Below are positions 1 to 64,000 of a stretch of 64,000 nt of DNA, piece after piece. The position numbers and the translations under genes are program-made. This stretch comes from Bilabrum cf. latius (lineage: Eukaryota). The stretch lies in the NCBI GenBank assembly GCA_965178125.1, contig OZ237756.1:806001-870000 (forward strand). Direction: 5' to 3'. Each line of letters starts with the position of its first letter. Within the stretch, counting starts at the first letter, position 1. The notes under the pieces are model-generated. The model did no database searches. It worked only from the letters and a program-made list of their open reading frames with translations, and was not told the origin of the DNA.

Positions 1-415
1 ATTTTTTGAATATTTCTTGTGCTAGTTCAAAATCACTTGTTAAAAAGACTGCTCTATGTTCTGCTTTCTATAACCAATTTTTCTTTACAGACTCAATACT
101 TTTTTTCATAAGTTCAAATTTTAATAATTTAGCCGTTGATAAGTCCCCTCTTCGTTCTGCTTCGTTTAGGTATAAAACCTGTTTGGTGTCAGCATTAACT
201 TTAAGGACTTCATCTAAATCAACTAATAGAATATTCGGGTCTATAGACGTTAAACTTTTGTTAAGTGAACTTTTACCTCCTTTTCGTGGAAGGACTAAAC
301 ACAATTTTTTACGATTCGCAAGTGAGGAACATAAGTTCCAAAGGAAGCATCCCGCATATCCTAGAGGAACCAACACCCCACCAACCGTGCTTGCTGTTGC
401 TACTAACTCTGCCAT
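1..415 (-). CDS. Viral P-loop-like protein (possible nucleotide-kinase fold), 3' end outside window
   Basis: ATG at 415 after a TATATA tract; degenerate P-loop LVLPRKGGKSS and ILLVDLD; frame stays open past the TAG at 68-70 to the window edge. Confidence 0.6.
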
Positions 416-460
416 TATATATATCTATACAAAACAAAATATTATTATCCTATAGACTAA

Positions 461-2539
461 TTATTTTAATAATCTTAGTTTTTCAAAGTGTTGATATAAG
501 ATTTGTTTTACCTTGTCCTTCACATTATGATTACCTTTACCACCGGCTATATTAAAATATTCTTGTTCAATTTGTCCTCCTTTATGCTTGCCACATCCAC
601 AACTACCGCCCCTATTCTATGTTTTTATTTTCTAATCAATAATTAAATTAATAGCTTTCATTAACATATTATAAGGGTCTTTATTTCCAAAACCTTGAGC
701 TGGTGGTGAATATGTCCATTGAGGCTTCCCGCTTAATTCATATCCCGTATCGTTTAGTCTTGATTTTGCTAATGTTCTATCACTTCTGGTTGCTCTTCCT
801 TCTGTATTTGCTCTAGCTACTAAAGACCTAACAGCATCAGTTGATAAATTAGGTTGTAAGACTCCGGCTTTAAGCCTTCGTATAATATATTTTAAAGTGT
901 TAATTGTTGGGCTGGCGTCTGTTGGATTTATTCCTCTTGCTTTTAACTATGATAATATTTCATTTTTATTGCCTTTAGCATTTATTGATTGTCCTATTGA
1001 TTTGGCTATTTCATCATCTGTTTTCTGTGGTTCTTGTGGTTCTGCTGGTTCTTGTGCTGGTTCTGCTGGTTGTGCTTGTTGTGCTGGTTCTACGGCTTCT
1101 CCATCTCTTGGTTCTTCATCTGGGGCTCCCCTCCGTTCTCTAGCTTGTCTTTCTTTTTCTTCTTGTTGTCTTTGTGCTTCATCTCGTTCTGCCTGTGCTT
1201 GTCTTTGTCTGAATTGAACTTCTGTAAGTTGTCTTCCAAATTCATCTGTAATAGGTTCTCCATCTTCATCTACTGCCATCGCTTCACCTTTTCCTCTGTC
1301 TTGACCTGCGGGGGGTGCTTGTGGTTGTGAGCCTGTTTTTCCTGTTAAATAACTGATACCATCCATAACCGATTGTCCTAAAGAACCAAATGTGCTTTGT
1401 TGTTGTTCTGGTGATTGTCCTTGTTCTTGTTCTGGTGATTGTCCTTGTGGTTCTGGTGATGCTTGTAAGAATCCACTAGGTGGAACTGGTGCGGGTGATA
1501 CTTTTGAAAACTAGCCTGATAAATTTCTACTGGCGTTCTCCCCTTCTTCTTCTTGTCCTGATGATTGTGATGCCTCTTGTTCTTGTGCTTTTTGTTTAAG
1601 TTCTGATAATTTCTTCTAAGCACTTTTTATAAAATCAACTTTAGACCGTCCTTTTACACCTTTAACATTTGACTCTCTAAGTATTTTTGCTAGTTCGGTT
1701 TTCTTTGGTGCTTTTCTACTACTTGAAGGATTGGCGTTTGCTACTCTTTCAAGTGCTTCAATTTGTTCTTGTAGTTCTGGGCTTAATGCTTCTTGTGGTG
1801 TTGGAGGGGGTTTTGGTCTTGGTTCTGGTGGCGGTTGCGGGTTATCTGGTTCAGGTCTATCAGGTTGCGGGTCATCTCTTTGCTATTGTTGAACGGCTTC
1901 AGGAGGATTTAAAACATCCTATAAAGCATTAACAGCGTCATCAACTTTTGTTAATTGTGAAACATTCTATCCTTGGGGGGTTTTCGTGATTCCAGCTTGT
2001 CGTAAAGCGTTTCGTATTTGAACTGCTTTTAATCCTCTCATATCGCTTGGTAATTGTTCTAATACTGCGTCCCGTTGTGCTTTAGTGGTTGTAAATAATC
2101 TCATATTAATATTTTTAATTCCATCAAATACCTTTTTCTTATCGCTTGCTGGTCCTACTACCTACCTTACATTAATATTATTAATGGTATCTACAACCTA
2201 TCTTTTTAATTTATCCGGTAAATCTGGATTTCTATTTATAAATGATTGTAAATTTTCTATTTGATAAATTGGTAATTCTTTTTTAGCGTTCATAGTCTTA
2301 ATATTTTTAATAATATTTTCAATTCCTTGTTGTTGTTGTTGTCTTTCAATTCTAACATCAATAGGAACATAATTAGCACGAAGGAAAGCATCATCTTTTA
2401 GGGTTTTTCTTCTGGCTTCTGCTTCATCTTCTTCTTGCTATATCATTAATCTAACTTGTGGGTCATTTTGTATCCTAAGTTGATTAGACCGTTTCTACAT
2501 AATACCCTTCAGTAAATCATTAATTGTATTGTTTGACAT
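461..2539 (-). CDS. Viral 692-aa Q/P/E-rich low-complexity protein, putative virion core/structural protein
   Basis: One frame from ATG 2539 to TAA 461 interrupted only by TAG; includes track ORF 947-1366; C-terminal RGG/KGG/AGG motifs. Confidence 0.8.
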
Positions 2540-2616
2540 TGTATATATATATTATTAATGATATAATTAATAATTTATAAACTTAAGAGATAATATGTCA
2601 ATTGGTAGGCTGTCTT

Positions 2617-3006
2617 TTAAAATGAAATATCCTTATTCATAAGGTCGTGTTTCTTTATAAAGGAATTGCTGGCTTTCATAGTCATTCCCTTTTGACGGCA
2701 CCATTTCATTAATTTATCCCTCTTTAACTATTTAGCACTACGGGGCTTTTTAGCTTTAGGGGCTTTCTTTGAACCCTTCTTTTTTCCTCCAGCAAGATAA
2801 TTGGGACCTCCAGCGAGAACGTTCGGCTATCCACCAAGAAGGTTCAAAGCTCCCCCTTTTGTCTTTCCTTTTGTGGTTGCGTTTAATATTTGGTTTGCTG
2901 TATCTTCAACCATTTTATCAATTTCTTTTTTATAATCATTTCTGTTTATTCCAAGATGATGAAGGCTTTTATTTGTCATATCATTTATGCTCTATTTAAC
3001 GCTCAT
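2617..3006 (-). CDS. Viral small basic protein (129 aa) with repeated LxGG motifs; putative DNA-condensing core protein
   Basis: With TAG=Q it reads MSVKQSIND...KTKGG-ALNLLGG-QPNVLAGG-PNYLAGG-KKKGSKKAPKAKKPRSAKQ...; ends TAA; absent from the ORF track. Confidence 0.75.
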
Positions 3007-3063
3007 ATTATTGTATATATTGGGTATATATAATTTGTTATTTATCCATACTTATAATATATA

Positions 3064-3879
3064 ATGAAAATTAATGAATTGACACAAGCTTATTTTAATG
3101 AATACGAGAACGATATATTTGATGAGGTGAATTTTAAGAAGGGGGCTAATTTATTTTTAAATGGTTCGTATGCTATTCCTTATTATTCCTTGTTTGCTAG
3201 TGATATAGATTTATATTAGAGGGTAGAGCCTGAATTTATAAATAGTTTAATAAGATTTGTAAAGGTTTTTATAAGTTAGGTTAATTTTTTTGAGGTTAAA
3301 GCTGGTAATAAAAAATACAAGACCATAAAAGCATTCATATCTACACCCGTTAAAACCATTTATAAATAGATATTTAGCGGAGATAAACCATACTTAAAAA
3401 TTGATTTTTGGGCTTTTGATGGAAAATTTATAGATGAAATAAGCATAATTTATCATATAAGTGATTATGAAATAGATTAGGACGATGTAAAAGATGGATT
3501 AATAAGAGATGTAGATAAATATTTTGGTTCTAATAATTTTAAAGTATTAAAACGATTGAAGGATTTATTTAAATTAAGAGGTGAGAAGAGGAATGAAAAA
3601 AGAGTCAATGATTTAATTGATAGGGAAGCATTAGGATATTTATATTCCATAAGAATGCGATTAGAAAGTATGCTAAGAATAAAAGGACATCAAAGCGAGA
3701 AGTCAAAATCATTTCAAAGCCTAAAAGGACTAATGAGAAAAGCATTAGGAAATGTGGAAATAATAAAACAATTTTCAAAGTATTCTAAAGCAAATATTAA
3801 TAAGATAATATCGTGGATTGACCAATACATAAATAGGAAAACACGGGCGGAAATTAAAAATATAATTATGTCTCTATAA
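3064..3879 (+). CDS. Pol-beta-superfamily nucleotidyltransferase-like protein (resembles the conserved virophage Sputnik V21-type 'transferase')
   Basis: LNGSYAIPYYSLFASDIDLY (GS...DxD) and a later KIDF strand; single frame with TAG read-through; ends TAA 3879. Confidence 0.75.
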
Positions 3880-3971
3880 CTTTTTTTGTGAGGAAGGATA
3901 GAAGAAGGAACCAACTTAATATTTTAAACCCGTGTGAATAAATGGTTTATTTTATTTTATTATTATATATA

Positions 3972-5040
3972 ATGCTATCTTTACAATATACGGAAAATAG
4001 CCATATTGTAGCTATTCAAAAATACAAAAAAACACAATAGAACCGGTTTATTTATTACGACCCGAACGCTAAAGATATTCAACACGTCAAAGCGGAAGAG
4101 ATAACAGATGATGTTTTAAAATCTTATTACGGAGAAAGCCGAGTAAGATATAACGTTGATAAGGACAAGAAAAGGGAACAATTACATAAACTATTACAAG
4201 ATGAATATATACGGTCAGTTTAGGAATTTGCGATTAAAGATAATAGTCAATATTTACCTTTTCCTATGCTCTTTCCATAGGGGCGTGAATATGTGCGATT
4301 ATTTGGTAAGAGTGGAAGCGGGAAAAGTCATTTAGCTTTACATTATATAAGGATGTATAGAGGATTAAAATATAAAAATATGTATGTTATATCACCAATT
4401 CAAGACCCTAAATATAAAAGAGAAGGCGCGACCTTCATTGATATAGATGATTTGGTTAAAGAGAATGAAAACACTTTATATAAGGAAAAAATGGCTTATT
4501 ATAAAAAAATGAAATTATTTTAAATATAAAAAATCTTCTTTGATGAAATCTAAACCTTTAGATGTTGTTATTGAAGCTGAAAGAAAGATAGAGGATTTGA
4601 AACCTGAGAAAGATTTAATAGAAAAAGGTTTTAAATTAAATGTTGAGTTTTTTAAAAAATTGACCGCTGAACCTAATTTATTTATTCTGGATGATTACGA
4701 AGGCTTTAAAAAAAGGAACCAGAAAGCAAAGGCTTATTTTTTATTGGAAATCCTAGCAACTACAGGAAGGCACACAGCAAGTAGCGTTTTAGACATCACC
4801 CACAAAATAAGCGACGGTATGAAGACACGAACCATTATGAACGAAATTACAACCCATATCATTTATAAAACAATTACAGCTAAAAGTTTAAAATATATTT
4901 TAGAAACAGTCTTAAGTTTTGACGCTCCTACTAGAAAACGAATTAAAAAAACCCTTCATTCTCTCCCTCTCTTTGGTTATGTTGCTATTAATGTTGATAA
5001 TAATTATGTAGTTAGCACAAAAAAAATATTTCTCTATTGA
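3972..5040 (+). CDS. A32/FtsK-HerA-type genome packaging ATPase (contains a +1 frame break at ~4518-4523)
   Basis: Walker A GKSGSGKS, Walker B LFILDD and the GRH motif followed by ITH; Walker A and Walker B lie in different frames, joined at TTA TTT TAA. Confidence 0.88.
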
Positions 5041-5048
5041 ATATATAA

Positions 5049-5624
5049 ATGAACATAAACGACTTAAATAGACTAGTCCAAACACCGTTATCTCCTTTAG
5101 AAATTCAAAAATTAGGTGTAGCACATTTGAATTACAAACCTAGAATAGTTATTTACGATGATATTATTAAATAGACCTCATCTATTGAACATATTTTTGA
5201 TGGTTATGACGGCGTAATTATTTATTATCCTAATAAAAAGACGGGACTAAATAGCACATACGGTCATTTCATTTCATTGACCAGAAAACCATCAAGCAAA
5301 ATAATATACTTCTTTGATAGCTATGGAGAAAAACCCGACCAATAGAAACCATTTATTAATAGAGACCAATTGTATCAAGGAGAAGGAGAAGAAAATACGC
5401 TGGTAAAGTATTTAATTGATTAGAAAATGGAAGGTTGGAAAATTGATTATAATCATAAACCGATTTAGAGTTATGCTAACAACAGCGCTACGTGTGGAAG
5501 ATGGGCTCTATTAAGAAACGCTTTTTCTTTCTTATCAAATGATTAGTTTGTAAATGAAATGTTTAGAATATCCAAAATTATGGCTCTTAGTCCTGATTAG
5601 TTAGTGGCGTTGCTTCTACATTGA
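5049..5624 (+). CDS. Adenain-like (clan CE) capsid maturation cysteine protease, 191 aa
   Basis: YGHFISL (His), YFFDSYG (Asp), YNHKPI[TAG]SYANNSATCGRW (oxyanion Gln and Cys); ends TGA; absent from the ORF track because of TAGs. Confidence 0.92.
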
Positions 5625-5826
5625 ATACTCCGACCATCTAATAAAAGGGCTAGAATAAAATAATAAAATATGATTATCTCTAAAATAAAATCCATACGAT
5701 GGCTATATCCACAAATTGCGTATATATTATAGTGTTTTCTAGCAAAACGTGGATGTAGGGCCTCTTGTGAAGGTGAAATGAAGATATAAGCCCTTTTATT
5801 TAGAAAAGTTCCATCGTTTTAGAAGG
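5623..5826 (+). repeat. Dispersed conserved non-coding element, copy 1 of 4 (candidate structured RNA)
   Basis: Blocks ATACGATGGCTATATCCACAAATTGCG, GCAAAACGTGGATGTAGGGCCTCTTGTGAAGG and AGTTCCATC..TTTAGAAGG recur inverted at ~10153, ~17778 and ~21904. Confidence 0.85.
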
Positions 5827-5960
5827 GCAATTTTTCATCCATCTAAATTCAATCAAACTTTTAAATATATTGGTAAAAGTGAAGGGTAAAAATCAAGATG
5901 AAATATTAGATAAGGTTTATTAATAAATATTTATTTGTATAGCTTTAATATATAAATAAA

Positions 5961-6914
5961 ATGAGTTATAGCGATGAATTTGTAAGATTGAATTTAGTTA
6001 GTTCATCTGTCCCCCACAATTAGACGAGATAGGCGGTAGTGAATGAAACCCGTGAAGGCTTAATATTAAAACAAAGTGAAAATTATTTAACGGCTGTTGA
6101 AGAGATGGATTTAAATAAATTTATGCTACCGGTGTTTAAACCTGAATATTAGGATGACAGCGGTAAAACCTATTTAAAATTTACTCTTGAGAATAAAACA
6201 TCAGGAGCCAGAGCAGGCGATTATATAGTTCTAGGTAAAAAAGCTAAATTTTATTATTCATATTAGGATATTGTAAATGAATTTAATGAAGAGTTAAGCC
6301 GAATTTGTGATTTGGTAAGCCTTCCAAGTGGTGATAAACCAGTCTTTAAATTTGAAAATAATAAATGGAGTTTATCAACAACTGAAGATTTTAGAGATAA
6401 TTATTATTTATTTGTTAATTTTGAAGCTTTTGCTTTATTTGATAAATTTGAATATGAAGGAATAACAACCACACCGAGTGATTTATTTGCTAAACTTTCA
6501 TATAATAATTCCCCTGCTAGTGGTGATTATGTTTTTATGGCTAGATAGACGAATTTAAATTCTTGGTGCCCTGTTAAATCTATTATCGTAGAAAGTGATA
6601 TTCCAGTGAATAAAGAATTGGTGACCACAAAATCATCTACTGGTGGCTCTATAGCCGTCAATAAATCCCCTATATTAACCAGCTACCCGTATAATCCTAA
6701 TGACAGCTCACCAATAGAAAATATATTATATGTTTCTAATCCTTACCGCTGGTATTCAATGATGAAGGATAGAAGCTTTAAGAGCGTGTCAATGGCGTTC
6801 TACTGGGTTGATAAACAAAATGAAAAGTATCCCGTAATGAATTTTAACGGGGGTGAAGCTCACATTAAACAAGTATTTAAAAAACAAACCGATAATTTAA
6901 GTTTAGATTTTTAA
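5961..6914 (+). CDS. Virophage minor capsid (penton) protein, 317 aa
   Basis: Motifs VNETREGLIL...LPVFKP, YYSY, WCPVKSIIVESDIPV, NPYRW and FYWVDK; lies directly upstream of the MCP; joins track ORFs 6312 and 6606 via TAG. Confidence 0.85.
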
Positions 6915-6985
6915 ATAAATTATAGAAGATTATAAAATATGTTTAGATATTAAAAAATTTATATCTATAGTGTATATATAAAAAA

Positions 6986-8875
6986 ATGGCTCAACAAATG
7001 GTTCAGAATTTACCAGTAAGCATTAAGGCTCCTAAAAGCCTTCAAATGATAACCCCTGAAGATGCTAGTTTAGGAACAGAACTAGGTGTTCAAAAATATA
7101 CCCGCCGAGAAATTAGACCATCATCTAATCAATCTAATTCTCTTCTTCCCCTTTCTTTCCCCGTTAATCCTACTAGTAAAACCGTATCAAGGTTTATTCG
7201 TCTTCGTCATCGTATGACAGTTAGGCTACAACTAGAGCAAGCAGTACCAGCTCAAACTGCGGGAGGTGATGCTATTACCGCTCAATCTTATCTTAAATCT
7301 AGGTTTGGAACTAATTCATTACCTACCTTTAAAATGCTTCAAGGTGGTGTTTTAACAATTAATGGATAGCCTTTTACAGTAAAAGTTTATGAATGGGCTG
7401 AACCTACTGAAGTTATGAACAGTGAAGAAACCTTATCCACAATCTCACCCGTTGGACGCCCTGACACTGTTGGTGATTATCGTGAAGTAAGTGATACCCT
7501 TAAAAATCCTTTAGCTTGGGGTTAGGATGTTGGATATAGTGCCGGTGATAGCTTTAGTTATCGTGGAGCATATGGGAATGCTTTTACGACTGTAAGTGCT
7601 GATTTCGTTGCGGGTAATAGAGACCAAATTGATTGGACTATTGATTTTCAAGAAGCTATACCACTAAAAGGAGCAGATGTTGATGTGAATGCTAAATATT
7701 TCACCGGTGTGAGAAGCCTTCAGGTTGATTTAGATTATCACGTAAATGCCATTCAAAGACTGTGTAAGGCTAGTTTTACAAAAGATAACGGAGATATTAA
7801 CAAAATAACGGGTTAGTCAATTATAGGAGAAACAAATACGACCCTTCTTGTTGATGAAGTTGAATTTTAGAGTGGATACGCCCCCCCGACTCGTTGTATG
7901 TATAATATGCCTACAATTAAATTTTAGTCTTAGGCGCCTGTCCCTGTACCTAAATCCGCAACTGAAAATTCTTTAACTTCTTTTGATTATCAATTATCCC
8001 GTGAGAATGGTATCCCTAGTGCTATTATGGTATGTGCCCGCCTTGTTGGTTGTGATGATAACCCTAACTGGGCTAATAGAACTTTACCAATTAGAAGAAT
8101 AGGTTTCTCACTCAATGGAAGCGCTGAGGAATTAGGGGCTGTAGATAATCCACACGAATTATATAGAATTAGTAGAAAGAACGGATATGCTCTTCCTCCT
8201 TCATCCTTTTATGGTTCATCAATTGATGGAAGTGATGGAAACCGCGGTACTGGTTGCTATATGATTTTAAAACCTTCAGATGTTGCTACACTTGCTGGTG
8301 TTCAATCTAATGTAAATACTGGATTTAATCTTAAAGTTAATCTTTAGTGCTTCAACCCTTATAATAAATATGCGGATGGTGCGTATGAGGATAAATACGA
8401 GGTAAAAGTATGGATGTTTTATGATAATGTTCTTGTGAATGATAACGGTGTCTATACTGAGGCTGGCGCCCTTATTGAGCCTTCTAAAGTGCTTTCTGAA
8501 CTTGCTAAACGTGGTGATGCTGAAAGTGGTTCTAAAGGTTTCTAGCCTGTATTTGAGGATTTAGATAATTATGCTAATGTTATGGGTGGAAAAGGTCGTT
8601 TCTGGTCTAAGATTGGACGAGCCTTTAAACACGGATGGAACAAGGTTAAAGATTGGGCAAAAAGTGATTAGGCTAAAAACCTAGCGAAAACCATTAGGAA
8701 TATAGGACCACTCAAAAGTCTAACAGGAGACAATAGTGCTCTTGGCAAAGCGGCGGCACATTATGGATATGGAAATAGTGGAGGAGAATTGAATAAACTT
8801 GGTGGAAAACTTACGATGCGTGGAGGTGCGGCAATGAAAACAGACGATCTTGAGGCCCTTTTAAGCACATCTTAA
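6986..8875 (+). CDS. Virophage major capsid protein (double jelly-roll), 629 aa with a probably cleavable C-terminal extension
   Basis: One frame from ATG 6986 to TAA 8873 with only TAG interruptions; virophage-like segments LTING[Q]P, LPIRRIGFSLNG, ELYRISRKNG and NLKVNL[Q]CFNP; tail rich in GG motifs. Confidence 0.9.
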
Positions 8876-8876
8876 A

Positions 8877-8894
8877 CGTTTAAAATGACTTAAA
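8877..8894 (+). promoter_or_regulatory. Putative viral early-promoter motif YGTTTAAAATRRYTTAAA (also 9483-9500+, 10978-10995-, 11415-11432+, 14809-14826-, 17646-17663-)
   Basis: Six copies, each ending 28-30 nt upstream of a predicted ATG on the matching strand. Confidence 0.75.
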
Positions 8895-8922
8895 TATATA
8901 TTAACTAACTAATATATATCAA

Positions 8923-9213
8923 ATGGAAAAGTTAAATAAAATTATTGAGAATCTACCGCCTACACACGATGTCTATATCCAGACAGAAATTGATGGAGTT
9001 TTGACCGTAATTTTTACAAACAGTGATTAGGTAAAAGAAATCACCAATCAATTAAAAAAAGACAGTAGAGAGAAGCTATTATATCTCAAATATTCAACCT
9101 ATAAATGTATTATTTAGACGAGGAATAAGTATAGAGATGATGACATTGTACTTCATTATTTGGCTGTTTGTCTATTAGAAAAGAAACCCATTCAATTATA
9201 TAAGGCAAGATAA
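8923..9213 (+). CDS. Viral hypothetical protein (96 aa)
   Basis: ATG 29 nt after the promoter motif; two in-frame TAG; TAA stop. Confidence 0.65.
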
Positions 9214-9264
9214 TCATTTTATTATTTATTTATACATATTAAATAAATATATGACCTGTGAATG

Positions 9265-9377
9265 ATACTTTCCAAAGTAGGTTCATACTTTCCGAAGTTG
9301 GTTCACACTTTTCAAAGTAGGTTCATACTTTCCGAAGTTGGTTCATACTTTTCAAAGTAGGTTCATACTTTCCAAAG
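9265..9377. repeat. Tandem array of ~5.5 x 20-bp units (ATACTTTYCRAAGTWGGTTC), each with an internal palindrome
   Basis: Directly visible; two alternating variants; ACTT-N4-AAGT dyad in every full unit. Confidence 0.9.
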
Positions 9378-9529
9378 AACTATTTAACCGGTCTAATTAA
9401 TTAATATTTTAATAATATTAATTAATATAATCATCTATATCAATAGTGTCTATTTTTTAAGCCCCTTTTTTATAATATAACGCGTTTAAAATGACTTAAA
9501 GATTATATTATATAGATATTATATAGAGA

Positions 9530-10081
9530 ATGTGTAAAAAGTGTATTGAACAAATATAGGAACATACCGGTAATATAAAATGGATGGACATTTAGAAGAA
9601 ATTAATTCATATTGGCTCAACCGTTATTCAAGGTGATAAATTGGGTAATTGTATTTGTGGGCACGAGATACGAACCGAGCACGAAATAGAGCATACCCCT
9701 AGTGGATATGTTTTTAAAGTGGGTTCTAGTTGTATAAAGTAGATGATAAAGGATAAAGAAAATCAAATTCGTAAAAAATGTTTATATAAGTGGTGTGGAA
9801 TATGTAAAAAGGATGTCGCAAGAGACCGATATAATAAGCACTGTGAAGGAATAAGACATATTGAGTTAGAAAAGAAATAGAATAAGTTAGAGGAAAAAAA
9901 GAGGAATGAAAAAAGATGTGATGTGTGTCTTTGTAAAATGCTTAGAAGTGATTGGAGGACAACCTGTAAGTCTTGTTATACGATTACAAAATATGGTAAA
10001 AAGGCGTGTAAAAAATGCGGAGTGTCTAGAATTAAAGATATGAAATATTCAATTTGTTATAAATGTCATATTGGTAAATAA
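9530..10081 (+). CDS. Viral Cys-rich multi-zinc-finger protein (183 aa)
   Basis: CICGHEI...VGSSCI motif, a C2H2-like unit and several CxxC pairs; promoter motif 30 nt upstream; TAG read-through needed. Confidence 0.78.
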
Positions 10082-10152
10082 TAATTAGATATTAATGATA
10101 AAATTAATATTTAACATATTGATGATGGGAGTTAGAAGGGGCTATATTACAA

Positions 10153-10355
10153 CCTTCTAAAGTGATGGAACTTTTGGGCTAGAAATACGTTATCAATCAA
10201 ATCATCTTCATAAAACTAATCCATCCACGTTTTGCTAAATAATACATATACTAATACGCAATTTGTGGATATAGCCATCGTATGGATTTTATAATAGAGA
10301 TAACCATATATATTTTAATATTCTAGCCCTTTTATTAGATGGTCAAGGTGTTCAA
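10153..10355 (-). repeat. Dispersed conserved non-coding element, copy 2
   Basis: Reverse-complement match to 5623-5826; the central CCTCTTGTGAAGG block is diverged. Confidence 0.85.
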
Positions 10356-10403
10356 TTATTAATAAAGATATCATATTTAATATTAGTATAAATATTAAAT
10401 TAT

Positions 10404-10949
10404 TTAGAAATCTTTTAATGCTTCTTGAAGTTGCTCTCTAAAGGCTTCTTCATCATCATCTTCATCATCTGGTTTCTCAACATTTCTATTATTATCACGT
10501 TTTTGTTTCTTCTTATTCCTCTTCTTAGTCTTTTTCTTGGGTCTTCTTGGTTCTTCTTCTTCTTCTGGTTCCTCTACTTCCTCGGGTATAAATTGACCGT
10601 ATGACAAATTAATATATTTGATGGCTTTGTCCTTCTTTTTAATTGTCATTATGGGGTCTTTACTCTCAAAATTTCCTGTATAATAAATCGGGGGCTCACT
10701 AGAAAACATATAAATGTATGGAACAAATGGATTTTTGGCACTGTCGGTTTTCATATCAGGGGTTAGATACAAACCATTTAATTCGTCTTCATCCACTAGT
10801 TCAAATTTATCTTCTACGGTATTATTAAAAAATATCCCTTTAAAAGTCTTAAAGAAGAATTGATTAATATATTTCTTGGCTTTCTTTACGGCTCCTTCTT
10901 CTAAAAGTTCCATTAATTCGCTTGGTTCATAACTCTCAAATTTTGACAT
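10404..10949 (-). CDS. Viral hypothetical protein with acidic/basic (NLS-like) C-terminus
   Basis: Intact 181-aa ORF; promoter motif 29 nt upstream. Confidence 0.75.
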   Translation of the reverse strand: MSKFESYEPSELMELLEEGAVKKAKKYINQFFFKTFKGIFFNNTVEDKFELVDEDELNGLYLTPDMKTDSAKNPFVPYIYMFSSEPPIYYTGNFESKDPIMTIKKKDKAIKYINLSYGQFIPEEVEEPEEEEEPRRPKKKTKKRNKKKQKRDNNRNVEKPDDEDDDEEAFREQLQEALKDF

Positions 10950-11041
10950 TCTATATATATTATAATAAAATAAAATCTTTAAGTCATTTTAAACGCGTCT
11001 ATTTGGCTTAAAAATAAAATATCTATAGTATATATATAAAA

Positions 11042-11383
11042 ATGGTTAAATTAAGTGATATTCAAATTGTTAGAACTCAACTTGTTAAAAACAATAAGCC
11101 CGTATATAATTTCGTGTTCCCTCCTCGTCCAGATGATGGATATAATGATTTAGAAATGAAGACTTTATTAAAAAAATATATCTAGAGGTTATTAAAACAA
11201 AAGCCCCATTTAAAAAATTATGATGCGTATGTTAGTTCTCTCTACCCCATAGGCTGGCGAACTGGTTCACCATTTAAATTAAAGGATGATGTAATGCTAT
11301 TCAGTCCTTCTTCTCGTTATACCTTCTTAAGTGATGAGCAAGTGAAGAGATTTATATTAATCCTCACTGCTCCGAAACAATAA
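11042..11383 (+). CDS. Viral hypothetical protein (113 aa)
   Basis: TATATATAAAAATG context; one in-frame TAG; TAA stop. Confidence 0.65.
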
Positions 11384-11461
11384 TTACATTTTATAATTTA
11401 AACTTTATAATATGTGTTTAAAATGGCTTAAAAATATATTAAATATAATATACTATAGGAA

Positions 11462-12961
11462 ATGATAAATTATGAAAATGTGTTAAATCAATTAAATATA
11501 TGCTTTGGTAAAAAGTATGATAACCCCATTCAATCCGTGAAGTATCTAGAAAAGGTATTTAACGGTAAGCCCATAACTACAAAGAACCTTTATAAACTTG
11601 TTTCAGGTTTAAAAATGGATATAGAGATTAGAGAGAAAGACGATATAAAGGTCTATTATCTAAGTAGGAAAAAAGAGAGTTTTAAAAGGGTTTGTTTAGA
11701 ATATAAAGATGGTTCATTTAAAGCCGTCTAGAGGATGAAACCTTTATTTGTGCGGTGCCATAAATCTATGGTTGTTAAATTAACCGATAAAGCCGAAATA
11801 ATTGAAAAAGATAAATATAGAGTTGAGAGCCTAACCGATTATCATTCAAAGAAATATTATCTTCATTACACCATTCACGAATGCCCAGAGGATGAAGATA
11901 TCAAAGAATGGAGCTTAAGGCTGAGTATAGCAAGTGATGAATTACACGACGAGAACCCATCATTAGATGTAATGAAATATGGAATCAGACAAACAGCCCT
12001 TCATTTCTTTACAATGTTTAATATGATGATAGATAGCCCACCAGATATAACCCCAGAGGAAGCGGTATTTATTGAAGGTTCAACGCGTGGCGGGATTCAA
12101 TATCACAAGAAGGGACAATATGAGGAGTTTATCACCTACGATATAAATAGTCATTACCCCGCCATTATGTCATCTAATTCACTACTACCATATGGAAATC
12201 CTATTTATAAAACAATTGATAATAAATAGATAAATAATAAAAACGAAATAGGGATTTATAAATGTAAGGTGAGCCAAGGGAAATGCGACCCGAATATCTT
12301 TCAAATGATGAAGGTATTTGAAAATGAATTTACTTATTATGTCTTTACAGATATGAATATGTTTGTTAAATATGGTTGTGAGATAGAGATGTCAAGCGAC
12401 GAATTTAATTTTATGACCTATGATAAATTTATCAAAAGTGAAACACTTTTTAAATCCTATGTCTCAATGTTCTACAAATTAAAAAGCAAATCATATCTAG
12501 CAAAAGAAATATTAAATTCATTATGGGGTAAATTATGTAGTTCCTCTAAAAAGACAATTACATCAAAAGACGATAAAAAAATAAATATAGATAAATTTGA
12601 TATTGACCGTGTAGAAATGGATAATGACGGAGAATTTATTTATCATTTAAAACATAAAGTACCCTTTAAATATAGCTGGGGAAAATTGAAACCTTTTATT
12701 CTGGCATATGGAAGACAACGATTGATGAAGAAAGTGAATAAGAACAACGCTAAACATATTATACGAATTCACACCGACAGTATCACATTTAACAAAAGAT
12801 TAAATTTTAAAGTAGGTAAAGAATTAGGTGAATATAAAAAAGAATAGATAAATGAAGAAGGATAGAAATTAATTATCCACGGATAGAATGATTTAATGGT
12901 CGTAAATGAAAAAGAAGAAATTATATCAAGGAAAGGAAAAAAAGGCGGTTTAATGCTTTGA
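11462..12961 (+). CDS. polB: Family B DNA polymerase (pPolB-like), short 499-aa form
   Basis: TRGG, YDINSHYP (motif A), KEILNSLWGK (motif B), RIHTDSI (motif C); three track ORFs in one frame separated only by TAG; TGA stop. Confidence 0.88.
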
Positions 12962-12988
12962 ATTAAATATTTATTAATTATATAATAT

Positions 12989-13147
12989 ATGATTAATATT
13001 ATTAGTAATATCTTTGTTTAGTATGCTATTAAGAAGGCATTAAAGAAGGTAAAAAATAAATTAATGAAGAATCCAAATAATAAAAGACTCTATGAAGAAT
13101 ATAGAAAAAAAACGGCTCACGCTATTAAAAAATTATCATTTTATTAA
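12989..13147 (+). CDS. Small basic viral hypothetical protein (52 aa)
   Basis: ATG after TATAATAT, one TAG, fills the gap between genes. Confidence 0.4.
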
Positions 13148-13155
13148 TTATACAA

Positions 13156-13863
13156 ATGAATGATAATATACCTAGTTATATTAATAATCCTAAAATTTAC
13201 AAAAAAGCAATCCAAGAAGTAAATAGAACGTATAAAAAACCATCAGCTTATCGTTCATTAGCCTATCTAAAAAAATATAAACAACTAGGGGGGACATATG
13301 ATAAAATTAAATTAAATGAAGCATAGAAAAATTTAAGAAGGTGGAAATTAGAGGATTGGAAGAATTAGAAGGGAGAAAAGGGATATTAGGAAAAAGGAGA
13401 TATATATAGACCCACTAAAAGAATAAATAAAGAGACCCCTTTAACCTTTGGAGAATTAGACACGGAAGAAATAGAGGAAGCAATGAAGGAAAAATTTAAT
13501 AACGGACACGTGAAATCATTTAGACCTAAACCAGTTTTTAATTTATATAAATCAACTAAATCAAATAAAAAATATATGATTAAAGTAGTTCAAGGTAATA
13601 ATATTCTGTTTACTGTTCATTTTGGTGGAATTAAGAATGATGGTACCCCTTATATGGACTTTATACAATATTATAATAAAGATGGAGAGAAGGAAGCAAA
13701 CCGTAAAAAGAAAAATTATATTAAAAGACATTCAATAAATGAAGACTTTAAAGACTATAAATCCCCCGCTTTTTGGTCTAGGTTTGTATTATGGAATGAA
13801 CCAACATTAAAAGATAGCTTTATGGACGCCGTAGATAGAGCTAAAAAATTAATGAAAGTTTAA
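13156..13863 (+). CDS. Fusion of two small domains common in giant viruses/virophages (DUF5872-like plus DUF5754-like)
   Basis: N-terminal PSAYRS..KKYK.LGG.Y...RW..EDW...YRPTKRI..ETP; C-terminal KKYM...VHFG...Y.D...Y..RH...SPAFWSR..LW. Family names recalled, not searched. Confidence 0.65.
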
Positions 13864-13916
13864 TATTATAGGTTTGATATAAGTTTTAGTTTTTCTCTTA
13901 TTTATATATACAAAAA

Positions 13917-14438
13917 ATGAGCTTAGCAAGATTATCGCAACCTAATGATATATCTATTCAATGTAAGAATGTCGCAACTGGTAGATTAGATAGTAGTGGT
14001 CTATATGTAAATGCTGTTGTGAATAGTAGTGATGTAGTTGTTAGCAACGCAGGATTACATCTTGACAGTAAGGGTATCTCTTACATCACTTCGGGTGAAG
14101 CTTTACGATTCGGTGCCAATACCGCATCTGCTGGTTTAGTTATGAGTTTTGATGAAGACGGTCACGAATGTGATTTAACCGTAAAAGGTGAAGTAGTAGC
14201 AAATAACACCGTAGCGCATAAAGGAAGGGTAAATTGGAGTGGTGGAGGTGCTACTGAATTTGCTAGTGTTCCGGGTATGACTTCTAGTGATTTGGTTTTT
14301 ATTACTACAATCACCCCCGCCAGTGAGCCGGTTGAATTTTCCCACGTAGTAGCAGGAACCGATGGATTTACGATTCATTTAACGGGTGGTAATTCCTCTA
14401 ATGATTGGTCCGCTAATTGGATGGTTATTAAAGGTTGA
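13917..14438 (+). CDS. Putative beta-rich fibre/spike-like virion protein
   Basis: Intact 173-aa G/S/V/T-rich ORF with the TATATA..AAAAATG context shared with capsid genes. Confidence 0.55.
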   Translation: MSLARLSQPNDISIQCKNVATGRLDSSGLYVNAVVNSSDVVVSNAGLHLDSKGISYITSGEALRFGANTASAGLVMSFDEDGHECDLTVKGEVVANNTVAHKGRVNWSGGGATEFASVPGMTSSDLVFITTITPASEPVEFSHVVAGTDGFTIHLTGGNSSNDWSANWMVIKG

Positions 14439-14478
14439 AAAATCTTTTTATTTATAAAAAATAAATAAATAGATAAAT

Positions 14479-14781
14479 TTAAATTGATATCTCCGGTGGT
14501 TTAATCCCGCTATTAAGCAGGGTTTGATTAAGTTTTTTGATATATTCCTCTAGTATATCCTTTTTTGGTTCTTTGAGATTTTTTTGGTGTTTCTTCGTTC
14601 GTTCGTGTCTCGTTCTGTCCTTCCTTCTATAATAACAATCACACACATCGCATTTAACTTTTTCATTTCCTCTAGCTAAATATTTTTTATTCCATTTGTC
14701 TTTGTTTGTTTTGTAATATTCCTACATATAATTAATTTTTGGTTGTTCCTATGTATTGCTTGAACTCTAAATATCGCTCAT
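14479..14781 (-). CDS. Small C2H2 (U1/matrin-like) zinc-finger protein (100 aa)
   Basis: VKCDVCDCYIRRKDRTRHERTKKH; three TAGs near the N-terminus; promoter motif 28 nt upstream. Confidence 0.75.
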
Positions 14782-14839
14782 CACTATATATTATATAAAT
14801 ATATAATGTTTAAGTTATTTTAAACACATAAAAAAGGTA

Positions 14840-17617
14840 TTAAATATTCTAATCTAATCGTTCGTTGGATTCCTTGTATACGTCCTTCATTTCGGGATAC
14901 TAATATTTATAAACTTCATCAAATAATTCTTTCTCCTTGGTGAATTTAATTCTTAATTCTCTATCCTTTTTATCCTTTTTATTCCCCATACTCCAGGAGG
15001 TTTTGATATTTCCAAATAACTACTTATATAATTTTACGATTGCCCCGTGTAATTCACTATCGGTTTCTATTGGCTTCTATAATCTCGCCCCGCTTACTTC
15101 TACATATCTTTTACCCATTTCTATATATTTAATGGATTTCTCATTTTTACGTGTATAACTTAAATCAAATTTATTCAATTTAAGCGTCTATAACATCTCC
15201 TACAATATGATTATTTTATTCTTTGTACTTTTTGCTTTTTCATCCTTAAAATCCTTTCTATCCTTTAATTCTGTCATTAGTTTATATTTATCTTTTCTCT
15301 TGAAATTAGCATAATTAAAATAATTCATTAATTTGTAATTATCAATTAATAACATTTTAATATCCTCCGTTATGGCTGTCTCTGGTAGCCCTAAAATTTC
15401 AATTCTTCTTTTTATATGGTCGTTCTCTACATCAAATGAATCAATCTTTTCTTGTAGTATCTCCATTGTCGCCTCTTTCATCTGCTATTTATTCATTCGT
15501 TGTGGTAATTCCTTATCCACCTATACATCGGCACCCCTGTTTTTAAGAATAAGCTATAAATGAATATATTTATTTGTTTCGTATGTATCACATTTGAAAT
15601 TATATAATTTCTTGAGTGGTAAATAAACCTTATATGATGCCTCTATCATTGCTTTATGGGCTATCTCTTCATCATCTTCTCCCTCAAAAATATCAATGTC
15701 AATATCATTCTCCTACATTATCCTTTTTTCGTATTTTTCTAATTTAGTATATAAATCTGTCTATGCGTTAATTTCCATATTTAAGGTCGTCTATACCTCC
15801 TTTAAATTCTCATATCTTGGATAAATGGATTTTACATCTTCAAAATATATATTCATATATTCGGGATTTCTACATCTTGCCAGTTGCTACATCATCTACG
15901 GCGGTAGAATCGTTTTTCCTTTATATAATCCATACACTGGGCGTTCCATTACACTATCTAATCCGTAAATGACTTTAGGACTAAATATAATTTTATCATA
16001 TTTATCTAAGCTCACATCTTCATCAGGTAATAAATCACTAGTAATTAATTTAACGTCCTCTATACCATCTTTACATAACATTTTATAAAATGTATCTGCG
16101 TTCTTCTTGCTATCACACGCCAGTATAAATTTATCTTCACTTTTTAATTTATCGTAAAATTTCTATTGGTCTTTTTCAAAATATACTTTTACGTCCTTAA
16201 AATGCTTATATTTATTCTTAATGAAGCTAAATTCTACTCCAGCACATTTTAAAAATTTCATCGCTATCTGGGATATGTCAGCATCTACAGCAATAAACTA
16301 TTTACACGTCCTTATCATTTTTAAAATAATAAATAATACAAGAACCCTATTATTATTCATCGTGGTAGAACTTAATATATGCTCTATAATGCTATTGAAT
16401 TCATCCAAGAATACGATGTATTTAGAAAAATCATAATTCACAATTTGGGGGATACTTTCCGGCGTAATAATAAGAGACTATCCAAAATCAAAATCTTTAT
16501 TCTGGTAGAACTCACATTTAATATCTTCATTTAAAAAGCTCTCGTATTGCTCTGTGCCTAAACATACACGGGACACAATGGATAAGAACGGCGTTTGAAC
16601 CTGTTTAATATACTTCTTAAATGCTGTTGTTTTACCTGTTCCTGTATCACTTTTTACCACATAGTTATATTCATATTTAAAAAAGCGTTCGGGCTTCTCT
16701 ATATCATCTAACTTAGGTTTATTAATTTCTGTATACCCGTTAATATTCTCGTCATAAGGACGATAATAACACTTTGAAATATACTTATCCTTCACAAATG
16801 CCTTTAAACTTTTATCATTCTAAATTATTGAATTAACTAAATTAAAGGTTTTTAACTTATCAAAATAATGGATAGAGTTCCACACCTTGTTATTTTTGTG
16901 GTAGTCGTATTTATTGCCCTTCTTGCTCCACTCCTACCATTCCTTCTTAAATCCTAAATATTTACTCGCTAGGGTTGCTTTATACCAATCACTATAATTA
17001 TTTAAATATTTCTTATCTAATCTATTTAATATAATTGACCAGTCTTTACCATTTAGAATGAATTTCATCATACAGTTATTCACATCTTGATTATCAATTT
17101 TTGATATCCTTTTACTCGCCCCTTTTACGTTGGATTTCTTAGAGGATTTAATAATATACTTTTCATAAAATTTATAAAGCTCCTTAGGACATTTTTTTAT
17201 TTCTACATTATTAATAACTTCGTATTTTGACCCATTTATGCCACTTGGTGGTGCCACTACATAAGCCCCATCATTACGAATATCAACGTCAATATCTCTA
17301 TTGGTGGTAGTTAATATATTCTAATCATATTTAAAATATAAATGATACCCTCCACCCGCTGTTTTAACCGTGAATGTGTTGAACCGCTTCACAAAGTCAT
17401 CTGAAAATTTCTTGATGAATAAATGCTCCTTCTTATCGCTCCATTTATATGAATCAATATCAAACACGGTTATATTATTAATTTCTCCGGTGATAATAGC
17501 CATATTCTGATTATTGAATCGTTTAGGCTCGGGTTTGGTGAGATAACGCCAGCTTTTAACATCGGGTATTTTTTGATTGTGCTTGATGGGGAAACTTACG
17601 AGGTTTTTATTATTCAT
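14840..17617 (-). CDS. Bifunctional Prim-Pol (AEP) + PriCT-2 + SF2 helicase (herpes UL9/origin-binding-protein-like) fusion, 925 aa
   Basis: AIITG...VFDID, KTAGGGYHLYF, DIRNDGAYVVAPPS; NYSDWYK...W[Q]EWSK; KSDTGTGKT, VFLDEFNS, SPKVIYGLD, MM[Q]QLARCR; five track ORFs in one frame. Confidence 0.88.
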
Positions 17618-17777
17618 TTTCTATATATATTATTAGAAATATATTTTTAAACTATTTTAAACGCCATATTTAATTATAGAGGGCTTAAAGGGGCTATAAT
17701 AATTAATGAAGGTGAAAGGTGATTTTTGCCATTTAGCCCTAAAAAATAGATTGTGATATGAATGGTGTATTTTAACA

Positions 17778-17980
17778 CCTTCTAAAGTGATGGAACTATT
17801 TTTTAAAATTATCTTAAGGTCCCATACCACCTTCACAAGAGGCCCTACATCCACATTTTGCTAGAAATACTATATAATTATACGCAATTTGTGGATATAG
17901 CCATCGTATAGATTTTAATATAGCGGTTATATTAAAATATTTAATTAAATTCTAGCCCGTTTATTAAGTTGTAGGGGCTT
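17778..17980 (-). repeat. Dispersed conserved non-coding element, copy 3
   Basis: Reverse-complement match to 5623-5826; begins right after the TAA of gene 17981-18751. Confidence 0.85.
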
Positions 17981-18751
17981 TTAATTATAGATATCTTGTA
18001 GTTTTTCGTGTTCGGCCTTCACATCAAGGGTCAAATATACCCGGCTATTCCAAAACTCAGGGCTGTTTATATCATCGCTATTATTAATATTAAAATTTCT
18101 TTTAATTTTACAAATCATAATTTGTAATTTACGAGGGCTAAACTATTTCTTAAGAGCCTCTACATCGGGTAAATTAATTTCACCAAAGAATACATCATTT
18201 CCATTTACGGACACTTTATACCTATAGTCTCCGTCTTCTAGCCTTTCCAGGTCTCCAATTATTTTTTTGTCTTCCTCAGGTATCATTTCGTCATCAGTTT
18301 CTGCTTCTATCTAGTCTTGTTCGGTACTAACGCTGTTTATTTCGCTTTCACTGTCAGGCTCCATACCGGTTAATTTTTCATCTATTGCGGTCTATCTAAT
18401 TAATTCTGGCGGTTGTAAATCATCTACATCATTATAAATTTTATTATTTGGTGGTTTGTAGTCATTAAATTTATCTAGAATGTATGTTTGCTTAATTTCA
18501 ACTTGGTCGTTATTATCGTGTTGTATCTTCTGTTTCTCTTCTTTCTTGGGTTTTTTGACGGCTTTTTTCTCTTTAATATCACTAACTATATTTTTATTAA
18601 TTAATTTTGGTTTTGAAAACTTACCACCTAAATCTACATACGTAGTAATGGTCTCTAAAATTTTTTGCGTACTATCTGTAATATGGTCTGTAGCCTTATA
18701 AATCTGCTTCATTAGGACAGGATTTTCAATGACATAATTATTAAAGTTCAT
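17981..18751 (-). CDS. Viral hypothetical protein (256 aa)
   Basis: Track ORF 18392-18751 extends through TAGs to TAA 17981. Confidence 0.7.
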
Positions 18752-18969
18752 ATCTATAATACTAAGTTATAATTTTTGAGTTTTAAAAAAACGCTTAGAG
18801 GTGGGGGGGTTATGTGGGGGTTATCCCTGCCTATAGGCTAGGGTTATGAAGGGGGTTATGTGATGTATAGGCATAGATTAATACTTTAGAACCCTGTATC
18901 ATTTCAATCATCCAATCTTATGGTGGGTAAGCACCTTAAATTTTGTAAATCCCCCTACGGTCAAGGGGC

Positions 18970-19701
18970 TTACTCCTCCTCACTCTCAGCATTGGCCACC
19001 TGTGGGTCCTCCTCAGCATCAGACACAGCGTCCGGTTCCGGCTCGCGTTCCGGCTCCACATCCACGACAGCATCCGCTCTTGGCTTCAGTTTTCCATCTC
19101 CAGTCGTCCACTTCCTTGAAGGCGGGGCAGGCTTGGGTTCGGCACGGGGTTGGATGTCCGCCGTCTCGTTGTCGGGTTCACCAGCTTCAGCCCTCTGTTT
19201 AGCCTTCAGCTCGGCCAGTCTTTTCAGGGCACCCCGTCCTTTCCCCTTCTTCCCTCGCACACCCTTGGGCTTGCGCTTGGGTTTGGGCTTGGGCTTGGAT
19301 GGCATCTTGTCCGGCTCGTCCGCGGTCATATCGCTCATCGTGTTGTCGCCAGAAATAGGCTCTTCCACACTAGCCTGTTCATTTAAAATCTACTTGAGCG
19401 CTTCAGAACGGCAGGAACTGATGAACGCATCAACGTCTAAGTTGAGGTCGTACGCAAAAGCCCTAGCCTACTCCTACGCAAAACGTAGATTGTTGAGTCC
19501 ATACTACGCAATGGTGCTCGTAGTAATGAAATCCTCTTGTCGTACCTTTTTACATCCAAAACGCAGCTCGAGCTACATCCGCTACATCTAGATGACAAAT
19601 GGTGCTACTTCCTCCAAAATCTTCATGACCAGAAGCTTGCTCTACCGCTAGGCTTTCCGGACTTGGTTCTTTTGCGTATGCTCCCGTCTAGGCTTGGGCA
19701 T
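18970..19701 (-). CDS. Terminal-module hypothetical protein (243 aa) with basic NLS-like and acidic C-terminal regions
   Basis: ATG 19701, many in-frame TAG, KPKPKPKRKPKGVRGKKGKGR, TAA stop. Confidence 0.65.
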
Positions 19702-19731
19702 AATAATAAATTGGTTGCTATAAGTGAATGT

Positions 19732-19781
19732 TTAGACCGCCACATTTCCTAAGAAATGCTGGCTTCCAATATTCAGGTCCA
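19732..19781 (-). promoter_or_regulatory. 50-bp direct repeat (partner at 21735-21784) with dyad CATTTC-N4-GAAATG and CCAAT; putative promoter
   Basis: 47/50 identical copies, each about 30 nt upstream of the first coding base of a minus-strand gene. Confidence 0.65.
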
Positions 19782-19953
19782 GATTTAGCAGGTGTGATGA
19801 GTGTTTGTCGCCACGTCCTTCTCATCCAGCACACGACCAACCGAGACCACTAGAGACCAAACCAGACACTGAGAAATAATTAATTAATATATTTCAATCT
19901 CATCATTCCAAATCCTCCTAACTAATTATAATATCGTAGAGCTATCCACCTAC

Positions 19954-20730
19954 TCACTCCCAAAAATGCTCGGAAGTGAAGGGGTCCTCACCGAGAAGAA
20001 CGTCCAGTTCATCAAGACCGTCCTCCATTGGACTTGATGGAATAGGTGGAAGCCCATCACCCACGTCAAAGCCACCCGCACCAGCACCCATATCATCCCC
20101 TCCCACAGATGACGCGTCAAATTCACCAGCACCAGCACCAGCACCATCACCGAGTGAAGGCGGGGCATACGCGGAGCCACCAGCGTAGTATCCAGCACCG
20201 GACGAAGGCGGGGCAGATGAAGCCTAACCACCAGCACCAGCACCATCACCGAGTGAACGCGGGGCATACGACGCGGAGCCACCCGCCACAGCGCCGGACG
20301 AAGGCGGGGCAGATGAAGCGGAGCCACCAGCACCAGCACCGAGTGAAGGTGGGGCAGATGAAGCGGAGCCACCAGCACGTAATCCCTGGATCCTCTAATT
20401 AATAATATCGATACGCTCCGTACTCATAGTGAGTTTGTCCTGTACCCGCTTCACGAACTACAGCGCCTCATTACACCGGTAATCTAGGTCCAAGACCTTC
20501 TTTGACTGCTCAGAGGACATAAACTGTACCACTGAACGAATGTTAATATCCAAATTAATACCCTCCCTCCTAAGCTCGTGCTCGGCTGTGCGGTACGCCT
20601 CCTCGGCGCTCTTCAGTTCGCCGGCAAACTTGTCATTCTGCTTCCGCTCCTTCTTCAGTAGCTTGTTCAATCCCCGTACATCCTAATTATAAATACCTTT
20701 AGAATTAATCCATTGACTAGTAGCCATCAT
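19954..20730 (-). CDS. Terminal-module protein (258 aa): helical N-terminus, G/A/S/P repeats, acidic-aromatic tail
   Basis: MMATSQWINSKG... open with TAG=Q to TGA 19954; tail DGLDELDVLLGEDPFTSEHFWE. Confidence 0.65.
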
Positions 20731-21035
20731 CGTTGAGCCTCGTTGGTATGAGAACCGAGCTGCGGTGTTGTACGGCAAAAAAAGATCACCTTGCTATCTC
20801 GCGCTATTCATTAGATACAAACTTTCAGACCAACCTGATACAATTAATACACAACAAAATTAATTCTGTGTGTCCCACCCGACATAATTGAAGGAATTAT
20901 AACTTGATGTACGGGGGATTGTGGCAGTCCACGGCACGCGCTAAAAAAACTTATTTATTAATTGTTGAGTATAGATACAATCGGCATCGCCTGCTCGCCA
21001 GCAGTAGAAGCACACCACCAAGCACCAACGACCAA

Positions 21036-21701
21036 TCAATCCACCTCCATCTCGTCCTCGCTAGCCTCCCCGTCCTCCAGCATTGGGGTTGAGTTCTTGG
21101 TTCCTCGAATGTCGGATATGGTGTTGGCACCACCGCCAGGGTTGGCATCAGCCAAAGCAAGACGATTATTCACGAGGTCGGCAATGTTGAACCCGAATTT
21201 AGCCCTCATCGTTGACTGTACAGGTCGCATAAGCGGGTGAGACTTCACAGCCACCATCTTCTCCGCCTCGTTCTTGGACAGCACATCGTAGTGGGCGTGT
21301 AGGTGTATCATCGTGAGCACCTGATACAGCATCACAGCCCGCTTCTTGGCATCGTGAGGACTTTTACAGCCTTTGACGAAATCCCGCATTGACGCAAGAC
21401 AATCGGCCGGCACTCCCATCTTTATGAGATGATACCCCTGCTCCACCATCTCCTGCTTGATGCTGTCCCGCTTGGCCTCGTAGTCCTGCTGTGCTCCCGC
21501 GATGGCTTTCACATAGCCTTTGAGTTGAGACTTGGTAGCCATAGTCAGTTTGTTGTTCTTGAAGGCGTGGGCACTATCGGGGATGCGACCTTTGACCGTA
21601 AACACCTCTGGCACTGCGATATAGCATATTGGCTTGGGCAGTACAATCTACGTATCAATCCAATACAACCAAATACGCCGGTGTGGTGGGGGTATCTTAC
21701 T
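21036..21701 (-). CDS. Terminal-module hypothetical protein (192 aa); start codon split by an 87-nt GT-AG intron (21700-21614)
   Basis: No in-frame ATG near the 5' end of the ORF; removing GTAAG...CGCAG creates A|TG CCA GAG. Confidence 0.62.
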
Positions 21702-21734
21702 TTTTTCTATTAGCAGTCTATTAAAAGTGAAGGA

Positions 21735-21784
21735 TTAGACCGCCACATTTCCTAAGAAATGCTGAACTCCAATATTCAGGTCCA
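21735..21784 (-). promoter_or_regulatory. Second copy of the 50-bp putative promoter repeat
   Basis: Near-identical to 19732-19781. Confidence 0.65.
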
Positions 21785-21903
21785 TTTTGACGATGACGAG
21801 TGTAGCGAGTTGCTGTTGCGTCTTTGTTCCATTTGTGAAGGTATAAGCGAGGATAAGGGGGTATAATGAAGGTAGTTTAGAAGGTTGAATAATGGAGTCC
21901 CAT

Positions 21904-22040
21904 AAAGTGATGGAACTTTTGGCTAGAAAATGGCTAGAGTCCCATAAAACCTTCACAAGAGGGCTACATCCACGTTTTGATTAGAACTTACTATAATATA
22001 TACCCAAAGTATGGATATGGTCATCGTATAGAGTTTTATA
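21904..22040 (-). repeat. Dispersed conserved non-coding element, copy 4 (most diverged, subterminal)
   Basis: Retains AAAGTGATGGAACT, CCTTCACAAGAGG, CTACATCCACGTTTTG and TGGATAT..TCATCGTAT. Confidence 0.8.
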
Positions 22041-22243
22041 TTAAATTGATTTTATATAATTAGAAGGATAAAGCAGTTATGTGAAGTAGCAGTATGAAGA
22101 GGACCACCTTGACTTTTGGAGCGACTAGCGAGAAAAGGAATGGAGAGAGGGAAGAGCTTTAGCTCTGACTGAACGTAATTATTGATGATGTTAATCATCC
22201 TTAACCGAAGGGAATAAATTTATTTATTACCGTAGCGGGGGGG

Positions 22244-23302
22244 TTGGAGGCCGAGAGAGCGGCATGGGCACTGCTTAATATCGCAGCTGGATCGGAGGGC
22301 CTGAAGCATGCTGTAGTGGATGAAGGTGCGCTGCCTGGGTTGGTGTGCCTGCGTGGATCCAGCAAGGGTTTGGAGGCTGAGAATGCTGCATGGGCGCTTC
22401 AAAACATTGCTAATGCGTCCAATAGCCTGAAGCGGGCTGTACTGGATGCAGGTGCGCTGCCCGGGCTTGTGGACCTGCTTGGATCTAGCAAGGGCTTGGA
22501 GGCCGAGACGGTGGCATGGGCACTGCTTAATATCGCAGCTGGATCATACGACCTGAAGCAGGCTATAGTGGATGAAGGTGCGCTGCCCGGGCTGGTGGGC
22601 CTGCTTAGATCTAGCAAAGGCAAGGAGGCCAAGACGGCGGCTTGGGCACTGCTTAATATCGCAGCTGGATCGGAGGGTATGAGGCAGACTGTAGTGGATG
22701 CAGGTGCGCTGCCCGGGCTGGTAGTGTTGCTTGGATCCAGCAAGGGTTTGGAGGCCGAGAGAGCGGCATGGGCACTGCTTAATATCGCAGCTGGATCGGA
22801 GGGCCTGAAGCATGCTGTAGTGGATGAAGGTGCGCTGCCTGGGTTGGTGTGCCTGCGTGGATCCAGCAAGGGTTTGGAGGCTGAGAATGCTGCATGGGCG
22901 CTTCAAAACATTGCTAATGCGTCCAATAGCCTGAAGCAGGCTGTAGTGGATGCAGAAGCGCTGCCCGGGCTTGTGGACCTGCTTGAATCTAGCAAAGGCG
23001 AGGAGGCTGAGAATACGACATGTGCACTTCTTAACATTGCAGCTGGATCGAAGGACCTGAAGCAGGCCGTGGTGGATGCAGGTGCGCTGCCTGGGCTGGT
23101 GGTGTTGCTGAGATCGGGCAAAGGCGAGGAGGCTGAAAATGCGGCGAGGGCCATTTCGAATACTGCAGCTGGATCGAAGGACATGAAGCAGGCCGTTGTG
23201 GATGCAGGTGCGTTGGGCCCACTAAGGCAGCTGAGGGACTCTATCACAGGACCAACTCGTACGAGGGTCCGAGCGGCTCTGCTGGTTTCGGGCGAGGCGT
23301 GA
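22244..23302 (+). pseudogene. 3' part of a host armadillo-repeat gene interrupted by the virophage insertion
   Basis: Begins mid-repeat (TTG GAG GCC GAG) right after the viral G7 end; ~42-aa ARM repeats; C-terminus and 3' flank near-identical to gene 33607-36801. Confidence 0.82.
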
Positions 23303-23943
23303 TCTTCGGTAAAAGTCCATGGATATCCAATGTATCTTTGGGAAGCTAGCTGATCGGGCCCTTGTCAAGGTGCTTGTACTGCCCTTAACTGTAGTACAAG
23401 CACATGATGAGGCTACTGGTAGTACAGGCGTGGACGGGCAAGAAGAGGAGGGTGACGATGATGTCATAGGAGGTCTTGAGATACGTGACGTGGCTTGCGT
23501 CGGGGCAGGAGGTGGTGGATTGCAGGGTGCGGCGGGAGGGGCCGTAGGTCCAGCTCCGAGCGAATGCGGTGGCTGTGGGTGCTTGGTCTGGTGGATTGCT
23601 GAGCGGTCAGTTCGCGTCGTTCCGTCAGGAGGTACAGGTGGAGCGGGCCCGTTGGGAGGCCGCCCGCCGGTCCTCGTCCTCGTCTAGGGGACACACGGGG
23701 GGCAGCTTCAGCGGTGGGATCTGTACGGTCGTGGGAGGTCCTCGGGGGGGGGAAGGGGCGGGTTGTTAATCAGAACTCGGGAGTTGGATGTGCCATCTTG
23801 CCTGATTGCCTGAAGTACAGGCGAATCCACCTTCGTGCCAGCCGAACCCAGTGCGCGGCATCTCAGCTACGGCGCCGTGCACGCTGTGGTCCCGTTTAAC
23901 TGAAGTCCGGGCATGTGCCAGTGAGGGCAGATGAATCCTCGGA

Positions 23944-24244
23944 GCACCCTAAGGGTGGGGGTGGCAGGCAGGTGCAGCGAGTGCTAGTGCAGGGCATCGT
24001 CCCCATCAGCGAGGGCACTCTAAGGGTGGGGGTGGCAGGCAGGTGCAGCGAGTGCTAGTGCAGGGCATCGTCCCCATCAGCGAGGGCACTCTAAGGGTGG
24101 GTGTGGCAGGCAGGTGCAGCGAGTGCTAGTGCAGGGCATCGTCCCCATCAGCGAGGGCACTCTAAGGGTGGGGGTGGCAGGCAGGTGCAGCGAGTGCTAG
24201 TGCAGGGCATCGTCCCCATCAGCGAGGGCACTCTAAGGGTGGGC
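23944..24244. repeat. Minisatellite, 71-bp unit x ~4.2
   Basis: TAAGGGTGG recurs at 23950, 24021, 24092, 24163 and 24234 with near-identical intervening sequence. Confidence 0.92.
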
Positions 24245-24706
24245 TCACCAGACGGTGGGGCCACAGCTCATAGATCAAAAAAATCTAGCGATGGAAGCCT
24301 GCTCGATCCGGATGTGGTCGTCATGCCGTTGGCATGTCGGTTCGAGCTGCCCGGGCTAAACTTGCCGGCTGCTCCTCTCTGGACCGTTTAGGAGCACTCG
24401 CATGAAATCGTGTTCGGTGAGGTAGATGCAGGACGTAGATATGATATGATATATATGGGGGGATGTTCTAGAGACATTAGAATATGTCGTGGGGATCAGG
24501 TGGGGATAGTGATGTGAGGGATCCTGCAGAGAAGCGCCTGTAAGCCTGATGGTTGGATGTAGTTTCGATTGCGATGGACCACCTCTGTTCCTGGCAGCCT
24601 AACCTGGATCCAATTACCCGCAGTCCTTTGTTGGCATTGCATTAATCCTGCCGATTTCCCCGCTACAGCCTCACCACAAGCGCACGTGACGGCTTCATCC
24701 GCCCCT

Positions 24707-27209
24707 TCACACGGCCTCGGCCACCGGATGCTCTTCATTCGCATCGATCGCCTTGTCGTCTTTCTTGGCAATCCCTGGCTTCGTGTTCCTGCATTTAAAG
24801 AAGTAGGTGGCTGCTCCCACCGTGACGGCAATGACGACGACCACCACCACCACGATGATGATGACCATGCTGGCCCCTCCCTCGTCGCCATCCTCGTCCG
24901 TGGAAGGAGCCACAGCCTCCTCCACTTGCTGGTCCTATTCTTGTACGGTGACCTCCACGGCAATACTCGTCGTATCAACCGCGAGTAGCTGGGCTATCTC
25001 GGCGGGCGCAGCCATCCTGAGCACCTCCACCAGCGTCTCATCTTCGGACGTGGTCCTGTTGCCCCGCAGGAAGTCCAGGATATCCTGCCTCGTCTGCTCC
25101 ACGTCGGTGCGCTCCAGCGGAATAGTCACGGTGAAGTCCAGCTCTGTGGTGGAAACACCATTTTCCTCTGAGCCCGAGGCCTGAAGGGAGCGGCCCCTGC
25201 TGGTCGAGGACGGGGTCAGTCGGTCGATGACCACATCATCGCTTCTAGCCACGTCCCCGATGGCAGTGATGAAGGGAGTCAGCAGGATCGACTCGAAGAT
25301 GGGCGTGGTCACGCTCTACACCTAAGTCCCGGATACCCTGATGCGCCTGCCCCTGCGTCTCTTGGGAGCCGTGCACGTGTTGCTGCTGGCCGAGCACACG
25401 AGTCCACTTGCACAGTTGGCTGTGAGGATGCAGGTCCTACCCTGAGAGCACAACGAGCAGCCTTCAGCAGACGCGTCCCCGCAGTCAATGTCGGTTTCCT
25501 GGCCGTTGGTCTCGCCATCACTGCATGTCGATCCTGCGGCACTACCGGTGCTGGATGTGCTCGGCATGGGCGAGGTGCTGGGGCTGCTGGTGATGCTCGG
25601 CGAGGGCGAGGTGCTGGGACTGCTGGTGATGCTCGGCGTGGGCGAGGTGCTGGGACTGCTGGTGATGCTCGGCGTGGGCGAGGTGCTGGGGCTGCTGGTG
25701 ATGCTCGGCGTGGGCGAGATACTGGGGCTGCTGGTGATGCTCGGCGTGGGCGAGGTGCTGGGGCTGCTGGTGATGCTCGGCGTGGGCGAGATGCTTGGGC
25801 TGCTGCTCGGGGTGGTCGACGGCGACGGCGACGGCGATGGAAATACCACTCCATTGAACAGGATCCAAGTAGCCCCACTGCCCTGTCCTCCATCATCATC
25901 GCTGGCTGCCCCCACTGCGAGGTCGGTGGTGCCATCTCCGTCCAGATCGCCTAGGGATGCCACGGAAGATCCGAAGAAGTCACCACCGACCAGCTCGCCG
26001 GTGAAGCCGCCTTCCGTATCGGAGATCTTCTGGTGGGACTTGACGGTGCCGTTGGCGTTCAAGAAGAGGATCCAAGTTGCCCCACAGTCGTCTCTTCCAT
26101 CATCATCTCCGCGCGCCCCCACTGCGAGGTCAGTGGTGTTATCTCCGTCCAGATCGCCCAAGGATGCCACGGAGGATCCGAAGTAGTCAATACGGTCCAG
26201 CTCGCCTGTGAAGCCGCCTTCCGTATCGGAGATCTTCTGGTGGGACTTGACGGTGCCGTTGGTGTTCAAGAAGAGGATCCAAGTAGCCCCACGGTCGTCT
26301 CCTCCATCATCATCGTTGGCTGCCCCCACTGCGAGGTCAGTGGTGTTATCTCCGTCCAGATCGCCCAGGGATGCCACGGAGGATCCGAAGTAGTCAAAGT
26401 TGTCCAGCTCGCCGGTGAAGCCGCCTTCCGTATCGGAGATCTTCTGGTGGGACTTGACGGTGCCGTCGGCGTTCAAGAAGAGGATCCAAGTTGCCCCACG
26501 GCGATCTCCTCCATCACCATCGTTGGGCGCCCCCACTGCGAGGTCGGTGGTGCCATCTCCGTCCAGATCGCCCAGGGATGCCACGGAGGATCCGAAGTAG
26601 TCAATACGGTCCAGCTCGCCGGTGAAGCCGCCTTCCGTATCGGAGATCTTCTGGTGGGACTTGACGGTGCCGTTGGTGTTCAAGAAGAGGATCCAAATAG
26701 CCCCACGGTCTCGGCTTCCATCATCATCATCTCCGCGCGCCCCCACTGCGAGGTCGGTGGTGCCATCTCCGTCCAGATCGCCCAGGGATGCCACGGAGGA
26801 TCCGAAGAAGTCCGCATTGCCCAGCTCGCCTGTGAAGCCGCCTTCCGTATCGGAGATCTTCTGGTGGGACTTGACGGTGCCGTTGGCGTTCAAGAAGAGG
26901 ATCCAAGTAGCCCCACGGCCCCGGCCTCCATCATCATCGTTGGCTGCCCCCACTGCGAGATCGGTGGTGCCATCTCCGTCCAGATCGCCCAGGGATGCCA
27001 CGGAAGATCCGAACCTGCCGTCATTGCCCAGCTCGCCTGTGAAGCCGCCTTCCGTATCGGAGATCTTCTGGTAAGATTTGACAGTCAAGTTAGCTTTTGT
27101 CGTACTCAGCTCTCGCCTCAAAGGGCGCTTTGCTGTCACAGCCATTGCGAGGTTGTACCCCATCGCAGCGAATACAGTTGGGGCAGCCGCCACGGCCGCC
27201 GCAATGATG
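24707..27209 (-). CDS. Type I membrane protein: ~6 FG-GAP (integrin-alpha-type) repeats, Ser/Thr/Pro stalk, Cys-rich domain, TM helix and short tail (5' exon unresolved)
   Basis: Repeats FGSSVASLGDLDGDGTTDLAVGA; CSDGETNGQETDIDCG; TM VIIIVVVVVVVIAVTVGAATYFF; three track ORFs joined by TAG; probable acceptor CAG at 27212-27210. Confidence 0.85.
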
Positions 27210-28096
27210 CTGCGACAAGCAAATTGAGCGGATTCTAAAACATTAGGTTTTGATGTATGGCTTTACCTACCGCAATGCTGCCAGGTGCACGAGATAAGAA
27301 GAGGGTGTAAGCCGCTGCAAGCGATTTTACAGTCCAACCGTTCTGCTCACAGGTATGCCTTCGCGCCAAACGTCAGAGGCATTTTTTGTTAATATCCGGA
27401 TGTGGTTCTTCCAGCTGCGATGCTTCGAAGGGCATGAATCAAGTCAACGGAGCAGCATCGAGCAGTGAAGGGACAACAAGGTACTCGCAGGACACCATGC
27501 TTGGAGCTGGCAGTGTGCAACTGCTATGGAACAGTTGGTGGATCGTGTTTGCTCCGTGACACTATGATATACCGACTAGTCTTGCGTGAAGTGTAGATGG
27601 GCCCTGGCTCTGTTGCCGAGCATCTGTAGCAGGCGGCATCCATATGGATCAACGGTACGAATACCAAACGGCATCAGAACGTGTGGTCTTTAGATTGCTA
27701 GTATGATGCTTTATCTCACGTATGAGGCTGGATGTTGCAAGGGGCTTCGGGTGAGACCTCTCGAAAGCTGTATCAGCTGAATCAAGACTGATGAGCGAAC
27801 GGACAAATTCTGAACAGATTCTAGACCTTTCTTTGATTCTCAAGAACTTTCCACGCAAAGCTCTATTCCGATCACGGTCAGTCTCACAAGATTCTGCATC
27901 CTGAGCTCTAAATATTGGTATCTTTACGTTATTTTGGGGAACTGGTCAAGCCAATATATCAAGAATGTTTTACAGGCTTGTTTGTCTCCGATTCGGGCAG
28001 CGCGCCTTTGGAAAAATGCTTTACAGTAGCTCGGGTTCGATGCATTGCAGCTTTCCTCAGCTGTTCACGCTCTCAACACAATAAGTGTATTTGTAA

Positions 28097-30886
28097 TCAT
28101 GATGTTGTGTGAGCTAACAACATCAAACCTTGCTGATTTACAGGCTTGGAGCGCAGATCAAGCCAATAGAGTGACATCGGCGCGTCGTTGCAGGTCAGGT
28201 CCGATGGCCACTGGCCGTGAGCTAGCAAGCGCCCGCTGCCCATGTCGTCTGTGCCCCCAATGAGCTGCAGCGTCCCACCGAAGCCTTGCACGCTGGCATC
28301 CACTCGCAGGATGGCCCGCCGCCCGCGGTGCGGCGACGTCGGGAATCGTCGTGCTCTGTTGGAGGCGATGGCTGCTCGCATCACTCGCAAGACCTCGACG
28401 AGCACACTGTCCAGCTGGATCTTGACGGCCTTGTACCCCACGCGGCGCAGTAGGCACTGCATTGGCCGGAGCATCGGCTTGACGGTGTACAGGGCGTTGC
28501 TGCAGAAGCTGAGCTCTCCCACGAGCCGCTCCAGATCCTTCTTGGAGTCCACGGAGCCCGTCTTGATCACGGCGTCCAAGCGCGTGAGCATGCGCTGCTG
28601 CCGGCCCGCGGGCAGGGCGATGGTCATGCTGTCGAAGTCCAGAAGGTACCCCAGGTACTTCGTGCGGCCTCTGGGCCATTCCTTGGCTGCCTTGCTGCGG
28701 CTGATGCCGAAACCGAGCTCCGCCTCGCCCATGACGAGTGCCATGATCCACTCGGCGTGCCGCTGGCCGGCCAGCAACAGCTAGTCATCCGAGAACACGG
28801 TGGCGCGCATCGCTGGTGATCTCGGGACCAAGTTGATGCGCTCCTGGATTCGCCTGTTGAACGCCGTCGACACCGTGCAGGCCCACGCCGCGCTAGAGCT
28901 GGACCCCATGGAAAGGCAGCAGTACATGGCCGCTCGTGCACCGGTGCGAGTCCATACGTGGAGCCCGTCGCGTGCCGCCAGTCGCATGGAGTAGAACCAA
29001 CGGCTGAAGTCCGTGGGGCAGCCGACCATGCGCTCACCTGGAGGGAGGTCGCGCCGGAAGCGCACGGCCGCACGCATCACGTCGCGAATTTCATCCAACG
29101 GGCAGTCGCAGTACCGCTTGTACCCGATGAAGGCGTTCGGGCCGAGCCCCCGTGTCGAAGAGACCTTGGCGGAGCCATCGACGATGGTGCGGAAGCTGCC
29201 CGCCTCCTTCTTGGCCACGAAACGCGTGGGGGACATGCGGGTCGGAGGGACGGCGCCCAGGTCGACTGGGACTACCTGATGCTGACGGAGGGCCTCGCCG
29301 TGGGCAAGGTGTGCACTAGCCCTGGCGCCGGGCCAGGATTTGGCTCGCGCCGCGGCTGCCTCCTCCTCGGTGGCGTCATCCGGGATCTCTGGCTGAGCGT
29401 ACCGATGTTCCTCGATACTCCGATCTCGGGGGGCACCCGCCCCGGTGTCCACGCATGCAGGAAAGCCCCATCGGAATCCCGCGATCACGACCTCGTACAG
29501 GTGCAGGGACCGCCACTCCGCCGCGCTTCGTGGCTCCACGGGCGGGCACTTCTTGCCAAAGAACACCTCCATGCGTGCGAGCCGGGCCTGGGTGGAGCGT
29601 GAGCCTGCATGGTCGCCGGTCGTGATGGCGGTGTCGGCGAAGATGTCCTGAGCCAGACGCGCCCTGGTACCGAGCGTGGCTGGTGCGGTGGAGGCCCGCA
29701 CCGGTGGAGCGGTGGTGAAGGCGCGCAAGTCCGTGGCAGGCAGGTCGTCCGTGGTCCGTGAGCCATCCAACATGGGCTCGGCTGCCGGTCCCGTACCGCT
29801 CCGTGCCATCACTGAGGGCAGGGTGTGCGCGTTCCACGCCGCTCGTGCCGCCCGTGCGGGTCCTTGTACCGCCTCGTGCATTAGGCAAGCCGGGGGCTTG
29901 ATCCGCCGCGTGGAATCCTGGATGGCTGCGGCAAGGCGGCCTGCCGTGGAGTCTGGCTACGAGGCAAGCGGCCCCGCTGTCGTCACGATGGCCTCCGGGA
30001 GGTCGTAGGCCCGCTCCGTGCGGGTCATCTGCGCCGAGGGCACCCGGGAGCTGGCCGGTAGAACGTGCCCGCCCGCGCTCGTCCTCGTGCCCGCCTCCTG
30101 CGCCGTCTGCGCCGTCCGTGGCGTCGTCCTTGGCCGAGGTGATGCCCTGCCCCTTGCTGCCGCCGCCGAGGCCATGGCCACTGTCGCTGGCGTTCGTGTG
30201 GCCGGCGCTGGCGGCGACGCGGGCGGAGCACCTGACTCAGCGGGCCCGGTCTGCCTGCCGTCGGCCCCGGCCCGCCAGCGCCGCTGGTCCGAAACCGTGC
30301 TGGCCAGGTGGCGAGGGTTGATGGGAGAACTTGTCCATCTGGTTACCGGCGGCTGCCTCGGGAGGTGCCGCGCCTGGTAGAGTGGTGCCTTCGTGCGCTG
30401 CACCTGAGCGGCTGCCCTTCCAGCTGCCGTCCGTCCGGGCAACCCTTGCGGGTGCCGGCCAATTTCCTCCTGCCATCCAGAGAACTCCTCCTTGTTCCCC
30501 AGAAGGGGCTGCCGCCGAGTCGGCGTAGCCCTCATGAAAGCCGGCACCATGGGAGGCCAGTCCCATGGTGACGACAGGAGCCCAGGTGCAACCCGAGCCC
30601 CAAATCCCCCTTGCGCCCAAGGCCAAGGTGCTCCCTAACAAGCGCCCCAGCTGGGCCCCTGCCCCAACGGCATGGCCTACTACGTCTGCCAGGGTTCTGC
30701 CCCAGCAGTAGTCGTCATTGGTGGTACCACGGCCCTCCTGACCGCTGGCACGCCCATCCTCTTGATTGCCCCCCCACGGGCCCGCCACTTGAGACAGCTG
30801 CCCACGCCATCGTGCGGCGCCCAGCACCGGCAGTTGGTAGCACGTGGTGCTTCCGACTGCGTCCGGTGGCCGGGCTGTCCCCCCAT
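28097..30886 (-). CDS. Reverse transcriptase-RNase H ORF (RNase H truncated; start uncertain)
   Basis: FVAKKEAGSFRTIVD, TDFSRWFY, LSMGSSSS, VFSDD[TAG]LLL, KYLGYLLD, then ILRVDAS..GFGG...HGQW. Confidence 0.8.
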
Positions 30887-31073
30887 CGGAGCCCTGCACG
30901 GGCACAGCCGCGGCGGCTGCGCCGGTGGGGCTCTTCGCCTCTCCTAGATCGAGTGACGTATCCGTCCGCTTGCACCGGCCCCGCCGGCGAGCGCTCCTCA
31001 TCCGAGCAGCTCGTCGACGGTGCCTTCGTCGCCGCCCCCGTTGATAGTGGGTACCGCGGGGGCGACCAGGCAG

Positions 31074-33085
31074 TCAGAACATCCGGTTCCATGCCCGATC
31101 GCAGGCTGGCTCGTCAGGCTTGGAGCAGCGTGGCGTGCGTGGCTGCTCGTCGATTTCACGGATGCGCTTCAGGCATGTGATCACCAGGCCTTCCACCTGG
31201 GGCTTTGGCGTCGCATAGCCAGCGAACGGCTGCAGCAGCTCCAATGCGTCAGCCCGTGGCGGGGCGTCGCGCTGCGGCCCCCGCCACCAGCGGGAGGCGT
31301 CCGCCCACAGGGTGTACGAGATGAACTGGTCACCAGCCCTCAGGATCGAGCACGACGGGACCGACTGCCGCTGGACGGCTTGGGTCCACAACCAGATCAG
31401 GACCGTCTCTGGGGCAGCCTTGCGTGCCTTCAAGTCGATGCTTTGCCCGTAGGAGGAGATGGCGAGTTGGAGTAGCTCCCGGCGTGCTGCGAAGGCGCCG
31501 TCCCCATCGTCGAGAGGCGCGGCCTGCATGTCGTCTGCCGTGGCCTCCTCGAGCCGTCCTGTCACCGTCTGGCGCAGTGCGATGCACTGGAGGCCCCTGT
31601 GCGCGAAGACCACCTGCAGGTCCGCGAGCAGCACACCCTGCCCACGGTCCCGCCCGTCGACTAACGCGATCCGATGATACCCAGCGGCCCGCCTGTACTC
31701 CGCCTGGAATGCCGTCGCTGCCGCCACGAAGGCGCTCAGCGCCTTGGCCCCGTCCTTGGGTGCCTTGGCGTGTTCCGTTGCCGAGCCGCCGCCCATCGCT
31801 GCGTCCACTAGCGCCTTTGCCATCTCCGCCAGCTGTACTTGTCCCACCGTGGTGTCAAATCCTATGCTCTACATGTCCGCCTGAAGTGCCCTGTCGATGA
31901 ACTTGAACATCGCGCCCCGCAGCAGCGATGCAGCCGGTCCCATGTTGCTCTTGTCGGTTGCATTCGTATGCGCTGCTTCACGTCGCAGTGCTGCGGCCGT
32001 CGTGGCTGTCGGGGCTGAGGCCGGGGAGGCCGGTGCGAAGGGGACAGCGGGCGCTTCGATCTCACCGAGTGCACGGGGGGGGAAGATGGCTGAGTGCCCC
32101 AGGGAGGCTGTCAGCTGCAGCAGGGCGCGGTCGTGCGGCGAAGCGGAGGCACCGCGCTCATGTCGGAGCGTGTTCACGGCAGACGCAAGGGTCTTCAACG
32201 AGGAGCGGCTGCTGGTGAGGGCGGCACTGTGGAGGAGCTGGAGGTTGTCGTCGAGGACGCCGTGGGCAGTGGCGTGGATCTGTAGCGCGTACCACTCCGC
32301 CGGGCAGGCCGCGGCGACCAGCAAGGCCAGCGCATCAGCTGCAGGCGTCAGCTTGGCCACGTGCGCCGGGCGCATGGCAGGGAGGGCATCAGTCTCCTCG
32401 GGGGCCGAACGCAGGTCCATCCCGCGAATCCAGTCGGACACCCAGGCCGTGAGCTGCTCCGCGATGCTTGTGCCCCGGGGATTGGCTCCGCCAGCGCCAC
32501 TGGCGGGCGCCGGCAGCTGGGCCAGGGGCAGGGCGCCAGCCGTCGGCCCGTCCGACACCACCGAAGTCGCGTCCACGTCAGTGTCGTTGCCATCCTCGTC
32601 ATCCTAAGCGCCCCCCGCTGCGGCTTGGTCCACGTCGGCCGGGCCAGCGTCGGCAGAGGTGGCCGCCTTGGACGGGAACAAGCTGCGCGAGACGGTAGTG
32701 CTGAGGTACCCCAGGAAACCAGGCTGATTCTTGCGCGAGTACGAGGCAAGCCGTCCAAAGTACATCCTGACGTTGGTCCGCAACGCTACAAGCGACGTGG
32801 CGTTGAGCGCGTCAAGGCGCAGGGAGCAGATATCGCGTTCGGACCTCGCGATGAGCCTATCTACGGCGCCGGGGTCTCTCAAGAGCGTAGCAGCGGCAAG
32901 ATCCTCCGCAGATGGCTCTTCGGGCAACCCTCTCAAGAACAGGGCCGGTGGCGCGCCAACAAGGCCGCGGAGAGCGTTGCGTCGGCATGGAGGGCCGTTG
33001 GTAAGTCGAGCACCAGCCGTAAGGCGGCATGGCCGTTGCGAGCCGTCACGGCCTCGCGAATTCCGTTCAGTTCAATCGATGTCAT
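31074..33085 (-). pseudogene. Retrotransposon ORF1 (gag-position), frameshifted
   Basis: Track ORFs 32604-32936, 31869-32576 and 31074-31847 share a frame joined by TAG; the ATG at 33085 is in another frame. Confidence 0.5.
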
Positions 33086-33606
33086 GGCAAATATATAGCG
33101 GCTGCTACGGGAGATACTACTGGGCTTCACCCCGAACGACTGGTTCTTCACCGGTCCACCTGAATGCGGTATTCATCTGACACTACGAATGTACACACCA
33201 CTTTCCCCATGCACCCGACTGGCCTCGTCGCCACATGGCTTCCTGTTCCTGTTCCCCGCCCTAGGGACCGTGTGCTTTGCTCCCAGCATTGCCATCTTGG
33301 CCCTATCCTTTCAGCTTGCACGCGCCGGTCCTGGCCGACCTGCCGTGCGCCCCATCTGTCCACCCGCCTGTTGGCCTTCTGCGTGCTGCTGGCCATGCAG
33401 TCCGCTGCCACCCGCGTCTCCCTCGTGCCTTGCACCTGGAGCCCCCATTCCTCCCGTTGTGTTCTCCCTGTTGACACCGCACTGTCGTCGCCTGTGCCGG
33501 TGTCCCCCTCTTCTTCTCCACCTCCTGTCCTCCTGCGCCCACCTCGTCTTCCGTCTCACCTCTGCTCCCCGTTGCTTCAATCCTGATGTCCGAGTACATA
33601 TAACAG

Positions 33607-36600
33607 TTTGAGTGCGTGTGTGGGCCTCCCCTGTGGATGGTGGAGATGATGCCTGACCCGAAATCGGTGTGCAATGACATCGGGGATGATGACGTTGGTA
33701 GTAGTGACGATGCGGAGGAAGGTGTACCGTCCGCTGGCGCCGCCCCCTTGCGGCCCCGCAAGGCACAGATGGTGGGCATGGAGCTGCTGCAGAGGCGCAT
33801 GTGCGACCATCTGGAATACCTGGAGAATGATGAGCCGGGATCTATGTCTGATGATGTGCTTGTGCAGCTGTCCAGCGACATCGCGGATGGCGTGCATCAC
33901 CTGCTGCAGCATGGGGTGGTGCACCGTGTCCTGAAGCTGGACAACGTGATGTGGGACTCGAAGGGGGGTCCGGAGGGCGTGGGTCGTGCGGTGCTGACCG
34001 GCCTGGGGTGCTCGCTGCGCGTGCATGTGGAGGAAAAAATATCACTGTTAGCTGATCCCGCTGCTGCCACTGCTGCTGGTAGTTGTGTCAGCATATCGTC
34101 CCCGTGTGTAGAGGAGGCACTGGATCGGGTCACGTATCGGTACCTAAAGGATAATGGTGACGGGCTTGGCGGCAATCAGGCACATCTGGCCCCTGAGGTG
34201 CTTGACGGGTGGAACAGGGGGGCGGCAGGAGACGACACAGCCGAGGTACCATTTGGAAAGCAGGCCTCGTGGGAGCTGGGTGTGCTGCTGCACGAGCTGG
34301 CCACGGGAGGGCAGCACCCGTTCGGCGACTCGTATCCTGGTGAACTGCAAGAGGGCACCAAGACTAAACCAGGAGAGCTGGCAGCTGCATTGCATGCATG
34401 TGTGGCGCCGATGGCAGGTCAGGATATGCTATCTAAACGTCCTGGATGGTATGTTATGATCATCCGTGACCTGCTTTGCATCGATCCCGGGGACAGGATG
34501 GGAGTGCAGGAGGCCATGGATATGTTGCAATCTGGCGGAGACTCACTTAGAGGACCATCTCCAGATGCTGACGTCAGCGCCCTGCTGCCTGCGTTGCTTG
34601 CCGGGGGCGAGGAGTGCGAATCAGCGGTGGTCAGGATCAGGGCGCTGGTGGATGGACTGCAATCAAAGGGGGACTGGGATGGGGTGTACCGAGTGCTTTA
34701 GCAGCTGGGGGTCGAGTCGGGACTCAACCAAGCCAATGATGCAGATACAAGTGCCCATCAGCTGCTCGAAGATGTCAGAACCGCCGTCTCGGATCACGTG
34801 CTATCAAACACAGGCGAGCTGGAGAGGATCGTGAAGTGCCTCGGCTTGGATAGGAGGATGGACCCCGAGATGGGAGCACTGTTGATATGGCGCGCATGTT
34901 TTAGAAACAAAAGAGCACGGCGGATCCCGTTTGCTGAAGCGGGTGCAATCGCAGGGGTGGTCGGCCTGCTTGGATCTAGAAAGGGTAGGGTGGCCGAGAT
35001 TGCGGCGCGGGAGCTGTCGAGTATGGCTGTCGAATCCGAAGGCCTGAAGCAGGCTGTTGTAGATGCAGGTGCGCTGCCTGGGCTGGTGGGCCTGCTTGGA
35101 TCCAGCAAGGGCTTGGAGGCCGAGACGGCGGCTTGGGCACTGCTTAATATCGCAGCTGGATCCGATGGCGTGAGGCAGGCTATAGTGGATGCAGGTGCGC
35201 TGCCTGGGCTGGTGGGCTTGCTTGGATCCAGCAAGAGCTTGGAGGCTGAGAAAGTTGCATGGGCGCTTCAAAACATTGCCGGTGCGTCCAATAGCCTGAA
35301 GCGGGTTGTAATTGCTGCAGGTGCACTACCTGGGCTGGTTGGCCTGCTTGGATCCAACAAGGGCTTGGAGGCCGAGAGAGCGGCATGGGCACTGCTTAAT
35401 ATCGCAGCTGGATCGGAGGGCCTGAAGCAGGCTGTAGTAGATGCAGGTGCGCTGCCTGGGCTGGTGGGCCTGCTTGGATCCAGCAAGGGCTTGGAGGCAT
35501 AGAGAGCGGCATGTGCGCTTCTTAATATCGCAGCAGGATCGGAGGGTATGCGGCAGGCTGTAGTAGATGCAGGTGCGCTGCCCGGGCTGGTGGGCCTGCT
35601 TGGATCCAGCAAGGGCGAGGAGGCCGAGAGAGCGGCATGGGCACTGCTTAATATCGCAGCTGGATCGGAGGGCCTGAAGCAGGCTGTAGTAGATGCAGGT
35701 GCGCTGCCTGGGCTGGTGGGCCTGCTTGGATCCAGCAAGGGCGAGGAGGCCGAGAAAGCTGCATGTGCGCTTCTTAATATCGCAGCAGGATCGGAGGGTA
35801 TGCGGCAGGCTGTAGTAGATGCAGGTGCGCTGCCCGGGCTGGTGGGCCTGCTTGGATCCAGCAAAGGCGAGGAGGCTGTGATTGCGGTGAGGGCCCTTTT
35901 GAATATCTCTGTTGGATCCGATGGCCTGAGGCATGCTGTAGTGTATGCAGGTGCGCTGCCCGGGCTGGTGGGCCTGCTTAGATCTAGCAAAGGGGAGGAG
36001 GCCGAGAGAGCTGCATGGGCGCTTCAATACATTGCCGGTGCGTCCAATAGCCTGAAGCGGGCTGTAATTGATGCAGGAGCGCTGCCTGGGCTGGTTGGCC
36101 TGCTTGGATCCAGCAAGGGTGAGGAGGCATAGAGAACGGCATGTGCGCTTCTTAATATCGCAGCAGGATCGGAGGGTATGAGGCAGGCCGTGGTAGATGC
36201 AGGTGCGTTGCCCGGTCTGGTGTGCCTGCTTGGATCCAGCAAGGGTTTGGAGGCCGAGAGAGCGGCATGGGCACTGCTTAATATCGCAGCTGGATCGGAG
36301 GGCCTGAAGCAGGCTGTAGTAGATGCAGGTGCGCTGCCTGGGCTGGTTGGCTTGCTTGGATCCAGCAAGGGCGAGGAGGCCGAGAAAGCTGCATGGGCGC
36401 TTCAAAACATTGCCAGTGCGTCCAATAGCCTGAGGCAGGCTGTAGTGGATGCAGGTGCGCTGCCCGGGCTGGTGGACCTGCTTGGATCTAGCAAAGGCGA
36501 GGAGGCTGAGAATGTGACATGTGCGCTTCTTAATATTGCAGCTGGATCGAAGGACCTGAAGCAGGCCGTGGTGGATGCAGGTGCGTTGCCCGGACTGGTG

Positions 36601-36801
36601 GTGTTGCTGTGTTTAAGCAAAGGCGAGGAGGCTACAACTGCGGTGGAAGCACTGCGTTGTATCTCTTGCGGATCGGAGGGCCTGAAGCAGGCTATAGTGG
36701 ATGCAGGTGCGTTGGGCCCACTGAGGCAGCTGAGGGACTCTATCACAGGACCAACTCGCACGAGGGTACGAGCGGCTCTGCTGGTTTTGGGCGAGGCGTG
36801 A
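33607..36801 (+). CDS. Kinase-like (pseudokinase) C-lobe plus long armadillo-repeat array; terminal exon, upstream exons not identified
   Basis: HRVLKLDNV, LTGLG, HLAPEV, SWELGVLLHEL; about 15 ARM repeats; four track ORFs joined by TAG; pyrimidine-rich intron-like sequence ending CAG at 33606. Confidence 0.8.
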
Positions 36802-36949
36802 TCTTCGGTATAAGTCCATGGATATCCAATGTATCTTGGGGAAGCTAGCTGATCCGGGATCGGGCCCTTGTCAAGGTGCTTGTACTGCCCTTACCTGTAG
36901 TATAAGGTTCTGAACACATGATGAGGCTACTGGTAGTACAGGCGTGGAC

Positions 36950-38580
36950 CAGGGCTGCGCGTTATTAAGGGCTCCTTAATAACGTGGATTTTCGCCAGCG
37001 GAGGCCTTAATAACGGAAGTCACTTTGTCGCCTCAATAGCCCATGATAATGGTTGAGAATAGTAAATATAGTTTAAATAGTTTTTAGTTTATTCGTATGG
37101 GCGGTTGTAATATCAATATTGCTATTATTTAGCCAGTATGAGCGTGCTACAATTCAAACCTTTAACGTCGAACCCACGCAGGTCGGCACCAGGCCAAGAA
37201 AAGGCAGATATCGCCGCCAAAGTCTAGCTTAATAGCAAGATCAAGAGATGCTTACTCAAAATAGCCGGCTGGTATTCGTAAATACCACGAGGTTAGGAGT
37301 GCAGCTGAGCTACTACTGAAGCTAGGTGCAGGGCTCCTTTTGGGTGCAAGACTGTGTGGCCCGACCGGACATTACTTTAATGTACTCCACAATGTTACCG
37401 ATATTGATACAACATCCAGTGCGAAGGAGCTTGAGGCGCGATTAATGCGTCTGCTGATGCAGCACGACGATCTGCCCATGCTTGCACTTGGGCGCACCAA
37501 CACCTTCTCAGACAGCCCAGAAGCAAAGGCCATGGCGTCTTGTTTGCGGACTCAGCGTGCTAGAACTATACTGATGTGGATAATGAAGGTAAATCACGCT
37601 ATATCTGCGGTATTGAAGAGGATGAATTCGGATGCATCATCGTCGGCTGCTCGGGTCTTGGGCAAGGCATGGCTCGAGAAGAACAAGTGGTGGATGCTGC
37701 CAAACACCGCCGTTGGCTATGTGTTTTTATTACTGAAGATGGGCTGGTGCTGATGGATTCGTACGAAGCTCAGGCATACCACAGGCGTGAGCTTCTCCGA
37801 CCGAAGCAGACGCAAGAGCATCTGCTGGGTAGATCTAGGCAGGCCGCAATGACGCCCTTAAGGTTAACAAGGATCTCGCACCAGGAATAACCATCGGACA
37901 GGCTGCAGGTGACGGTACATGTTTGTTCAATTCGCTTGCGCAGCTGCTTCCTGAGGGCCCGACCACCTCATAGCCTTGTAGGTTGCGCAAGGCCATCGTT
38001 GACGAGGTCAAAAAGGGCATGGGCGACGGCGTCAGAGGAGGCTCGACAGTTCTCGGGGAGATGTTGCAGACACCTGACGGCACGGAAAAGATGCTGATCT
38101 TGTAGTAGTACGTGAACAGCGTGCGCAAGGACGGTGTGTGGGGTGGTCAAATCGAAGTAATGGCTGCAGCGAGGGCCTGATGGGTACTTCTACTCGGTAC
38201 ATGCCCCCTCCTCATCCCGTCAAGTGGTCGCCATACACTTAATGGGCTCCTATTACAGCCCGTGCCATGCAAGCTATGTGGTTCTGCGAGCCTTGGTCGT
38301 CGAGCACGAGTGAAGGGTGTCATGGCTTCTTGTGGCTATCCGGCAAGCGTCACAGCCTGGATAACTACCAGAATGTATTGCTTTGTAGTATACTAAGATG
38401 TTGTTTATAGTATGTGGCCTATATATCATGCATAGCTCCCAATATATGGACGAAATGAAGAAGATCCAAGGACCCGATCTTAATAACGTGGATTATTTTG
38501 AAAATCTTCTTAATCACCGGCTTAATCACGGATATTGGGTCCCGGTATTAAGGTTTTGGCCTTAATAACGCACAGCCCTG
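36950..38580. mobile_element. Non-autonomous/decayed hAT-superfamily DNA transposon (1631 bp)
   Basis: TIRs CAGGGCTGCGCGTTATTAAGG / CCTTAATAACGCACAGCCCTG; 8-bp TSD GCGTGGAC (36942-49, 38581-88); single GCGTGGAC at the paralogous empty site 23428-35. Confidence 0.92.
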
Positions 38581-41058
38581 GCGTGGACGGACAAGAAGAG
38601 GAGGGTGACGATGGATATCATTGGAGGTCTTCAGGTGCGTGACATGGCTTGCGTCGGGGCAGGAGAAAGTGAATTGCAGGGTGCGGCGGGAGGGGCCGTA
38701 GGTCCAGCTCCGAGCGCATGCGGTGGCTGTGGGTGCTTGGTCTGGTGGAGTGCTGAGCGGTCAGTTCGCGTGGTTCCGTAGGTGGCGAAGGTGGAGCGGG
38801 CCCGTTGGGAGGCCGCCCGCCGGTCCTCGTCCTCGTCTAGGGGACACACGGGGGGCAGCTTCAGCGGTGGGAGGTCCTCGGGGGGCGGAGGGGGCGGGTG
38901 GTAAACTAGAGCTGTCGAGTCCACCCTTCTCGATCGGATCCGAGTGCCTGACAGGGTGAATTCCCTAGCTCGGATTCATCACTCGTGGAACCTGCGGCCA
39001 TCGGATGCTCTAATCGATTCTGAGCTTAGGTAAGTGTCATGGGGTCGGCCAATCCCTGGTCCGACGGATGTCTCGGGCTGGGTGCGGAACGAAAAACTTA
39101 AGGCAACATCCGGATCTGATCCTGACAGTCTTGAGTCATGACGACCATTTCGATTGATTCTGAGTAGCCTGACGTATCCTGCGGCAACTTGTCTGGTTCT
39201 CAAACACCACCAAATGAGGGTTATAATTCATTAAATCCGGATCAACGGCGGCTCATATCCCCTGCATTGAGCACGTCCCAGTCGGCCGGCTCTGGATTCG
39301 ACTGATGCACCCAGGTTGGGATCCCACCCTTCAGACTTCTAGCGATCCCTTCGTGCACCATGGCCGATCCACACCCTGTCTTCCCACTGGATTCGTACTT
39401 TGGGATGGGTCTCACAATCGAAGTCGGCACGCTGCTGCTAGGCCTGCTCTGGGTTTCAGCTAAGTAACTGGCGGATACAGCTCTATCGGCAGGTGCATAC
39501 GCCTGGTGGTCGCTAGGTGCTTCATGGTTCAAGATCCCAGCCCTCTGAGCTCCACCATCGAAGCTACGACTGCTTCTGGTGCTTCTCCTTGTTGTCCACA
39601 TCTGATGAGTGCCGCTGGCAGAGTGCTCTGTTGGTGGGAGTGGCTGCCGACTTGCAGGTGACGAGCCATCGCGAGCCTGCGCCACAGTCCATGATACGGT
39701 GCTGCCGGTGGATGCCGATGCTGTCATCCCTGGCGCGGGAAGTGACCCCCACTCGTCACACTAATTGCCTGCTCCCTTTTCTCCTGTCTCGGGCACACTC
39801 GGCCAACTGCTTGCGTCACCAGGTGCCCCCCGATGCGTGCTGTGTTCACGTATGTCTGCAGAAGCTTGCAGACGATGTGAGGCATGGCCAGGAGTATGAC
39901 CAGGGGCATGGCGAGGGGCAGGTGTGACGAGCCCGTGCGGCAGATGGTACCCTGCAGGTGCGCCAAGCAGACCGGTTGCGATGTACTACGGCGGCAACCA
40001 CTGGGTTTGATTCTTCTCCGCTCGCCTACGCTGCCCCCGACCTCTGTCTGCTCCGACTTGATGTCCTATGCCTGCGTCTACTACTTCACCGGCGGCACTG
40101 GAAATAAAAGCACCGCTGCCAGCATTGCTGGCAGTTGCATTTGTGGCGCTGCTGCCCGGGGCTTTTGGTGGACCACATCCCTGCTAATCTGCACCTACAT
40201 ACATTCGAAGTATCCGCAGCGCATAAAAACCTAACTCTATTCTGGCTTCATGAGAGTATCCGGGGAGTGGGCTCCTGAATAAGGACTGGAGCGCCCAAGT
40301 GCGAGTGCGTACGTCACGGTTCATTGCCAAGCCTGCCACGACACTAGAATCTACACCACACTACTCCAGCTTGCTGATGACATAAGATAATAAAATACGA
40401 GCTGGTTTAGACTCCAATCTTCGTACTTGACGCAGGAATAGTCTGTACAACACCCGGTCTATTCGTCCCATGACTTGTCAGGCGCTTGATACTTCCGTTC
40501 CACTGTGGCGCACAAACACGCTAATATGATGTACGTTGGCCAAGTCCGTCACGGATGGTTGGTACAGAGTGCGGCTGGCCACACTACCGACTGGCCGTGT
40601 CAGGCAATCGTTGCAAACCAAAGTGCTCCGTCGAAATACAACTACAGTGCTGCTAATGCGCAGCAACGCGATTGTATTCTTAGTTGTTTTTTTTGGCTAC
40701 ACAGTGCGGATTTTTGCCGTGAACGAACGAAGAAATCTTTATTTTCGAGCCCAACATTCGATACCTGGGAGCAGTTCCGGTTTGAGCGCAGCGACTCCCG
40801 ATCGGAGCCTGATGAGGTGAGCGCGGTCAGCCTGAGCGCTACCTTCGACTCGCCTGACGTTGTAACAGCAACACGTGGGCGCTTAAGCTATCCAAAACCC
40901 AGAGCCATTAATACATTAAGTCTATTTTTAGAGGAATAAGGTCATCTCGGACACCTCAAAGGCACCATTTGTCGCCTGACGGTACGGCCCGTGCTCTGCA
41001 GTCTCGCGGTGACGATCCGACTTTGCTCGGCAACTGCGGGCAGGACGGCCACATTACC

Positions 41059-44000
41059 ATGCAATCATCGCCTTTTAACCTTACACCACATGGATCTGAC
41101 CCCCGAGTATCTCGGAAAGGGATTATGCGGGGAAGAGTTGGAACAGGCGCTTCAGCTTCGTAAGAGTTGATTGTGTTGTAATATTGCGGCCAAACTTCGT
41201 CACCAGTCCCCGGCAAGAGACACATAGCTAGACGTGTCATATTTACAGATTGTTTGCACCGCAGGTAGCAGCAAGTGCAAGCTCTTCGCCCGAAACGGTC
41301 GAGCCGCTGGCACTCGGCGGCTCAATCTGCCATTGCCGGTCTCAAATCGAGCGTCAGCGGCCCGAAGCGATTTGATGCAGCAGCACAAAGCAAAGTTCAA
41401 TCACCACCAGATGCGTTGGACAAGCTTCTTGGACTGGATCAGCGTCTTTCTCCAATTTAGCGCATGCCGCCGCCTTCTTCCAACGGGGACGAGAACCGGA
41501 TTAGGCGGATTCCCAGCCTGGTGATCCATGAACAGTACAGGCAGCAACGGATGGACATAAACCGTACCGTTCAAAACGCGCGCGCCCGAGCGTCGCCAGT
41601 AGAACGTGTCGTGCCTACCACCACGGAAGAGACGACCGTGCATGATGGAAGCGGACCAGCCAGCAGCGAGCTGGCACCCATGGCATCGCACTCATCACAC
41701 TCTTCTCCATCAAATCGCCTCACAATTTCAACCGACGCGGCCGGGTCATTCCCAGAACTACCATCCTCCGCTGCATCACCGATGGCCGGAGCAGGTGGCG
41801 GCAGGGGCAGCGGCAGTCGTGGGAACAGGGTCTCCCCACTGGTGGGCGCAGGGGCAGTAGCTCTCGCATTCGCCTCGTCCTCCTCACCCCCGTCCTTGTC
41901 GTCGTCGAGGCACTCGTCACACTCATCGCCGACGTCTCCCTCTGTTGGTTCGGTGGCAGTCGGCCGGTCAGCTCGACTGCACCGGGGGCGCTCATTTGGG
42001 CACAGCAGCAGCAGCAGCAGAGGGGGAGGGGGAGGGGGCGCCAAGTAGACGCCCGGAGCAGCCGCAAACAGGCCGCCGCCACACGCCCACAGAAAGGCAT
42101 CATCGCCTCTAGCGCGGCCGATCGCTCGCCCTGAACCTGGCTCGGCGCAAGAATGGATGGTCGCAGAGGGCGAAGTGCCGCCCCTTGTCACTCGTCACAC
42201 CGATGCGGGCCGACTGACGGGACGAGCATCCAGCGGGTCCGTGGCCGTAGTCGGTGGAAGGAAGAAAAAGCCGACCGGTGCACTCTCAGTGCGTGAGAAA
42301 CTCAGGCGCGCGGTGGGTGGAATCATCAAGACCAAGCGGAGAGCCAGGGGGGGAGACAGCTACATGCAGTGGTGCGAGGATTCATCGCTGGCGGCGTTTG
42401 TGGCGGCGCAGGCCGCCAGCCAGCTTCGGCCGGAGCCAACTCTACTCAGGGCACAGCAAATGGCCAGCTCAACGACCTCCGACGGCCGCACGAGCACGAG
42501 CGGAGCCAATCGCACTTCCACCAGTACCAGTACCAGTGACAGCGACAACAGGAAACCAAAGAGGCGATCCAAAGGCAAGTCCGCGGTGGTAGAGGTTAAA
42601 GAGCGCTGTGGATCGATCGGCTCGGTGGGGGGCGGTACGTCTACCAAGGTACACGCTACAAAGCACAAGAAACCCTCGGCGGCTCTCGAACTCCGGCACT
42701 TCGAGATGGGCTCCAAGCGATCGTCCGCGCTAGCGTAGGCCCTCAAGTCTGCCTCCAGCAGCCTCCGCGCTGCAGTCCTCAGCGGCAACAGGCTAAACGC
42801 CGCTGACGTCATCGATCTCAGTCAGGGGCTGCTGGAGCACAAGAGGCTGAAAGAGCTGGATCTGTCCCGAAATGACTTGAGCGAAAGCTCGCGAAGCCTT
42901 GTGGGCGTGGTTGAGATGGCAAAGAGGGCGAGCAGCGGTGCCAGCGGAATCCCATCCTCTGTAGGGGAGGCAATCGGCAGGGTGATCAAGGCTTGCCCAA
43001 AGCTGGTTCTAGTCAGGTTGCAACGGTGCGGCCTGTCTGCACGGGCGGTAGGGCATGTTTGCTCCGCTGCGGCTTCATCCAAATCGCTCAAGCTGCTCGA
43101 CTTCAGAGGCAACTCGATCGGTCGGCATTTCATGAGCGCGTCGGGCGAAGCAGAGCTACGGGCTGCGTTTGCCCACCTGGGTACGTGCAAGCGCCTCAAG
43201 TACCTGGATCTATCGAGCAATGAGATTCAGGGCGCGCAGTGGACTGGCATGATTCGAGCGTGGTACGATGCCCCATCGCTTCGAGAGCTCGACATTTCTG
43301 GCAACATGCTGGACGTGCAGTCATGCTGCGCCCTGGCAAGAGGGCTCAACAGTGGCGCAATGCGGCTCAGGTCAATTGCGATGGTTAGCTGTGCTCTAGA
43401 TGAAGGCCTATCTGTAATAGTAGCATCGGGCGTGGCCGGCTCCAGGTCGCTCAAGAGAGTCACGCTTGACGGGAACAGGGTGGGTTCCCTTGCCGCGGCT
43501 GGCCTTCTGCTGTGGTCACTCGAGGACCCAGGGAACAAGCCCAGGCTAGTGAGTCTGCTGGACTGCGGTGTGACGAACGCGGTCAAGGAGTCGAGCCAGC
43601 TCTGGTGGATCCCGCCACCGCCCAGCTCCACCATGCCGCTCCCAGGACTGGGCGAGTACAAGACCGCATCTGGAGTGGATGTCGACGATCCTGTGGGCCC
43701 TTACGAGCTGTGCCTGGCCCATCCCGTGCAGCGAGCCATGGCAAGGCTGCTGGCCATGATTTGTTCCATTTGGGAGCCCTACACGGTGGAGCAAGTAGAG
43801 TTCTTGGATCGATCGAAGGACGGGGCAGGGACACCTGCAGGGATCAAAGAGGCACTCGAGTCCGTAGCTGCCGGTGAGGGTGCTGGTGAGGGTGCTGGTG
43901 CACCCGTCCGACAGGCATCCATCACTTCCGACCGTGCCCGGATCGATTCGATCCTGAGTCGCACCGAGCTATCGGAGCCCATCGCGAGTCTCGACACACA

Positions 44001-46641
44001 GTAGTAGCTGCTGAATGGCCTGCAGCGGGCTCGTGCCAGCGTTTCATCGAGCGGTGGAGCTGCGCCCAAGCTCAAGATCGGTCCGGTGGTGCGGGTCACT
44101 GTCGGCTGCACGCCCAAATACTCGGGTCACGGGGCGGAAGAGTCCCCGCAGTGCAGTGCACCCCACGTGGACTACGTGCTGAGCGCCCTCGAGACGATCG
44201 TGGAGGCGAGCTGCTTCACGGAGGAGGAACGAGCGTGGGCGGCGGGGATGGTGTGCAGGGCGGCACTCTTCACCACGGAGCAGGCGAAGCGTCTGCTCGA
44301 AATCGTCACGATGTCAGAGACCGACAAGGTGCCCTGGAAACAGGGGTCCGGGCCCAAGCGGACCATGGCATCCGCGCCCTCTCGCAGCACTCACGGAGCG
44401 TATCGGCTGCAGATGCTCCGCCAGCTCTGCTCGAGGGTGAGCGGCGCCGCCGGCGGGTTTGCACTCCTGCACGAAGTTTGTTCCCTGGACGAGAGGCGGG
44501 CACTGTACAGCAGCCTGGGCTAGCTGATCGCCTTCTAGCCGGGCAATGGCACGGGAAGGTACAGGCTTCGGCTGGCCAACAGGAACGACACCGCTCTGCT
44601 GGACCTGCTGATCGGCTGCGACACGCTCTGCAGGCGATGGAGGCAGGAGCAACCGCCCGGCCACGTCTGCTTTGACACTAGTCAGTACGGCGACGGATCC
44701 TGTTTTAGGAATGTTCTGCTCGACGGCAGGCCCTACCGCATGCCGGCTTGCTGCACCACAGAGCAGATCGAGGCGGCTGGAAGCGAGCTGCAGTTCGACT
44801 TCGTGAACATCTCCAGGCCGAGGAGGGATGCGCCCGTGTTCGACGACGTGCAGTCGCTCGAGCTGTTTGCTGGTCTGCATGCTCTGCTGCAGTGCGATGC
44901 ATCTAAGGAGCAGCTGAACCTCGCCCTGGTTAGGGCGCACAACGTCATCCGGTCCGGGGCCCCCGTTGGCACGACGACGTTGGCAGCCGGCCATGGAGCC
45001 GGAGGAGCAGCTGCTGCTGGCTCTCACTGGGACGGTGGCATCGGCCTAACGGTATCATCCACGGCGACGACTGTTGGCTAGTCATCCCGCGCTGCCGAAG
45101 ATACGACCGCTCTGCTTGAGGACCCCGTGTCCATCCGTCGATTTGACTTGCTCGCGTCTCTGCCAGCACCCCAGCTCATATCCGAGTAGCAGGCTGGGCT
45201 GATCAAGGGATGGTACGACGTATACCACGAATCAGAGGACAGGGGAACGCAGTTTAGCAAGCTAAAGGAGATGCTTCCTTGCACGGTGCAGCACAGGCAA
45301 GATGCTGTGCGGTACCTGAAGCGGCTTTCGGCTTCACGGGAGCGGTTTCAGTCGCACTCAAGCAGTACATCAACGGAGAGCCAGGGGCCTAGAGCCTACA
45401 AGCAGTACGCATTTAAGCAATTTCACGCCCCCGTATCCAGGTTCGAGCTATCGTCGGGTATGGGGCCAGTAGACCCTGCATCCAGGGTACGCAGGGGCAG
45501 CACCAGTGGCAGCGGTAGCTCGCGAGGCAGGAGTGCATCCTCGCCTTCTTTATTGACGCAGCCGTTTGAATTTCCCGCATCGTTTGGAAGGCGGCCGGCT
45601 GCAGGATCTTCTGGACCAGCAACTGGGGGTGCCGGGTCACACTGTGTGGACGACGCACCCACCGAGTCTTGGATGCGATCTTGTAATGCGCTTGTGTTCC
45701 TGAAGCAGGCCATTGGACAGTATTACCTGAGTGATGATCAGGTGAGGAATACCTACGGTTGGCATTTAAGCCGATAGCGTTGCTCTCGGGCTGTATAAAG
45801 GCTGTACCTGACATGTCCGCGGCATGCACACCGCTGCACCGACCGCGACCATCATGCAGCATTTTTGGTACTCATTCCCTCCAATATCACCCTACTGATT
45901 TTGTGAGCACTCTCTTGCGGTTTCTCTCGCAGCTTTTAGGAATCCTCCGCTGCTTCCCGGAGGCCGATGTCCAAGTCGAGGCAGCAGTGACCGCGTTCAG
46001 CAGAATGCACGACATGCGAAGGTGAGGCAAATGAGCATAACATCATGCTGAGACTTTAGTATATTTTAGAACTTAATTTTGCTAGACTTGCGCTCCCTAC
46101 TCGCCCCAAATGCAGCTTTGCAACAACCGCGAAGCAAGTGCTCCAAACCGAGTAGCATAGGCTCAACCTCTTCAGGCGGATCGGCTGGCTGAACATGGTG
46201 AATCCAGACAGCCCAGATCACTTCTATGATTTCGATTTGTCGGATCATGAGGCGCATCGCGTTGCAACGATCATGACCGTGCTGGCCGTGGCTGAGCCAG
46301 GCGAAGATTTCGTGGATGAGGTGTACGGCAGACCAGAGCCCGTCATCGGCTGGGAACTCCCCATGTCGTGGTACATGGAAGACCCTCCTCACCAAGGCAA
46401 GCTTCAGTTTAGGTTCAACGACGAGACCCAGGACGACAACACGGACTGGAAGTGCCGTGCGAGCATGCGGAGGCATTTCCTCGTCTTCAACAACTGGAGT
46501 GGGGAGGACCCTGCGAAGATCGAGAGCGGGTACAAAGACATGGGGGGAATGCCTCTGTGCGGTGCAGACAATGCGTTCGTCACACCGGAAGGCGAGTTCA
46601 CGAGGGCACTACCGAAAGGGGCGGCGGGCACGCAGATCTGA
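41059..46641 (+). CDS. Large RNI-like leucine-rich-repeat protein; three predicted introns (41160-41264, ~45742-45932, ~46022-46115)
   Basis: LRRs LKELDLSRNDL, LKYLDLSSNEI, LRELDISGNML; seven track ORFs in one frame joined by TAG; GT..CAG introns; repeated Y.L.L....R..A..L motif. Confidence 0.78.
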
Positions 46642-48764
46642 TCTCGGGTCCCAGACTTTGGCGGTTAAGCAGCATGAGCTTCCCTTCTGATGATGTATGG
46701 TACCAAGATTTGTGATTCTACCGGATTGTATGTTAGTCTTGCAATCTGCCGGTCCATGTCTTTGGATTGAAGGCACTCGTCAGGTTGTCATTTTTGGCCC
46801 GAAAAACCCGGGATTTTCAGTCGAAAGGTCAACTACAGCATCGATACAATACCAACAACATTTCTTATCAGCACATCATGGTATTTGTATGTATTTTCAT
46901 GCATACTCGAAGTAACTACTTGTGTTGCCCTGTATATCGGTCTACAGAGTGCCTCCAAAGACAAGCTGGATCGGGCCATTTTCCAAGACGCGGTCTATGG
47001 GATAATCATAGTCGAATGGGAACTCCACGGTTCATGATCAGACGAACATATGAATGAAATTTACGTTGGACTAATTCATACCGGAATCGATCCCCCTTCT
47101 TGGTGGTGGAGGCCCTGTGCAACTGTGGCCATCCCAGTGTGTATGCCCCTGACTGTATCCCTCTTGCGCATTTTCTCATTGAATCTTGAGTTCGCTGTAA
47201 TTTAATATACTATATCAATGCATAAGTCAAGGGCAGTAACCTATTTACACCAGATTGACTGACCTAGTAGGACGGCTGCCTGGACGACCAAGCTTCGTCT
47301 CGATGGCTCGAGTCGGGAAAGCCAGAATCAAAGAATAGATAAAGAAGTCAGCATTGTCGAATACACATACAATTATTATATCACCAGGGACATTGATTTT
47401 AAGAATTTACGATTATTTACGAAGCCACCGGCCTTGCTTTGCGAGCTGCGCTGAAGCCGTTGTTCCCGATTTATCCCTCCTATACTGGTTATATTCAATT
47501 GCAGTGAAGTCCAATTGGTATCCGACATATCAAAATGCTATTATGGTTCATATAGACCTGTTTCGTATTCCTTGGCTGGCCAGGATCCGTGGAGAGGCTC
47601 AAGTTGAGGTCTCATGGTGCAGCATCACGTTACGCGACCAGATTTCTTTCTGGGATATGAGAAGCCGAACACGGGCTTTTAACAAGTAATTGTGCCTATA
47701 TGACCCTCTGCGTCAGCTGGAAACTCTAAATTAAGGCGAGACCAAGCATACCAAGTTCACCACCCTGGATATCACCGATCCCAAGATCTGAGGATGTATA
47801 CAGTACATGTGAACAAATCCGCCTCACGCCGACACGTAATCAGTAATGGTATATGATTACAACCAGAGCCCCCGTTTTTTTCGAGCTGGGTCGACCAGCA
47901 TAGCGAATTTTAGCGGTTCGAGGTTGCAATCTTCAGGTTGCGTTTGCGCGATTGGGCGAGAGATTGGCTGGTTGGGCAGGCTACCGTATAAAATACATCA
48001 TACTAGTTATACAAACGTTATCAGATTATCGCCCCGATGAGAGATTACGGACCCCGATTAGGCTTTCTACTTGAGTGGTGATACAGACAAATGTTCCTTT
48101 TACTCCAGTAATTATGCGTTTAATACATATTAGTGGCGCTTAAACAGTCCATAATATGTATTTATTAAGGTTTAGCCAATAAGTAAATTCGTATCATTGA
48201 TGGTTAGAGGAGGAACACACCGATTGCAGTTCGGTACGTGTGCTGTTCACCACCGATCCTTGCATGAATTATATCTTGAATGGGATCCTACTTCAGGTTA
48301 ATGGTACAATTATGATCGATTGTATCCACATGTGGATTAACAATATTTGATTTGGACGCAGTGGTCCGAGATTGCAGGACCAAGTGTACGACGACTGCAA
48401 GCGCCCTGTGAATCAGGCCAACCACCGCAGAATTGATGTTTCTATGGGATCGCACAACATAAATGGATACAAATATACTGATTCTAAGATATGGACCATA
48501 TTTCTGTAGGTTCTGTCACACGCATTTACCTGATCTTCCCTGTTGGGATTTTGGGATTTTGGGATTTTCAGCGAAGCACAACCGGGAACGTTCCTTGAAG
48601 GCTGCCGCGTCAATATATGGCTCCGAATTAAAGCTCAATGGTTACAACCGGTACTCGAGGCCGTTTGCTTGAACTCAGAAAGTGCCTCTTGTTCGATTAC
48701 AGGGCTGGTTTATTGGTAAATTTAGCATTTTACTTTATTCACGTAATTAGTAGCTTGCTTTGGC

Positions 48765-51700
48765 ATGGATGCATTATCGGAAGATTATGAGGTACGCCTT
48801 CCGACCGGCCTTCGAACGTGCGCCGTCAAGGACTGCGACATGGGGGCAAACGGCAAGCAAACCAAAGCAGAGGTTGCACAGGGCGTGCTATCCGATTCTT
48901 TCAGGCTGGATCAATCCATAGAATCTTCTATGGATTCAACAGAGCGGAAGCGTGGGCGCTAGGATGCAGTCGAAGCAATGTTTGCGGAGGCAGCAGCAGG
49001 TTGCGGCAACAGCCTATCATCTGCAAAGGCAGCTGAGGATAGCGATAGTGACACTGAGCCGGAGATCACTATGCCAACACTCAGGATGACGACCCTTGCC
49101 AACCCAATGGGCTCGCACCCGAAATCGCGAGCCGCAAGCAGCCGCGATGACACCGACCGACGTGGCTCAGCCGCCCGACTGGACACCCTCTTGCCCCACC
49201 ACGCCGACGCTGACGGGACCGAGCACAGCTCTATCATAGGTGGTGGAACGACCACGCTCAACACCACGGTGAGGCACCCGATCGGAGCTCTCGTCGACCT
49301 CGAGGCTTCGTTGCCTATGGCACAGCAGCAGCACCACCATGCGATGCACCGCGAATCCGGGCAGACGCTGGCACCCATGCTAACGAGCAATCGTACTGAT
49401 CGTACTGATATATGTGACGAGTGTCCGGTTTATGACGAGTGCGATGCGTCGTGGGAGGACGACGACGACGAGGATGCGCATCCTGAAGGCAGGGGTGAGG
49501 GCGAGGGCGCGAGCCGGTTCGCGAGGAAGGGTCTGCACGAAGCCGAGCAGCATGGTCGCACCATTAGGCATGGCCTACTTGGTGTTCGGTCCGAAGGTTC
49601 GCTGGGTTTGGAGCAGCCTGGGCACGGCAGCTCGACTGCCCACTCCTCGTGTGATGCTGCAGGTCCGGGGCTTGACGCTGGGGAGCTCCGGCGGGTGCTG
49701 CAGGGCGATGCACCCAAAGTACCTTCCCGCTTGCGTCACCCCCTAGACGGAGGGAGCACCTGTTCCGGTTTTGAAGAGGCACCGTTTCACCCTCCCGAAT
49801 TAGGCGTCTATCACGGGGCCGTGGCAGCGGGAGGCCACGGTGGAGGACTCGGAGCCGCAAATTGTTCCCTGGGAAGCCCTCTAGCTCCCGTGCTGGAGGC
49901 CGATGGCGTCGGCGGTGCTGCCACTGGCGATGATGAGCACCCGGTCTCGGCAGGTTCCGCAGGATGCGCGGCGCCGTGGCAGGCCTCTGAGGGTGAGGGC
50001 CTGCCTTGGGCCGACGCGAGCCTAGAGCTGGGTCCTTTGCGTGACTGCCTGCCCGCGGATGCATCGCATTGCAGCGCAGGGAACGGCAGCAGCAGCAACG
50101 ACGTGACTCTCAGGCTTTCGTTGCCGCCGAGGCAGCCTGGGCAGCCGCTTGGCTTCGTGCCCGAAGAGGAAAACGAAGATGAAGAAGAGGAGGAGGAGGA
50201 CTCCTAGGACGGTTCCGGGGCAGGATCGGATCAGTCCAGCGGTGGATCCACAGGTCGCGAGAGCCGCGGCAGCAGCAGCAGAAGCAGCCACCGCCAGCAC
50301 CGCCACACAGAAGGGGGAACGGTGGCCCAACGCCAGGACCAGCACAACGCGTTGCTACCACCGCATGGAAACAGCACCATCACGGACATTGCAGCTGCAC
50401 CAACACCAGCAGCACAAGAAGCAGGCCGTGACCATTCCCATGGCAAGATCACATGCACAAGGTCTGCTGCACTGGCCCGAGGATTCGTCCTGCCAAAACC
50501 GAGGTTCGCAGACGATGCCAGGGAACAAATCGCACCCAGGGAACAAGGAAGCAACTTGTCGAGTCCTGCATCCGCAAGTACAGGACTACAGGCAGGGGCA
50601 TCAAGCGCCCAGACTAGTGCCATTCAGACAGACGAGCCAGTCTCAGGACCCGCTTCGACGAGCGCATCCTCTGCCCATGCCCGTGCAAGCACGCACGCAC
50701 GGATGTCAGAGAGACCTGCCAGCGCCGGGCCGAGATCGGCAGCTGCAGAGAGCAAGTCCACCCTCCGGGGACCGCCGCTCCGATCGAGTGAGGCACGGTA
50801 CCAGCGGAAGCAGCAGCGACAATCACCCCGGCCTGTGCAGGCTCCGATCGAACCGGCCCGCGAGGCATCATCATCATCCTCAGTCTCGGTCGCAGCCGCA
50901 GCCTCAGCTCCCGTCGCTAGATCGAAACAGGGGCGGAGGCTGCCCGTGGCGCGCGCACTGTTTGCGGAACCTGCAGTGGCTCCGCGCAGCAAGCCGAAGC
51001 CCCGCGGGCGTCGCGGTCGAAAACCGGCTGCCCGGACAGGCAACGGGAAGTCCGGAAATGCCAGGGGCGCCAGTACCGGTGTGACGAGTGCGAAGACCCG
51101 CCGCAGCGGAGCACCAACCGCAGCCCCCAACGCGCGGCCGTCAGCATCTTCTCAGCCCTTGACATCGAAGAAGACGAAACGTCGCAGCAGGTCGCGGCGC
51201 CGCGCTTCGAGACGAGCAGGTTCCGCTAGGCGCGGGCGATCATCTACGAAGGTGCCCGCCACTGGCACCGCCGCATCCTCCACGCATGCGGGTGCATCGC
51301 ACGGTGATGCGCCGCCCACGCCGCAGGAACGGGCCGAGACGGCAAGGCGCGCAGCGGCGAGGTCTCTCAGCCGGTCTCGATCCCGCGCTAGAGGACGGCC
51401 CGTCGATGGTAGCGCCAGCCTCAGTTCGAACCCCAGTGCTCGCATGGATGGGCTACACGGCGTTGCAATCGGTGGTGAGCAGGAGATGGTCGAGGAGGAG
51501 GAGGAAACCGGCCGCGACATGATGGAGGGCTTCGAGTTCGAGGAGGGCAGGTGCGGTGCCTACGAGCTCGTGCAGGACCAGAATGAAGATGAAGATGAAG
51601 ATGGGCATGAGGTTGGTGGGACGGGCCGTGTGAACTCGGCAGGAGAAGATGCTGTGCAGAGCGCAGAAGAAGAGGGCGAGGAGGGCCGGCCCGGCATGCT

Positions 51701-52487
51701 CAAAGCAGGCGAGCAGAACGATGGCGAGAGCGGGCACGCCGCCCCCGCTGCGCCGGAGCAAGTGCTCGGCAGCTGGTCGCAAGAAGAGCAGCGGGGGGAG
51801 GCCGCCCTAGAGGCCCTTCTCAGCGACGGGGCGCGGGACTTAGGTTCCGCAGGCGTGGGCGCCGCGAAGCTGGAACCCATGCCGCTCACCGACGAGGCCA
51901 AGCCGACGCAACCGCAGCGGCGCCGCGCAGCAGGTTCCGCAAAGAAGGCGGCAGCCGCGGCGCTGCGCGCTCGGGAGCGACGCGTGGCCCGGGCGAGGAA
52001 CGGAACCTACCGGGCGCCGCGCAGAAGCCGCGCGGGAGCGGTCCGGGCCGTGGGTCCCCTGGCCGCCGCCACCGACTACGGTCGCAGCCCGTCGTTGGCA
52101 CGCCGCCGCAGTGCGATGCATCATCCGGGACCGTCGCCTGACTCGATCGCAAAAGAGAAGGCCAGGGTCAGGGGAGGCAGAGCGAAGTCGTCGGCCCGTG
52201 GGACACGAGCAGGAGCAGGAGCAGGAGGAGCCATGGCGAGCTCGGGCGCGGCTGCAAGGCCAGGAAGCAAACAGAGGCGCGCAGGTTCCGCAAGGACGAG
52301 AGCAAGCCGCGCACAAAATGCTCGCTCGAGTGCCTCTCGAGTCGGCCAGAGGCACGACCTGGTCGTGACGAGAGTGCGAGCAGCGATGCTTCACGCCCGA
52401 GCAAGTGCCTTGCTCGCTTCACCCGTGCGCTCGCACCCGTTCCTGGGCACGCGCCGCACCACGCGCGGGAAAGTGCTGGCCATCTGA
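48765..52487 (+). CDS. Large low-complexity, probably disordered hypothetical protein (~1240 aa)
   Basis: Single frame from ATG 48765 to TGA 52487 with only two TAG interruptions. Confidence 0.7.
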
Positions 52488-52886
52488 GCTATGATGAGGG
52501 TCGTTCTTGAGCTCCTGGAGTTGGTGTTCCTTGCGCTCTATGCAGGCGTGCGGCTCTGACGACGCGAGCTCTGCTGCATCCGAATGCTCGTCCACGTGCC
52601 AGTGGGGACGGGCCTGGTGTCGCGGTACACGTGCGATCTACCAGCAGCAAAGTAATGTTCTACGAAATAATCAAATCTTCAGCCGCCATCCATGTGTATA
52701 CATCGCGGACAATCCAGCAACTACATGCCGACACCTGCACCGGCATGCTGCGAAAGTTGGTCGCAAACTTTGAAGGCTGCAACCGCAACGGATGGTTGCC
52801 AAGGCTAGCCTTCCCACACTCGCAAGGCCTCACCATTCACCGGATTGAATTAGATACAAACGATTTCCCTTGATTTTATATAAAGG

Positions 52887-55800
52887 ATGGCTGCGCAGGA
52901 TGGCAGTCGCGCATCTTCTGCGGCCGCTGGCGGGCAGCCCCAGAGCTGGGAGGCTCCCCAGCTGCACCTAAACGACGTTTCCACGTCGGATTCCGGCGTT
53001 AAGGTCCAAATCGACACCTTGGGTACTATTGACACGATTGAAGGTGGGAGTAATATGCCGTACTCGACCGATTAGCTCCATGATTAGCGTAGGGTTGCAT
53101 GGCAGGGCGACAGCGGGCCGAGGCTACCCGCAACTCGAACTCCAAGCGGCACGTCTCGACGACGAGTAGGCGCTGGATCCCACAGAAAATCAGGATCACA
53201 CATAGACATGAGAACGTCCTTGTCGCAATCGAGCCTTGCCTCCAATCCGCTGGCAAGGACGGTTGGCGGGAAGGGACGGAACAGAACAGCACACGGCAGC
53301 GACAGGTCTGTCGGGTCAGGCGGCGTAGGTAGGGGGTCTCGTCGAGGAACTCGGCGCGGCCCTCGTCTTAGTCCGCTCGAAGCAGCTCCCGTCCCGCAGA
53401 TGCTCGGTTGGGATTAGCTTGATCGCCTGGCTTCGCAGCTCGGCGTAACACCGATGGGAAAGGCTTCTCCAGACATTGAGGCGTCCACGCAGGGTGGAAT
53501 TAGTATGGGCCGGCCTGATACAGTCGGAATTTCGTCGGTGCCAGGCTCTGCGCCTGGTTCTGCGCGGGCAGCTGGAGCCAGCATGTACAGCGGTTCGGCG
53601 GCCCATCCAGGCGGATTGCCGAACGCGTCCCGTGATGTCGAGCTCAAGCTGCGCATTATGGTGAGATTCTTGTTGGTTTTATTATTGCGTGGTCTTCTCA
53701 CCTGTTTCTGATCCCCGTGCCCTTCGCTGCCAAGGTGCCGTTTCTAGACTGCGATGCGTTGATTGCGCTCGGTGTCAGCCGACGGGTTGTTCCGTGCGGC
53801 ATGGCGCTAATTTCGCTTGTATTTTCATTGTTTTGGTCTGCAACGTGCCTGCCAAGCCCTTTGATCCCGGGTACCCGCCCTTCGACGACGCACCATGGGT
53901 TCACGTTCTCAAAGTCCACCTGCACCACGCAGCTCGATGAGGAGCGGCAGCGCCTGCAGAGAAAGGAGGAGCACTGCGTGGAGCTGGAAAGATAGATGCG
54001 GTCGCTTTCGGATCGATTGTCGGCGGTGCACACCGACTTTGCTCGCTCCATGCGCGAGAAGGATCGCGAGCGCGAGCAGGAGATCGAGAACCTCGAGAAC
54101 CTCTTCTCCTCCAGGCTACAGTCCATGCAGCTAGATCCGGCCACTGGCGCAATGCGTGACCGGGGCAAGGGCCGCTCGGCCGGGAGCGAGGCCGAGGGCG
54201 AGGAGAGCAAGTCGCCGGGACGAGGCGAGAGCGAGTAGCCGCACGGCACCGCCGGGGTCACGGCAGCGGCCACGGAAGTGTTCCGCCGCCTGGAAGCGAT
54301 GGAAAAATAGCATGAAGACGCGCAGCGCGAGTGGGAAGCGGTCCGCGCCACGCTCAAGCGAGAACGGGACGAGGCCGTGGAAAACGCGAAAATGGAAGCG
54401 GCGCGCGGCCGCCAGGACAAGGACGACCTCGCGGCGTCGCTGCAGCAGCAGATCGATTCACTCAGGCAACAAATTTCAGATCTGAAAGCGGACGCCGAGC
54501 AGCACCGTGCGAGGGAGCAGGCGCTCCAGTCGCAGCTGGAGGGCTCCCAGCGTGACACGCAAAGGGCCCAGGAAGCCCTCCGTAAAGTCGAGGAACAGCT
54601 GCAGGACCAGATAAGAGACACCAAGGAAGCGAGGCAGGAAGCAGACCTGCAGCGCAGGAGGGTGAGAGCTGTCAGGGAAGCGGCCATCGACGGGAAGGAC
54701 GTGCTCGCCGCCGCCGACGCCGTGTCCTCCTCCTCCGATGGAGGCGGCGCCGCGCAATCCGGTTCCGCAATCCGACACCCCGCGGCGTCACCCTCCCCCG
54801 GGGAACACGACGCGGTGGTGCAGCTGCTCCGCACGAGGCAGGAGCTGCAGTCCTCCAGGGCCCAGCGCGACCGGGAGGAGTCCGAGCGGCGGGAGGCGCA
54901 GGCCGCCCTCGAATCGGCACGGGCGGAGCTGCGGCGGGTCATGGAGGAGTCCTCCCTGGAGGTTGCAACCGTGCGAAGGGAGAACGCCAGGGAGGTGCAC
55001 GCGCTCAACCAGAACATGGACGAGGCAAGGGAGGCCTACAGGGAGGAGCTAGGGCTGCTGCGGAAAAAGACCGCCAGCCTGCAGCACCAGGTGACGTCAG
55101 CGGCGAGCCAGGCAAGGGAAGCCGCGGAGCTGCGGGCCGCAGACGCGGAGAAACTCCGGCGGGTCACGGACCAGCTGGAGGCAGCGGGCAAGGACCAGAG
55201 GGACGCCCAGATGCGGCTTCAGACCGTCCTGAGGGCCGTGGCTAGAAGGCACGGGGTGTCGGAGAAGGAGGCAGAGGAGGGGCTTGCGACTGGTTCCCTG
55301 GCACCCGCCCAGGAAAAGGAGGGGGGCGGCGATGAGCACCAGAACGGCGGGGGCGAGGGCCCCTCGTCTACCGCCGCCGAGGGGGCTGCAGCGAAAGGTG
55401 CCTCGGGATCATCGAGGCGGTCCTCTTCCTCCTCCGCCTCTGCGGTCGGTGGCAACGCCGCTGACCTCCGGGAGGAGCTGGCGCTGGTCAGGCGACAGTG
55501 GGACGAGGAAGTGCACTGCAGGAAGAGGCTGGAGCAGGCCCTGAAAGACGCACACGCGGCGCTGCAGCAGGCCAGGACCGAAGGGGAGCAAGCGGTTGCA
55601 ACCTCCAGGGAACAGCACCAGGCCGAACTGGAGCAGGCCCAGGCGGAGCACACCAGGCTGAGGAACAAGCTGGACGAGGCGGGTGACGCCCACGACGAGG
55701 TCAAGGCCGAGGTGACGTACCTCCAAAAGCGGCTGGAGGAGGCAGAGAGCGAGTCCCAGGGGCTGCTGAGGAGGCACCGGGAGGATGAAGACAAGATCGC

Positions 55801-58198
55801 GTCGCTGGAGGCGGCCGAACGGACCCTTCGAGCGGCCCTGCAGGACGCCTCGGGTGAGGCCAGGAGGGCCCGGGGGGAGGCGGCTCAGACCAGGGAACAA
55901 CGGGAGCAGAGCCTCGAGGCCGTGACCAAGGCTGCCGAGGAGGAGCGGAGGAGCCACGTGGCACAGGTGGAGAGGCTCGAATCCGACAGGCTGCGGCTGA
56001 AGGCCGACCTTGCCCAGAGCAGAGCAGAGGTGGCCAAGCTGCACGACCACCACACGTCCTACGTCAGGTCGGCCAGCAAGCTAGAGGGGGCGAGGCGGGT
56101 GGCCAGGGTGCTGCAGGGGTGGGTGGCCTCTCGCCGCGCCAGTTCCCTCCGGGCCTGGCAGCAGCACGTGGAGCGGAAGATCGCGTGTGACGAGTGCAAG
56201 GAGGCGGGGCGCAGGGCCAGAGAGGCGGCCGCGCAGGAGAAGGAGGGGGAGATGCGGAGGGCGCTGGCAGAGCTCAAGGACCGGCTCTCGGGGGACTCGG
56301 AATCGAAACTCCGAGAGGCCAGGTAGGAGTCGCTGCGACGTGCACTGGAGAACGCGCGCATGGCGGAAGAGGAGGTTCGATCGGAGCGGATGAGGCAGGG
56401 CATGTGGGCCGAGGCACGGCTGCAGGCGTCGAGGGAGGCCCTCGCGGACAGCTGGAGGAAAGAGGCATAGTCCATGCGTGAGGCCTTCTAGGAGAGCAAT
56501 CGGGAGGAGCAGGAGCGCGCCAGGGAACAAGTCGAGGCCGCTCGCAGGGAGAAGGAGGAGGCCCTCGAGCAGTTCATGGAAGAGGCCAGGGAGGAGCAGG
56601 AGAGGCACCACAGGGACAAGCAGGAGGCGATCGAGGCGATCGAGGAGCAGAAGGAGAAGGAGAAGGAACAGGCCGTGGCGGAGGTCGTCCGCGAGATGCA
56701 GCAAGACACGGAGCGGGCTGCGGCCGCCGCCCTGGAAGCCAAGGAACAAGAGGCGGAGGAGAAGGTCGCTGAGCTCACCGCGGACTACGCCTCCAGGGTG
56801 GAGCGGCTCGAGAGGCACGAGAGGGAGTCCAGGGAGAGCCTCAGGAAGAAGCTGGAGGAGGAGCTGGAGGACATGGAGGCCGATCGTGACGAGTGGAGAG
56901 CGGCCGCGGAGAAGCACCAGGCACTGGCGCAGAACCTGGGCAAGGCAGCCGCGGTGCTCCGGGTGGCGCTGCTGTCCGCAGAGCTCCGATCCGGCGTGAG
57001 GAACAAGGACCTCAGGGAACAACTGGATCGGATCACGGGGCTGCACGGGCAGGAAAAGGCTCGTGCGGACGCTGCGGAGCGGAGGGTCAGCGAACTCGAG
57101 CGAACGTTCGTTGTGCGCGCGCGTCGCCTGGAGGACATGCGGGAGGGCATGCGAGACGCGCTCACCGAGAGCAAGAGGAAGCAGCTGATGGATTTCCGTG
57201 TGACGAGCGCGAAGCTGGCCCGGGCCGTGGCCGAATCGGAGGAGCGAGTACAGGAGCTGGAGGACGAGCGGAACATGCGGGAGGAGGAATTGCGCGGCGC
57301 CGAAGAGGCCGTCCGGGAGGCGGAGGCTGGCCTCCGGGAAGTCTCCGAGCAATCGAACGTGGGCTCGGACGGCAGGGTAGACATGGCCGTGGCCAGGCGC
57401 AAAAAGAACATGCACACGGCTCACCAGAGGGCCGTCAACCGGCTCTCGGAGACCAGGGCGCGCCTTCGGGCGATGCACGACGCGGTGGAGGCTGCGGAAC
57501 AGGAGCGCGGCGCCCGGGAGGAGGAGCTCAAGGCCGTGGAGCGGGACCTACTCGTCACACTGATGGAGCAGCAGAAGGGCCTGCTGGCCATCTTGAAGGC
57601 GCCGGGGGAGCCGGGCTTCGAGGTGGGGCGGTACGAGGGGGACGACGCTGTTCCCCAGGGAACAACGGGGGGTGGGGGAGGTCAAAGCGGCGCCATGAGC
57701 GCTCGGAGCCACGAGAGCACCAGCACGGGCGCGGGACCGGGTGCACTGCACGGTGGTTCGAGCACCGGCGGGTTTGCAGTCGCGACTGCGAGCGGGATTC
57801 AGAGCTTCGCCCCGCAGGGGACCCCGAGTGGGGAGGGGGGGGGTATCCCCGGGAGTCGCGGGGGGCATGGTGCTCCCGCGGCATCGGATGGATTCGGAAT
57901 CGCCCCGGATCACTCGTCACACCAGCAGCAGCCGTGGCAGGCCCCCTCCCTCGCCCTCGCGGGCCAGGGGGGGCATGGTGCCGCCTCCTAGGGTGCATCG
58001 CACGGTGGCATTCCGCGGGCCCCCAACTCTGCCCTGCCTCGCGCGGGCGGGCCGGCCTTCACGCCCCTAGTTGGGAGTGATGGTCGTGGCGGGCCCGCGG
58101 GCGCAGGCCAGCGACGGGACGGAGGAAGCGCCTCGATGCCGCCACGGGAGGTGCGGTTTTCGGCGCAGGGGGCGCGTGGGGGCAGCGGCATTGGCTGA
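52887..58198 (+). CDS. Large coiled-coil protein; one predicted intron (53661-53932)
   Basis: E/R/A/Q-rich heptads; track ORFs joined by TAG; GTGAG...CGCAG intron restores frame; TGA stop. Confidence 0.78.
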
Positions 58199-58418
58199 AT
58201 TGCCCCTGGTTTCTAATGGGTGTTCGTAGAGAGTGATTGCTTGCGATTCATGCACATATCTATCGATCAGCGAACCACCAATCGGCAATCGGATCCGGAT
58301 GTTTCGAGTTGCGCGTACTTTGAGCATCAATAATCACAATAATGGTATTCGGGCCAGCTGCAACATTGAATATCCGTCGCTGCACAGTATTTTTCTGGCT
58401 CGTGCACGGCACCGAATC

Positions 58419-60647
58419 ATGTACCGAAGGGTTTTGCAGAGAGTCGCAGGGCTGACATCCCGAAGATTTGGCTTTTCGAGGAGTAGTACGGTTGCTCGCT
58501 CGAGCTCGTCGACGAGCACATCCCTTGGATCCTCGGCACGATTGGCATAGAGTGCAACCTTGCAGGGGAATATAAATAGATCATATGATTCAGTTGCCTA
58601 CCATTCATGGACAAGATCCACCTCTGGACATTCGGGGCGAAGCGACGGCATTCGATCCATCTCATCAACGGCAAGTCAAGACGACTCAAAACAGCCGTCG
58701 AGCGAGCAAGCGGCTGCCCCCTCGGCCGCCGAAGCATCATCTTCATTCTGGGATACTTGGTTTACATCCAAGGGCGCGGAACTCCCGGAGGGAACCGAGA
58801 TAAACCGGTGGTCCATGGCAGTTCCAGCCACGCTCATCCATTTCTGCATCGGAGCCCCGTACGCCTGGAGCGCGATTTCCGGCCCTCTGACGAGAGAGCT
58901 GGGTGTTGTCACATCCGCGGTAGACGACTGGTCCCTGGCCGAGACCAGCCTCCCCATGAGTTTCGTGTTCGGCGTGATGGGCCTTTCTGCCGCAACGCTG
59001 GGCATGTTCCAGGCCAGGGTGGGGCCAAGGGCCACTTCGCTGATGGCGGCAGCATGCTACGGGGGCGGTTTCGGGCTGGCAGCCATGGGCGTGGCCATGC
59101 ATAGCCTTCCCGTCATGTACGCTGGGATCGGGGCGCTGGCTGGGCTGGGCCTGGGCGTGGGGTACACGCCCCCTGTGCAGGCCCTGATGCGCTGGATGCC
59201 CGATCGCAAGGGGGTGGCAAGCGGGCTGACGATCGCGGGGTTCGGCTCCGGGGCGCTGTTCTTCGCCCCCATGACGGGGTATCTCCTGGACACCTTCAAG
59301 GAGGCACCCACGGTGGTGGGCAAAGCGGCGGAGGTTGCAACCACCCAGGAGGGAGGGAAGCTCATGGCGAAGATAGCGGGGGGCAGGCTCGTGGAGGTGG
59401 TGGAAGCCACGGGGGAGGCAATCAACAACGCTGCAGCGGGTCTCGAACCCGCGACCAGCTACTTGGTGGAGGTGGGGTCGGGAAACACGGGAGCTGCCGC
59501 CACATTGGCCACCTTTGGGGCGCTGTACGCAGCGATCTTGGCCGGCAGTGCCGCCGCCATCCGCCTCCCGCCCCCCGGATACGTCCCGCCGGTTGCAACC
59601 GCAGACGCCTCTGTAGCAGCGGCAGCGGCGGGGACGAGCACCGGAGAAGCGGTCGCGAAATCGCCAGACGAGCCAGAGGGCGTGCCGCCCATGCCGGTCA
59701 AGGACCTGGGACCCAACGAGGTCATCAAGACCCCGGAGTTCCTGTTGCTTGCGACCACTTTCACGGCGGTGGCGGGAGGGGGCATGGCCCTGTTTGCCGT
59801 GGCCAAGCCGATGATGAATGACCTGATCAGCTCCGGAGGGGCCGCGCTCCTGGGCTCGATCCCCGCTGCGACGGCCAGCGTGGCTTACCTCCAGATGGTG
59901 TCGATGGGGAACCTGGGGGGTAGGCTCGGCTGGGCTGCTTTCTCGGACAAATTCGGTCGTGCCACTGTGTTCCGAGTGTTCACCTGGGGCTCGATCCCGC
60001 TGTTCCTCAGCGTGCCCCTTCTCTCGTCCTATGTGGCAGACCACAACTCCTTCGCGGCTCTGGCTGGTTTCGCTCTCAGCACAGCAGTGGCGGTATCAAT
60101 GATGGGGGGCACTTACGCCGTGCTGCCCGCCTACGAAGCGGACCTGTTTGGCACAAAGAACGTGGGTGCGAACCACGGTAGGATGCTCCTAGGATCCACG
60201 GCGGCGGCACTCGGCGGGCCCTCGCTGCTCCTTGCACTCCGGGGCATCTCTGAGCAGGCCGCCATTCAGGACCTGGTCAAAGCCATCGACCCGGCAAAGT
60301 TCCGGGACATCTTCGGGAAATCCCCGGAGGACCCGGAATCGATCTAGGCTCTGATCGAGTCGAAGTCTCTGACGATTCAGAGCGCCCTGGCAGCCGCGCC
60401 CCCAGGCACACCTGACCCGAGCTCCGGACTCTACGACAGCACCATGTACACGATGGCGGGGGTTCTATTCGCGGCGGCACTCGCTCACGAGGTTGTCGCC
60501 ATGCGTCAGAACAGGAGGCTAGCGGACTGGGAGGCCAAATGGAAGGCAAGCGGGGCGGTGGAGGCGGAGGGCAAGGCCAGGGAGGCTGCAGAGGACGGTG
60601 TGAGGGCGAGCGAGGTGGCGAGCGGCAGCGGGGGCAAGGATGCTTGA
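58419..60647 (+). CDS. MFS transporter, oxalate:formate antiporter (OFA/YhjX)-like, with an N-terminal presequence
   Basis: IHFCIGAPYAWS, WMPDRKGVASGLTIAGFGSGA, GNLGGRLGWAAFSDKFGR, LPAYEADLFG; two in-frame TAG. Confidence 0.88.
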
Positions 60648-60886
60648 TGGTTGGGTGGACATCGCGGGGTATCCTTAGGTGCGTATTTCTATATTATAAT
60701 CATAAAGGCTGCACTGATCCGATGTACTTAGTTTTGTGATTATTGGTTCAATGTGGAAATTTGGAAACAAAGCAAGCAAACCGCCGGTTGCAACCCAGTC
60801 ACTGGCAGGCAGCCTCAGGACTTGGGGGGCACTGGCGAAAGATCTACAGGATGACACGCGACTTCTTCTAAAGCTCAGAGCTGCCT

Positions 60887-63800
60887 TCATGCCAAGTACT
60901 CGAGCTGCCCGGACTCGCTCCGATCGAGGTACTCCTCGTCCACAAGGTGGCCGATCCGGGCCTGCACTTGTCGAACATCGGGCTGAAACAAACGGATCTG
61001 ACGCACCACTTCCTCGATCAGCTCCTTTGCTTTGAGCGACTTGCGCGCCTTCATGACACGCACGATGGCGGCGTCAATTGCATGGGCTCGATCCACGCTA
61101 GAGCTGTCAGAGCCCGCTCCTGCCGTCTTCCTACGCGGCAATTGAAGCGACTTGATGGGCACTAGTATGCGGTTCCGCTTGCTGGTGAACCCCCCGTGCA
61201 CACCCACTGCATCGTTCAGGTGAAGCCCACCATGGACTTTTCTCTCCTTCTTCAGCTGCTGGCCCGCCTCGCCAGTGTCTGTCACTAGCTTCATCTTGAG
61301 CAGGAAGGGGACTCTCTTCTTGCCCCTGGTGGTGATCAAGAGTGGATCCAGGACCCGCTTGAGCACAGGCACGCTGTCTGCATCTCCCGGCGGGAGATGG
61401 AGCTCGCGCAGTAGAGTACCGATGGTTGCTGGCTCGCCTTTCGACTCAAGCTCTTCCACTTTCAGAACTACCACTGCCTGCACAGGCGACATGACCACGG
61501 TGTACTGCTTTGCACCGATCCGGGGAACAAAGGCCAGCTCAGCACTGCCGTGTTCAACCGAATACACGAGCTTCCGCGAGTCAGACCCTGGCAGTGCATC
61601 GCTCCGACGAGGGCCAAGTGGACCAGCGCCAATACTGCCAGCTGAAGCGCCACCATAGGCGGCAGTAGAAACACCTGCTGCAATGCCAGCTGCACTACTG
61701 GCTGTCCAAGCCGCATCATCGTTCACACCTGTAGCGGTTGCGGCCGGATCCGTGCTGCTAGCACCGGCTGCTCCTACTGCAGCTGTGGTCGGATCCGTGC
61801 CGCTAGCACCGGCTGCTCCTGCTGCGGCTGTGGTCGAATCCGTGCCGTTAGCACCAGCTGCTCCTGCTGCGGCTGCTGCCGGATCCGTGCCGCTAGCACC
61901 GGCTGCTACTGCTGCGGCTGCGGCCGGATCAGTATCGATAGCCCCGGCTGCTACTGCTGCAGCTGCGGCCGGATCCGTGCCGCTAGCACCTGCTGCTCCT
62001 GCTGCAGCTGTGGTCGGATCCGTGCCACTAGCACCGGCTGCTCCTGCTGCAGCTGTGGTCGGATCCGTGCCGCTAGCACCGGCTGCTCCTGCTGCAGCTG
62101 TGGTCGGATCCGTGCCGCTAGCACCGGCTGCTCCTGCTGCGGCTGCTGCCGGATCCGTGCCGCTAGCACCGGCTGCTACTGCTGCGGCTGCGGCCGGATC
62201 AGTATCGATAGCCCCGGCTGCTACTGCTGCAGCTGCGGCCGGATCCGTGCCGCTAGCACCTGCTGCTCCTGCTGCAGCTGTGGTCGGATCCGTGCCACTA
62301 GCACCGGCTGCTCCTGCTGCAGCTGTGGTCGAATTCGTATCGATAGCCCCGGCTGCTCCTGCTGCGGCTGCGGCCGGATCCGTGCCGCTAGCACCAGCTG
62401 CTCCTGCTGCAGCTGTGGTCGAATCCGTGCCGCTAGCACCGGCTGCCCCTGCTGCGGCTGCGGCCGGATCAGTATCGATAGCCCCGGCTGCTACTGCTGC
62501 GGCTGCGGCCGGATCAGTATCGATAGCCCCGGCTGCTCCTGCTGCGGCTGCGGCCGGATCCGTGCCGCTAGCACCGGCTGCTCCTGCTGCAGCTGTGGTC
62601 GAATCCGTGCCGCTAGCACCAGCTGCTACTGCTGCAGCTGTGGTCGGATCCGTATCGATAGCCCCGGCTGCTCCTACTGCAGCTGTGGTCGAATCCGTGC
62701 CGCTAGCACCGGCTGCTCCTGCTGCAGCTGTGGTCGAATTCGTATCGATAGCACCGGCTGCTCCTGCTGCAGCTGTGGTCGGATCCGTGCCGCTAGCACC
62801 GGCTGCTCCTGCTGCGGCTGCTGCCGGATCCGTGCCGCTAGCACCGGCTGCTACTGCTGCGGCTGCGGCCGGATCAGTATCGATAGCCCCGGCTGCTTCT
62901 GCTGCAGCTGCGGTCGGATCCGTGCCGCTAGCACCAGCTGCTCCTGCTGCAGCTGGGGCCGGATCTGTGCCGCTAGCCCCGGCTGCTCCTGCTGCGGCTG
63001 CTGCCGGATCCGTGCCGCTAGCACCGGCTGCTACTGCTGCGGCTGCGGCCGGATCAGTATCGATAGCCCCGGCTGCTACTGCTGCAGCTGTGGTCGGATC
63101 CGTATCGATAGCCCCGGCTGCTCCTGCTGCAGCTGTGGTCGGATCCGTGCCGCTAGCACCAGCTGCTCCTGCTGCGGCTGGGGCCGGATCAGTATCGATA
63201 GCCCCGGCTGCTACTGCTGCGGCTGCGGCCGGATCCGTGCCGCTAGCACCGGCTGCTCCTGCTGCAGCTGTGGTCGAATCCGTGCCGCTAGCACCGGCTG
63301 CTCCTGCTGCGGCTGCGGCCGGATCAGTATCGATAGCCCCGGCTGCTACTGCTGCGGCTGCGGCCGGATCCGTGCCACTAGCCCCGGCTGCTCTTTCGGC
63401 AGCTGTGGTCGAATCCGTATCGATAGCACCGGCTGCTACTGCTGCAGCTGTGGTCGGATCTGTGCCGCTAGCCCCGGCTGCTCCTGCTGCGCCTGCGGCC
63501 GGATCCGTGCCGCTAGCACCAGCTGCTCCTGCTGCAGCTGTGGTCGGATCCGTGCCGCTAGCACCAGCTGCTCCTGCTGCGGCTGCGGCCGGATCCGTGC
63601 CGCTAGCACCGGCTGCTACTGCTGCGCCTGCGGCCGGATCAGTATCGATAGCCCCGGCTGCTCCTGCTGCGGCTGCGGCCGGATCCGTGCCGCAAGCACC
63701 AGCTGCTCCTGCTGCGCCTACGGCCGGATCCGTGCCGATAGCCCCGGCTGCTCCTGCTGCGGCTGCGGCCGGATCCGTGCCGCTAGCACCGGCTGCTCCT

Positions 63801-64000
63801 GCTGCAGCTTTGGTCGGATCGGTGCCGCTGGCCCCAAGTGCGCCTGCAGCGTTACTATCATAATAGTTCTGTTGATGCTGTTGCACGGCTCGCAGCATAG
63901 AAGCAGGCAGGGGCACGTCCTGCACGGGTGATTTCGTCAGAGGCCACCGAGCATTGCACAACACTCGGCAGCTGAACTCAATGCCGCCATAAGGTCCAGC
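60887..64000 (-). CDS. Cullin-family protein C-terminal region with a large tandem-repeat insertion (5' part outside window)
   Basis: FSCRVLCNARWP, RKL....HG.AEL, VMSPVQAVVVL and neddylation domain IDAAIVRVMKARKSL...EYLDR...EYLA. Confidence 0.85.
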   Translation of the reverse strand, partial: AGPYGGIEFSCRVLCNARWPLTKSPVQDVPLPASMLRAVQQHQQNYYDSNAAGALGASGTDPTKAAAGAAGASGTDPAAAAAGAAGAIGTDPAVGAAGAAGACGTDPAAAAAGAAGAIDTDPAAGAAVAAGASGTDPAAAAAGAAGASGTDPTTAAAGAAGASGTDPAAGAAGAAGASGTDPTTAAAVAAGAIDTDSTTAAERAAGASGTDPAAAAAVAAGAIDTDPAAAAAGAAGASGTDSTTAAAGAAGASGTDPAAAAAVAAGAIDTDPAPAAAGAAGASGTDPTTAAAGAAGAIDTDPTTAAAVAAGAIDTDPAAAAAVAAGASGTDPAAAAAGAAGASGTDPAPAAAGAAGASGTDPTAAAAEAAGAIDTDPAAAAAVAAGASGTDPAAAAAGAAGASGTDPTTAAAGAAGAIDTNSTTAAAGAAGASGTDSTTAAVGAAGAIDTDPTTAAAVAAGASGTDSTTAAAGAAGASGTDPAAAAAGAAGAIDTDPAAAAAVAAGAIDTDPAAAAAGAAGASGTDSTTAAAGAAGASGTDPAAAAAGAAGAIDTNSTTAAAGAAGASGTDPTTAAAGAAGASGTDPAAAAAVAAGAIDTDPAAAAAVAAGASGTDPAAAAAGAAGASGTDPTTAAAGAAGASGTDPTTAAAGAAGASGTDPTTAAAGAAGASGTDPAAAAAVAAGAIDTDPAAAAAVAAGASGTDPAAAAAGAAGANGTDSTTAAAGAAGASGTDPTTAAVGAAGASSTDPAATATGVNDDAAWTASSAAGIAAGVSTAAYGGASAGSIGAGPLGPRRSDALPGSDSRKLVYSVEHGSAELAFVPRIGAKQYTVVMSPVQAVVVLKVEELESKGEPATIGTLLRELHLPPGDADSVPVLKRVLDPLLITTRGKKRVPFLLKMKLVTDTGEAGQQLKKERKVHGGLHLNDAVGVHGGFTSKRNRILVPIKSLQLPRRKTAGAGSDSSSVDRAHAIDAAIVRVMKARKSLKAKELIEEVVRQIRLFQPDVRQVQARIGHLVDEEYLDRSESGQLEYLA
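61735..63850 (-). repeat. Coding minisatellite, 45-bp unit x ~47 (AAGAAGASGTDPAAA/TT)
   Basis: Directly visible in the sequence and the translation. Confidence 0.95.

Follow-up and report, generated by a model that had tools for sequence, protein, structure and literature searches.

An integrated virophage in the 64-kb stretch of DNA analyzed here (the window) carries four copies of a non-coding element of ~235 nt, and all four lie in that one virophage. The element consists of blocks that are nearly identical between copies and spacers that are scrambled but constant in length, which suggests, on sequence grounds, that the blocks and their spacing are under selection rather than recently copied. 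We tentatively read it as an RNA-level punctuation or 3'-end module, with a probability of roughly 0.38; a protein-binding module acting at the DNA level comes close to it in probability. The element appears to be without a known relative in the collections searched, and gene punctuation is a candidate role only.

Copies, blocks, and spacers

A preliminary description had reported four copies, and all were present at the places given. Its motif coordinates were exact (ACGATGG at 5696, CTATATCCAC at 5703, GTGGATGTAG at 5749, and CCATCGT at 5811). The locations of the copies were right as well, but their true extents are somewhat larger, as in copy 4 (21866-22089). The features are as follows.

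5620-5856, plus strand: copy 1, the most complete copy
Parts of copy 1, 5' region: block 1, 5641-5656; spacer 1, 5657-5686; block 2, 5687-5724
Parts of copy 1, center and 3' region: hairpin, 5703-5758 (loop, 5725-5738); block 3, 5739-5775; spacer 2, 5776-5805; block 4, 5806-5826
5839-5846, plus strand: third CCWTCTAA site of copy 1
10124-10358, minus strand: copy 2
Parts of copy 2, minus strand: block 1, 10335-10320; block 2, 10290-10253; hairpin, 10274-10219; block 3, 10238-10203; block 4, 10173-10153; third CCWTCTAA site, 10139-10132
17752-17984, minus strand: copy 3
Parts of copy 3, minus strand: block 1, 17964-17949; block 2, 17916-17879; hairpin, 17900-17845; block 3, 17864-17828; block 4, 17798-17778
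18849-21790: insertion of 2.9 kb and higher GC content within the virophage, parting copy 4 from the rest
21866-22089, minus strand: copy 4, the most diverged, nearly full length
Parts of copy 4, minus strand: block 2, 22036-21999; hairpin, 22020-21964; block 3, 21983-21948; block 4, 21918-21898; third CCWTCTAA site, 21884-21877

A 20-nt core pattern with up to three mismatches allowed matched the 64-kb window five times, as opposed to 0.02 expected. Four of these matches are the copies, with no mismatch in any of them. The fifth (8964-8983, three mismatches) lies inside an ORF (8923-9213), has dissimilar flanks, and was rejected. A profile search with the alignment returned four full-length matches (E from 3e-63 to 9e-54) and nine further listed matches at E >= 0.05, mostly palindromic self-matches. 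Neither search found a fifth copy anywhere in the window.

The proposal that GC-containing blocks are conserved while AT-rich spacers vary could be put into numbers: among copies 1-3, identity is 86-100% in blocks 1, 2, and 4, as opposed to 20-70% for the spacers. Block 3 shows 97% identity when copy 1 is compared with copy 3; the 3' half of this block has diverged in copy 2, where the block is 70-73% identical to those of copies 1 and 3. Blocks 2-4 of copy 4 share 69-82% identity with the other copies, and its degenerate block 1 shares 44-50%. The part that has been lost differs from copy to copy. Despite their low identity, the spacers are constant in length to within 3 nt, measuring 30/29/32/30, 14/14/14/15, 30/29/29/29, and 12/13/13/13 nt in copies 1 to 4. 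The 8-mer CCWTCTAA occurs at 11 sites in the window, nine of them inside the copies (4.2 expected), with three sites per full copy arranged as direct, inverted, and direct repeats. Spacers of fixed length and free sequence, together with these repeats, would be about as compatible with a DNA-protein module as with an RNA.

Homologues were sought with IUPAC patterns of the core, the hairpin, and blocks 1, 3, and 4, and none was found in the viral contig collection. The single match there (contig L001, 12587-12606) lies within a GC-richer coding repeat, has dissimilar flanks, and was set aside as chance. The hairpin pattern had no match in the metagenome contig or genome contig collections, and blastn of the element at a distant setting had none in the phage collection. 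The capsid protein of the virophage had no locus in the viral contigs, no word-based homologue of near length, and no tblastn match in the phage collection. HMMER against 1.84 billion representatives gave 54 capsid matches, one of which was a 100% identical fragment; the best of the others was 42% identical over a fragment, and full-length matches were 25-33% identical. A two-sequence capsid alignment yielded 257 pattern matches in the viral contigs and 396 in the metagenome contigs, none confirmed as a locus. The virophage lineage lacks a close relative in the collections searched, and since no related virophage locus was found, covariation analysis was confined to the four copies. Virophage literature at the level of abstracts contained no description of such an element or of a virophage that reads TAG as sense.

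Gene ends and the conserved hairpin

The virophage is AT-rich and comprises 16,098 coding nt and 2,290 nt of non-coding DNA, with the four elements within about 20 kb. Its right end is at ~22235, about 150 nt from copy 4. Contigs of all four sequencing runs join 18848 to 21791; the intervening DNA is a later insertion, and copy 4 is therefore part of the virophage.

Copies 1 to 3 had been described as starting 0-50 nt after the stop codon of a co-oriented gene, and this held true. Copy 1 lies between a protease-like gene, whose stop TGA (5622-5624) is within the element, and a penton gene (ATG at 5961). The 5' end of copy 3 likewise includes a stop, the TAA at 17981-17983 of the gene at 17981-18751 on the minus strand, and the next gene downstream encodes a primase-helicase (ATG at 17617). 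These two stop codons occupy the same aligned column. Copy 2 sits between convergent genes, 9530-10081 on the plus strand and 10404-10949 on the minus strand, and the TAA of the latter (10404-10406) is 46 nt ahead of it. The four copies all run in the direction of the adjacent genes. The best-kept copies, 1 and 3, share a setting between two co-oriented genes; the decayed ones are copy 2, between convergent genes, and copy 4, which is terminal.

Perfect AT palindromes with arms of at least 9 nt also mark gene ends in the virophage. All seven lie in non-coding DNA, none in coding DNA, and six are found 4-43 nt after a stop, whereas the hairpin of the element begins about 78-130 nt past the stop. 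Copy 2 is flanked by two convergent gene-end palindromes; a perfect palindrome at 10375-10400, 4 nt past the stop of the minus-strand gene, precedes its core. In copy 3, spacer 1 holds a perfect 11-bp AT palindrome (17912-17938). Because such palindromes precede the core or sit in spacer 1, a simple 3' untranslated region (UTR) reading is weakened for copies 2 and 3: if the palindromes are real 3'-end signals, the core of these copies lies beyond the mRNA end.

One imperfect hairpin of 10 + 4 bp is present in all four copies, with 92.5-100% of cells paired, and is the sole feature shared by all minimum free energy folds. Pairing over the whole structure is 90.7%, as opposed to 38-49% with the partners slid. 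A U-G pair is kept in the hairpin structure of all four copies. Changes in copy 4 that preserve pairing as G-U, which the preliminary description had pointed out, were located at alignment columns 97/135 (C-G to U-G) and 104/128 (C-G to G-U). The wobble pairs fit the gene-sense strand only and become A-C mismatches on the opposite strand.

The remaining helices were less regular. The helix ACGATGG/CCATCGT, thought to close the domain, has its full 7 bp in copy 1; copies 2 and 3 keep 5 bp of it, and copy 4 keeps 4 bp. Pairing of the 5' AAAAGGGCT with AGCCC, a possible pseudoknot, exists in copies 1 and 2 as described, but the registers differ and the other copies lack it. Long-range pairing of the 5' block was no better within copies than across copies. 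A pairing of spacer 1 with spacer 2 was rejected, being no better within copies than between them.

Covariation did not back the structure: a double change occurred in 1 of 27 pairs and was equaled in 129 of 500 shuffles, a check of very low power with four sequences and invariant stems. The RNAalifold covariation term for the four copies was +0.56. Folding z-scores were weak and much the same on both strands: for copies 1 to 4, the sense strand gave -2.55, +0.22, -2.71, and -0.83, whereas the antisense strand gave -2.33, -0.30, -2.79, and -0.89. In line with the earlier failure to match the element to hammerhead, HDV, or twister, cmscan against Rfam (window 1-24000, both strands, E <= 1) returned no match. 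Reading of the copies revealed no ribozyme core motif, and nothing positive speaks for a ribozyme. ARAGORN found no gene over the whole window, in line with the earlier failure to match the element to a tRNA; the idea of a tRNA or suppressor tRNA was dropped on the same result.

Candidate functions

The reading that we tentatively favor is action as RNA, from the gene-sense strand. This RNA would arise either through read-through or as the tail of the upstream gene, whose stop codon falls within the element in copies 1 and 3. A protein encoded by the helper giant virus or by the virophage itself may recognize the hairpin together with the blocks beside it, and recognition could set or protect the RNA end through processing, termination, or stability. 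The module would then be a sequence-specific elaboration of mimivirid-like hairpin-type 3'-end signals. The original reading as a non-coding RNA, ribozyme, or 3'-end element stands as far as the non-coding nature, virophage specificity, hairpin, co-orientation, and sense-only wobbles are concerned; it did not gain covariation, a thermodynamic signal, or a closing helix and pseudoknot common to all copies.

A DNA-level cis module, made of CCWTCTAA sites, CCATC/GATGG motifs, and the imperfect palindrome as protein-binding sites at fixed spacing, is a serious alternative of only slightly lower probability. Its logic would be akin to that of the dispersed homologous regions of baculoviruses, and it could be an origin, an enhancer or insulator, or a packaging or recombination site. 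Its blocks would be conserved whether pairable or not, as is observed, and spacers free in sequence but fixed in length, the concentration of CCWTCTAA sites in the copies, the lack of covariation, and folding energies alike on both strands all agree with it, as does the place of copy 2 between two gene-end palindromes. The primase-helicase and two Cys-rich small proteins encoded by the virophage are candidate binders. Contigs of other virophage variants combine parts of copies 2, 3, and 4 as mosaics, as expected if the copies recombine, but the assembler may have created these contigs by following shared words through the de Bruijn graph. On the other side, a duplex site would not need all four copies to be co-oriented with transcription, and its wobble pairs would not need to be restricted to one strand.

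It is rather improbable that the element represents a virophage-encoded family of conserved structured RNA, the first of its kind, produced as its own sense-strand RNA or excised from longer transcripts. In that case the hairpin might be processed, e.g., by a helper virus RNase III, or be self-cleaving, and the RNA might act on helper-virus or host gene expression. Slightly more doubtful is a stand-alone small non-coding RNA gene, perhaps hairpin-processed or self-cleaving, with block 1 as a promoter ~30 nt before the transcribed core. The fixed ~30-nt spacer between blocks 1 and 2 and the conserved stem arms around a variable loop are consistent with such a gene, and the core of copy 2, lying past the palindrome of the upstream gene, would need its own transcription. 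However, the promoter-like motif of the virophage, found at six sites 44-46 nt before an ATG, is fitted by block 1 at none of the six, and block 1 as a copy of this motif was not supported. Block-1-like sites elsewhere are not enriched (28 versus 20 expected), and block 1 of copy 4 is degenerate. The lack of Rfam matches, ribozyme core motifs, and covariation also argues against an RNA gene.

Less likely still is a selfish or recombination-spread repeat resembling a miniature inverted-repeat transposable element (MITE), without a virophage function and with blocks kept alike by gene conversion. The loss of a different part from each copy, the ORFs that extend into copies 1 and 3 at their 5' end, and the mosaic variants in other runs would suit it. 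So would an inverted repeat formed by block 1 and part of spacer 2, but this repeat is internal, is present in two of the four copies (1 and 2), and differs in register between them. The true ends of the copies lack terminal inverted repeats, their flanks show no target-site duplication, and the element is not a high-copy host MITE. The profile search found no copy within 42 kb of host-like flank. Sequencing depth over the copies is at most ~1.5-fold that of neighboring bins, whereas a host repeat (19786-20446) is 10- to 25-fold deeper in three of the four runs and about 5-fold deeper in the fourth; by this measure, the element has no family beyond the virophage. Spacers that are saturated with change yet constant in length are expected from neither neutral decay nor conversion.

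A small protein gene, starting from an ATG in block 2, is very unlikely. Before the ATG is a TATA-rich stretch that resembles the context of real gene starts, and the 23-codon frames of copies 1 and 4 share their terminal TGA despite two compensating indels. But the frame stops at codon 9 in copy 3, extends to 43 codons in copy 2, and is shifted between the hairpin arms in copy 4, where it differs across the 3' arm; four of the first seven codons after the ATG change residue in copy 4, and no change is synonymous only.

Virophage genes are open only with TAG read as a sense codon (83 in-frame TAGs), and a SECIS-like 3' UTR element directing UAG decoding was considered; the internal AAA loop and small apical helix of the hairpin somewhat recall a form-2 SECIS. 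This is the least credible reading, as TAG is absent from the gene upstream of copy 2, 13 genes that do contain TAG are not followed by a copy, and the hairpin lacks an AUGA/GA quartet. Host ORFs are likewise longer with TAG as sense, which points to a genome-wide code. At nine TAG columns in the capsid alignment, no residue stood out clearly as the one inserted.

Comparison with known systems

Virophages rely on the transcription and RNA-processing machinery of giant viruses, and the known signals shared by the two are short promoters and hairpins defined by structure only. A 235-nt module whose sequence and spacing are both conserved would add a cis signal or small RNA of a new class to this parasitism among three partners, and could provide a handle on virophage transcript ends, on module recombination, and on the silencing and reactivation of integrated virophages.

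Like MITEs, the element is short, non-coding, and repeated and contains internal inverted repeats, but it differs from them in having no terminal inverted repeats, target-site duplications, or copies outside the virophage. It resembles integron attC sites in that an imperfect inverted repeat follows co-oriented genes at their 3' end, with a variable center and, presumably, one functional strand. Unlike attC, it is conserved in sequence besides structure, has no R/L box motifs, and is not accompanied by an integron-type integrase in the window. Baculovirus homologous regions form tandem arrays and work in either orientation. Like the element, they are intergenic repeats dispersed in the genome of a DNA virus, centered on an imperfect palindrome and conserved in sequence from copy to copy, whereas the copies of the element are single and all co-oriented with genes.

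The hairpin signals of mimivirids are short-looped AT palindromes defined by structure and not by sequence. Polyadenylation and 3'-end formation at hairpins (the "hairpin rule") is described for the Mimiviridae (PMC6723459, PMC4402537), and the mimivirus hairpin polyadenylation signal is reported at 16 genes of the Sputnik virophage (PMC6723459). The element is similarly an intergenic hairpin located after stops and co-oriented with genes, in a virophage with AT palindromes after at least six stops. It differs from these signals in being a 235-nt sequence-conserved module that combines a loop of ~23 nt and a 3x3 internal loop with unpaired blocks that are conserved; in two copies, a separate ordinary palindrome lies ahead of the copy or inside it.

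The element's copies and their virophage

The preliminary description had proposed a conserved non-coding element in four stretches of a virophage. Two alignments of the copies, A1 and A2, bore out the homology of these stretches, and the motif coordinates reported for them were exact. The fourth copy exists as proposed, but it is longer than had been described, and its 5' block is degenerate. The A2 profile matched all four copies at full length with E values of 3e-63 to 9e-54, and no further match with E < 0.05 was found in the window. A 20-nt core pattern allowing up to 3 mismatches had 5 matches in the 64-kb window (0.02 expected), four of which were the element copies with 0 mismatches each. 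The fifth, at 8964-8983 with 3 mismatches, lies within an ORF and lacks flanking similarity.

Full-length matches to the A2 profile
5621-5854, plus strand, copy 1
10355-10124, minus strand, copy 2
17983-17749, minus strand, copy 3
22089-21869, minus strand, copy 4

GC content was 27-34% at ~2-18.8 kb, 42-50% at 18-22 kb, and 48-69% in the remainder of the window. The AT-rich part held short ORFs only when read with the standard code; with TAG as sense, and TAA and TGA as stops, a clean, non-overlapping gene set emerged. The 18 ORFs (461-18751) comprise 5348 codons with 83 in-frame TAGs, and all 18 terminate at TAA or TGA. TAG is a sense codon in the virophage ORFs. CAG is rare there (13 occurrences), which hints at Gln as the TAG residue; the columns of the capsid alignment gave no clear choice among residues. 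The GC-rich host-like ORFs, such as the kinase-ARM frame 33604-35499, likewise lengthen or fuse across TAG, which suggests that this may be the code of the host itself.

Virophage genes with Pfam matches
5961-6914, Sputnik minor capsid V18/19, 5e-7
6986-8875, MCP_V20_C, weak and sub-threshold
13156-13863, DUF5872
14840-17617, Prim-Pol and PriCT_2

These Pfam matches support the virophage identity predicted for the AT-rich part. Besides the primase-helicase (14840-17617), its genes include two for Cys-rich proteins, 9530-10081 and 14479-14781. A HMMER search with the predicted capsid protein returned 54 matches, the best of which, aside from an identical fragment that ends at a TAG, was 42% identical over a fragment, while full-length matches reached 25-33%. 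This confirms a capsid protein of virophage type without close relatives. A packaging-ATPase-like gene (within 3942-5040) is split in two (ORFs 3942-4523 and 4543-5040). Three runs gave contigs with 2 extra bases after 4516 that would unite the halves in one frame, so either the window's copy is frame-shifted or the assembly is wrong there.

In contigs of all four public sequencing runs, 18848 was joined to 21791. In runs X1, X2, and X4, 2600-18850 and 21769-22400 were covered ~10 times as deeply as 19125-19785 and 20447-21768; in the shallow run X6 the contrast over 19125-19785 was smaller. The joined contigs and the difference in depth identify 18849-21790 as inserted later; copy 4, ~150 nt from the right end of the virophage (~22235), therefore belongs to the virophage. 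The left end falls beyond the window. The insertion spans 2.9 kb, is higher in GC, and holds two minus-strand ORFs (19954-20811 and 21036-21542), for which no family match was found. Many virophage contigs were only 85-95% identical, some variants falling below 90%; together with the high depth, this argues for several virophage copies or variants, or free virophage DNA, in the two organisms that carry it. An armadillo-repeat ORF (22241-23299; Pfam Arm, 6e-44) adjoins the right end. Its start falls in the middle of a repeat, and an ARM-repeat gene may therefore have been the insertion site of the virophage. Further on, in GC-rich host-like sequence, an array of 45-nt tandem repeats (61593-64000; at least 47 units) overlaps long open frames on both strands.

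Conservation, structure, and rival readings

Four conserved blocks of the element are separated by variable spacers. Among copies 1 to 3, identity was 94-100% in block 1, 95-97% in block 2, and 86-95% in block 4; in block 3, copies 1 and 3 agreed at 97% of positions, and copy 2 was 70-73% identical to them. The spacers were 20-70% identical, but their lengths were kept (30/29/32/30, 14/14/14/15, 30/29/29/29, and 12/13/13/13 nt in copies 1/2/3/4). Spacers that are saturated in sequence yet fixed in length, next to blocks that hardly vary, form a pattern that recent duplication would not yield; it points to purifying selection acting on the blocks and on their geometry. The 8-mer CCWTCTAA has 11 sites in the window (4.2 expected), nine of them within the copies (3, 3, 1, and 2 in copies 1-4) in a direct, inverted, direct arrangement. 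The orientation of the element is that of the adjacent genes in all four copies.

We interpret the element as a strand-oriented, non-coding module under selection. We tentatively favor a candidate RNA-level punctuation or 3'-end module, at a probability of about 0.38. A DNA-level protein-binding module, also a candidate, is possible but somewhat less probable.

A central hairpin, with helices of 10 and 4 bp on the two sides of a 3x3 internal loop, spans blocks 2 and 3. It was the sole structure recovered in all four copies, and folding produced it on both strands. For the 27 pairs of the A2 consensus, 90.7% of cells were paired, as opposed to 38-49% with partners slid. The covariation check lent no support to the proposed RNA fold: a double change occurred in one of 27 pairs (CG to GU, copy 4), a result equaled in 129 of 500 shuffles. 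The RNAalifold covariation term was +0.56 for A2, and folding z-scores on the sense strand, that of the neighboring genes, were -2.6, +0.2, -2.7, and -0.8 for copies 1-4, with similar antisense values. The earlier argument from G-U pairs held: all copies retain one U-G pair, copy 4 has two additional wobble changes, and both observations favor the sense strand. The closing helix stood at 7 bp in copy 1 (plus strand) and was shorter elsewhere (5, 5, and 4 bp in copies 2, 3, and 4). The suggested pairing of block 1 with spacer 2 comprised 15 bp in copy 1 and 9 bp with further pairs in copy 2, strong in both but in differing registers; it was weak in copy 3 and absent from copy 4. Cross-copy duplex energies were as good as those within copies.

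A stand-alone small RNA or ribozyme appears improbable. The preliminary description had matched the element to neither hammerhead, HDV, twister nor tRNA; Rfam gave 0 matches at E ≤ 1, and ARAGORN found no tRNA in the window.

We give slightly less credence still to a functionless MITE-like repeat. Run depth over the copies was at most ~1.5 times that of neighboring bins, as opposed to 10-25 times in three of four runs, and ~5 times in the fourth, over the true repeat 19786-20446 in the insertion. There is thus no large family outside the virophage, such as the host MITE family considered earlier. Pattern searches of viral, metagenome, and genome contigs and blastn searches of phages found no homologue; the single pattern match among five scans of viral contigs was attributed to chance, the other four scans giving 0 matches. 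The collections searched yielded no related virophage locus for comparison, and no description of such an element was found in the literature at the level of listings and abstracts. Two runs contain contigs assembled from parts of copies 2, 3, and 4; these represent either genuine mosaics or graph paths via shared words.

A mini-gene is very unlikely: coding was rejected on a mini-ORF starting in block 2, which is inconsistent among copies, stopping at codon 9 in copy 3, running for 43 codons in copy 2, and frame-shifted between the hairpin arms in copy 4; all its codon differences change the residue. Least credible is a SECIS-like UAG element, because TAG is absent from the gene upstream of copy 2 and present in 13 genes that no copy follows.

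Gene starts and gene ends around the copies

Copies 1 and 3 each include, at one shared alignment column within the 5' end of the element, the stop codon of the preceding gene, and a co-oriented gene begins 115-140 nt further on. Copy 2 sits between convergent genes. Gene 17981-18751 has copy 4 upstream of it, at the end of the virophage genome.

Six sites of a promoter-like motif, GTTTAAAATRRYTTAAA, were found (0.06 expected), each preceding the ATG of a different gene by 44-46 nt; none is inside the element. Capsid-type genes lack the motif and carry TATATA..AAAATG directly before their start instead. About six tandem ~20-nt units resembling GGTTCATACTTTCCAAAGTA occupy intergenic DNA at ~9262-9380, before gene 9530-10081, where run depth is raised.

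Sites of the promoter-like motif
8878
9484
10994, minus strand
11416
14825, minus strand
17662, minus strand

Perfect AT palindromes (arms of at least 9, loops of 3-8) numbered seven in 2290 non-coding bases and 0 in 16098 coding bases; six of the seven were located 4-43 nt past a stop codon.

Perfect AT palindromes (arms 9-13, loops 5-8)
2551-2574
8894-8919
9223-9249
9396-9426
10375-10400, between a stop codon and copy 2
14447-14469
17912-17938, inside spacer 1 of copy 3

Should these palindromes truly act as 3'-end signals, the mRNAs would end before the cores of copies 2 and 3. A passage of PMC6723459 reports the mimivirid hairpin signal at 16 Sputnik genes, and the palindromes of the present virophage resemble the gene ends of this mimivirid "hairpin rule."

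Follow-up and report, generated by a model that had tools for sequence, protein, structure and literature searches.

Nuclear-type RNA processing in a probable terminal module of an integrated mavirus-like virophage

Introduction

Endogenous virophages have been discussed as inducible defences against giant viruses, kept silent as long as no giant virus provides the machinery to transcribe them. To our knowledge, splicing and poly(A) tailing of the kind undergone by host nuclear genes are not known for virophage genes. In bacteria, the morons and lysogeny genes of prophages are terminal, deviate in composition, have their own promoter and terminator and are expressed while the phage is integrated, with the virion genes on other promoters. 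The endogenous mavirus-like elements (EMALEs) of Cafeteria are AT-rich virophages of about 20 kb and more, integrated in the GC-rich genome of a protist and in many cases within its genes (10.1101/068312; PMC8547959). They encode a mavirus-type penton and major capsid protein (MCP) and, at one end, a primase-helicase; their core genes are preceded by AT-rich promoter motifs specific to each type. In the available text of these reports, EMALE genes are described as free of introns (PMC8547959) and endogenous mavirus genes as not constitutively expressed (10.1101/068312); the available text of a further report states that endogenous viruses 'do not contain introns' (PMC10120064).

Two other integrated viruses offer points of comparison. 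In the Chlamydomonas punuivirus, as far as the available text goes, a host-like latent gene set with GT-AG introns and host-type transcription is distinguished from a virion and virulence set with a conserved AT-rich viral promoter (10.64898/2026.10.09.758095); its genome, that of a giant virus, measures several hundred kb, carries 6mA marks and has introns in 61 genes. Tetraselmis TsV-like polinton-like elements are small integrated dsDNA viruses in which one orphan gene is expressed in the integrated state and the other genes are silent. This 'sentinel' gene has a homologue in free virus, has no intron reported in the text available and was proposed to trigger reactivation (PMC9356565).

Here we describe a virophage of about 22 kb that shares with the EMALEs the features listed above but differs from them in having three GC-richer terminal genes, spliced and/or polyadenylated and devoid of core motifs, and in reading TAG as sense. 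Compared with the punuivirus it has one intron and a three-gene terminal cassette, known from sequence and contigs; unlike the TsV-like elements it has three orphan genes, one of them spliced. We put at roughly 60% the probability that the 3.4-kb GC-richer segment is a right-terminal accessory module of the integrated virophage, with genes built for the host nucleus.

Results

The window, by which we mean the whole 64,000-nt stretch of DNA that was analysed, holds a mavirus-like virophage at positions 1-22243, identified by capsid and helicase matches (Table 1). The penton matched Pfam V18-19 at 5.3e-7, above the cut-off, and PDB 6g41 at E 6.5e-24. The MCP matched PDB 6g45, 'putative major capsid protein', over residues 92-615 (E 3.6e-8), and Pfam MCP_V20_C weakly, at 0.0037 and below the cut-off. 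We take 6g41-6g45 to be mavirus proteins. For the PrimPol-helicase, 3987 relatives were found at E<=1e-3. The ORF at 3942-4523 has a Walker A motif and sub-threshold Pfam matches to AAA_22/nSTAND3; a frame change close to A-runs (4503-4532) divides this putative FtsK/HerA-type packaging ATPase gene in two. The ORF in the protease position, a candidate cysteine protease, had no Pfam match and one tblastn relative (L017; 39% identity, 3.9e-21). No integrase domain was found by Pfam among 22 ORFs, and neither a terminal inverted repeat (TIR) nor an integrase is visible in the part of the element that lies in the window, its left end being outside. A scan of a viral contig collection with the MCP, gene C and the helicase relatives P0001 and P0002 found nothing.

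The virophage interrupts an armadillo-repeat gene of its host. Host positions 22244-23299 match Pfam Arm at E 5.7e-44, and the 126-nt repeat family of the armadillo-repeat array starts at 22240. A contig of a diverged copy, from run X3 (see below), matches 21921-22244 and continues into unlike sequence, departing from the window exactly at 22244. Farther into the host DNA, an ORF at 28100-30997 (minus strand) considered as reverse-transcriptase-like had no Pfam support at E<=0.01 and was dropped.

Table 1 Features of the virophage and its right-terminal segment (strand as given; a dot marks features without strand).
Feature	Position	Strand	Details
Virophage core	1..18803	.	Extends past the left edge of the window; ORF, Pfam and PDB matches
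Putative ATPase, split	3942-5040		Core gene
Protease-position ORF	5049-5624		Core gene
Penton	5961-6914		Core gene, directly upstream of MCP; Pfam and PDB matches
MCP	6986-8875		Core gene; PDB match (read with TAG=Q)
PrimPol-helicase	14840-17617	-	PrimPol and PriCT_2 domains
Core/module boundary zone	18804..18866	.	G-run and three GGGTTATG-type short repeats (family D11)
Gene A transcript unit	18878..19742	-	CDS 18970-19701, 243 aa, 9 in-frame TAG
63-nt leader/promoter repeat, copy 1	19719..19781	-	Direct repeat, 90% identity with copy 2
Gene B transcript unit	19867..20921	-	CDS 19954-20811, 285 aa, 5 in-frame TAG
Gene C exon 2 and 3' UTR	20959..21613	-	Coding 21036-21613; contigs and ORF
Intron, spliceosomal type, 87 nt	21614..21700	-	GTAAG...CGCAG; joint 21613->21701 in contigs
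Gene C exon 1 (5' leader)	21701..21820	-	X2 contig (record 12) reaches 21820
63-nt leader/promoter repeat, copy 2	21722-21784	-	Within gene C exon 1
~220-nt dispersed non-coding repeat, fourth copy	21880..22062	+	Alignment with core copies
Right terminus of element	22063..22243	.	Ends in G-run; host array from about 22240-22244

Every interruption of a core gene is an in-frame TAG; the terminators are TAA and TGA. Because neither of these two ever interrupts a frame, we rejected RIP-like C-to-T decay as an explanation of the broken ORFs. The helicase has 20 in-frame TAG codons; in the 16 columns that could be used, aligned with 30 relatives, the log-odds were +7.3 for Q, -0.3 for D, -4.1 for K and -5.7 for E, and at position 577 Q occurs in 30/30 relatives. 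In host ORFs the codon-position GC pattern persists across in-frame TAGs. TAG is thus a sense codon in both virophage and host, and by the helicase columns it probably encodes Gln, with a moderate margin. We also considered that the element might encode a suppressor tRNA or an RNA of a known family; ARAGORN found no such tRNA and Rfam no family at E<=1.

The preliminary description had placed a shift in composition at ~18.8 kb, and both GC per kb and GC3 bear it out. GC jumps there from 0.30 to 0.50: by kilobase it is 0.296 at 17-18 kb, 0.342 at 18-19 kb and 0.499, 0.510 and 0.485 over 19-22 kb, with host DNA beyond at 0.53-0.60. GC3 is 0.61 in gene A, 0.49 in gene B and 0.66 in gene C, against 0.17-0.33 in 18 core genes. 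The boundary zone lies between the promoter of the core gene at 17981-18751 and the 3' end of gene A. A G-run resembling the terminal one recurs in it (18804-18816) and could be an older terminus, which would make the module a later addition or separable. Farther right, past the three genes, lies a copy of a ~220-nt repeat of the core type, the other three copies of which are in core intergenic regions (5620-5860, inverted; 10135-10356; 17760-17945). This copy ties the right terminus to the virophage and, with host Arm sequence present only from 22244, places the module inside the element. A 25-mer of the repeat had no match in the viral contig collection. The repeat has an internal hairpin, but we rejected it as a structured RNA: compensated pairs numbered 0 and 4 on the two strands, from only 4 copies, with no Rfam family and no covariation of the hairpin. 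Among 35 metagenomic loci with related helicases, none carried A, B or C and none had a 1-kb bin above 0.46 GC.

Genes A, B and C all lie on the minus strand and, as first described, are orphans: no match was found in Pfam, in PHROGs or in a word search of 5.8 billion proteins, the last covering near lengths only. None of these protein searches returned a match that would link A-C to TVSG_00024, the TsV sentinel. The gene models first drawn for A and B did not hold, having been truncated by the standard code; with TAG as sense the two reach the lengths given in Table 1. The first 104 codons of gene A contain 0 TAA or TGA and 9 TAG, and 345 of 20000 shuffles were equally open; the N-terminal frame of gene B was free of TAA and TGA in 29 of 20000. 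The rarity of equally open shuffles argues that these TAG-containing frames are coding. GC at codon positions 1/2/3 of gene A is 0.49/0.34/0.61. Its predicted product is helical in the N-terminal half, carries a K/R-rich tract and ends in an acidic tail; that of gene B has a coiled-coil-like N-terminal half, a G/A/S/P-rich region encoded by 45-51-nt tandem repeats and an acidic-aromatic tail. The translations thus contain the basic tract (A) and acidic-aromatic tail (B) noted earlier, and an acidic tail in C as well, all as features of composition only. Gene C has an internal ATG at 21542 and ends in TGA at 21036-21038. In the structural follow-up proposed at the outset, single-sequence AF2 models were obtained for A and C (pLDDT 61.6 and 55.4), both all-helical and too weak to interpret; Foldseek of the C model against the PDB returned nothing at E<=1e-3, and the ESM Atlas held no usable match to gene C.

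We looked for transcripts among assembled contigs of public runs, which, not being raw reads, give no strand, level or true transcription start site. No run with the module is listed as RNA, and the run types are guesses: X1-X3 are labelled 'RNA?', X1 also 'probably DNA', and X7 is DNA-like. Module contigs are present in X1-X3, three runs from two studies of differently labelled organisms, alongside contigs of host genes. Those of gene A (X1, 18878-19742; X2, 18892-19733; X3, 19321-19742) are colinear with the DNA, the X1 contig differing from the window by one letter and no gaps; their 5' ends meet at 19742 in two studies, a weak hint only. Gene B is represented in X1 (19867-20158 and 20654-20921), X2 (20256-20596) and X3 (20017-20596), and gene C in X1 by 20959-21500. 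Contig breaks fall between genes, at 19742/19867 and 20921/20959; an X7 contig runs continuously over 18859-20151. The three genes are therefore separate units in the RNA-like contigs. After gene B, untemplated T-runs on the plus strand, T25 at 19867 in X1 and T23 at 19870 in X2, correspond to a poly(A) tail, which argues that X1 and X2 are RNA. For the core, X1-X3 have no contigs in bins 12000-18537 and X7 covers all 30; this is no evidence that the core is silent.

Gene C had been proposed to have its ATG split by a canonical intron, to be sought in spliced transcripts across 21700/21614, and we found this intron removed exactly in contigs of X2 and X3. The skipped 87-nt interval begins with CT and ends with AC on the plus strand, that is, GT..AG on the minus strand. 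One contig in each run, from two studies, crosses the joint, with a shorter side of 120 nt in X2 (21023-21613 joined to 21701-21820) and 40 nt in X3; the unspliced form is seen in a contig of the DNA-like run X7 (20959-21776). Intron removal and untemplated poly(A) together show that transcripts of the module undergo nuclear-type processing, as the proposal of nuclear expression had anticipated. Should X1-X3 be DNA, retrocopies would account for the joined and A-tailed forms and would record past splicing, not current expression.

The last base of exon 1 is the A of an ATG that spans the junction and is in frame with the 168-aa ORF, for a predicted product of 192 aa. In the 23 added codons GC1/2/3 is 0.52/0.39/0.65, a pattern shared with the remainder of the gene. 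This junction ATG would be the first in-frame AUG of gene C and is a candidate start; the leader holds three short upstream ORFs, so it is perhaps not the first AUG. An out-of-frame ATG at 21627 inside the intron is lost on splicing. Aligned with the 5' region of gene A, the intron contains a relic of the gene A start region in which ATG has become CTG, and the X2 contig of gene C, which extends to 21820, passes upstream of the site homologous to the 5' end of gene A. From these alignments, the intron appears to have arisen over an ancestral start region, a duplicated leader having been intronised together with its start-codon region. It would be, as far as the literature searched shows, the first spliceosomal intron in a virophage.

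Core genes carry the motif GTTTAAAATGACTTAAA, found with up to 3 mismatches at 6 sites against 0.15 expected, all about 28-45 nt upstream of core ATGs. The module was described as lacking the AT-rich core promoter, and indeed none of the 6 sites falls in 18800-22243. Instead, genes A and C, and only these, have a 63-nt leader in common, a 30-mer of which occurs exactly at the two copies and nowhere else within the 64 kb, with 0 matches in metagenome contigs. In copy 1, AATATT precedes the contig 5' end by 26-31 nt and a near-palindrome spans 19742. From AT-rich boxes ~26-39 nt upstream of contig 5' ends we infer Pol II promoters for the module genes, and A and C probably share a duplicated promoter-leader cassette. 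Host-like architecture and regulatory signals set the module genes apart from the virion genes.

Discussion

The ownership of the segment bears on its reading as a virophage module. It might instead be host-derived DNA or a separate mobile unit carrying ordinary host-type genes, its linkage to the virophage incidental or recent. GC3 and expression signals that resemble those of the host would fit such an origin, as would the absence of A-C from the metagenomic loci and the recurrence of a terminal-type G-run at 18804-18816. Loose contig ends in X3 (19263, 20904) and X7 (21791) point to other contexts or variants, with copies in which these genes adjoin other sequence; linkage to the virophage is therefore shown at this locus only. 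The 30 letters beyond the X3 end at 20904 are absent from the window at <=3 mismatches. We nevertheless regard a separate origin as unlikely. Virophage sequence flanks the module on both sides, in the form of a core promoter (18752-18800) and the ~220-nt repeat, and the host Arm gene, once interrupted, does not continue until 22244. Across the remaining 42 kb of the window, which are host DNA, there are no paralogues of the module, the GC of which (0.50) is well under that of the host (0.60-0.70). No flanking duplications and no terminal inverted repeats belong to the module itself, and for want of the latter we rejected it as a self-contained TIR element.

A second question is when the genes are expressed. 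Splicing and polyadenylation require residence in the nucleus, not latency, and nuclear dependence is described for some giant viruses (PMC5413956, in the text available). As the preliminary description also allowed, A-C might therefore be expressed early in infection, during a nuclear phase either of the virophage itself or of a helper giant virus that uses the nucleus, and not be genes of a latent provirus. This is distinctly improbable in our judgement: the same transcripts occur in three runs from two studies of differently labelled organisms, together with host gene contigs, and the codon usage of A-C alone is shifted towards that of the host, as would suit genes long expressed with the tRNAs of the host. 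Very improbable, although compatible with a host-expressed terminal module, is a gene-containing TIR, with an inverted A-B-C at the left end of the element. The module is terminal, and the X7 loose end at 21791 shows the last ~450 nt to be common to other contexts. The TIRs of virophages are usually several hundred bases long, ~808 bp on average according to the part of a recent report that is available (10.64898/2026.07.28.741278), far short of 3.4 kb, and no part of 18800-21800 has an inverted copy within 1-18800, the left end being outside the window.

As an accessory module of the virophage, the segment could work as follows. A, B and C each form a transcription unit of their own, preceded at ~30 nt from the RNA 5' end by an AT-rich box, and would be transcribed by host Pol II from the provirus. 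Their RNAs are cleaved and polyadenylated, with the 87-nt GT-AG intron of gene C spliced out, and would be translated from codons that have moved host-ward under the variant code of the host (UAG sense, probably Gln). Judging by composition alone, the products may act in the nucleus as factors of the provirus state; candidate roles are provirus maintenance, a sentinel for reactivation and functions that benefit the host. Such roles would be analogous to those of the lysogeny genes or morons of prophages, which are bacterial and without RNA processing and resemble the module in logic only. More broadly, and tentatively, since we hold it somewhat less probable than its opposite, virophages may be able to carry a 'nuclear mode' cassette with promoters and poly(A) signals of host type and a spliceosomal intron, expressed by the host from the provirus, the nuclear factors of which would keep the provirus poised or sense a giant virus: a lysogeny module of a eukaryotic satellite.

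If this holds, host-expressed, spliced provirophage genes would be concrete candidates for maintenance, anti-silencing and control of reactivation, and a small virus of cytoplasmic factories would be able to evolve nuclear genes, in line with a recent report on a latent giant virus. The standard code would break nearly every gene of this element, and pipelines that assume it, along with intronless endogenous viruses, miss or truncate such genes. As far as the available text goes, endogenous viruses of Streblomastix strix likewise share the stop-codon reassignment of their host (PMC10120064; TAA/TAG=Gln). Here, unlike in S. strix, TAG alone is reassigned, and TAA and TGA end genes.

A virophage element in which UAG is a sense codon

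The first 22.2 kb are set sharply apart from the remainder of the window, with a GC content of 0.26-0.42 up to 18 kb, ~0.50 at 19-22 kb and 0.5-0.7 beyond. Read with standard codon assignments, the AT-rich part contains only short open reading frames (ORFs; longest, 205 aa) whose interruptions are in-frame TAGs, never TAA or TGA; with TAG taken as sense, it yields a compact virus-like gene set. On the basis of its penton, major capsid protein (MCP) and helicase matches, we assign the element to the mavirus-like virophages, taking structures 6g41-6g45 to be mavirus capsid proteins. The helicase has 3987 relatives at E<=1e-3 (best relative, 50% identity).

Thirty relatives favour glutamine at the helicase TAG positions, with log-odds over 16 usable columns of +7.3 for Q, -0.3 for D, -4.1 for K and -5.7 for E. 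Position 577 is Q in 30/30 relatives and position 440 in 23/30; positions 228 and 380 are mostly D. The UAG residue is most likely glutamine, by a moderate margin. TAA or TGA is the terminator in all 22 gene models checked. In-frame TAGs are also found in host ORFs that are supported by Pfam or are clearly coiled-coil in nature (three each in a kinase-Arm and an FG-GAP gene, 11 in an LRR gene and seven in a 1520-codon coiled-coil ORF), and the codon-position GC pattern of host ORFs is the same on either side of them. Virophage and host therefore have in common a code with UAG as a sense codon. TAG-bearing host ORFs include 53636-58195, 41182-45795 and 33604-36798. The standard code breaks nearly every virophage gene (20 TAGs in the helicase, nine in the MCP), and the module gene models in the preliminary description, which relied on that code, changed once TAG was read as sense.

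Features of the virophage element
Feature	Coordinates	Strand	Details
P-loop (packaging) ATPase	3942..5040		two frames, 3942..4523 and 4543..5040
Penton protein	5961..6914		Pfam Sputnik V18/19 5.3e-7; PDB 6g41 6.5e-24
MCP	6986..8875		PDB 6g45 3.6e-8, residues 92-615
PrimPol/PriCT_2 helicase	14840..17617	-	925 aa
Gene A	18970..19701	-	243 aa, 9 TAG
Gene B	19954..20811	-	285 aa, 5 TAG
Gene C	21036..21542	-	168 aa, TAG-free; frame open up to 21647
Gene A contig unit	18878-19742
Gene B contig units	19867-20158, 20017-20596, 20654-20921
Gene C contig units	20959-21500, 21023-21820
~220-nt non-coding repeat, 4 copies	5620-5860 (inverted), 10135-10356, 17760-17945, 21880-22062

Three orphan genes in a GC-richer terminal module

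The composition shift and the three co-oriented orphan genes described for the right-terminal module (18800-22243) are both borne out: GC is ~0.50 at 19-22 kb, and genes A, B and C all lie on the minus strand and have no detectable relative in protein-family and protein-database searches. GC3 is 0.61 in A, 0.49 in B and 0.66 in C, 0.17-0.33 in core genes and 0.57-0.84 in host ORFs. The TAG-bearing N-terminal parts of A and B are coding by two measures: only 345/20000 (A) and 29/20000 (B) shuffles match their TAA/TGA-free frames, and their GC1/2/3 of ~0.48/0.34/0.60 resembles that of gene C. Neither the three genes nor a GC-richer segment was found in 35 metagenomic loci with related helicases.

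Single-sequence AlphaFold2 models were helical and of low confidence (pLDDT 55 and 62), and Foldseek returned no match at E<=1e-3. The N-terminal half is helical in protein A and coiled-coil-like in protein B; A also carries a K/R/P/G tract and an acidic tail, and B a region of G/A/S/P tandem repeats and an acidic-aromatic end. Protein C combines helical character with an acidic tail. Such compositions would fit, short of proof, nuclear, chromatin- or transcription-related factors.

RNAs of the module genes bear marks of nuclear processing

The module was found in eight public sequencing runs, none with a recorded library type, and we compared X1 and X2 (one study), X3 (a second) and X7 (a third) over 12000-26000. 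Automatic labels call X1 'probably DNA' and the others 'RNA?'; all run data are assembled contigs, from which strand, level and exact ends are not obtainable. One X2 contig (21023-21613 plus 21701-21820; 120 nt on the shorter side) joins 21613 to 21701, skipping 87 nt with ends CT..AC, which are GT..AG on the minus strand. The same joint, exactly the intron that had been predicted, recurs in a single X3 contig (shorter side, 40 nt), and an X7 contig (20959-21776) is unspliced across it. Untemplated T runs precede 19867 (25 T, X1) and 19870 (23 T, X2); these are poly(A) tails of gene B RNA from the minus strand and lie 87 nt beyond the stop codon. The contigs fall into units of gene size whose breaks lie in intergenic spaces, with one X7 contig (18859-20151) continuous through one such break. 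Gene A contigs share a 5' end, 19742, in two studies, a weak hint. The contig of gene A aligns colinearly to the DNA, with one differing letter and without gaps; the mature RNA therefore contains the nine UAGs. Poly(A) tails, splicing and unit structure argue that the X1-X3 contigs are RNA; had they come from DNA, these features would represent retrocopies, for which spliced, tailed mRNA is needed all the same. RNAs of three terminal genes in an integrated virophage thus bear the marks of nuclear processing.

Splicing of the GTAAG...CGCAG intron removes an out-of-frame ATG at 21627 and joins the last A of exon 1 to the TG of exon 2, creating an ATG in frame with the main ORF that adds 24 codons to gene C (192 aa in total). 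Given a 5' end at ~21745, as in gene A, the junction ATG would be the first AUG; it is a candidate start codon only, since the X2 contig extends to 21820 and gives a longer leader with three short upstream ORFs. When the 5' regions of A and C are aligned, the leader is common to both and a ~63-nt stretch containing the 5' splice site is found in C only. Ten of ten positions are identical at the gene A start and first codons, with CTG for ATG in C, and this stretch lies within the gene C intron. In the simplest history, a promoter-leader-start cassette would have been duplicated and the start region of the C copy intronised later.

Regulatory sequences and position of the module

A core promoter-like motif (GTTTAAAATGACTTAAA class) occurs six times where 0.15 are expected, always ~28-45 nt upstream of core start codons. 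None of the six copies lies in the module, as had been claimed. A 63-nt upstream repeat is common to A and C (90% identity), and its 30-nt centre occurs at these two places only within the window. AATATT lies 26-31 nt upstream of the gene A contig 5' end, and an AT-rich stretch, also the end of gene C, lies ~29-39 nt upstream of that of gene B; both boxes are compatible with TATA-type promoters. In regulatory sequences and codon usage, the module genes are unlike the rest of the element. A second AT-rich upstream class (TATATCTATAGTGTATATATAAAAA-like; 5017-5051, 6950-6984 and 11008-11042) precedes the protease-position ORF, the MCP and gene 11042..11383. It differs from the GTTTAAAATGACTTAAA class found before six further core genes, which points to two promoter classes that differ in timing.

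The left side of the element extends past the window edge and its right end is 22243; a 126-nt repeat family runs from 22240, and an armadillo-repeat ORF starts mid-repeat directly after the end (Arm 5.7e-44, 22244-23299). Since a core-type promoter lies to the left of the module, a fourth copy of the ~220-nt repeat (the other three being in core intergenic regions) to its right, and host sequence restarts only at 22244, the module belongs to the virophage at this locus. Each repeat copy has an internal imperfect hairpin (~17 bp), with no Rfam family and no covariation support among four copies; the right-end copy is spanned by X1 and X3 contigs. Gene 17981..18751 and the module are flanked by two copies in direct orientation (17760-17945 and 21880-22062), which may be recombination points. 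The helicase N terminus lies <=~460 nt from the contig end in 8/35 metagenomic loci, a weak hint, contig ends being arbitrary, that the helicase is terminal in relatives, versus 4.6 kb beyond it here.

Interpretation

We infer that host Pol II transcribes A-C from the provirus and that the genes have a role in the integrated state, be it maintenance, a sentinel function for reactivation or a benefit to the host. Of the similar interpretation in the preliminary description, nuclear processing is upheld by the splice joint and poly(A) tails; function, expression from the integrated state and a TIR stay at the level of proposals. The cassette might instead be a host-derived or separable unit merely sitting in this virophage copy, in line with variant junctions seen as contig loose ends at 19263, 20904 and 21791 and a terminal-type G-run at 18804-18816; the flanking core-type promoter and core repeat tie it to the element at this locus. 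Alternatively, A-C could be genes of a nuclear phase of infection, in which their RNAs might also be spliced and tailed, or the cassette could be part of a long TIR.

Earlier reports describe introns as absent from EMALE genes (PMC8547959), endogenous mavirus genes as not constitutively expressed (10.1101/068312), endogenous viruses as treated as intron-free in a large survey (PMC10120064) and Halocafeteria virophages as very lowly expressed (10.64898/2026.07.28.741278). Among the listed matches on virophages and spliceosomal introns, none, judged by title and abstract opening, concerns a spliced virophage gene. The two closest analogues come from Tetraselmis, whose PLV elements express one 'sentinel' orphan (PMC9356565), and from Chlamydomonas, whose giant virus punuivirus has a latent programme that is host-like and rich in introns (10.64898/2026.10.09.758095). 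Set beside these, A-C would be provirus-state, host-mode genes carried by a virophage, one of them with a verified intron.

Other features of the locus

The ATPase frame change sits among A-runs at 4503-4532; it either is genuine, which would make this copy defective, or stems from a homopolymer error in the assembly. In the intergenic stretch 9245-9397, upstream of gene 9530..10081, a 20-nt unit (ATACTTTCCAAAGTAGGTTC-like) is repeated in tandem about seven times, and the array could be a replication origin or bind proteins. Long GC-rich tandem repeats (61495-63972) are found in the upstream portion of ORF 60890-64000 (-), which has a Cullin neddylation domain at its end; their frame encodes Ala/Gly/Thr/Asp-rich units. 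The armadillo-repeat gene is broken by the virophage, its 3' part starting mid-repeat at the junction; its C terminus matches that of the kinase-Arm paralogue at 33604-36798, 11 kb away, and contigs of X1-X3 still span the truncated 3' part.

Follow-up and report, generated by a model that had tools for sequence, protein, structure and literature searches.

In-frame TAG codons, probably read as glutamine, in host genes and an integrated virophage-like element of Bilabrum cf. latius

A virophage-like element beside GC-rich host genes

The stretch of DNA analysed here, hereafter the window, comprises 64,000 nt of the Bilabrum cf. latius assembly GCA_965178125.1 (contig OZ237756.1, positions 806,001-870,000, forward strand), and its principal features are listed in table 1. 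The left part of the window is occupied by an AT-rich virophage-like element. An internal repeat module recurs in it, and the right edge was placed at the final copy (21880-22062); the left end may lie beyond the window. The Pfam models that score above their cut-offs in the element are Prim-Pol, PriCT_2 and DUF5872, the first two being accompanied by a helicase in the element's replication gene. Matches below the cut-off (27 bits in both cases) link the penton gene to the Sputnik V18/19 model (E 1.2e-5, 24.7 bits) and the putative major capsid protein gene to the C-terminal MCP V20 model (MCP_V20_C; E 4.4e-3, 16.9 bits). A packaging-ATPase-like gene, with only weak P-loop matches, is split over two frames beside A-runs. 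The product of another gene we take, from its motifs alone, to be a cysteine protease; it has no match in Pfam or among PDB sequences, and the PDB sequence search was unhelpful at the TAG sites of this gene as well as at those of ORF 11462-12961, which carries polymerase-like motifs. The element (1-22 kb), which holds the strongest evidence for recoding, lies outside the interval 22244..64000 to which an earlier reading of the window, made from the sequence alone, had tied its proposal of a reassigned UAG codon.

Table 1. Features of the window and their in-frame TAG codons, with TAG read as a sense codon.
Feature	Coordinates	Strand	Remarks
Virophage-like integrated element	1..22062	.	mostly 28-35% GC; 16 ORFs with TAG as sense
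Penton gene (minor capsid, Sputnik V18/19-like)	5961..6914	+	5 in-frame TAG; TAA end
Major-capsid-protein-like gene	6986..8875	+	629 codons; 9 in-frame TAG; TAA end
Primase-helicase gene	14840..17617	-	925 codons; 20 in-frame TAG; TAA end
Helicase-motif TAG pair	15887..15898	-	codons 15896-15898 and 15887-15889; table 15 reading PPQMMQQLARCRN
TAG at residue 440 of primase-helicase (CK-TAG-FIAVDAD)	16298..16300	-	column Q in 81/149 homologues, including the three closest (among the best 150 of 3950)
FG-GAP repeat membrane protein	24707..27165 (stop-to-stop 24707-27262)	-	TAG 25324, 25318, 24937; TGA end; Pfam FG-GAP E 1e-42
ORF earlier called retrotransposon RT	28097..30997	-	TAG 28783 directly after FSDD motif
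Kinase-fragment and ARM-repeat gene	33604..36801	+	TAG 34699, 35500, 36130; TGA end
LRR-containing gene	41464..45798 (stop-to-stop 41182-45798)	+	9 TAG after first ATG (11 stop-to-stop); TAA end 45796-45798
Low-complexity ORF	48765..52487 (stop-to-stop 48747-52487)	+	TAG 48960, 50205; TGA end
Coiled-coil gene	53801..58198 (stop-to-stop 53636-58198)	+	7 in-frame TAG; TGA end
MFS gene, oxalate:formate antiporter-like	58419..60647 (stop-to-stop 58560-60647)	+	TAG 58548, 60345; TGA end

Six host ORFs to the right of the element contain in-frame TAG codons, as the sequence-only reading had stated. It had added to them a reverse transcriptase (RT) gene of a retrotransposon, and this identity found no support: no RT domain was found in the ORF in Pfam (E<=5), NCBIfam or PDB sequences, and a single-sequence AlphaFold model (pLDDT 36.9) lacked the quality needed to search for similar folds. 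The resemblance to RTs is confined to an FSDD and a YLGY-like motif. A Ngaro/DIRS-like retrotransposon spanning 28097-33071 was likewise considered, and the searches named gave no reverse transcriptase domain for it. The least supported of the six host ORFs is the low-complexity one, which matches no Pfam family. Further ORFs that appear over the cullin repeat when TAG is listed as sense, such as 61510-63975 (plus strand, 48 TAGs), are spurious products of that listing.

Concerning the identity of the host, the suggestion that it is a Cafeteria-type stramenopile found no support. In a tree of MFS proteins the protein from the window falls into a clade of eight sequences (support 0.986) that includes no named taxon, and a comparison of the cullin C-terminus with a protein atlas retrieved eukaryote-wide clusters only, giving no finer placement. 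ARAGORN found no tRNA genes in the 64-kb window, Rfam families gave 0 matches in it, and no eRF1 gene was found among its ORFs.

In-frame TAG codons and the residue they specify

The behaviour of TAG in the virophage-like element is distinct from that of the other two stop codons. Under the standard code the element has no ORF of at least 300 aa, and none appears when TGA is read as sense; reading TAA as sense yields two (315 and 310 aa), and reading TAG as sense yields seven (930, 697, 660, 510, 322, 317 and 302 aa). The 16 viral ORFs obtained in this way (5363 codons) contain 79 in-frame TAG codons, distributed over 12 of the ORFs, and not a single in-frame TAA or TGA, and they are terminated by TAA (10/16) or TGA (6/16). 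The corresponding counts in the two other frames are 132 and 114 for TAG, 196 and 385 for TAA, and 106 and 278 for TGA. TAG thus makes up 1.47% of the codons of these ORFs and 32% of their Gln-type codons, being 3.4 times as frequent as CAG. Gln codons are not significantly enriched next to the viral TAGs (9/158, p=0.065).

The gene that decides which amino acid is specified by UAG is that of the primase-helicase. A homologue search returned 3950 sequences at E<=1e-3, the best 150 of which were listed and 149 of these aligned; residues 4-923 of the product align with a 933-aa homologue across all 20 TAGs. When the 17 of the 20 TAG columns that are well occupied were scored against these 149 (of the best 150 of 3950) homologues, Gln obtained +14.4 bits, followed by Lys (-5.4), Asn (-7.1), Ser (-13.4), Glu (-15.7), Leu (-28.3) and Tyr (-49.7), although removal of the three best columns reduces Gln to 2.7 bits, a tie with Lys at 2.6. 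The same scoring recovered the true residue for genuine Q, E, K, D, L, Y and N columns, and the score of Gln was never reached in 10000 random draws of 17 columns. A profile HMM from which the query was left out gives 848.1 bits with TAG as Q, compared to 841.4 as K, 840.5 as E and 826.6 as X. The sequence-only reading had named conserved columns favouring Glu or another residue as a possible refutation; in this gene they favour Gln.

Individual columns of the same alignment can be inspected as well. At the helicase motif the homologues (149 of the best 150 of 3950) read PPQM[IV]QQxxRCRN, matching PPQMMQQLARCRN as obtained under table 15. In the column of the second TAG of this motif all 146 homologues (among the best 150 of 3950) have Q; in that of the first, 45 of 147 have A and 26 have Q, with Q in the three closest (again among the best 150). 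The closest homologue of all (P0001, among the best 150 of 3950) has Q at 5/20 TAG sites, 4/14 real Gln sites and 2/64 real Glu sites. The C-terminus defined by TAA agrees with that of the homologues, 127 of 145 of which end no more than 15 residues away (among the best 150 of 3950). The assignment of UAG to Gln rests on this one viral gene, since searches with the capsid protein (a word-index homologue search and tblastn against a phage collection) retrieved no homologues, which makes the capsid-like gene uninformative on the amino acid.

The host part of the window is 55-68% GC and has long ORFs of more than 1000 codons. The six TAG-bearing ORFs were taken stop to stop without internal TAA or TGA, and the count of such ORFs is circular in so far as the absence of these two codons defined them. 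TAG makes up 25 of 8087 host codons (0.31%, approximately 8% of Gln-type codons). The density is about five times higher in the element than in the host genes, a gap we attribute to base composition, because CAA exceeds CAG in the element and CAG exceeds CAA in the host. ORF length was rejected as a test of the code in the GC-rich part, since reading TGA as sense lengthens the ORFs even more than reading TAG as sense (32064 versus 21418 aa in ORFs of at least 300 aa). Seven of eight host-part ORFs end in TGA. The claim that all host genes do so has to be corrected for the LRR ORF, the TAA of which is the sole host TAA terminator in the window and which is itself without homologues, a search with its protein having returned one generic LRR match only.

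More specific evidence comes from two host genes with recognizable domains. In the ARM-repeat gene the Pfam Arm model matches 12 stretches (E 2.9e-82) that span TAG 35500 and TAG 36130, and the repeat pattern continues unbroken and in frame across both. The codons GCA TAG AGA quoted for the two sites are present, and the caveat attached to them is real: sister repeats have GAG (Glu) at the repeat position concerned. The two TAGs count as one mutational event, however, because the repeats that carry them are of one and the same duplicated subtype, and a change from GAG to TAG would here be a conservative replacement of Glu by Gln.

In the MFS gene, an alignment of 120 homologues shows conserved blocks in frame on either side of TAG 60345. 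This codon falls within a three-residue insertion that is absent from all 120 homologues, and the residue most common just ahead of the conserved xLIExK block 3' of it is Gln (58/120). An HMM barely separates the candidates at this gene, with Q (698.9 bits) 0.6 bit ahead of D (698.3) and E at 698.1. A match to the PDB sequence of OxlT (E 2.9e-20) ends before TAG 60345. TAG 58548 is in frame if the start is the ATG at 58419; an N-terminal conserved block with NRW (R in 110/120, W in 109/120) lies between this TAG and the next in-frame ATG (58815).

In the coiled-coil gene the reading frame keeps a high GC3 (0.80-0.88) before and after six of its seven TAGs, the other one (57989) having 0.75 upstream and 0.68 downstream. 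All coordinates quoted in the sequence-only reading proved right, including ACA CAG TAG TAG CTG at 43996-44010 in the LRR gene, with its tandem TAG TAG at 44002-44007, TAG CAG CAA at 41266-41274, and the TAG in the MFS C-terminus. As an argument that TAG sits in Gln runs these codons are anecdotal, since CAA or CAG occupies 4 of the 52 positions beside host TAGs compared to 3.7% of all codons (p=0.13). TAG CAG CAA, moreover, is a doubtful example: TAG 41266, like TAG 41458, precedes the ATG (41464) that is the first in frame in the LRR ORF, and both may be outside the coding sequence. Within the host genes alone, Gln is favoured only weakly.

Taken together, the viral genes and the host genes alike show readthrough of UAG, at positions where homologues have Gln, and TAA and TGA terminate. 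This bears out the core of the earlier proposal, namely UAG as a sense codon, probably for Gln, next to UAA and UGA as stops. We consider it probable (at roughly 0.87) that UAG means Gln in the cytoplasmic translation of the organism and that UAA and UGA are still terminators, i.e. that NCBI table 15 is used, which makes UAG the third codon for Gln. The GC-rich host and its integrated virophage-like element probably have this code in common.

Competing explanations and a possible mechanism

The alternative that fares best is a dual meaning of UAG depending on context, i.e. Gln within genes and termination where some genes end, in the manner of codes that lack dedicated stops. It retains some probability because TAA or TGA set the limits of every ORF considered, and two TAGs are so placed that they could be real terminators, one in the primase-helicase gene (14849-14851, three codons before the TAA) and one in the LRR gene (45775, seven codons before the TAA). 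On the other hand, no ORF in the window needs a TAG terminator, and the viral genes are still separate and compact with TAG read through. Ciliates with UAG-only reassignment showed no such duality (PMC11687900). We thus regard a dual meaning as unlikely.

Less likely still is that UAG is a sense codon for another residue, Glu or Lys. A UAG codon for Glu has been reported from one ciliate (PMC10553269), and in the present data Glu could invoke the GAG codons of the sister ARM repeats together with four primase-helicase TAG columns in which Asp or Glu is preferred (residues 99, 228, 380 and 485); Lys could invoke its tie with Gln after removal of the three best columns. Against both stand the negative column scores set against that of Gln (149 of the best 150 of 3950 homologues), the preference of the primase-helicase HMM for Q by about 7 bits, and the helicase-motif position at which either residue would have to replace a Q found in every homologue that covers it (among the best 150 of 3950). 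In the closest homologues (among the best 150), furthermore, the TAG sites match real Gln and not real Glu sites.

The recoding could also be restricted to the virus. Phages that read TAG as Gln in hosts with the standard code are known (PMC9523058), and the element, with its denser TAGs, might in the same manner bring its own suppressor tRNA, the host TAGs then being pseudogene lesions or parts of introns. We find this very improbable: there is no tRNA gene in the element or the rest of the window according to ARAGORN, MFS homology continues in frame across the TAG with no space for an intron, the six host ORFs contain in-frame TAG and never TAA or TGA, and the difference in density is accounted for by base composition.

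Hardly more credible is a standard code combined with U-to-C editing that turns UAG into CAG in the mRNA before translation. Such editing likewise predicts Gln at every TAG, but it would have to act at more than 100 specific sites in nuclear as well as viral transcripts and spare the genuine terminators, and we know of no editing system of such kind for nuclear genes. Finally, assembly or sequencing errors or the decay of a dead element, for which one could cite the false stops documented in endogenous viral elements of protist assemblies (PMC10120064) and the split packaging-ATPase-like gene, can be practically dismissed, as they would produce all three stops along with frameshifts instead of TAG only, TAA is the commonest off-frame stop of the AT-rich element yet never occurs in frame, and the TAGs sit on Gln columns.

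If UAG is decoded as Gln throughout, the known cases of this code (PMC5304391, PMC11687900) suggest how this may be achieved. UAG would be read by a tRNA-Gln with the anticodon CUA, one base from that of tRNA-Gln(CUG) and predicted to be unable to pair with UAA, and eRF1 would have lost the recognition of UAG and kept that of UAA and UGA. New TAG codons would mostly arise from CAG by synonymous transitions. The same ribosomes and tRNAs would then serve both the host genes, which use TAG sparingly, and the AT-rich element, which uses it heavily. Since TGA ends most ORFs of the host part (7/8), few genes may have ended in TAG when the reassignment began.

Relation to other UAG codes and implications

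The code indicated here, with UAG alone reassigned to Gln, is a known one (table 15), and the lineage is probably a new one for it. To our knowledge, the meanings of UAA and UAG nearly always change jointly. Codes that affect only UAG have been described, within the reports cited, from Iotanema, four ciliate groups, a rhizarian and Scotinosphaera (PMC5304391, PMC11687900). Iotanema spirale (Fornicata) reads nuclear UAG as Gln with UAA and UGA as stops and resembles the present case in being a non-ciliate in which UAG alone changed and UAA was kept as a terminator, with a tRNA-Gln(CUA) likewise predicted alongside changes in eRF1 (PMC5304391). It differs in that it is known from a transcriptome, with UAA as the main terminator, whereas here the genome is GC-rich and TGA prevails among host ORFs. 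The ciliates Hartmannula sinica, Trochilia petrani and Protocruzia tuzeti also have UAG as Gln only, that is table 15, inferred as here from in-frame UAG at conserved Gln positions (PMC11687900). According to the same source, 86.9-98.3% of their genes end in UAA and 78-91% contain UAG, whereas TGA is the usual terminator of the present host, which is further set apart by its GC-rich DNA and long ORFs. The rhizarian exLh and uncultivated phyllopharyngean ciliates (UAG as Leu) and Scotinosphaera (UAG as Ser) have decoupled UAG from UAA as well (PMC5304391, PMC11687900), but with a different amino acid; Leu and Ser both score far below zero in the primase-helicase columns.

Viruses with non-standard codes provide a second set of comparisons. 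The endogenous viral elements of Streblomastix strix use the code of their host, in which TAA and TAG both mean Gln (PMC10120064), and the present element resembles them as a putative integrated virus of the polinton/virophage supergroup that has the non-standard code of its host, which is taken to indicate long association; it differs in that UAG alone is affected and TAA is its main terminator. Code-15 phages (crAss-like and Lak) share with it the use of TAG for Gln in a viral genome, but they are recoded against bacterial hosts with the standard code (PMC9523058), whereas here host and virus share one code. The literature searched reports no nuclear UAG reassignment in any stramenopile and no virophage, virophage-like or polinton-like virus with TAG alone as Gln. 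We tentatively suggest, with somewhat less than even confidence, that the window records a previously unreported, independent change of UAG to Gln in a GC-rich eukaryote outside the ciliates and the metamonads, and that its endogenous virophage-like element is fully adapted to it, TAG accounting for a third of its Gln codons.

A further UAG-only case that is GC-rich and dominated by TGA would bear on the way in which such reassignments begin. In this genome AT pressure is excluded as their driver, and the scarcity of TAG terminators is one candidate. If the proposed reading is true, the entire system of host, giant virus and virophage would operate on table 15, and the code would restrict the range of hosts open to these viruses. 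With UAG as Gln, the virophage-like element, and with it the giant virus on which it would depend, would be bound to hosts with this code. The element is a natural indicator of the code in use and predicts a helper giant virus that tolerates or uses UAG as Gln.

There is also a practical side to the matter, as standard-code gene callers fragment the TAG-bearing genes of the organism and its viral elements. A 107-aa fragment in the public protein set is 99% identical to part of the primase-helicase; it reflects the splitting of genes by such callers, and the proteome of the organism, along with its viral elements, is therefore probably mis-annotated.

Layout of the window

The first ~22,000 bases of the window are AT-rich. 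GC content there is mostly 27-34%, with 37.5% in the opening 2 kb and a climb to 42-50% over the final 4 kb; the rest of the window has 48-68% GC. Pfam matches identify the AT-rich part as a putative virophage-like element (hereafter the element), and family matches in the GC-rich host part are to ordinary eukaryotic genes (see the table).

Genes and open reading frames (ORFs) in the two parts of the window
Feature	Position	Strand	Part	Match
Sputnik V18/19 penton-like protein	5961-6914		element	Pfam, E 1.2e-5, under Pfam cut-off
MCP V20 C-terminal-like protein	6986-8875		element	Pfam, E 4.4e-3, under Pfam cut-off
Prim-Pol/PriCT_2 primase fused to helicase	14840-17617	minus	element	Pfam
DUF5872 protein			element	Pfam
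ARM-repeat ORF	22205-23302		host	
FG-GAP membrane protein	24707-27262	minus	host	
Kinase fragment and 12 ARM repeats	33604-36801		host	
LRR protein	41182-45798		host	
Low-complexity ORF	48747-52487		host	
Long coiled-coil protein	53636-58198		host	
MFS transporter, oxalate:formate antiporter type	to 60647		host	PDB OxlT, E 2.9e-20
Cullin C-terminus	60887-64000	minus	host	

The ARM-repeat ORF adjoining the element lacks an N-terminal part. It is closely paralogous to the C-terminal repeats of the kinase-ARM gene and has a repeat period of 126 nt; integration of the element into a duplicated ARM gene, or next to one, is possible. Of the 263 positions in the Pfam kinase model, the kinase-ARM ORF covers only 85-135 (window 33604-33970); the kinase gene may be interrupted or may have a further exon upstream. 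Immediately upstream of the kinase-ARM ORF are two long minus-strand ORFs (28097-33071) without family match, which a sequence-only reading had taken for a retroelement; no RT model matched the ORF that this reading had labelled RT (28097-30997), for which a single-sequence structure model was unusable. In the cullin ORF, the Cullin_Nedd8 domain is preceded by AAGASGTDP-type repeats that span ~780 residues.

UAG as a sense codon, UAA and UGA as stops

In this stretch UAG is read through and acts as Gln, and UAA and UGA terminate. The decisive evidence comes from the viral element, outside the coordinates on which the sequence-only reading had relied. Under the standard code the 22-kb element contains no ORF of at least 300 aa, and with TAG alone as a sense codon it contains seven (930, 697, 660, 510, 322, 317 and 302 aa); making TAA sense yields two and TGA none. 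Its 16 ORFs (5363 codons) hold 79 TAG, 0 TAA and 0 TGA in frame, against 196 and 385 TAA and 106 and 278 TGA in the other two frames, and 12 of the 16 have at least one TAG. Random decay or assembly errors as the source of the TAGs could not give such a pattern. The 79 TAGs imply that the element has long resided in hosts using NCBI genetic code table 15 (UAG as Gln, UAA and UGA as stops).

For the host part, all coordinates quoted earlier proved correct. Six host ORFs contain 3, 3, 11, 2, 7 and 1 in-frame TAGs and no in-frame TAA or TGA, a circular count, as TAA and TGA served to define these ORFs. In GC-rich DNA the length of ORFs is likewise a poor test, since TGA as sense lengthens ORFs more than TAG as sense does (32064 vs 21418 residues in ORFs of at least 300 aa). 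TAG as sense also creates obvious artefacts over the cullin repeat, where long spurious ORFs arise in other frames with 48 (61510-63975, plus strand) and 16 TAGs. Homology therefore has to carry the host case. The 120 aligned MFS homologues match in frame both before and after TAG 60345, and a conserved N-terminal block that ends in NRW (R in 110 and W in 109 of the 120) sits between TAG 58548 and 58815, the in-frame ATG that follows it. The start ATG must therefore lie at or before 58419 and TAG 58548 be read through, an argument presuming an ATG start and no intron. The repeat pattern of the kinase-ARM ORF carries on in frame over TAGs 35500 and 36130, and high third-position GC is kept, with no change of frame, across the MFS TAG and six of the seven coiled-coil TAGs, the exception being TAG 57989 (0.75 upstream, 0.68 downstream).

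TAA and TGA are still stops. Ten element ORFs end in TAA and six in TGA, and in 127 of 145 primase-helicase homologues the C-terminus lies no more than 15 residues from the one set by TAA (median 2). TGA terminates seven of eight host ORFs; the eighth, the LRR ORF, ends in TAA (45796-45798), which corrects the earlier view that TGA closes every host gene. Gln-type codons number CAG 220, CAA 50 and TAG 25 in the host ORFs and CAA 144, TAG 79 and CAG 23 in those of the element, which fits base composition; in the primase-helicase, TAG (20) outnumbers CAA and CAG together (14).

The amino acid inserted at UAG

Evidence from homologue columns of the element comes from one gene, the primase-helicase. 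A query with X at each of its 20 TAGs, searched against 1.84 billion representatives, found 3950 relatives at E<=1e-3, of which the best 149 were aligned. Among these, the column of TAG residue 577 is Gln in 146/146 and that of residue 440 in 81/149; at residue 574 all three closest homologues have Gln. The helicase motif PPQM[IV]QQxxRCRN of the homologues corresponds to PP-TAG-MM-TAG-QLARCRN in the window, translated with table 15 as PPQMMQQLARCRN. Log-odds summed over the 17 usable TAG columns favour Gln (+14.4 bits; Lys -5.4, Asn -7.1, Glu -15.7, Asp -16.2, Leu -28.3, Tyr -49.7), a score reached by 0 of 10000 random sets of 17 columns; applied to real Q, E, K, D, L, Y and N columns, the procedure returns the correct residue. 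Gln still ranks first without the best column (9.4 vs -0.5) or the best two (5.2 vs -0.3), and ties with Lys without the best three (2.7 and 2.6). Against a profile HMM from which the query was left out, the gene scores highest with TAG as Q (848.1 bits; K 841.4, E 840.5, X 826.6). The closest homologue has Gln at 5 of 20 TAG sites, 4 of 14 real Gln sites and 2 of 64 real Glu sites. Four TAG columns, to the contrary, favour Asp or Glu.

Excluded from the alignment was P0147, a 107-aa public protein fragment 99% identical to residues 120-226 (window about 16940-17260, minus strand), a stretch flanked by two TAGs; it would be the product expected of a standard-code gene caller on the same or a near-identical element.

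Within host genes, the support for Gln is weak. TAG 60345 sits in a 3-residue insertion missing from all 120 MFS homologues; in 58 of them Gln immediately precedes the next conserved block, and the MFS HMM prefers Q by only 0.6 bit. Opposite the two ARM TAGs, sister repeats do have GAG (Glu), as had been cautioned, and both TAGs occur in one repeat subtype (...ACALLNIAAGSEGMRQAVV), so that a single GAG-to-TAG change, later duplicated, is most likely; if TAG is Gln, this is a conservative Glu-to-Gln substitution. The suggested placement of TAG in Gln runs is not significant (4/52 neighbouring codons, p=0.13). One example, TAG CAG CAA, precedes the first in-frame ATG (41464) of the LRR ORF, as does TAG 41458, and may be untranslated. 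We infer a common code for virus and host from the position of the element on the same contig and its need to use the host translation machinery.

Related codes and other features of the element

The sequence-only observation is borne out, and its core reading, that UAG is sense, probably Gln, with UAA and UGA as stops, is supported. By analogy with cases treated in parts of PMC5304391 and PMC11687900, UAG would be decoded by a tRNA-Gln(CUA) unable to pair with UAA, and eRF1 would no longer recognise UAG; neither gene was found within the 64-kb window. A code in which UAG means Gln and UAA stays a stop is described for Iotanema spirale (PMC5304391) and for Hartmannula sinica, Trochilia petrani and Protocruzia tuzeti (PMC11687900), and variants with UAG as Leu or Ser are known in other lineages. 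The code of the window is a new case of this known, rare kind, with the added point that an integrated virophage-like element has taken up the same code as its host. Endogenous viral elements of Streblomastix strix likewise share a non-standard host code, there with TAA and TAG both Gln (from part of PMC10120064), whereas code-15 phages are recoded relative to standard-code hosts (from part of PMC9523058). In our literature search no stramenopile with a UAG-only code came up, nor any virophage-like element with such a code. The best named MFS relatives are from ochrophyte algae (47-50% identity), and in the MFS tree the query falls within a clade of eight sequences, none assigned to a named taxon. 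The Cafeteria-type host and the independent reassignment proposed in the sequence-only reading are possibilities.

Within the element, an intergenic module of roughly 80-240 nt occurs in four copies in both orientations (5620-5860, 10135-10356, 17760-17945 and 21880-22062), the last at the right edge of the element beside the host ARM repeats. The module may serve as a cassette with a promoter or terminator, or be a small insert that is mobile. A tandem array of about seven copies of a 20-nt unit (9245-9397) is also intergenic. A packaging-ATPase-like gene (3942-5040) is split into an ORF with a Walker A motif (GKSGSGKS) and a TAA end (3942-4523) and one in another frame with a Walker-B-like LFILDD motif (4543-5040), with A-runs where the two meet; a frameshift error, a pseudogene and a genuine split are all possible. 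The 499-aa ORF 11462-12961, with five TAGs, had no match in Pfam or PDB and contains the motifs DINSHYPA, NSLWGK and HTDS, which we take to be family-B DNA polymerase-like. Two otherwise AT-rich minus-strand genes (19954-20811 and 461-2539) contain GC-rich low-complexity inserts, one with GAGGSASSAPPS-type repeats and the other with a P/Q/E-rich stretch, and have in-frame TAGs despite these inserts.
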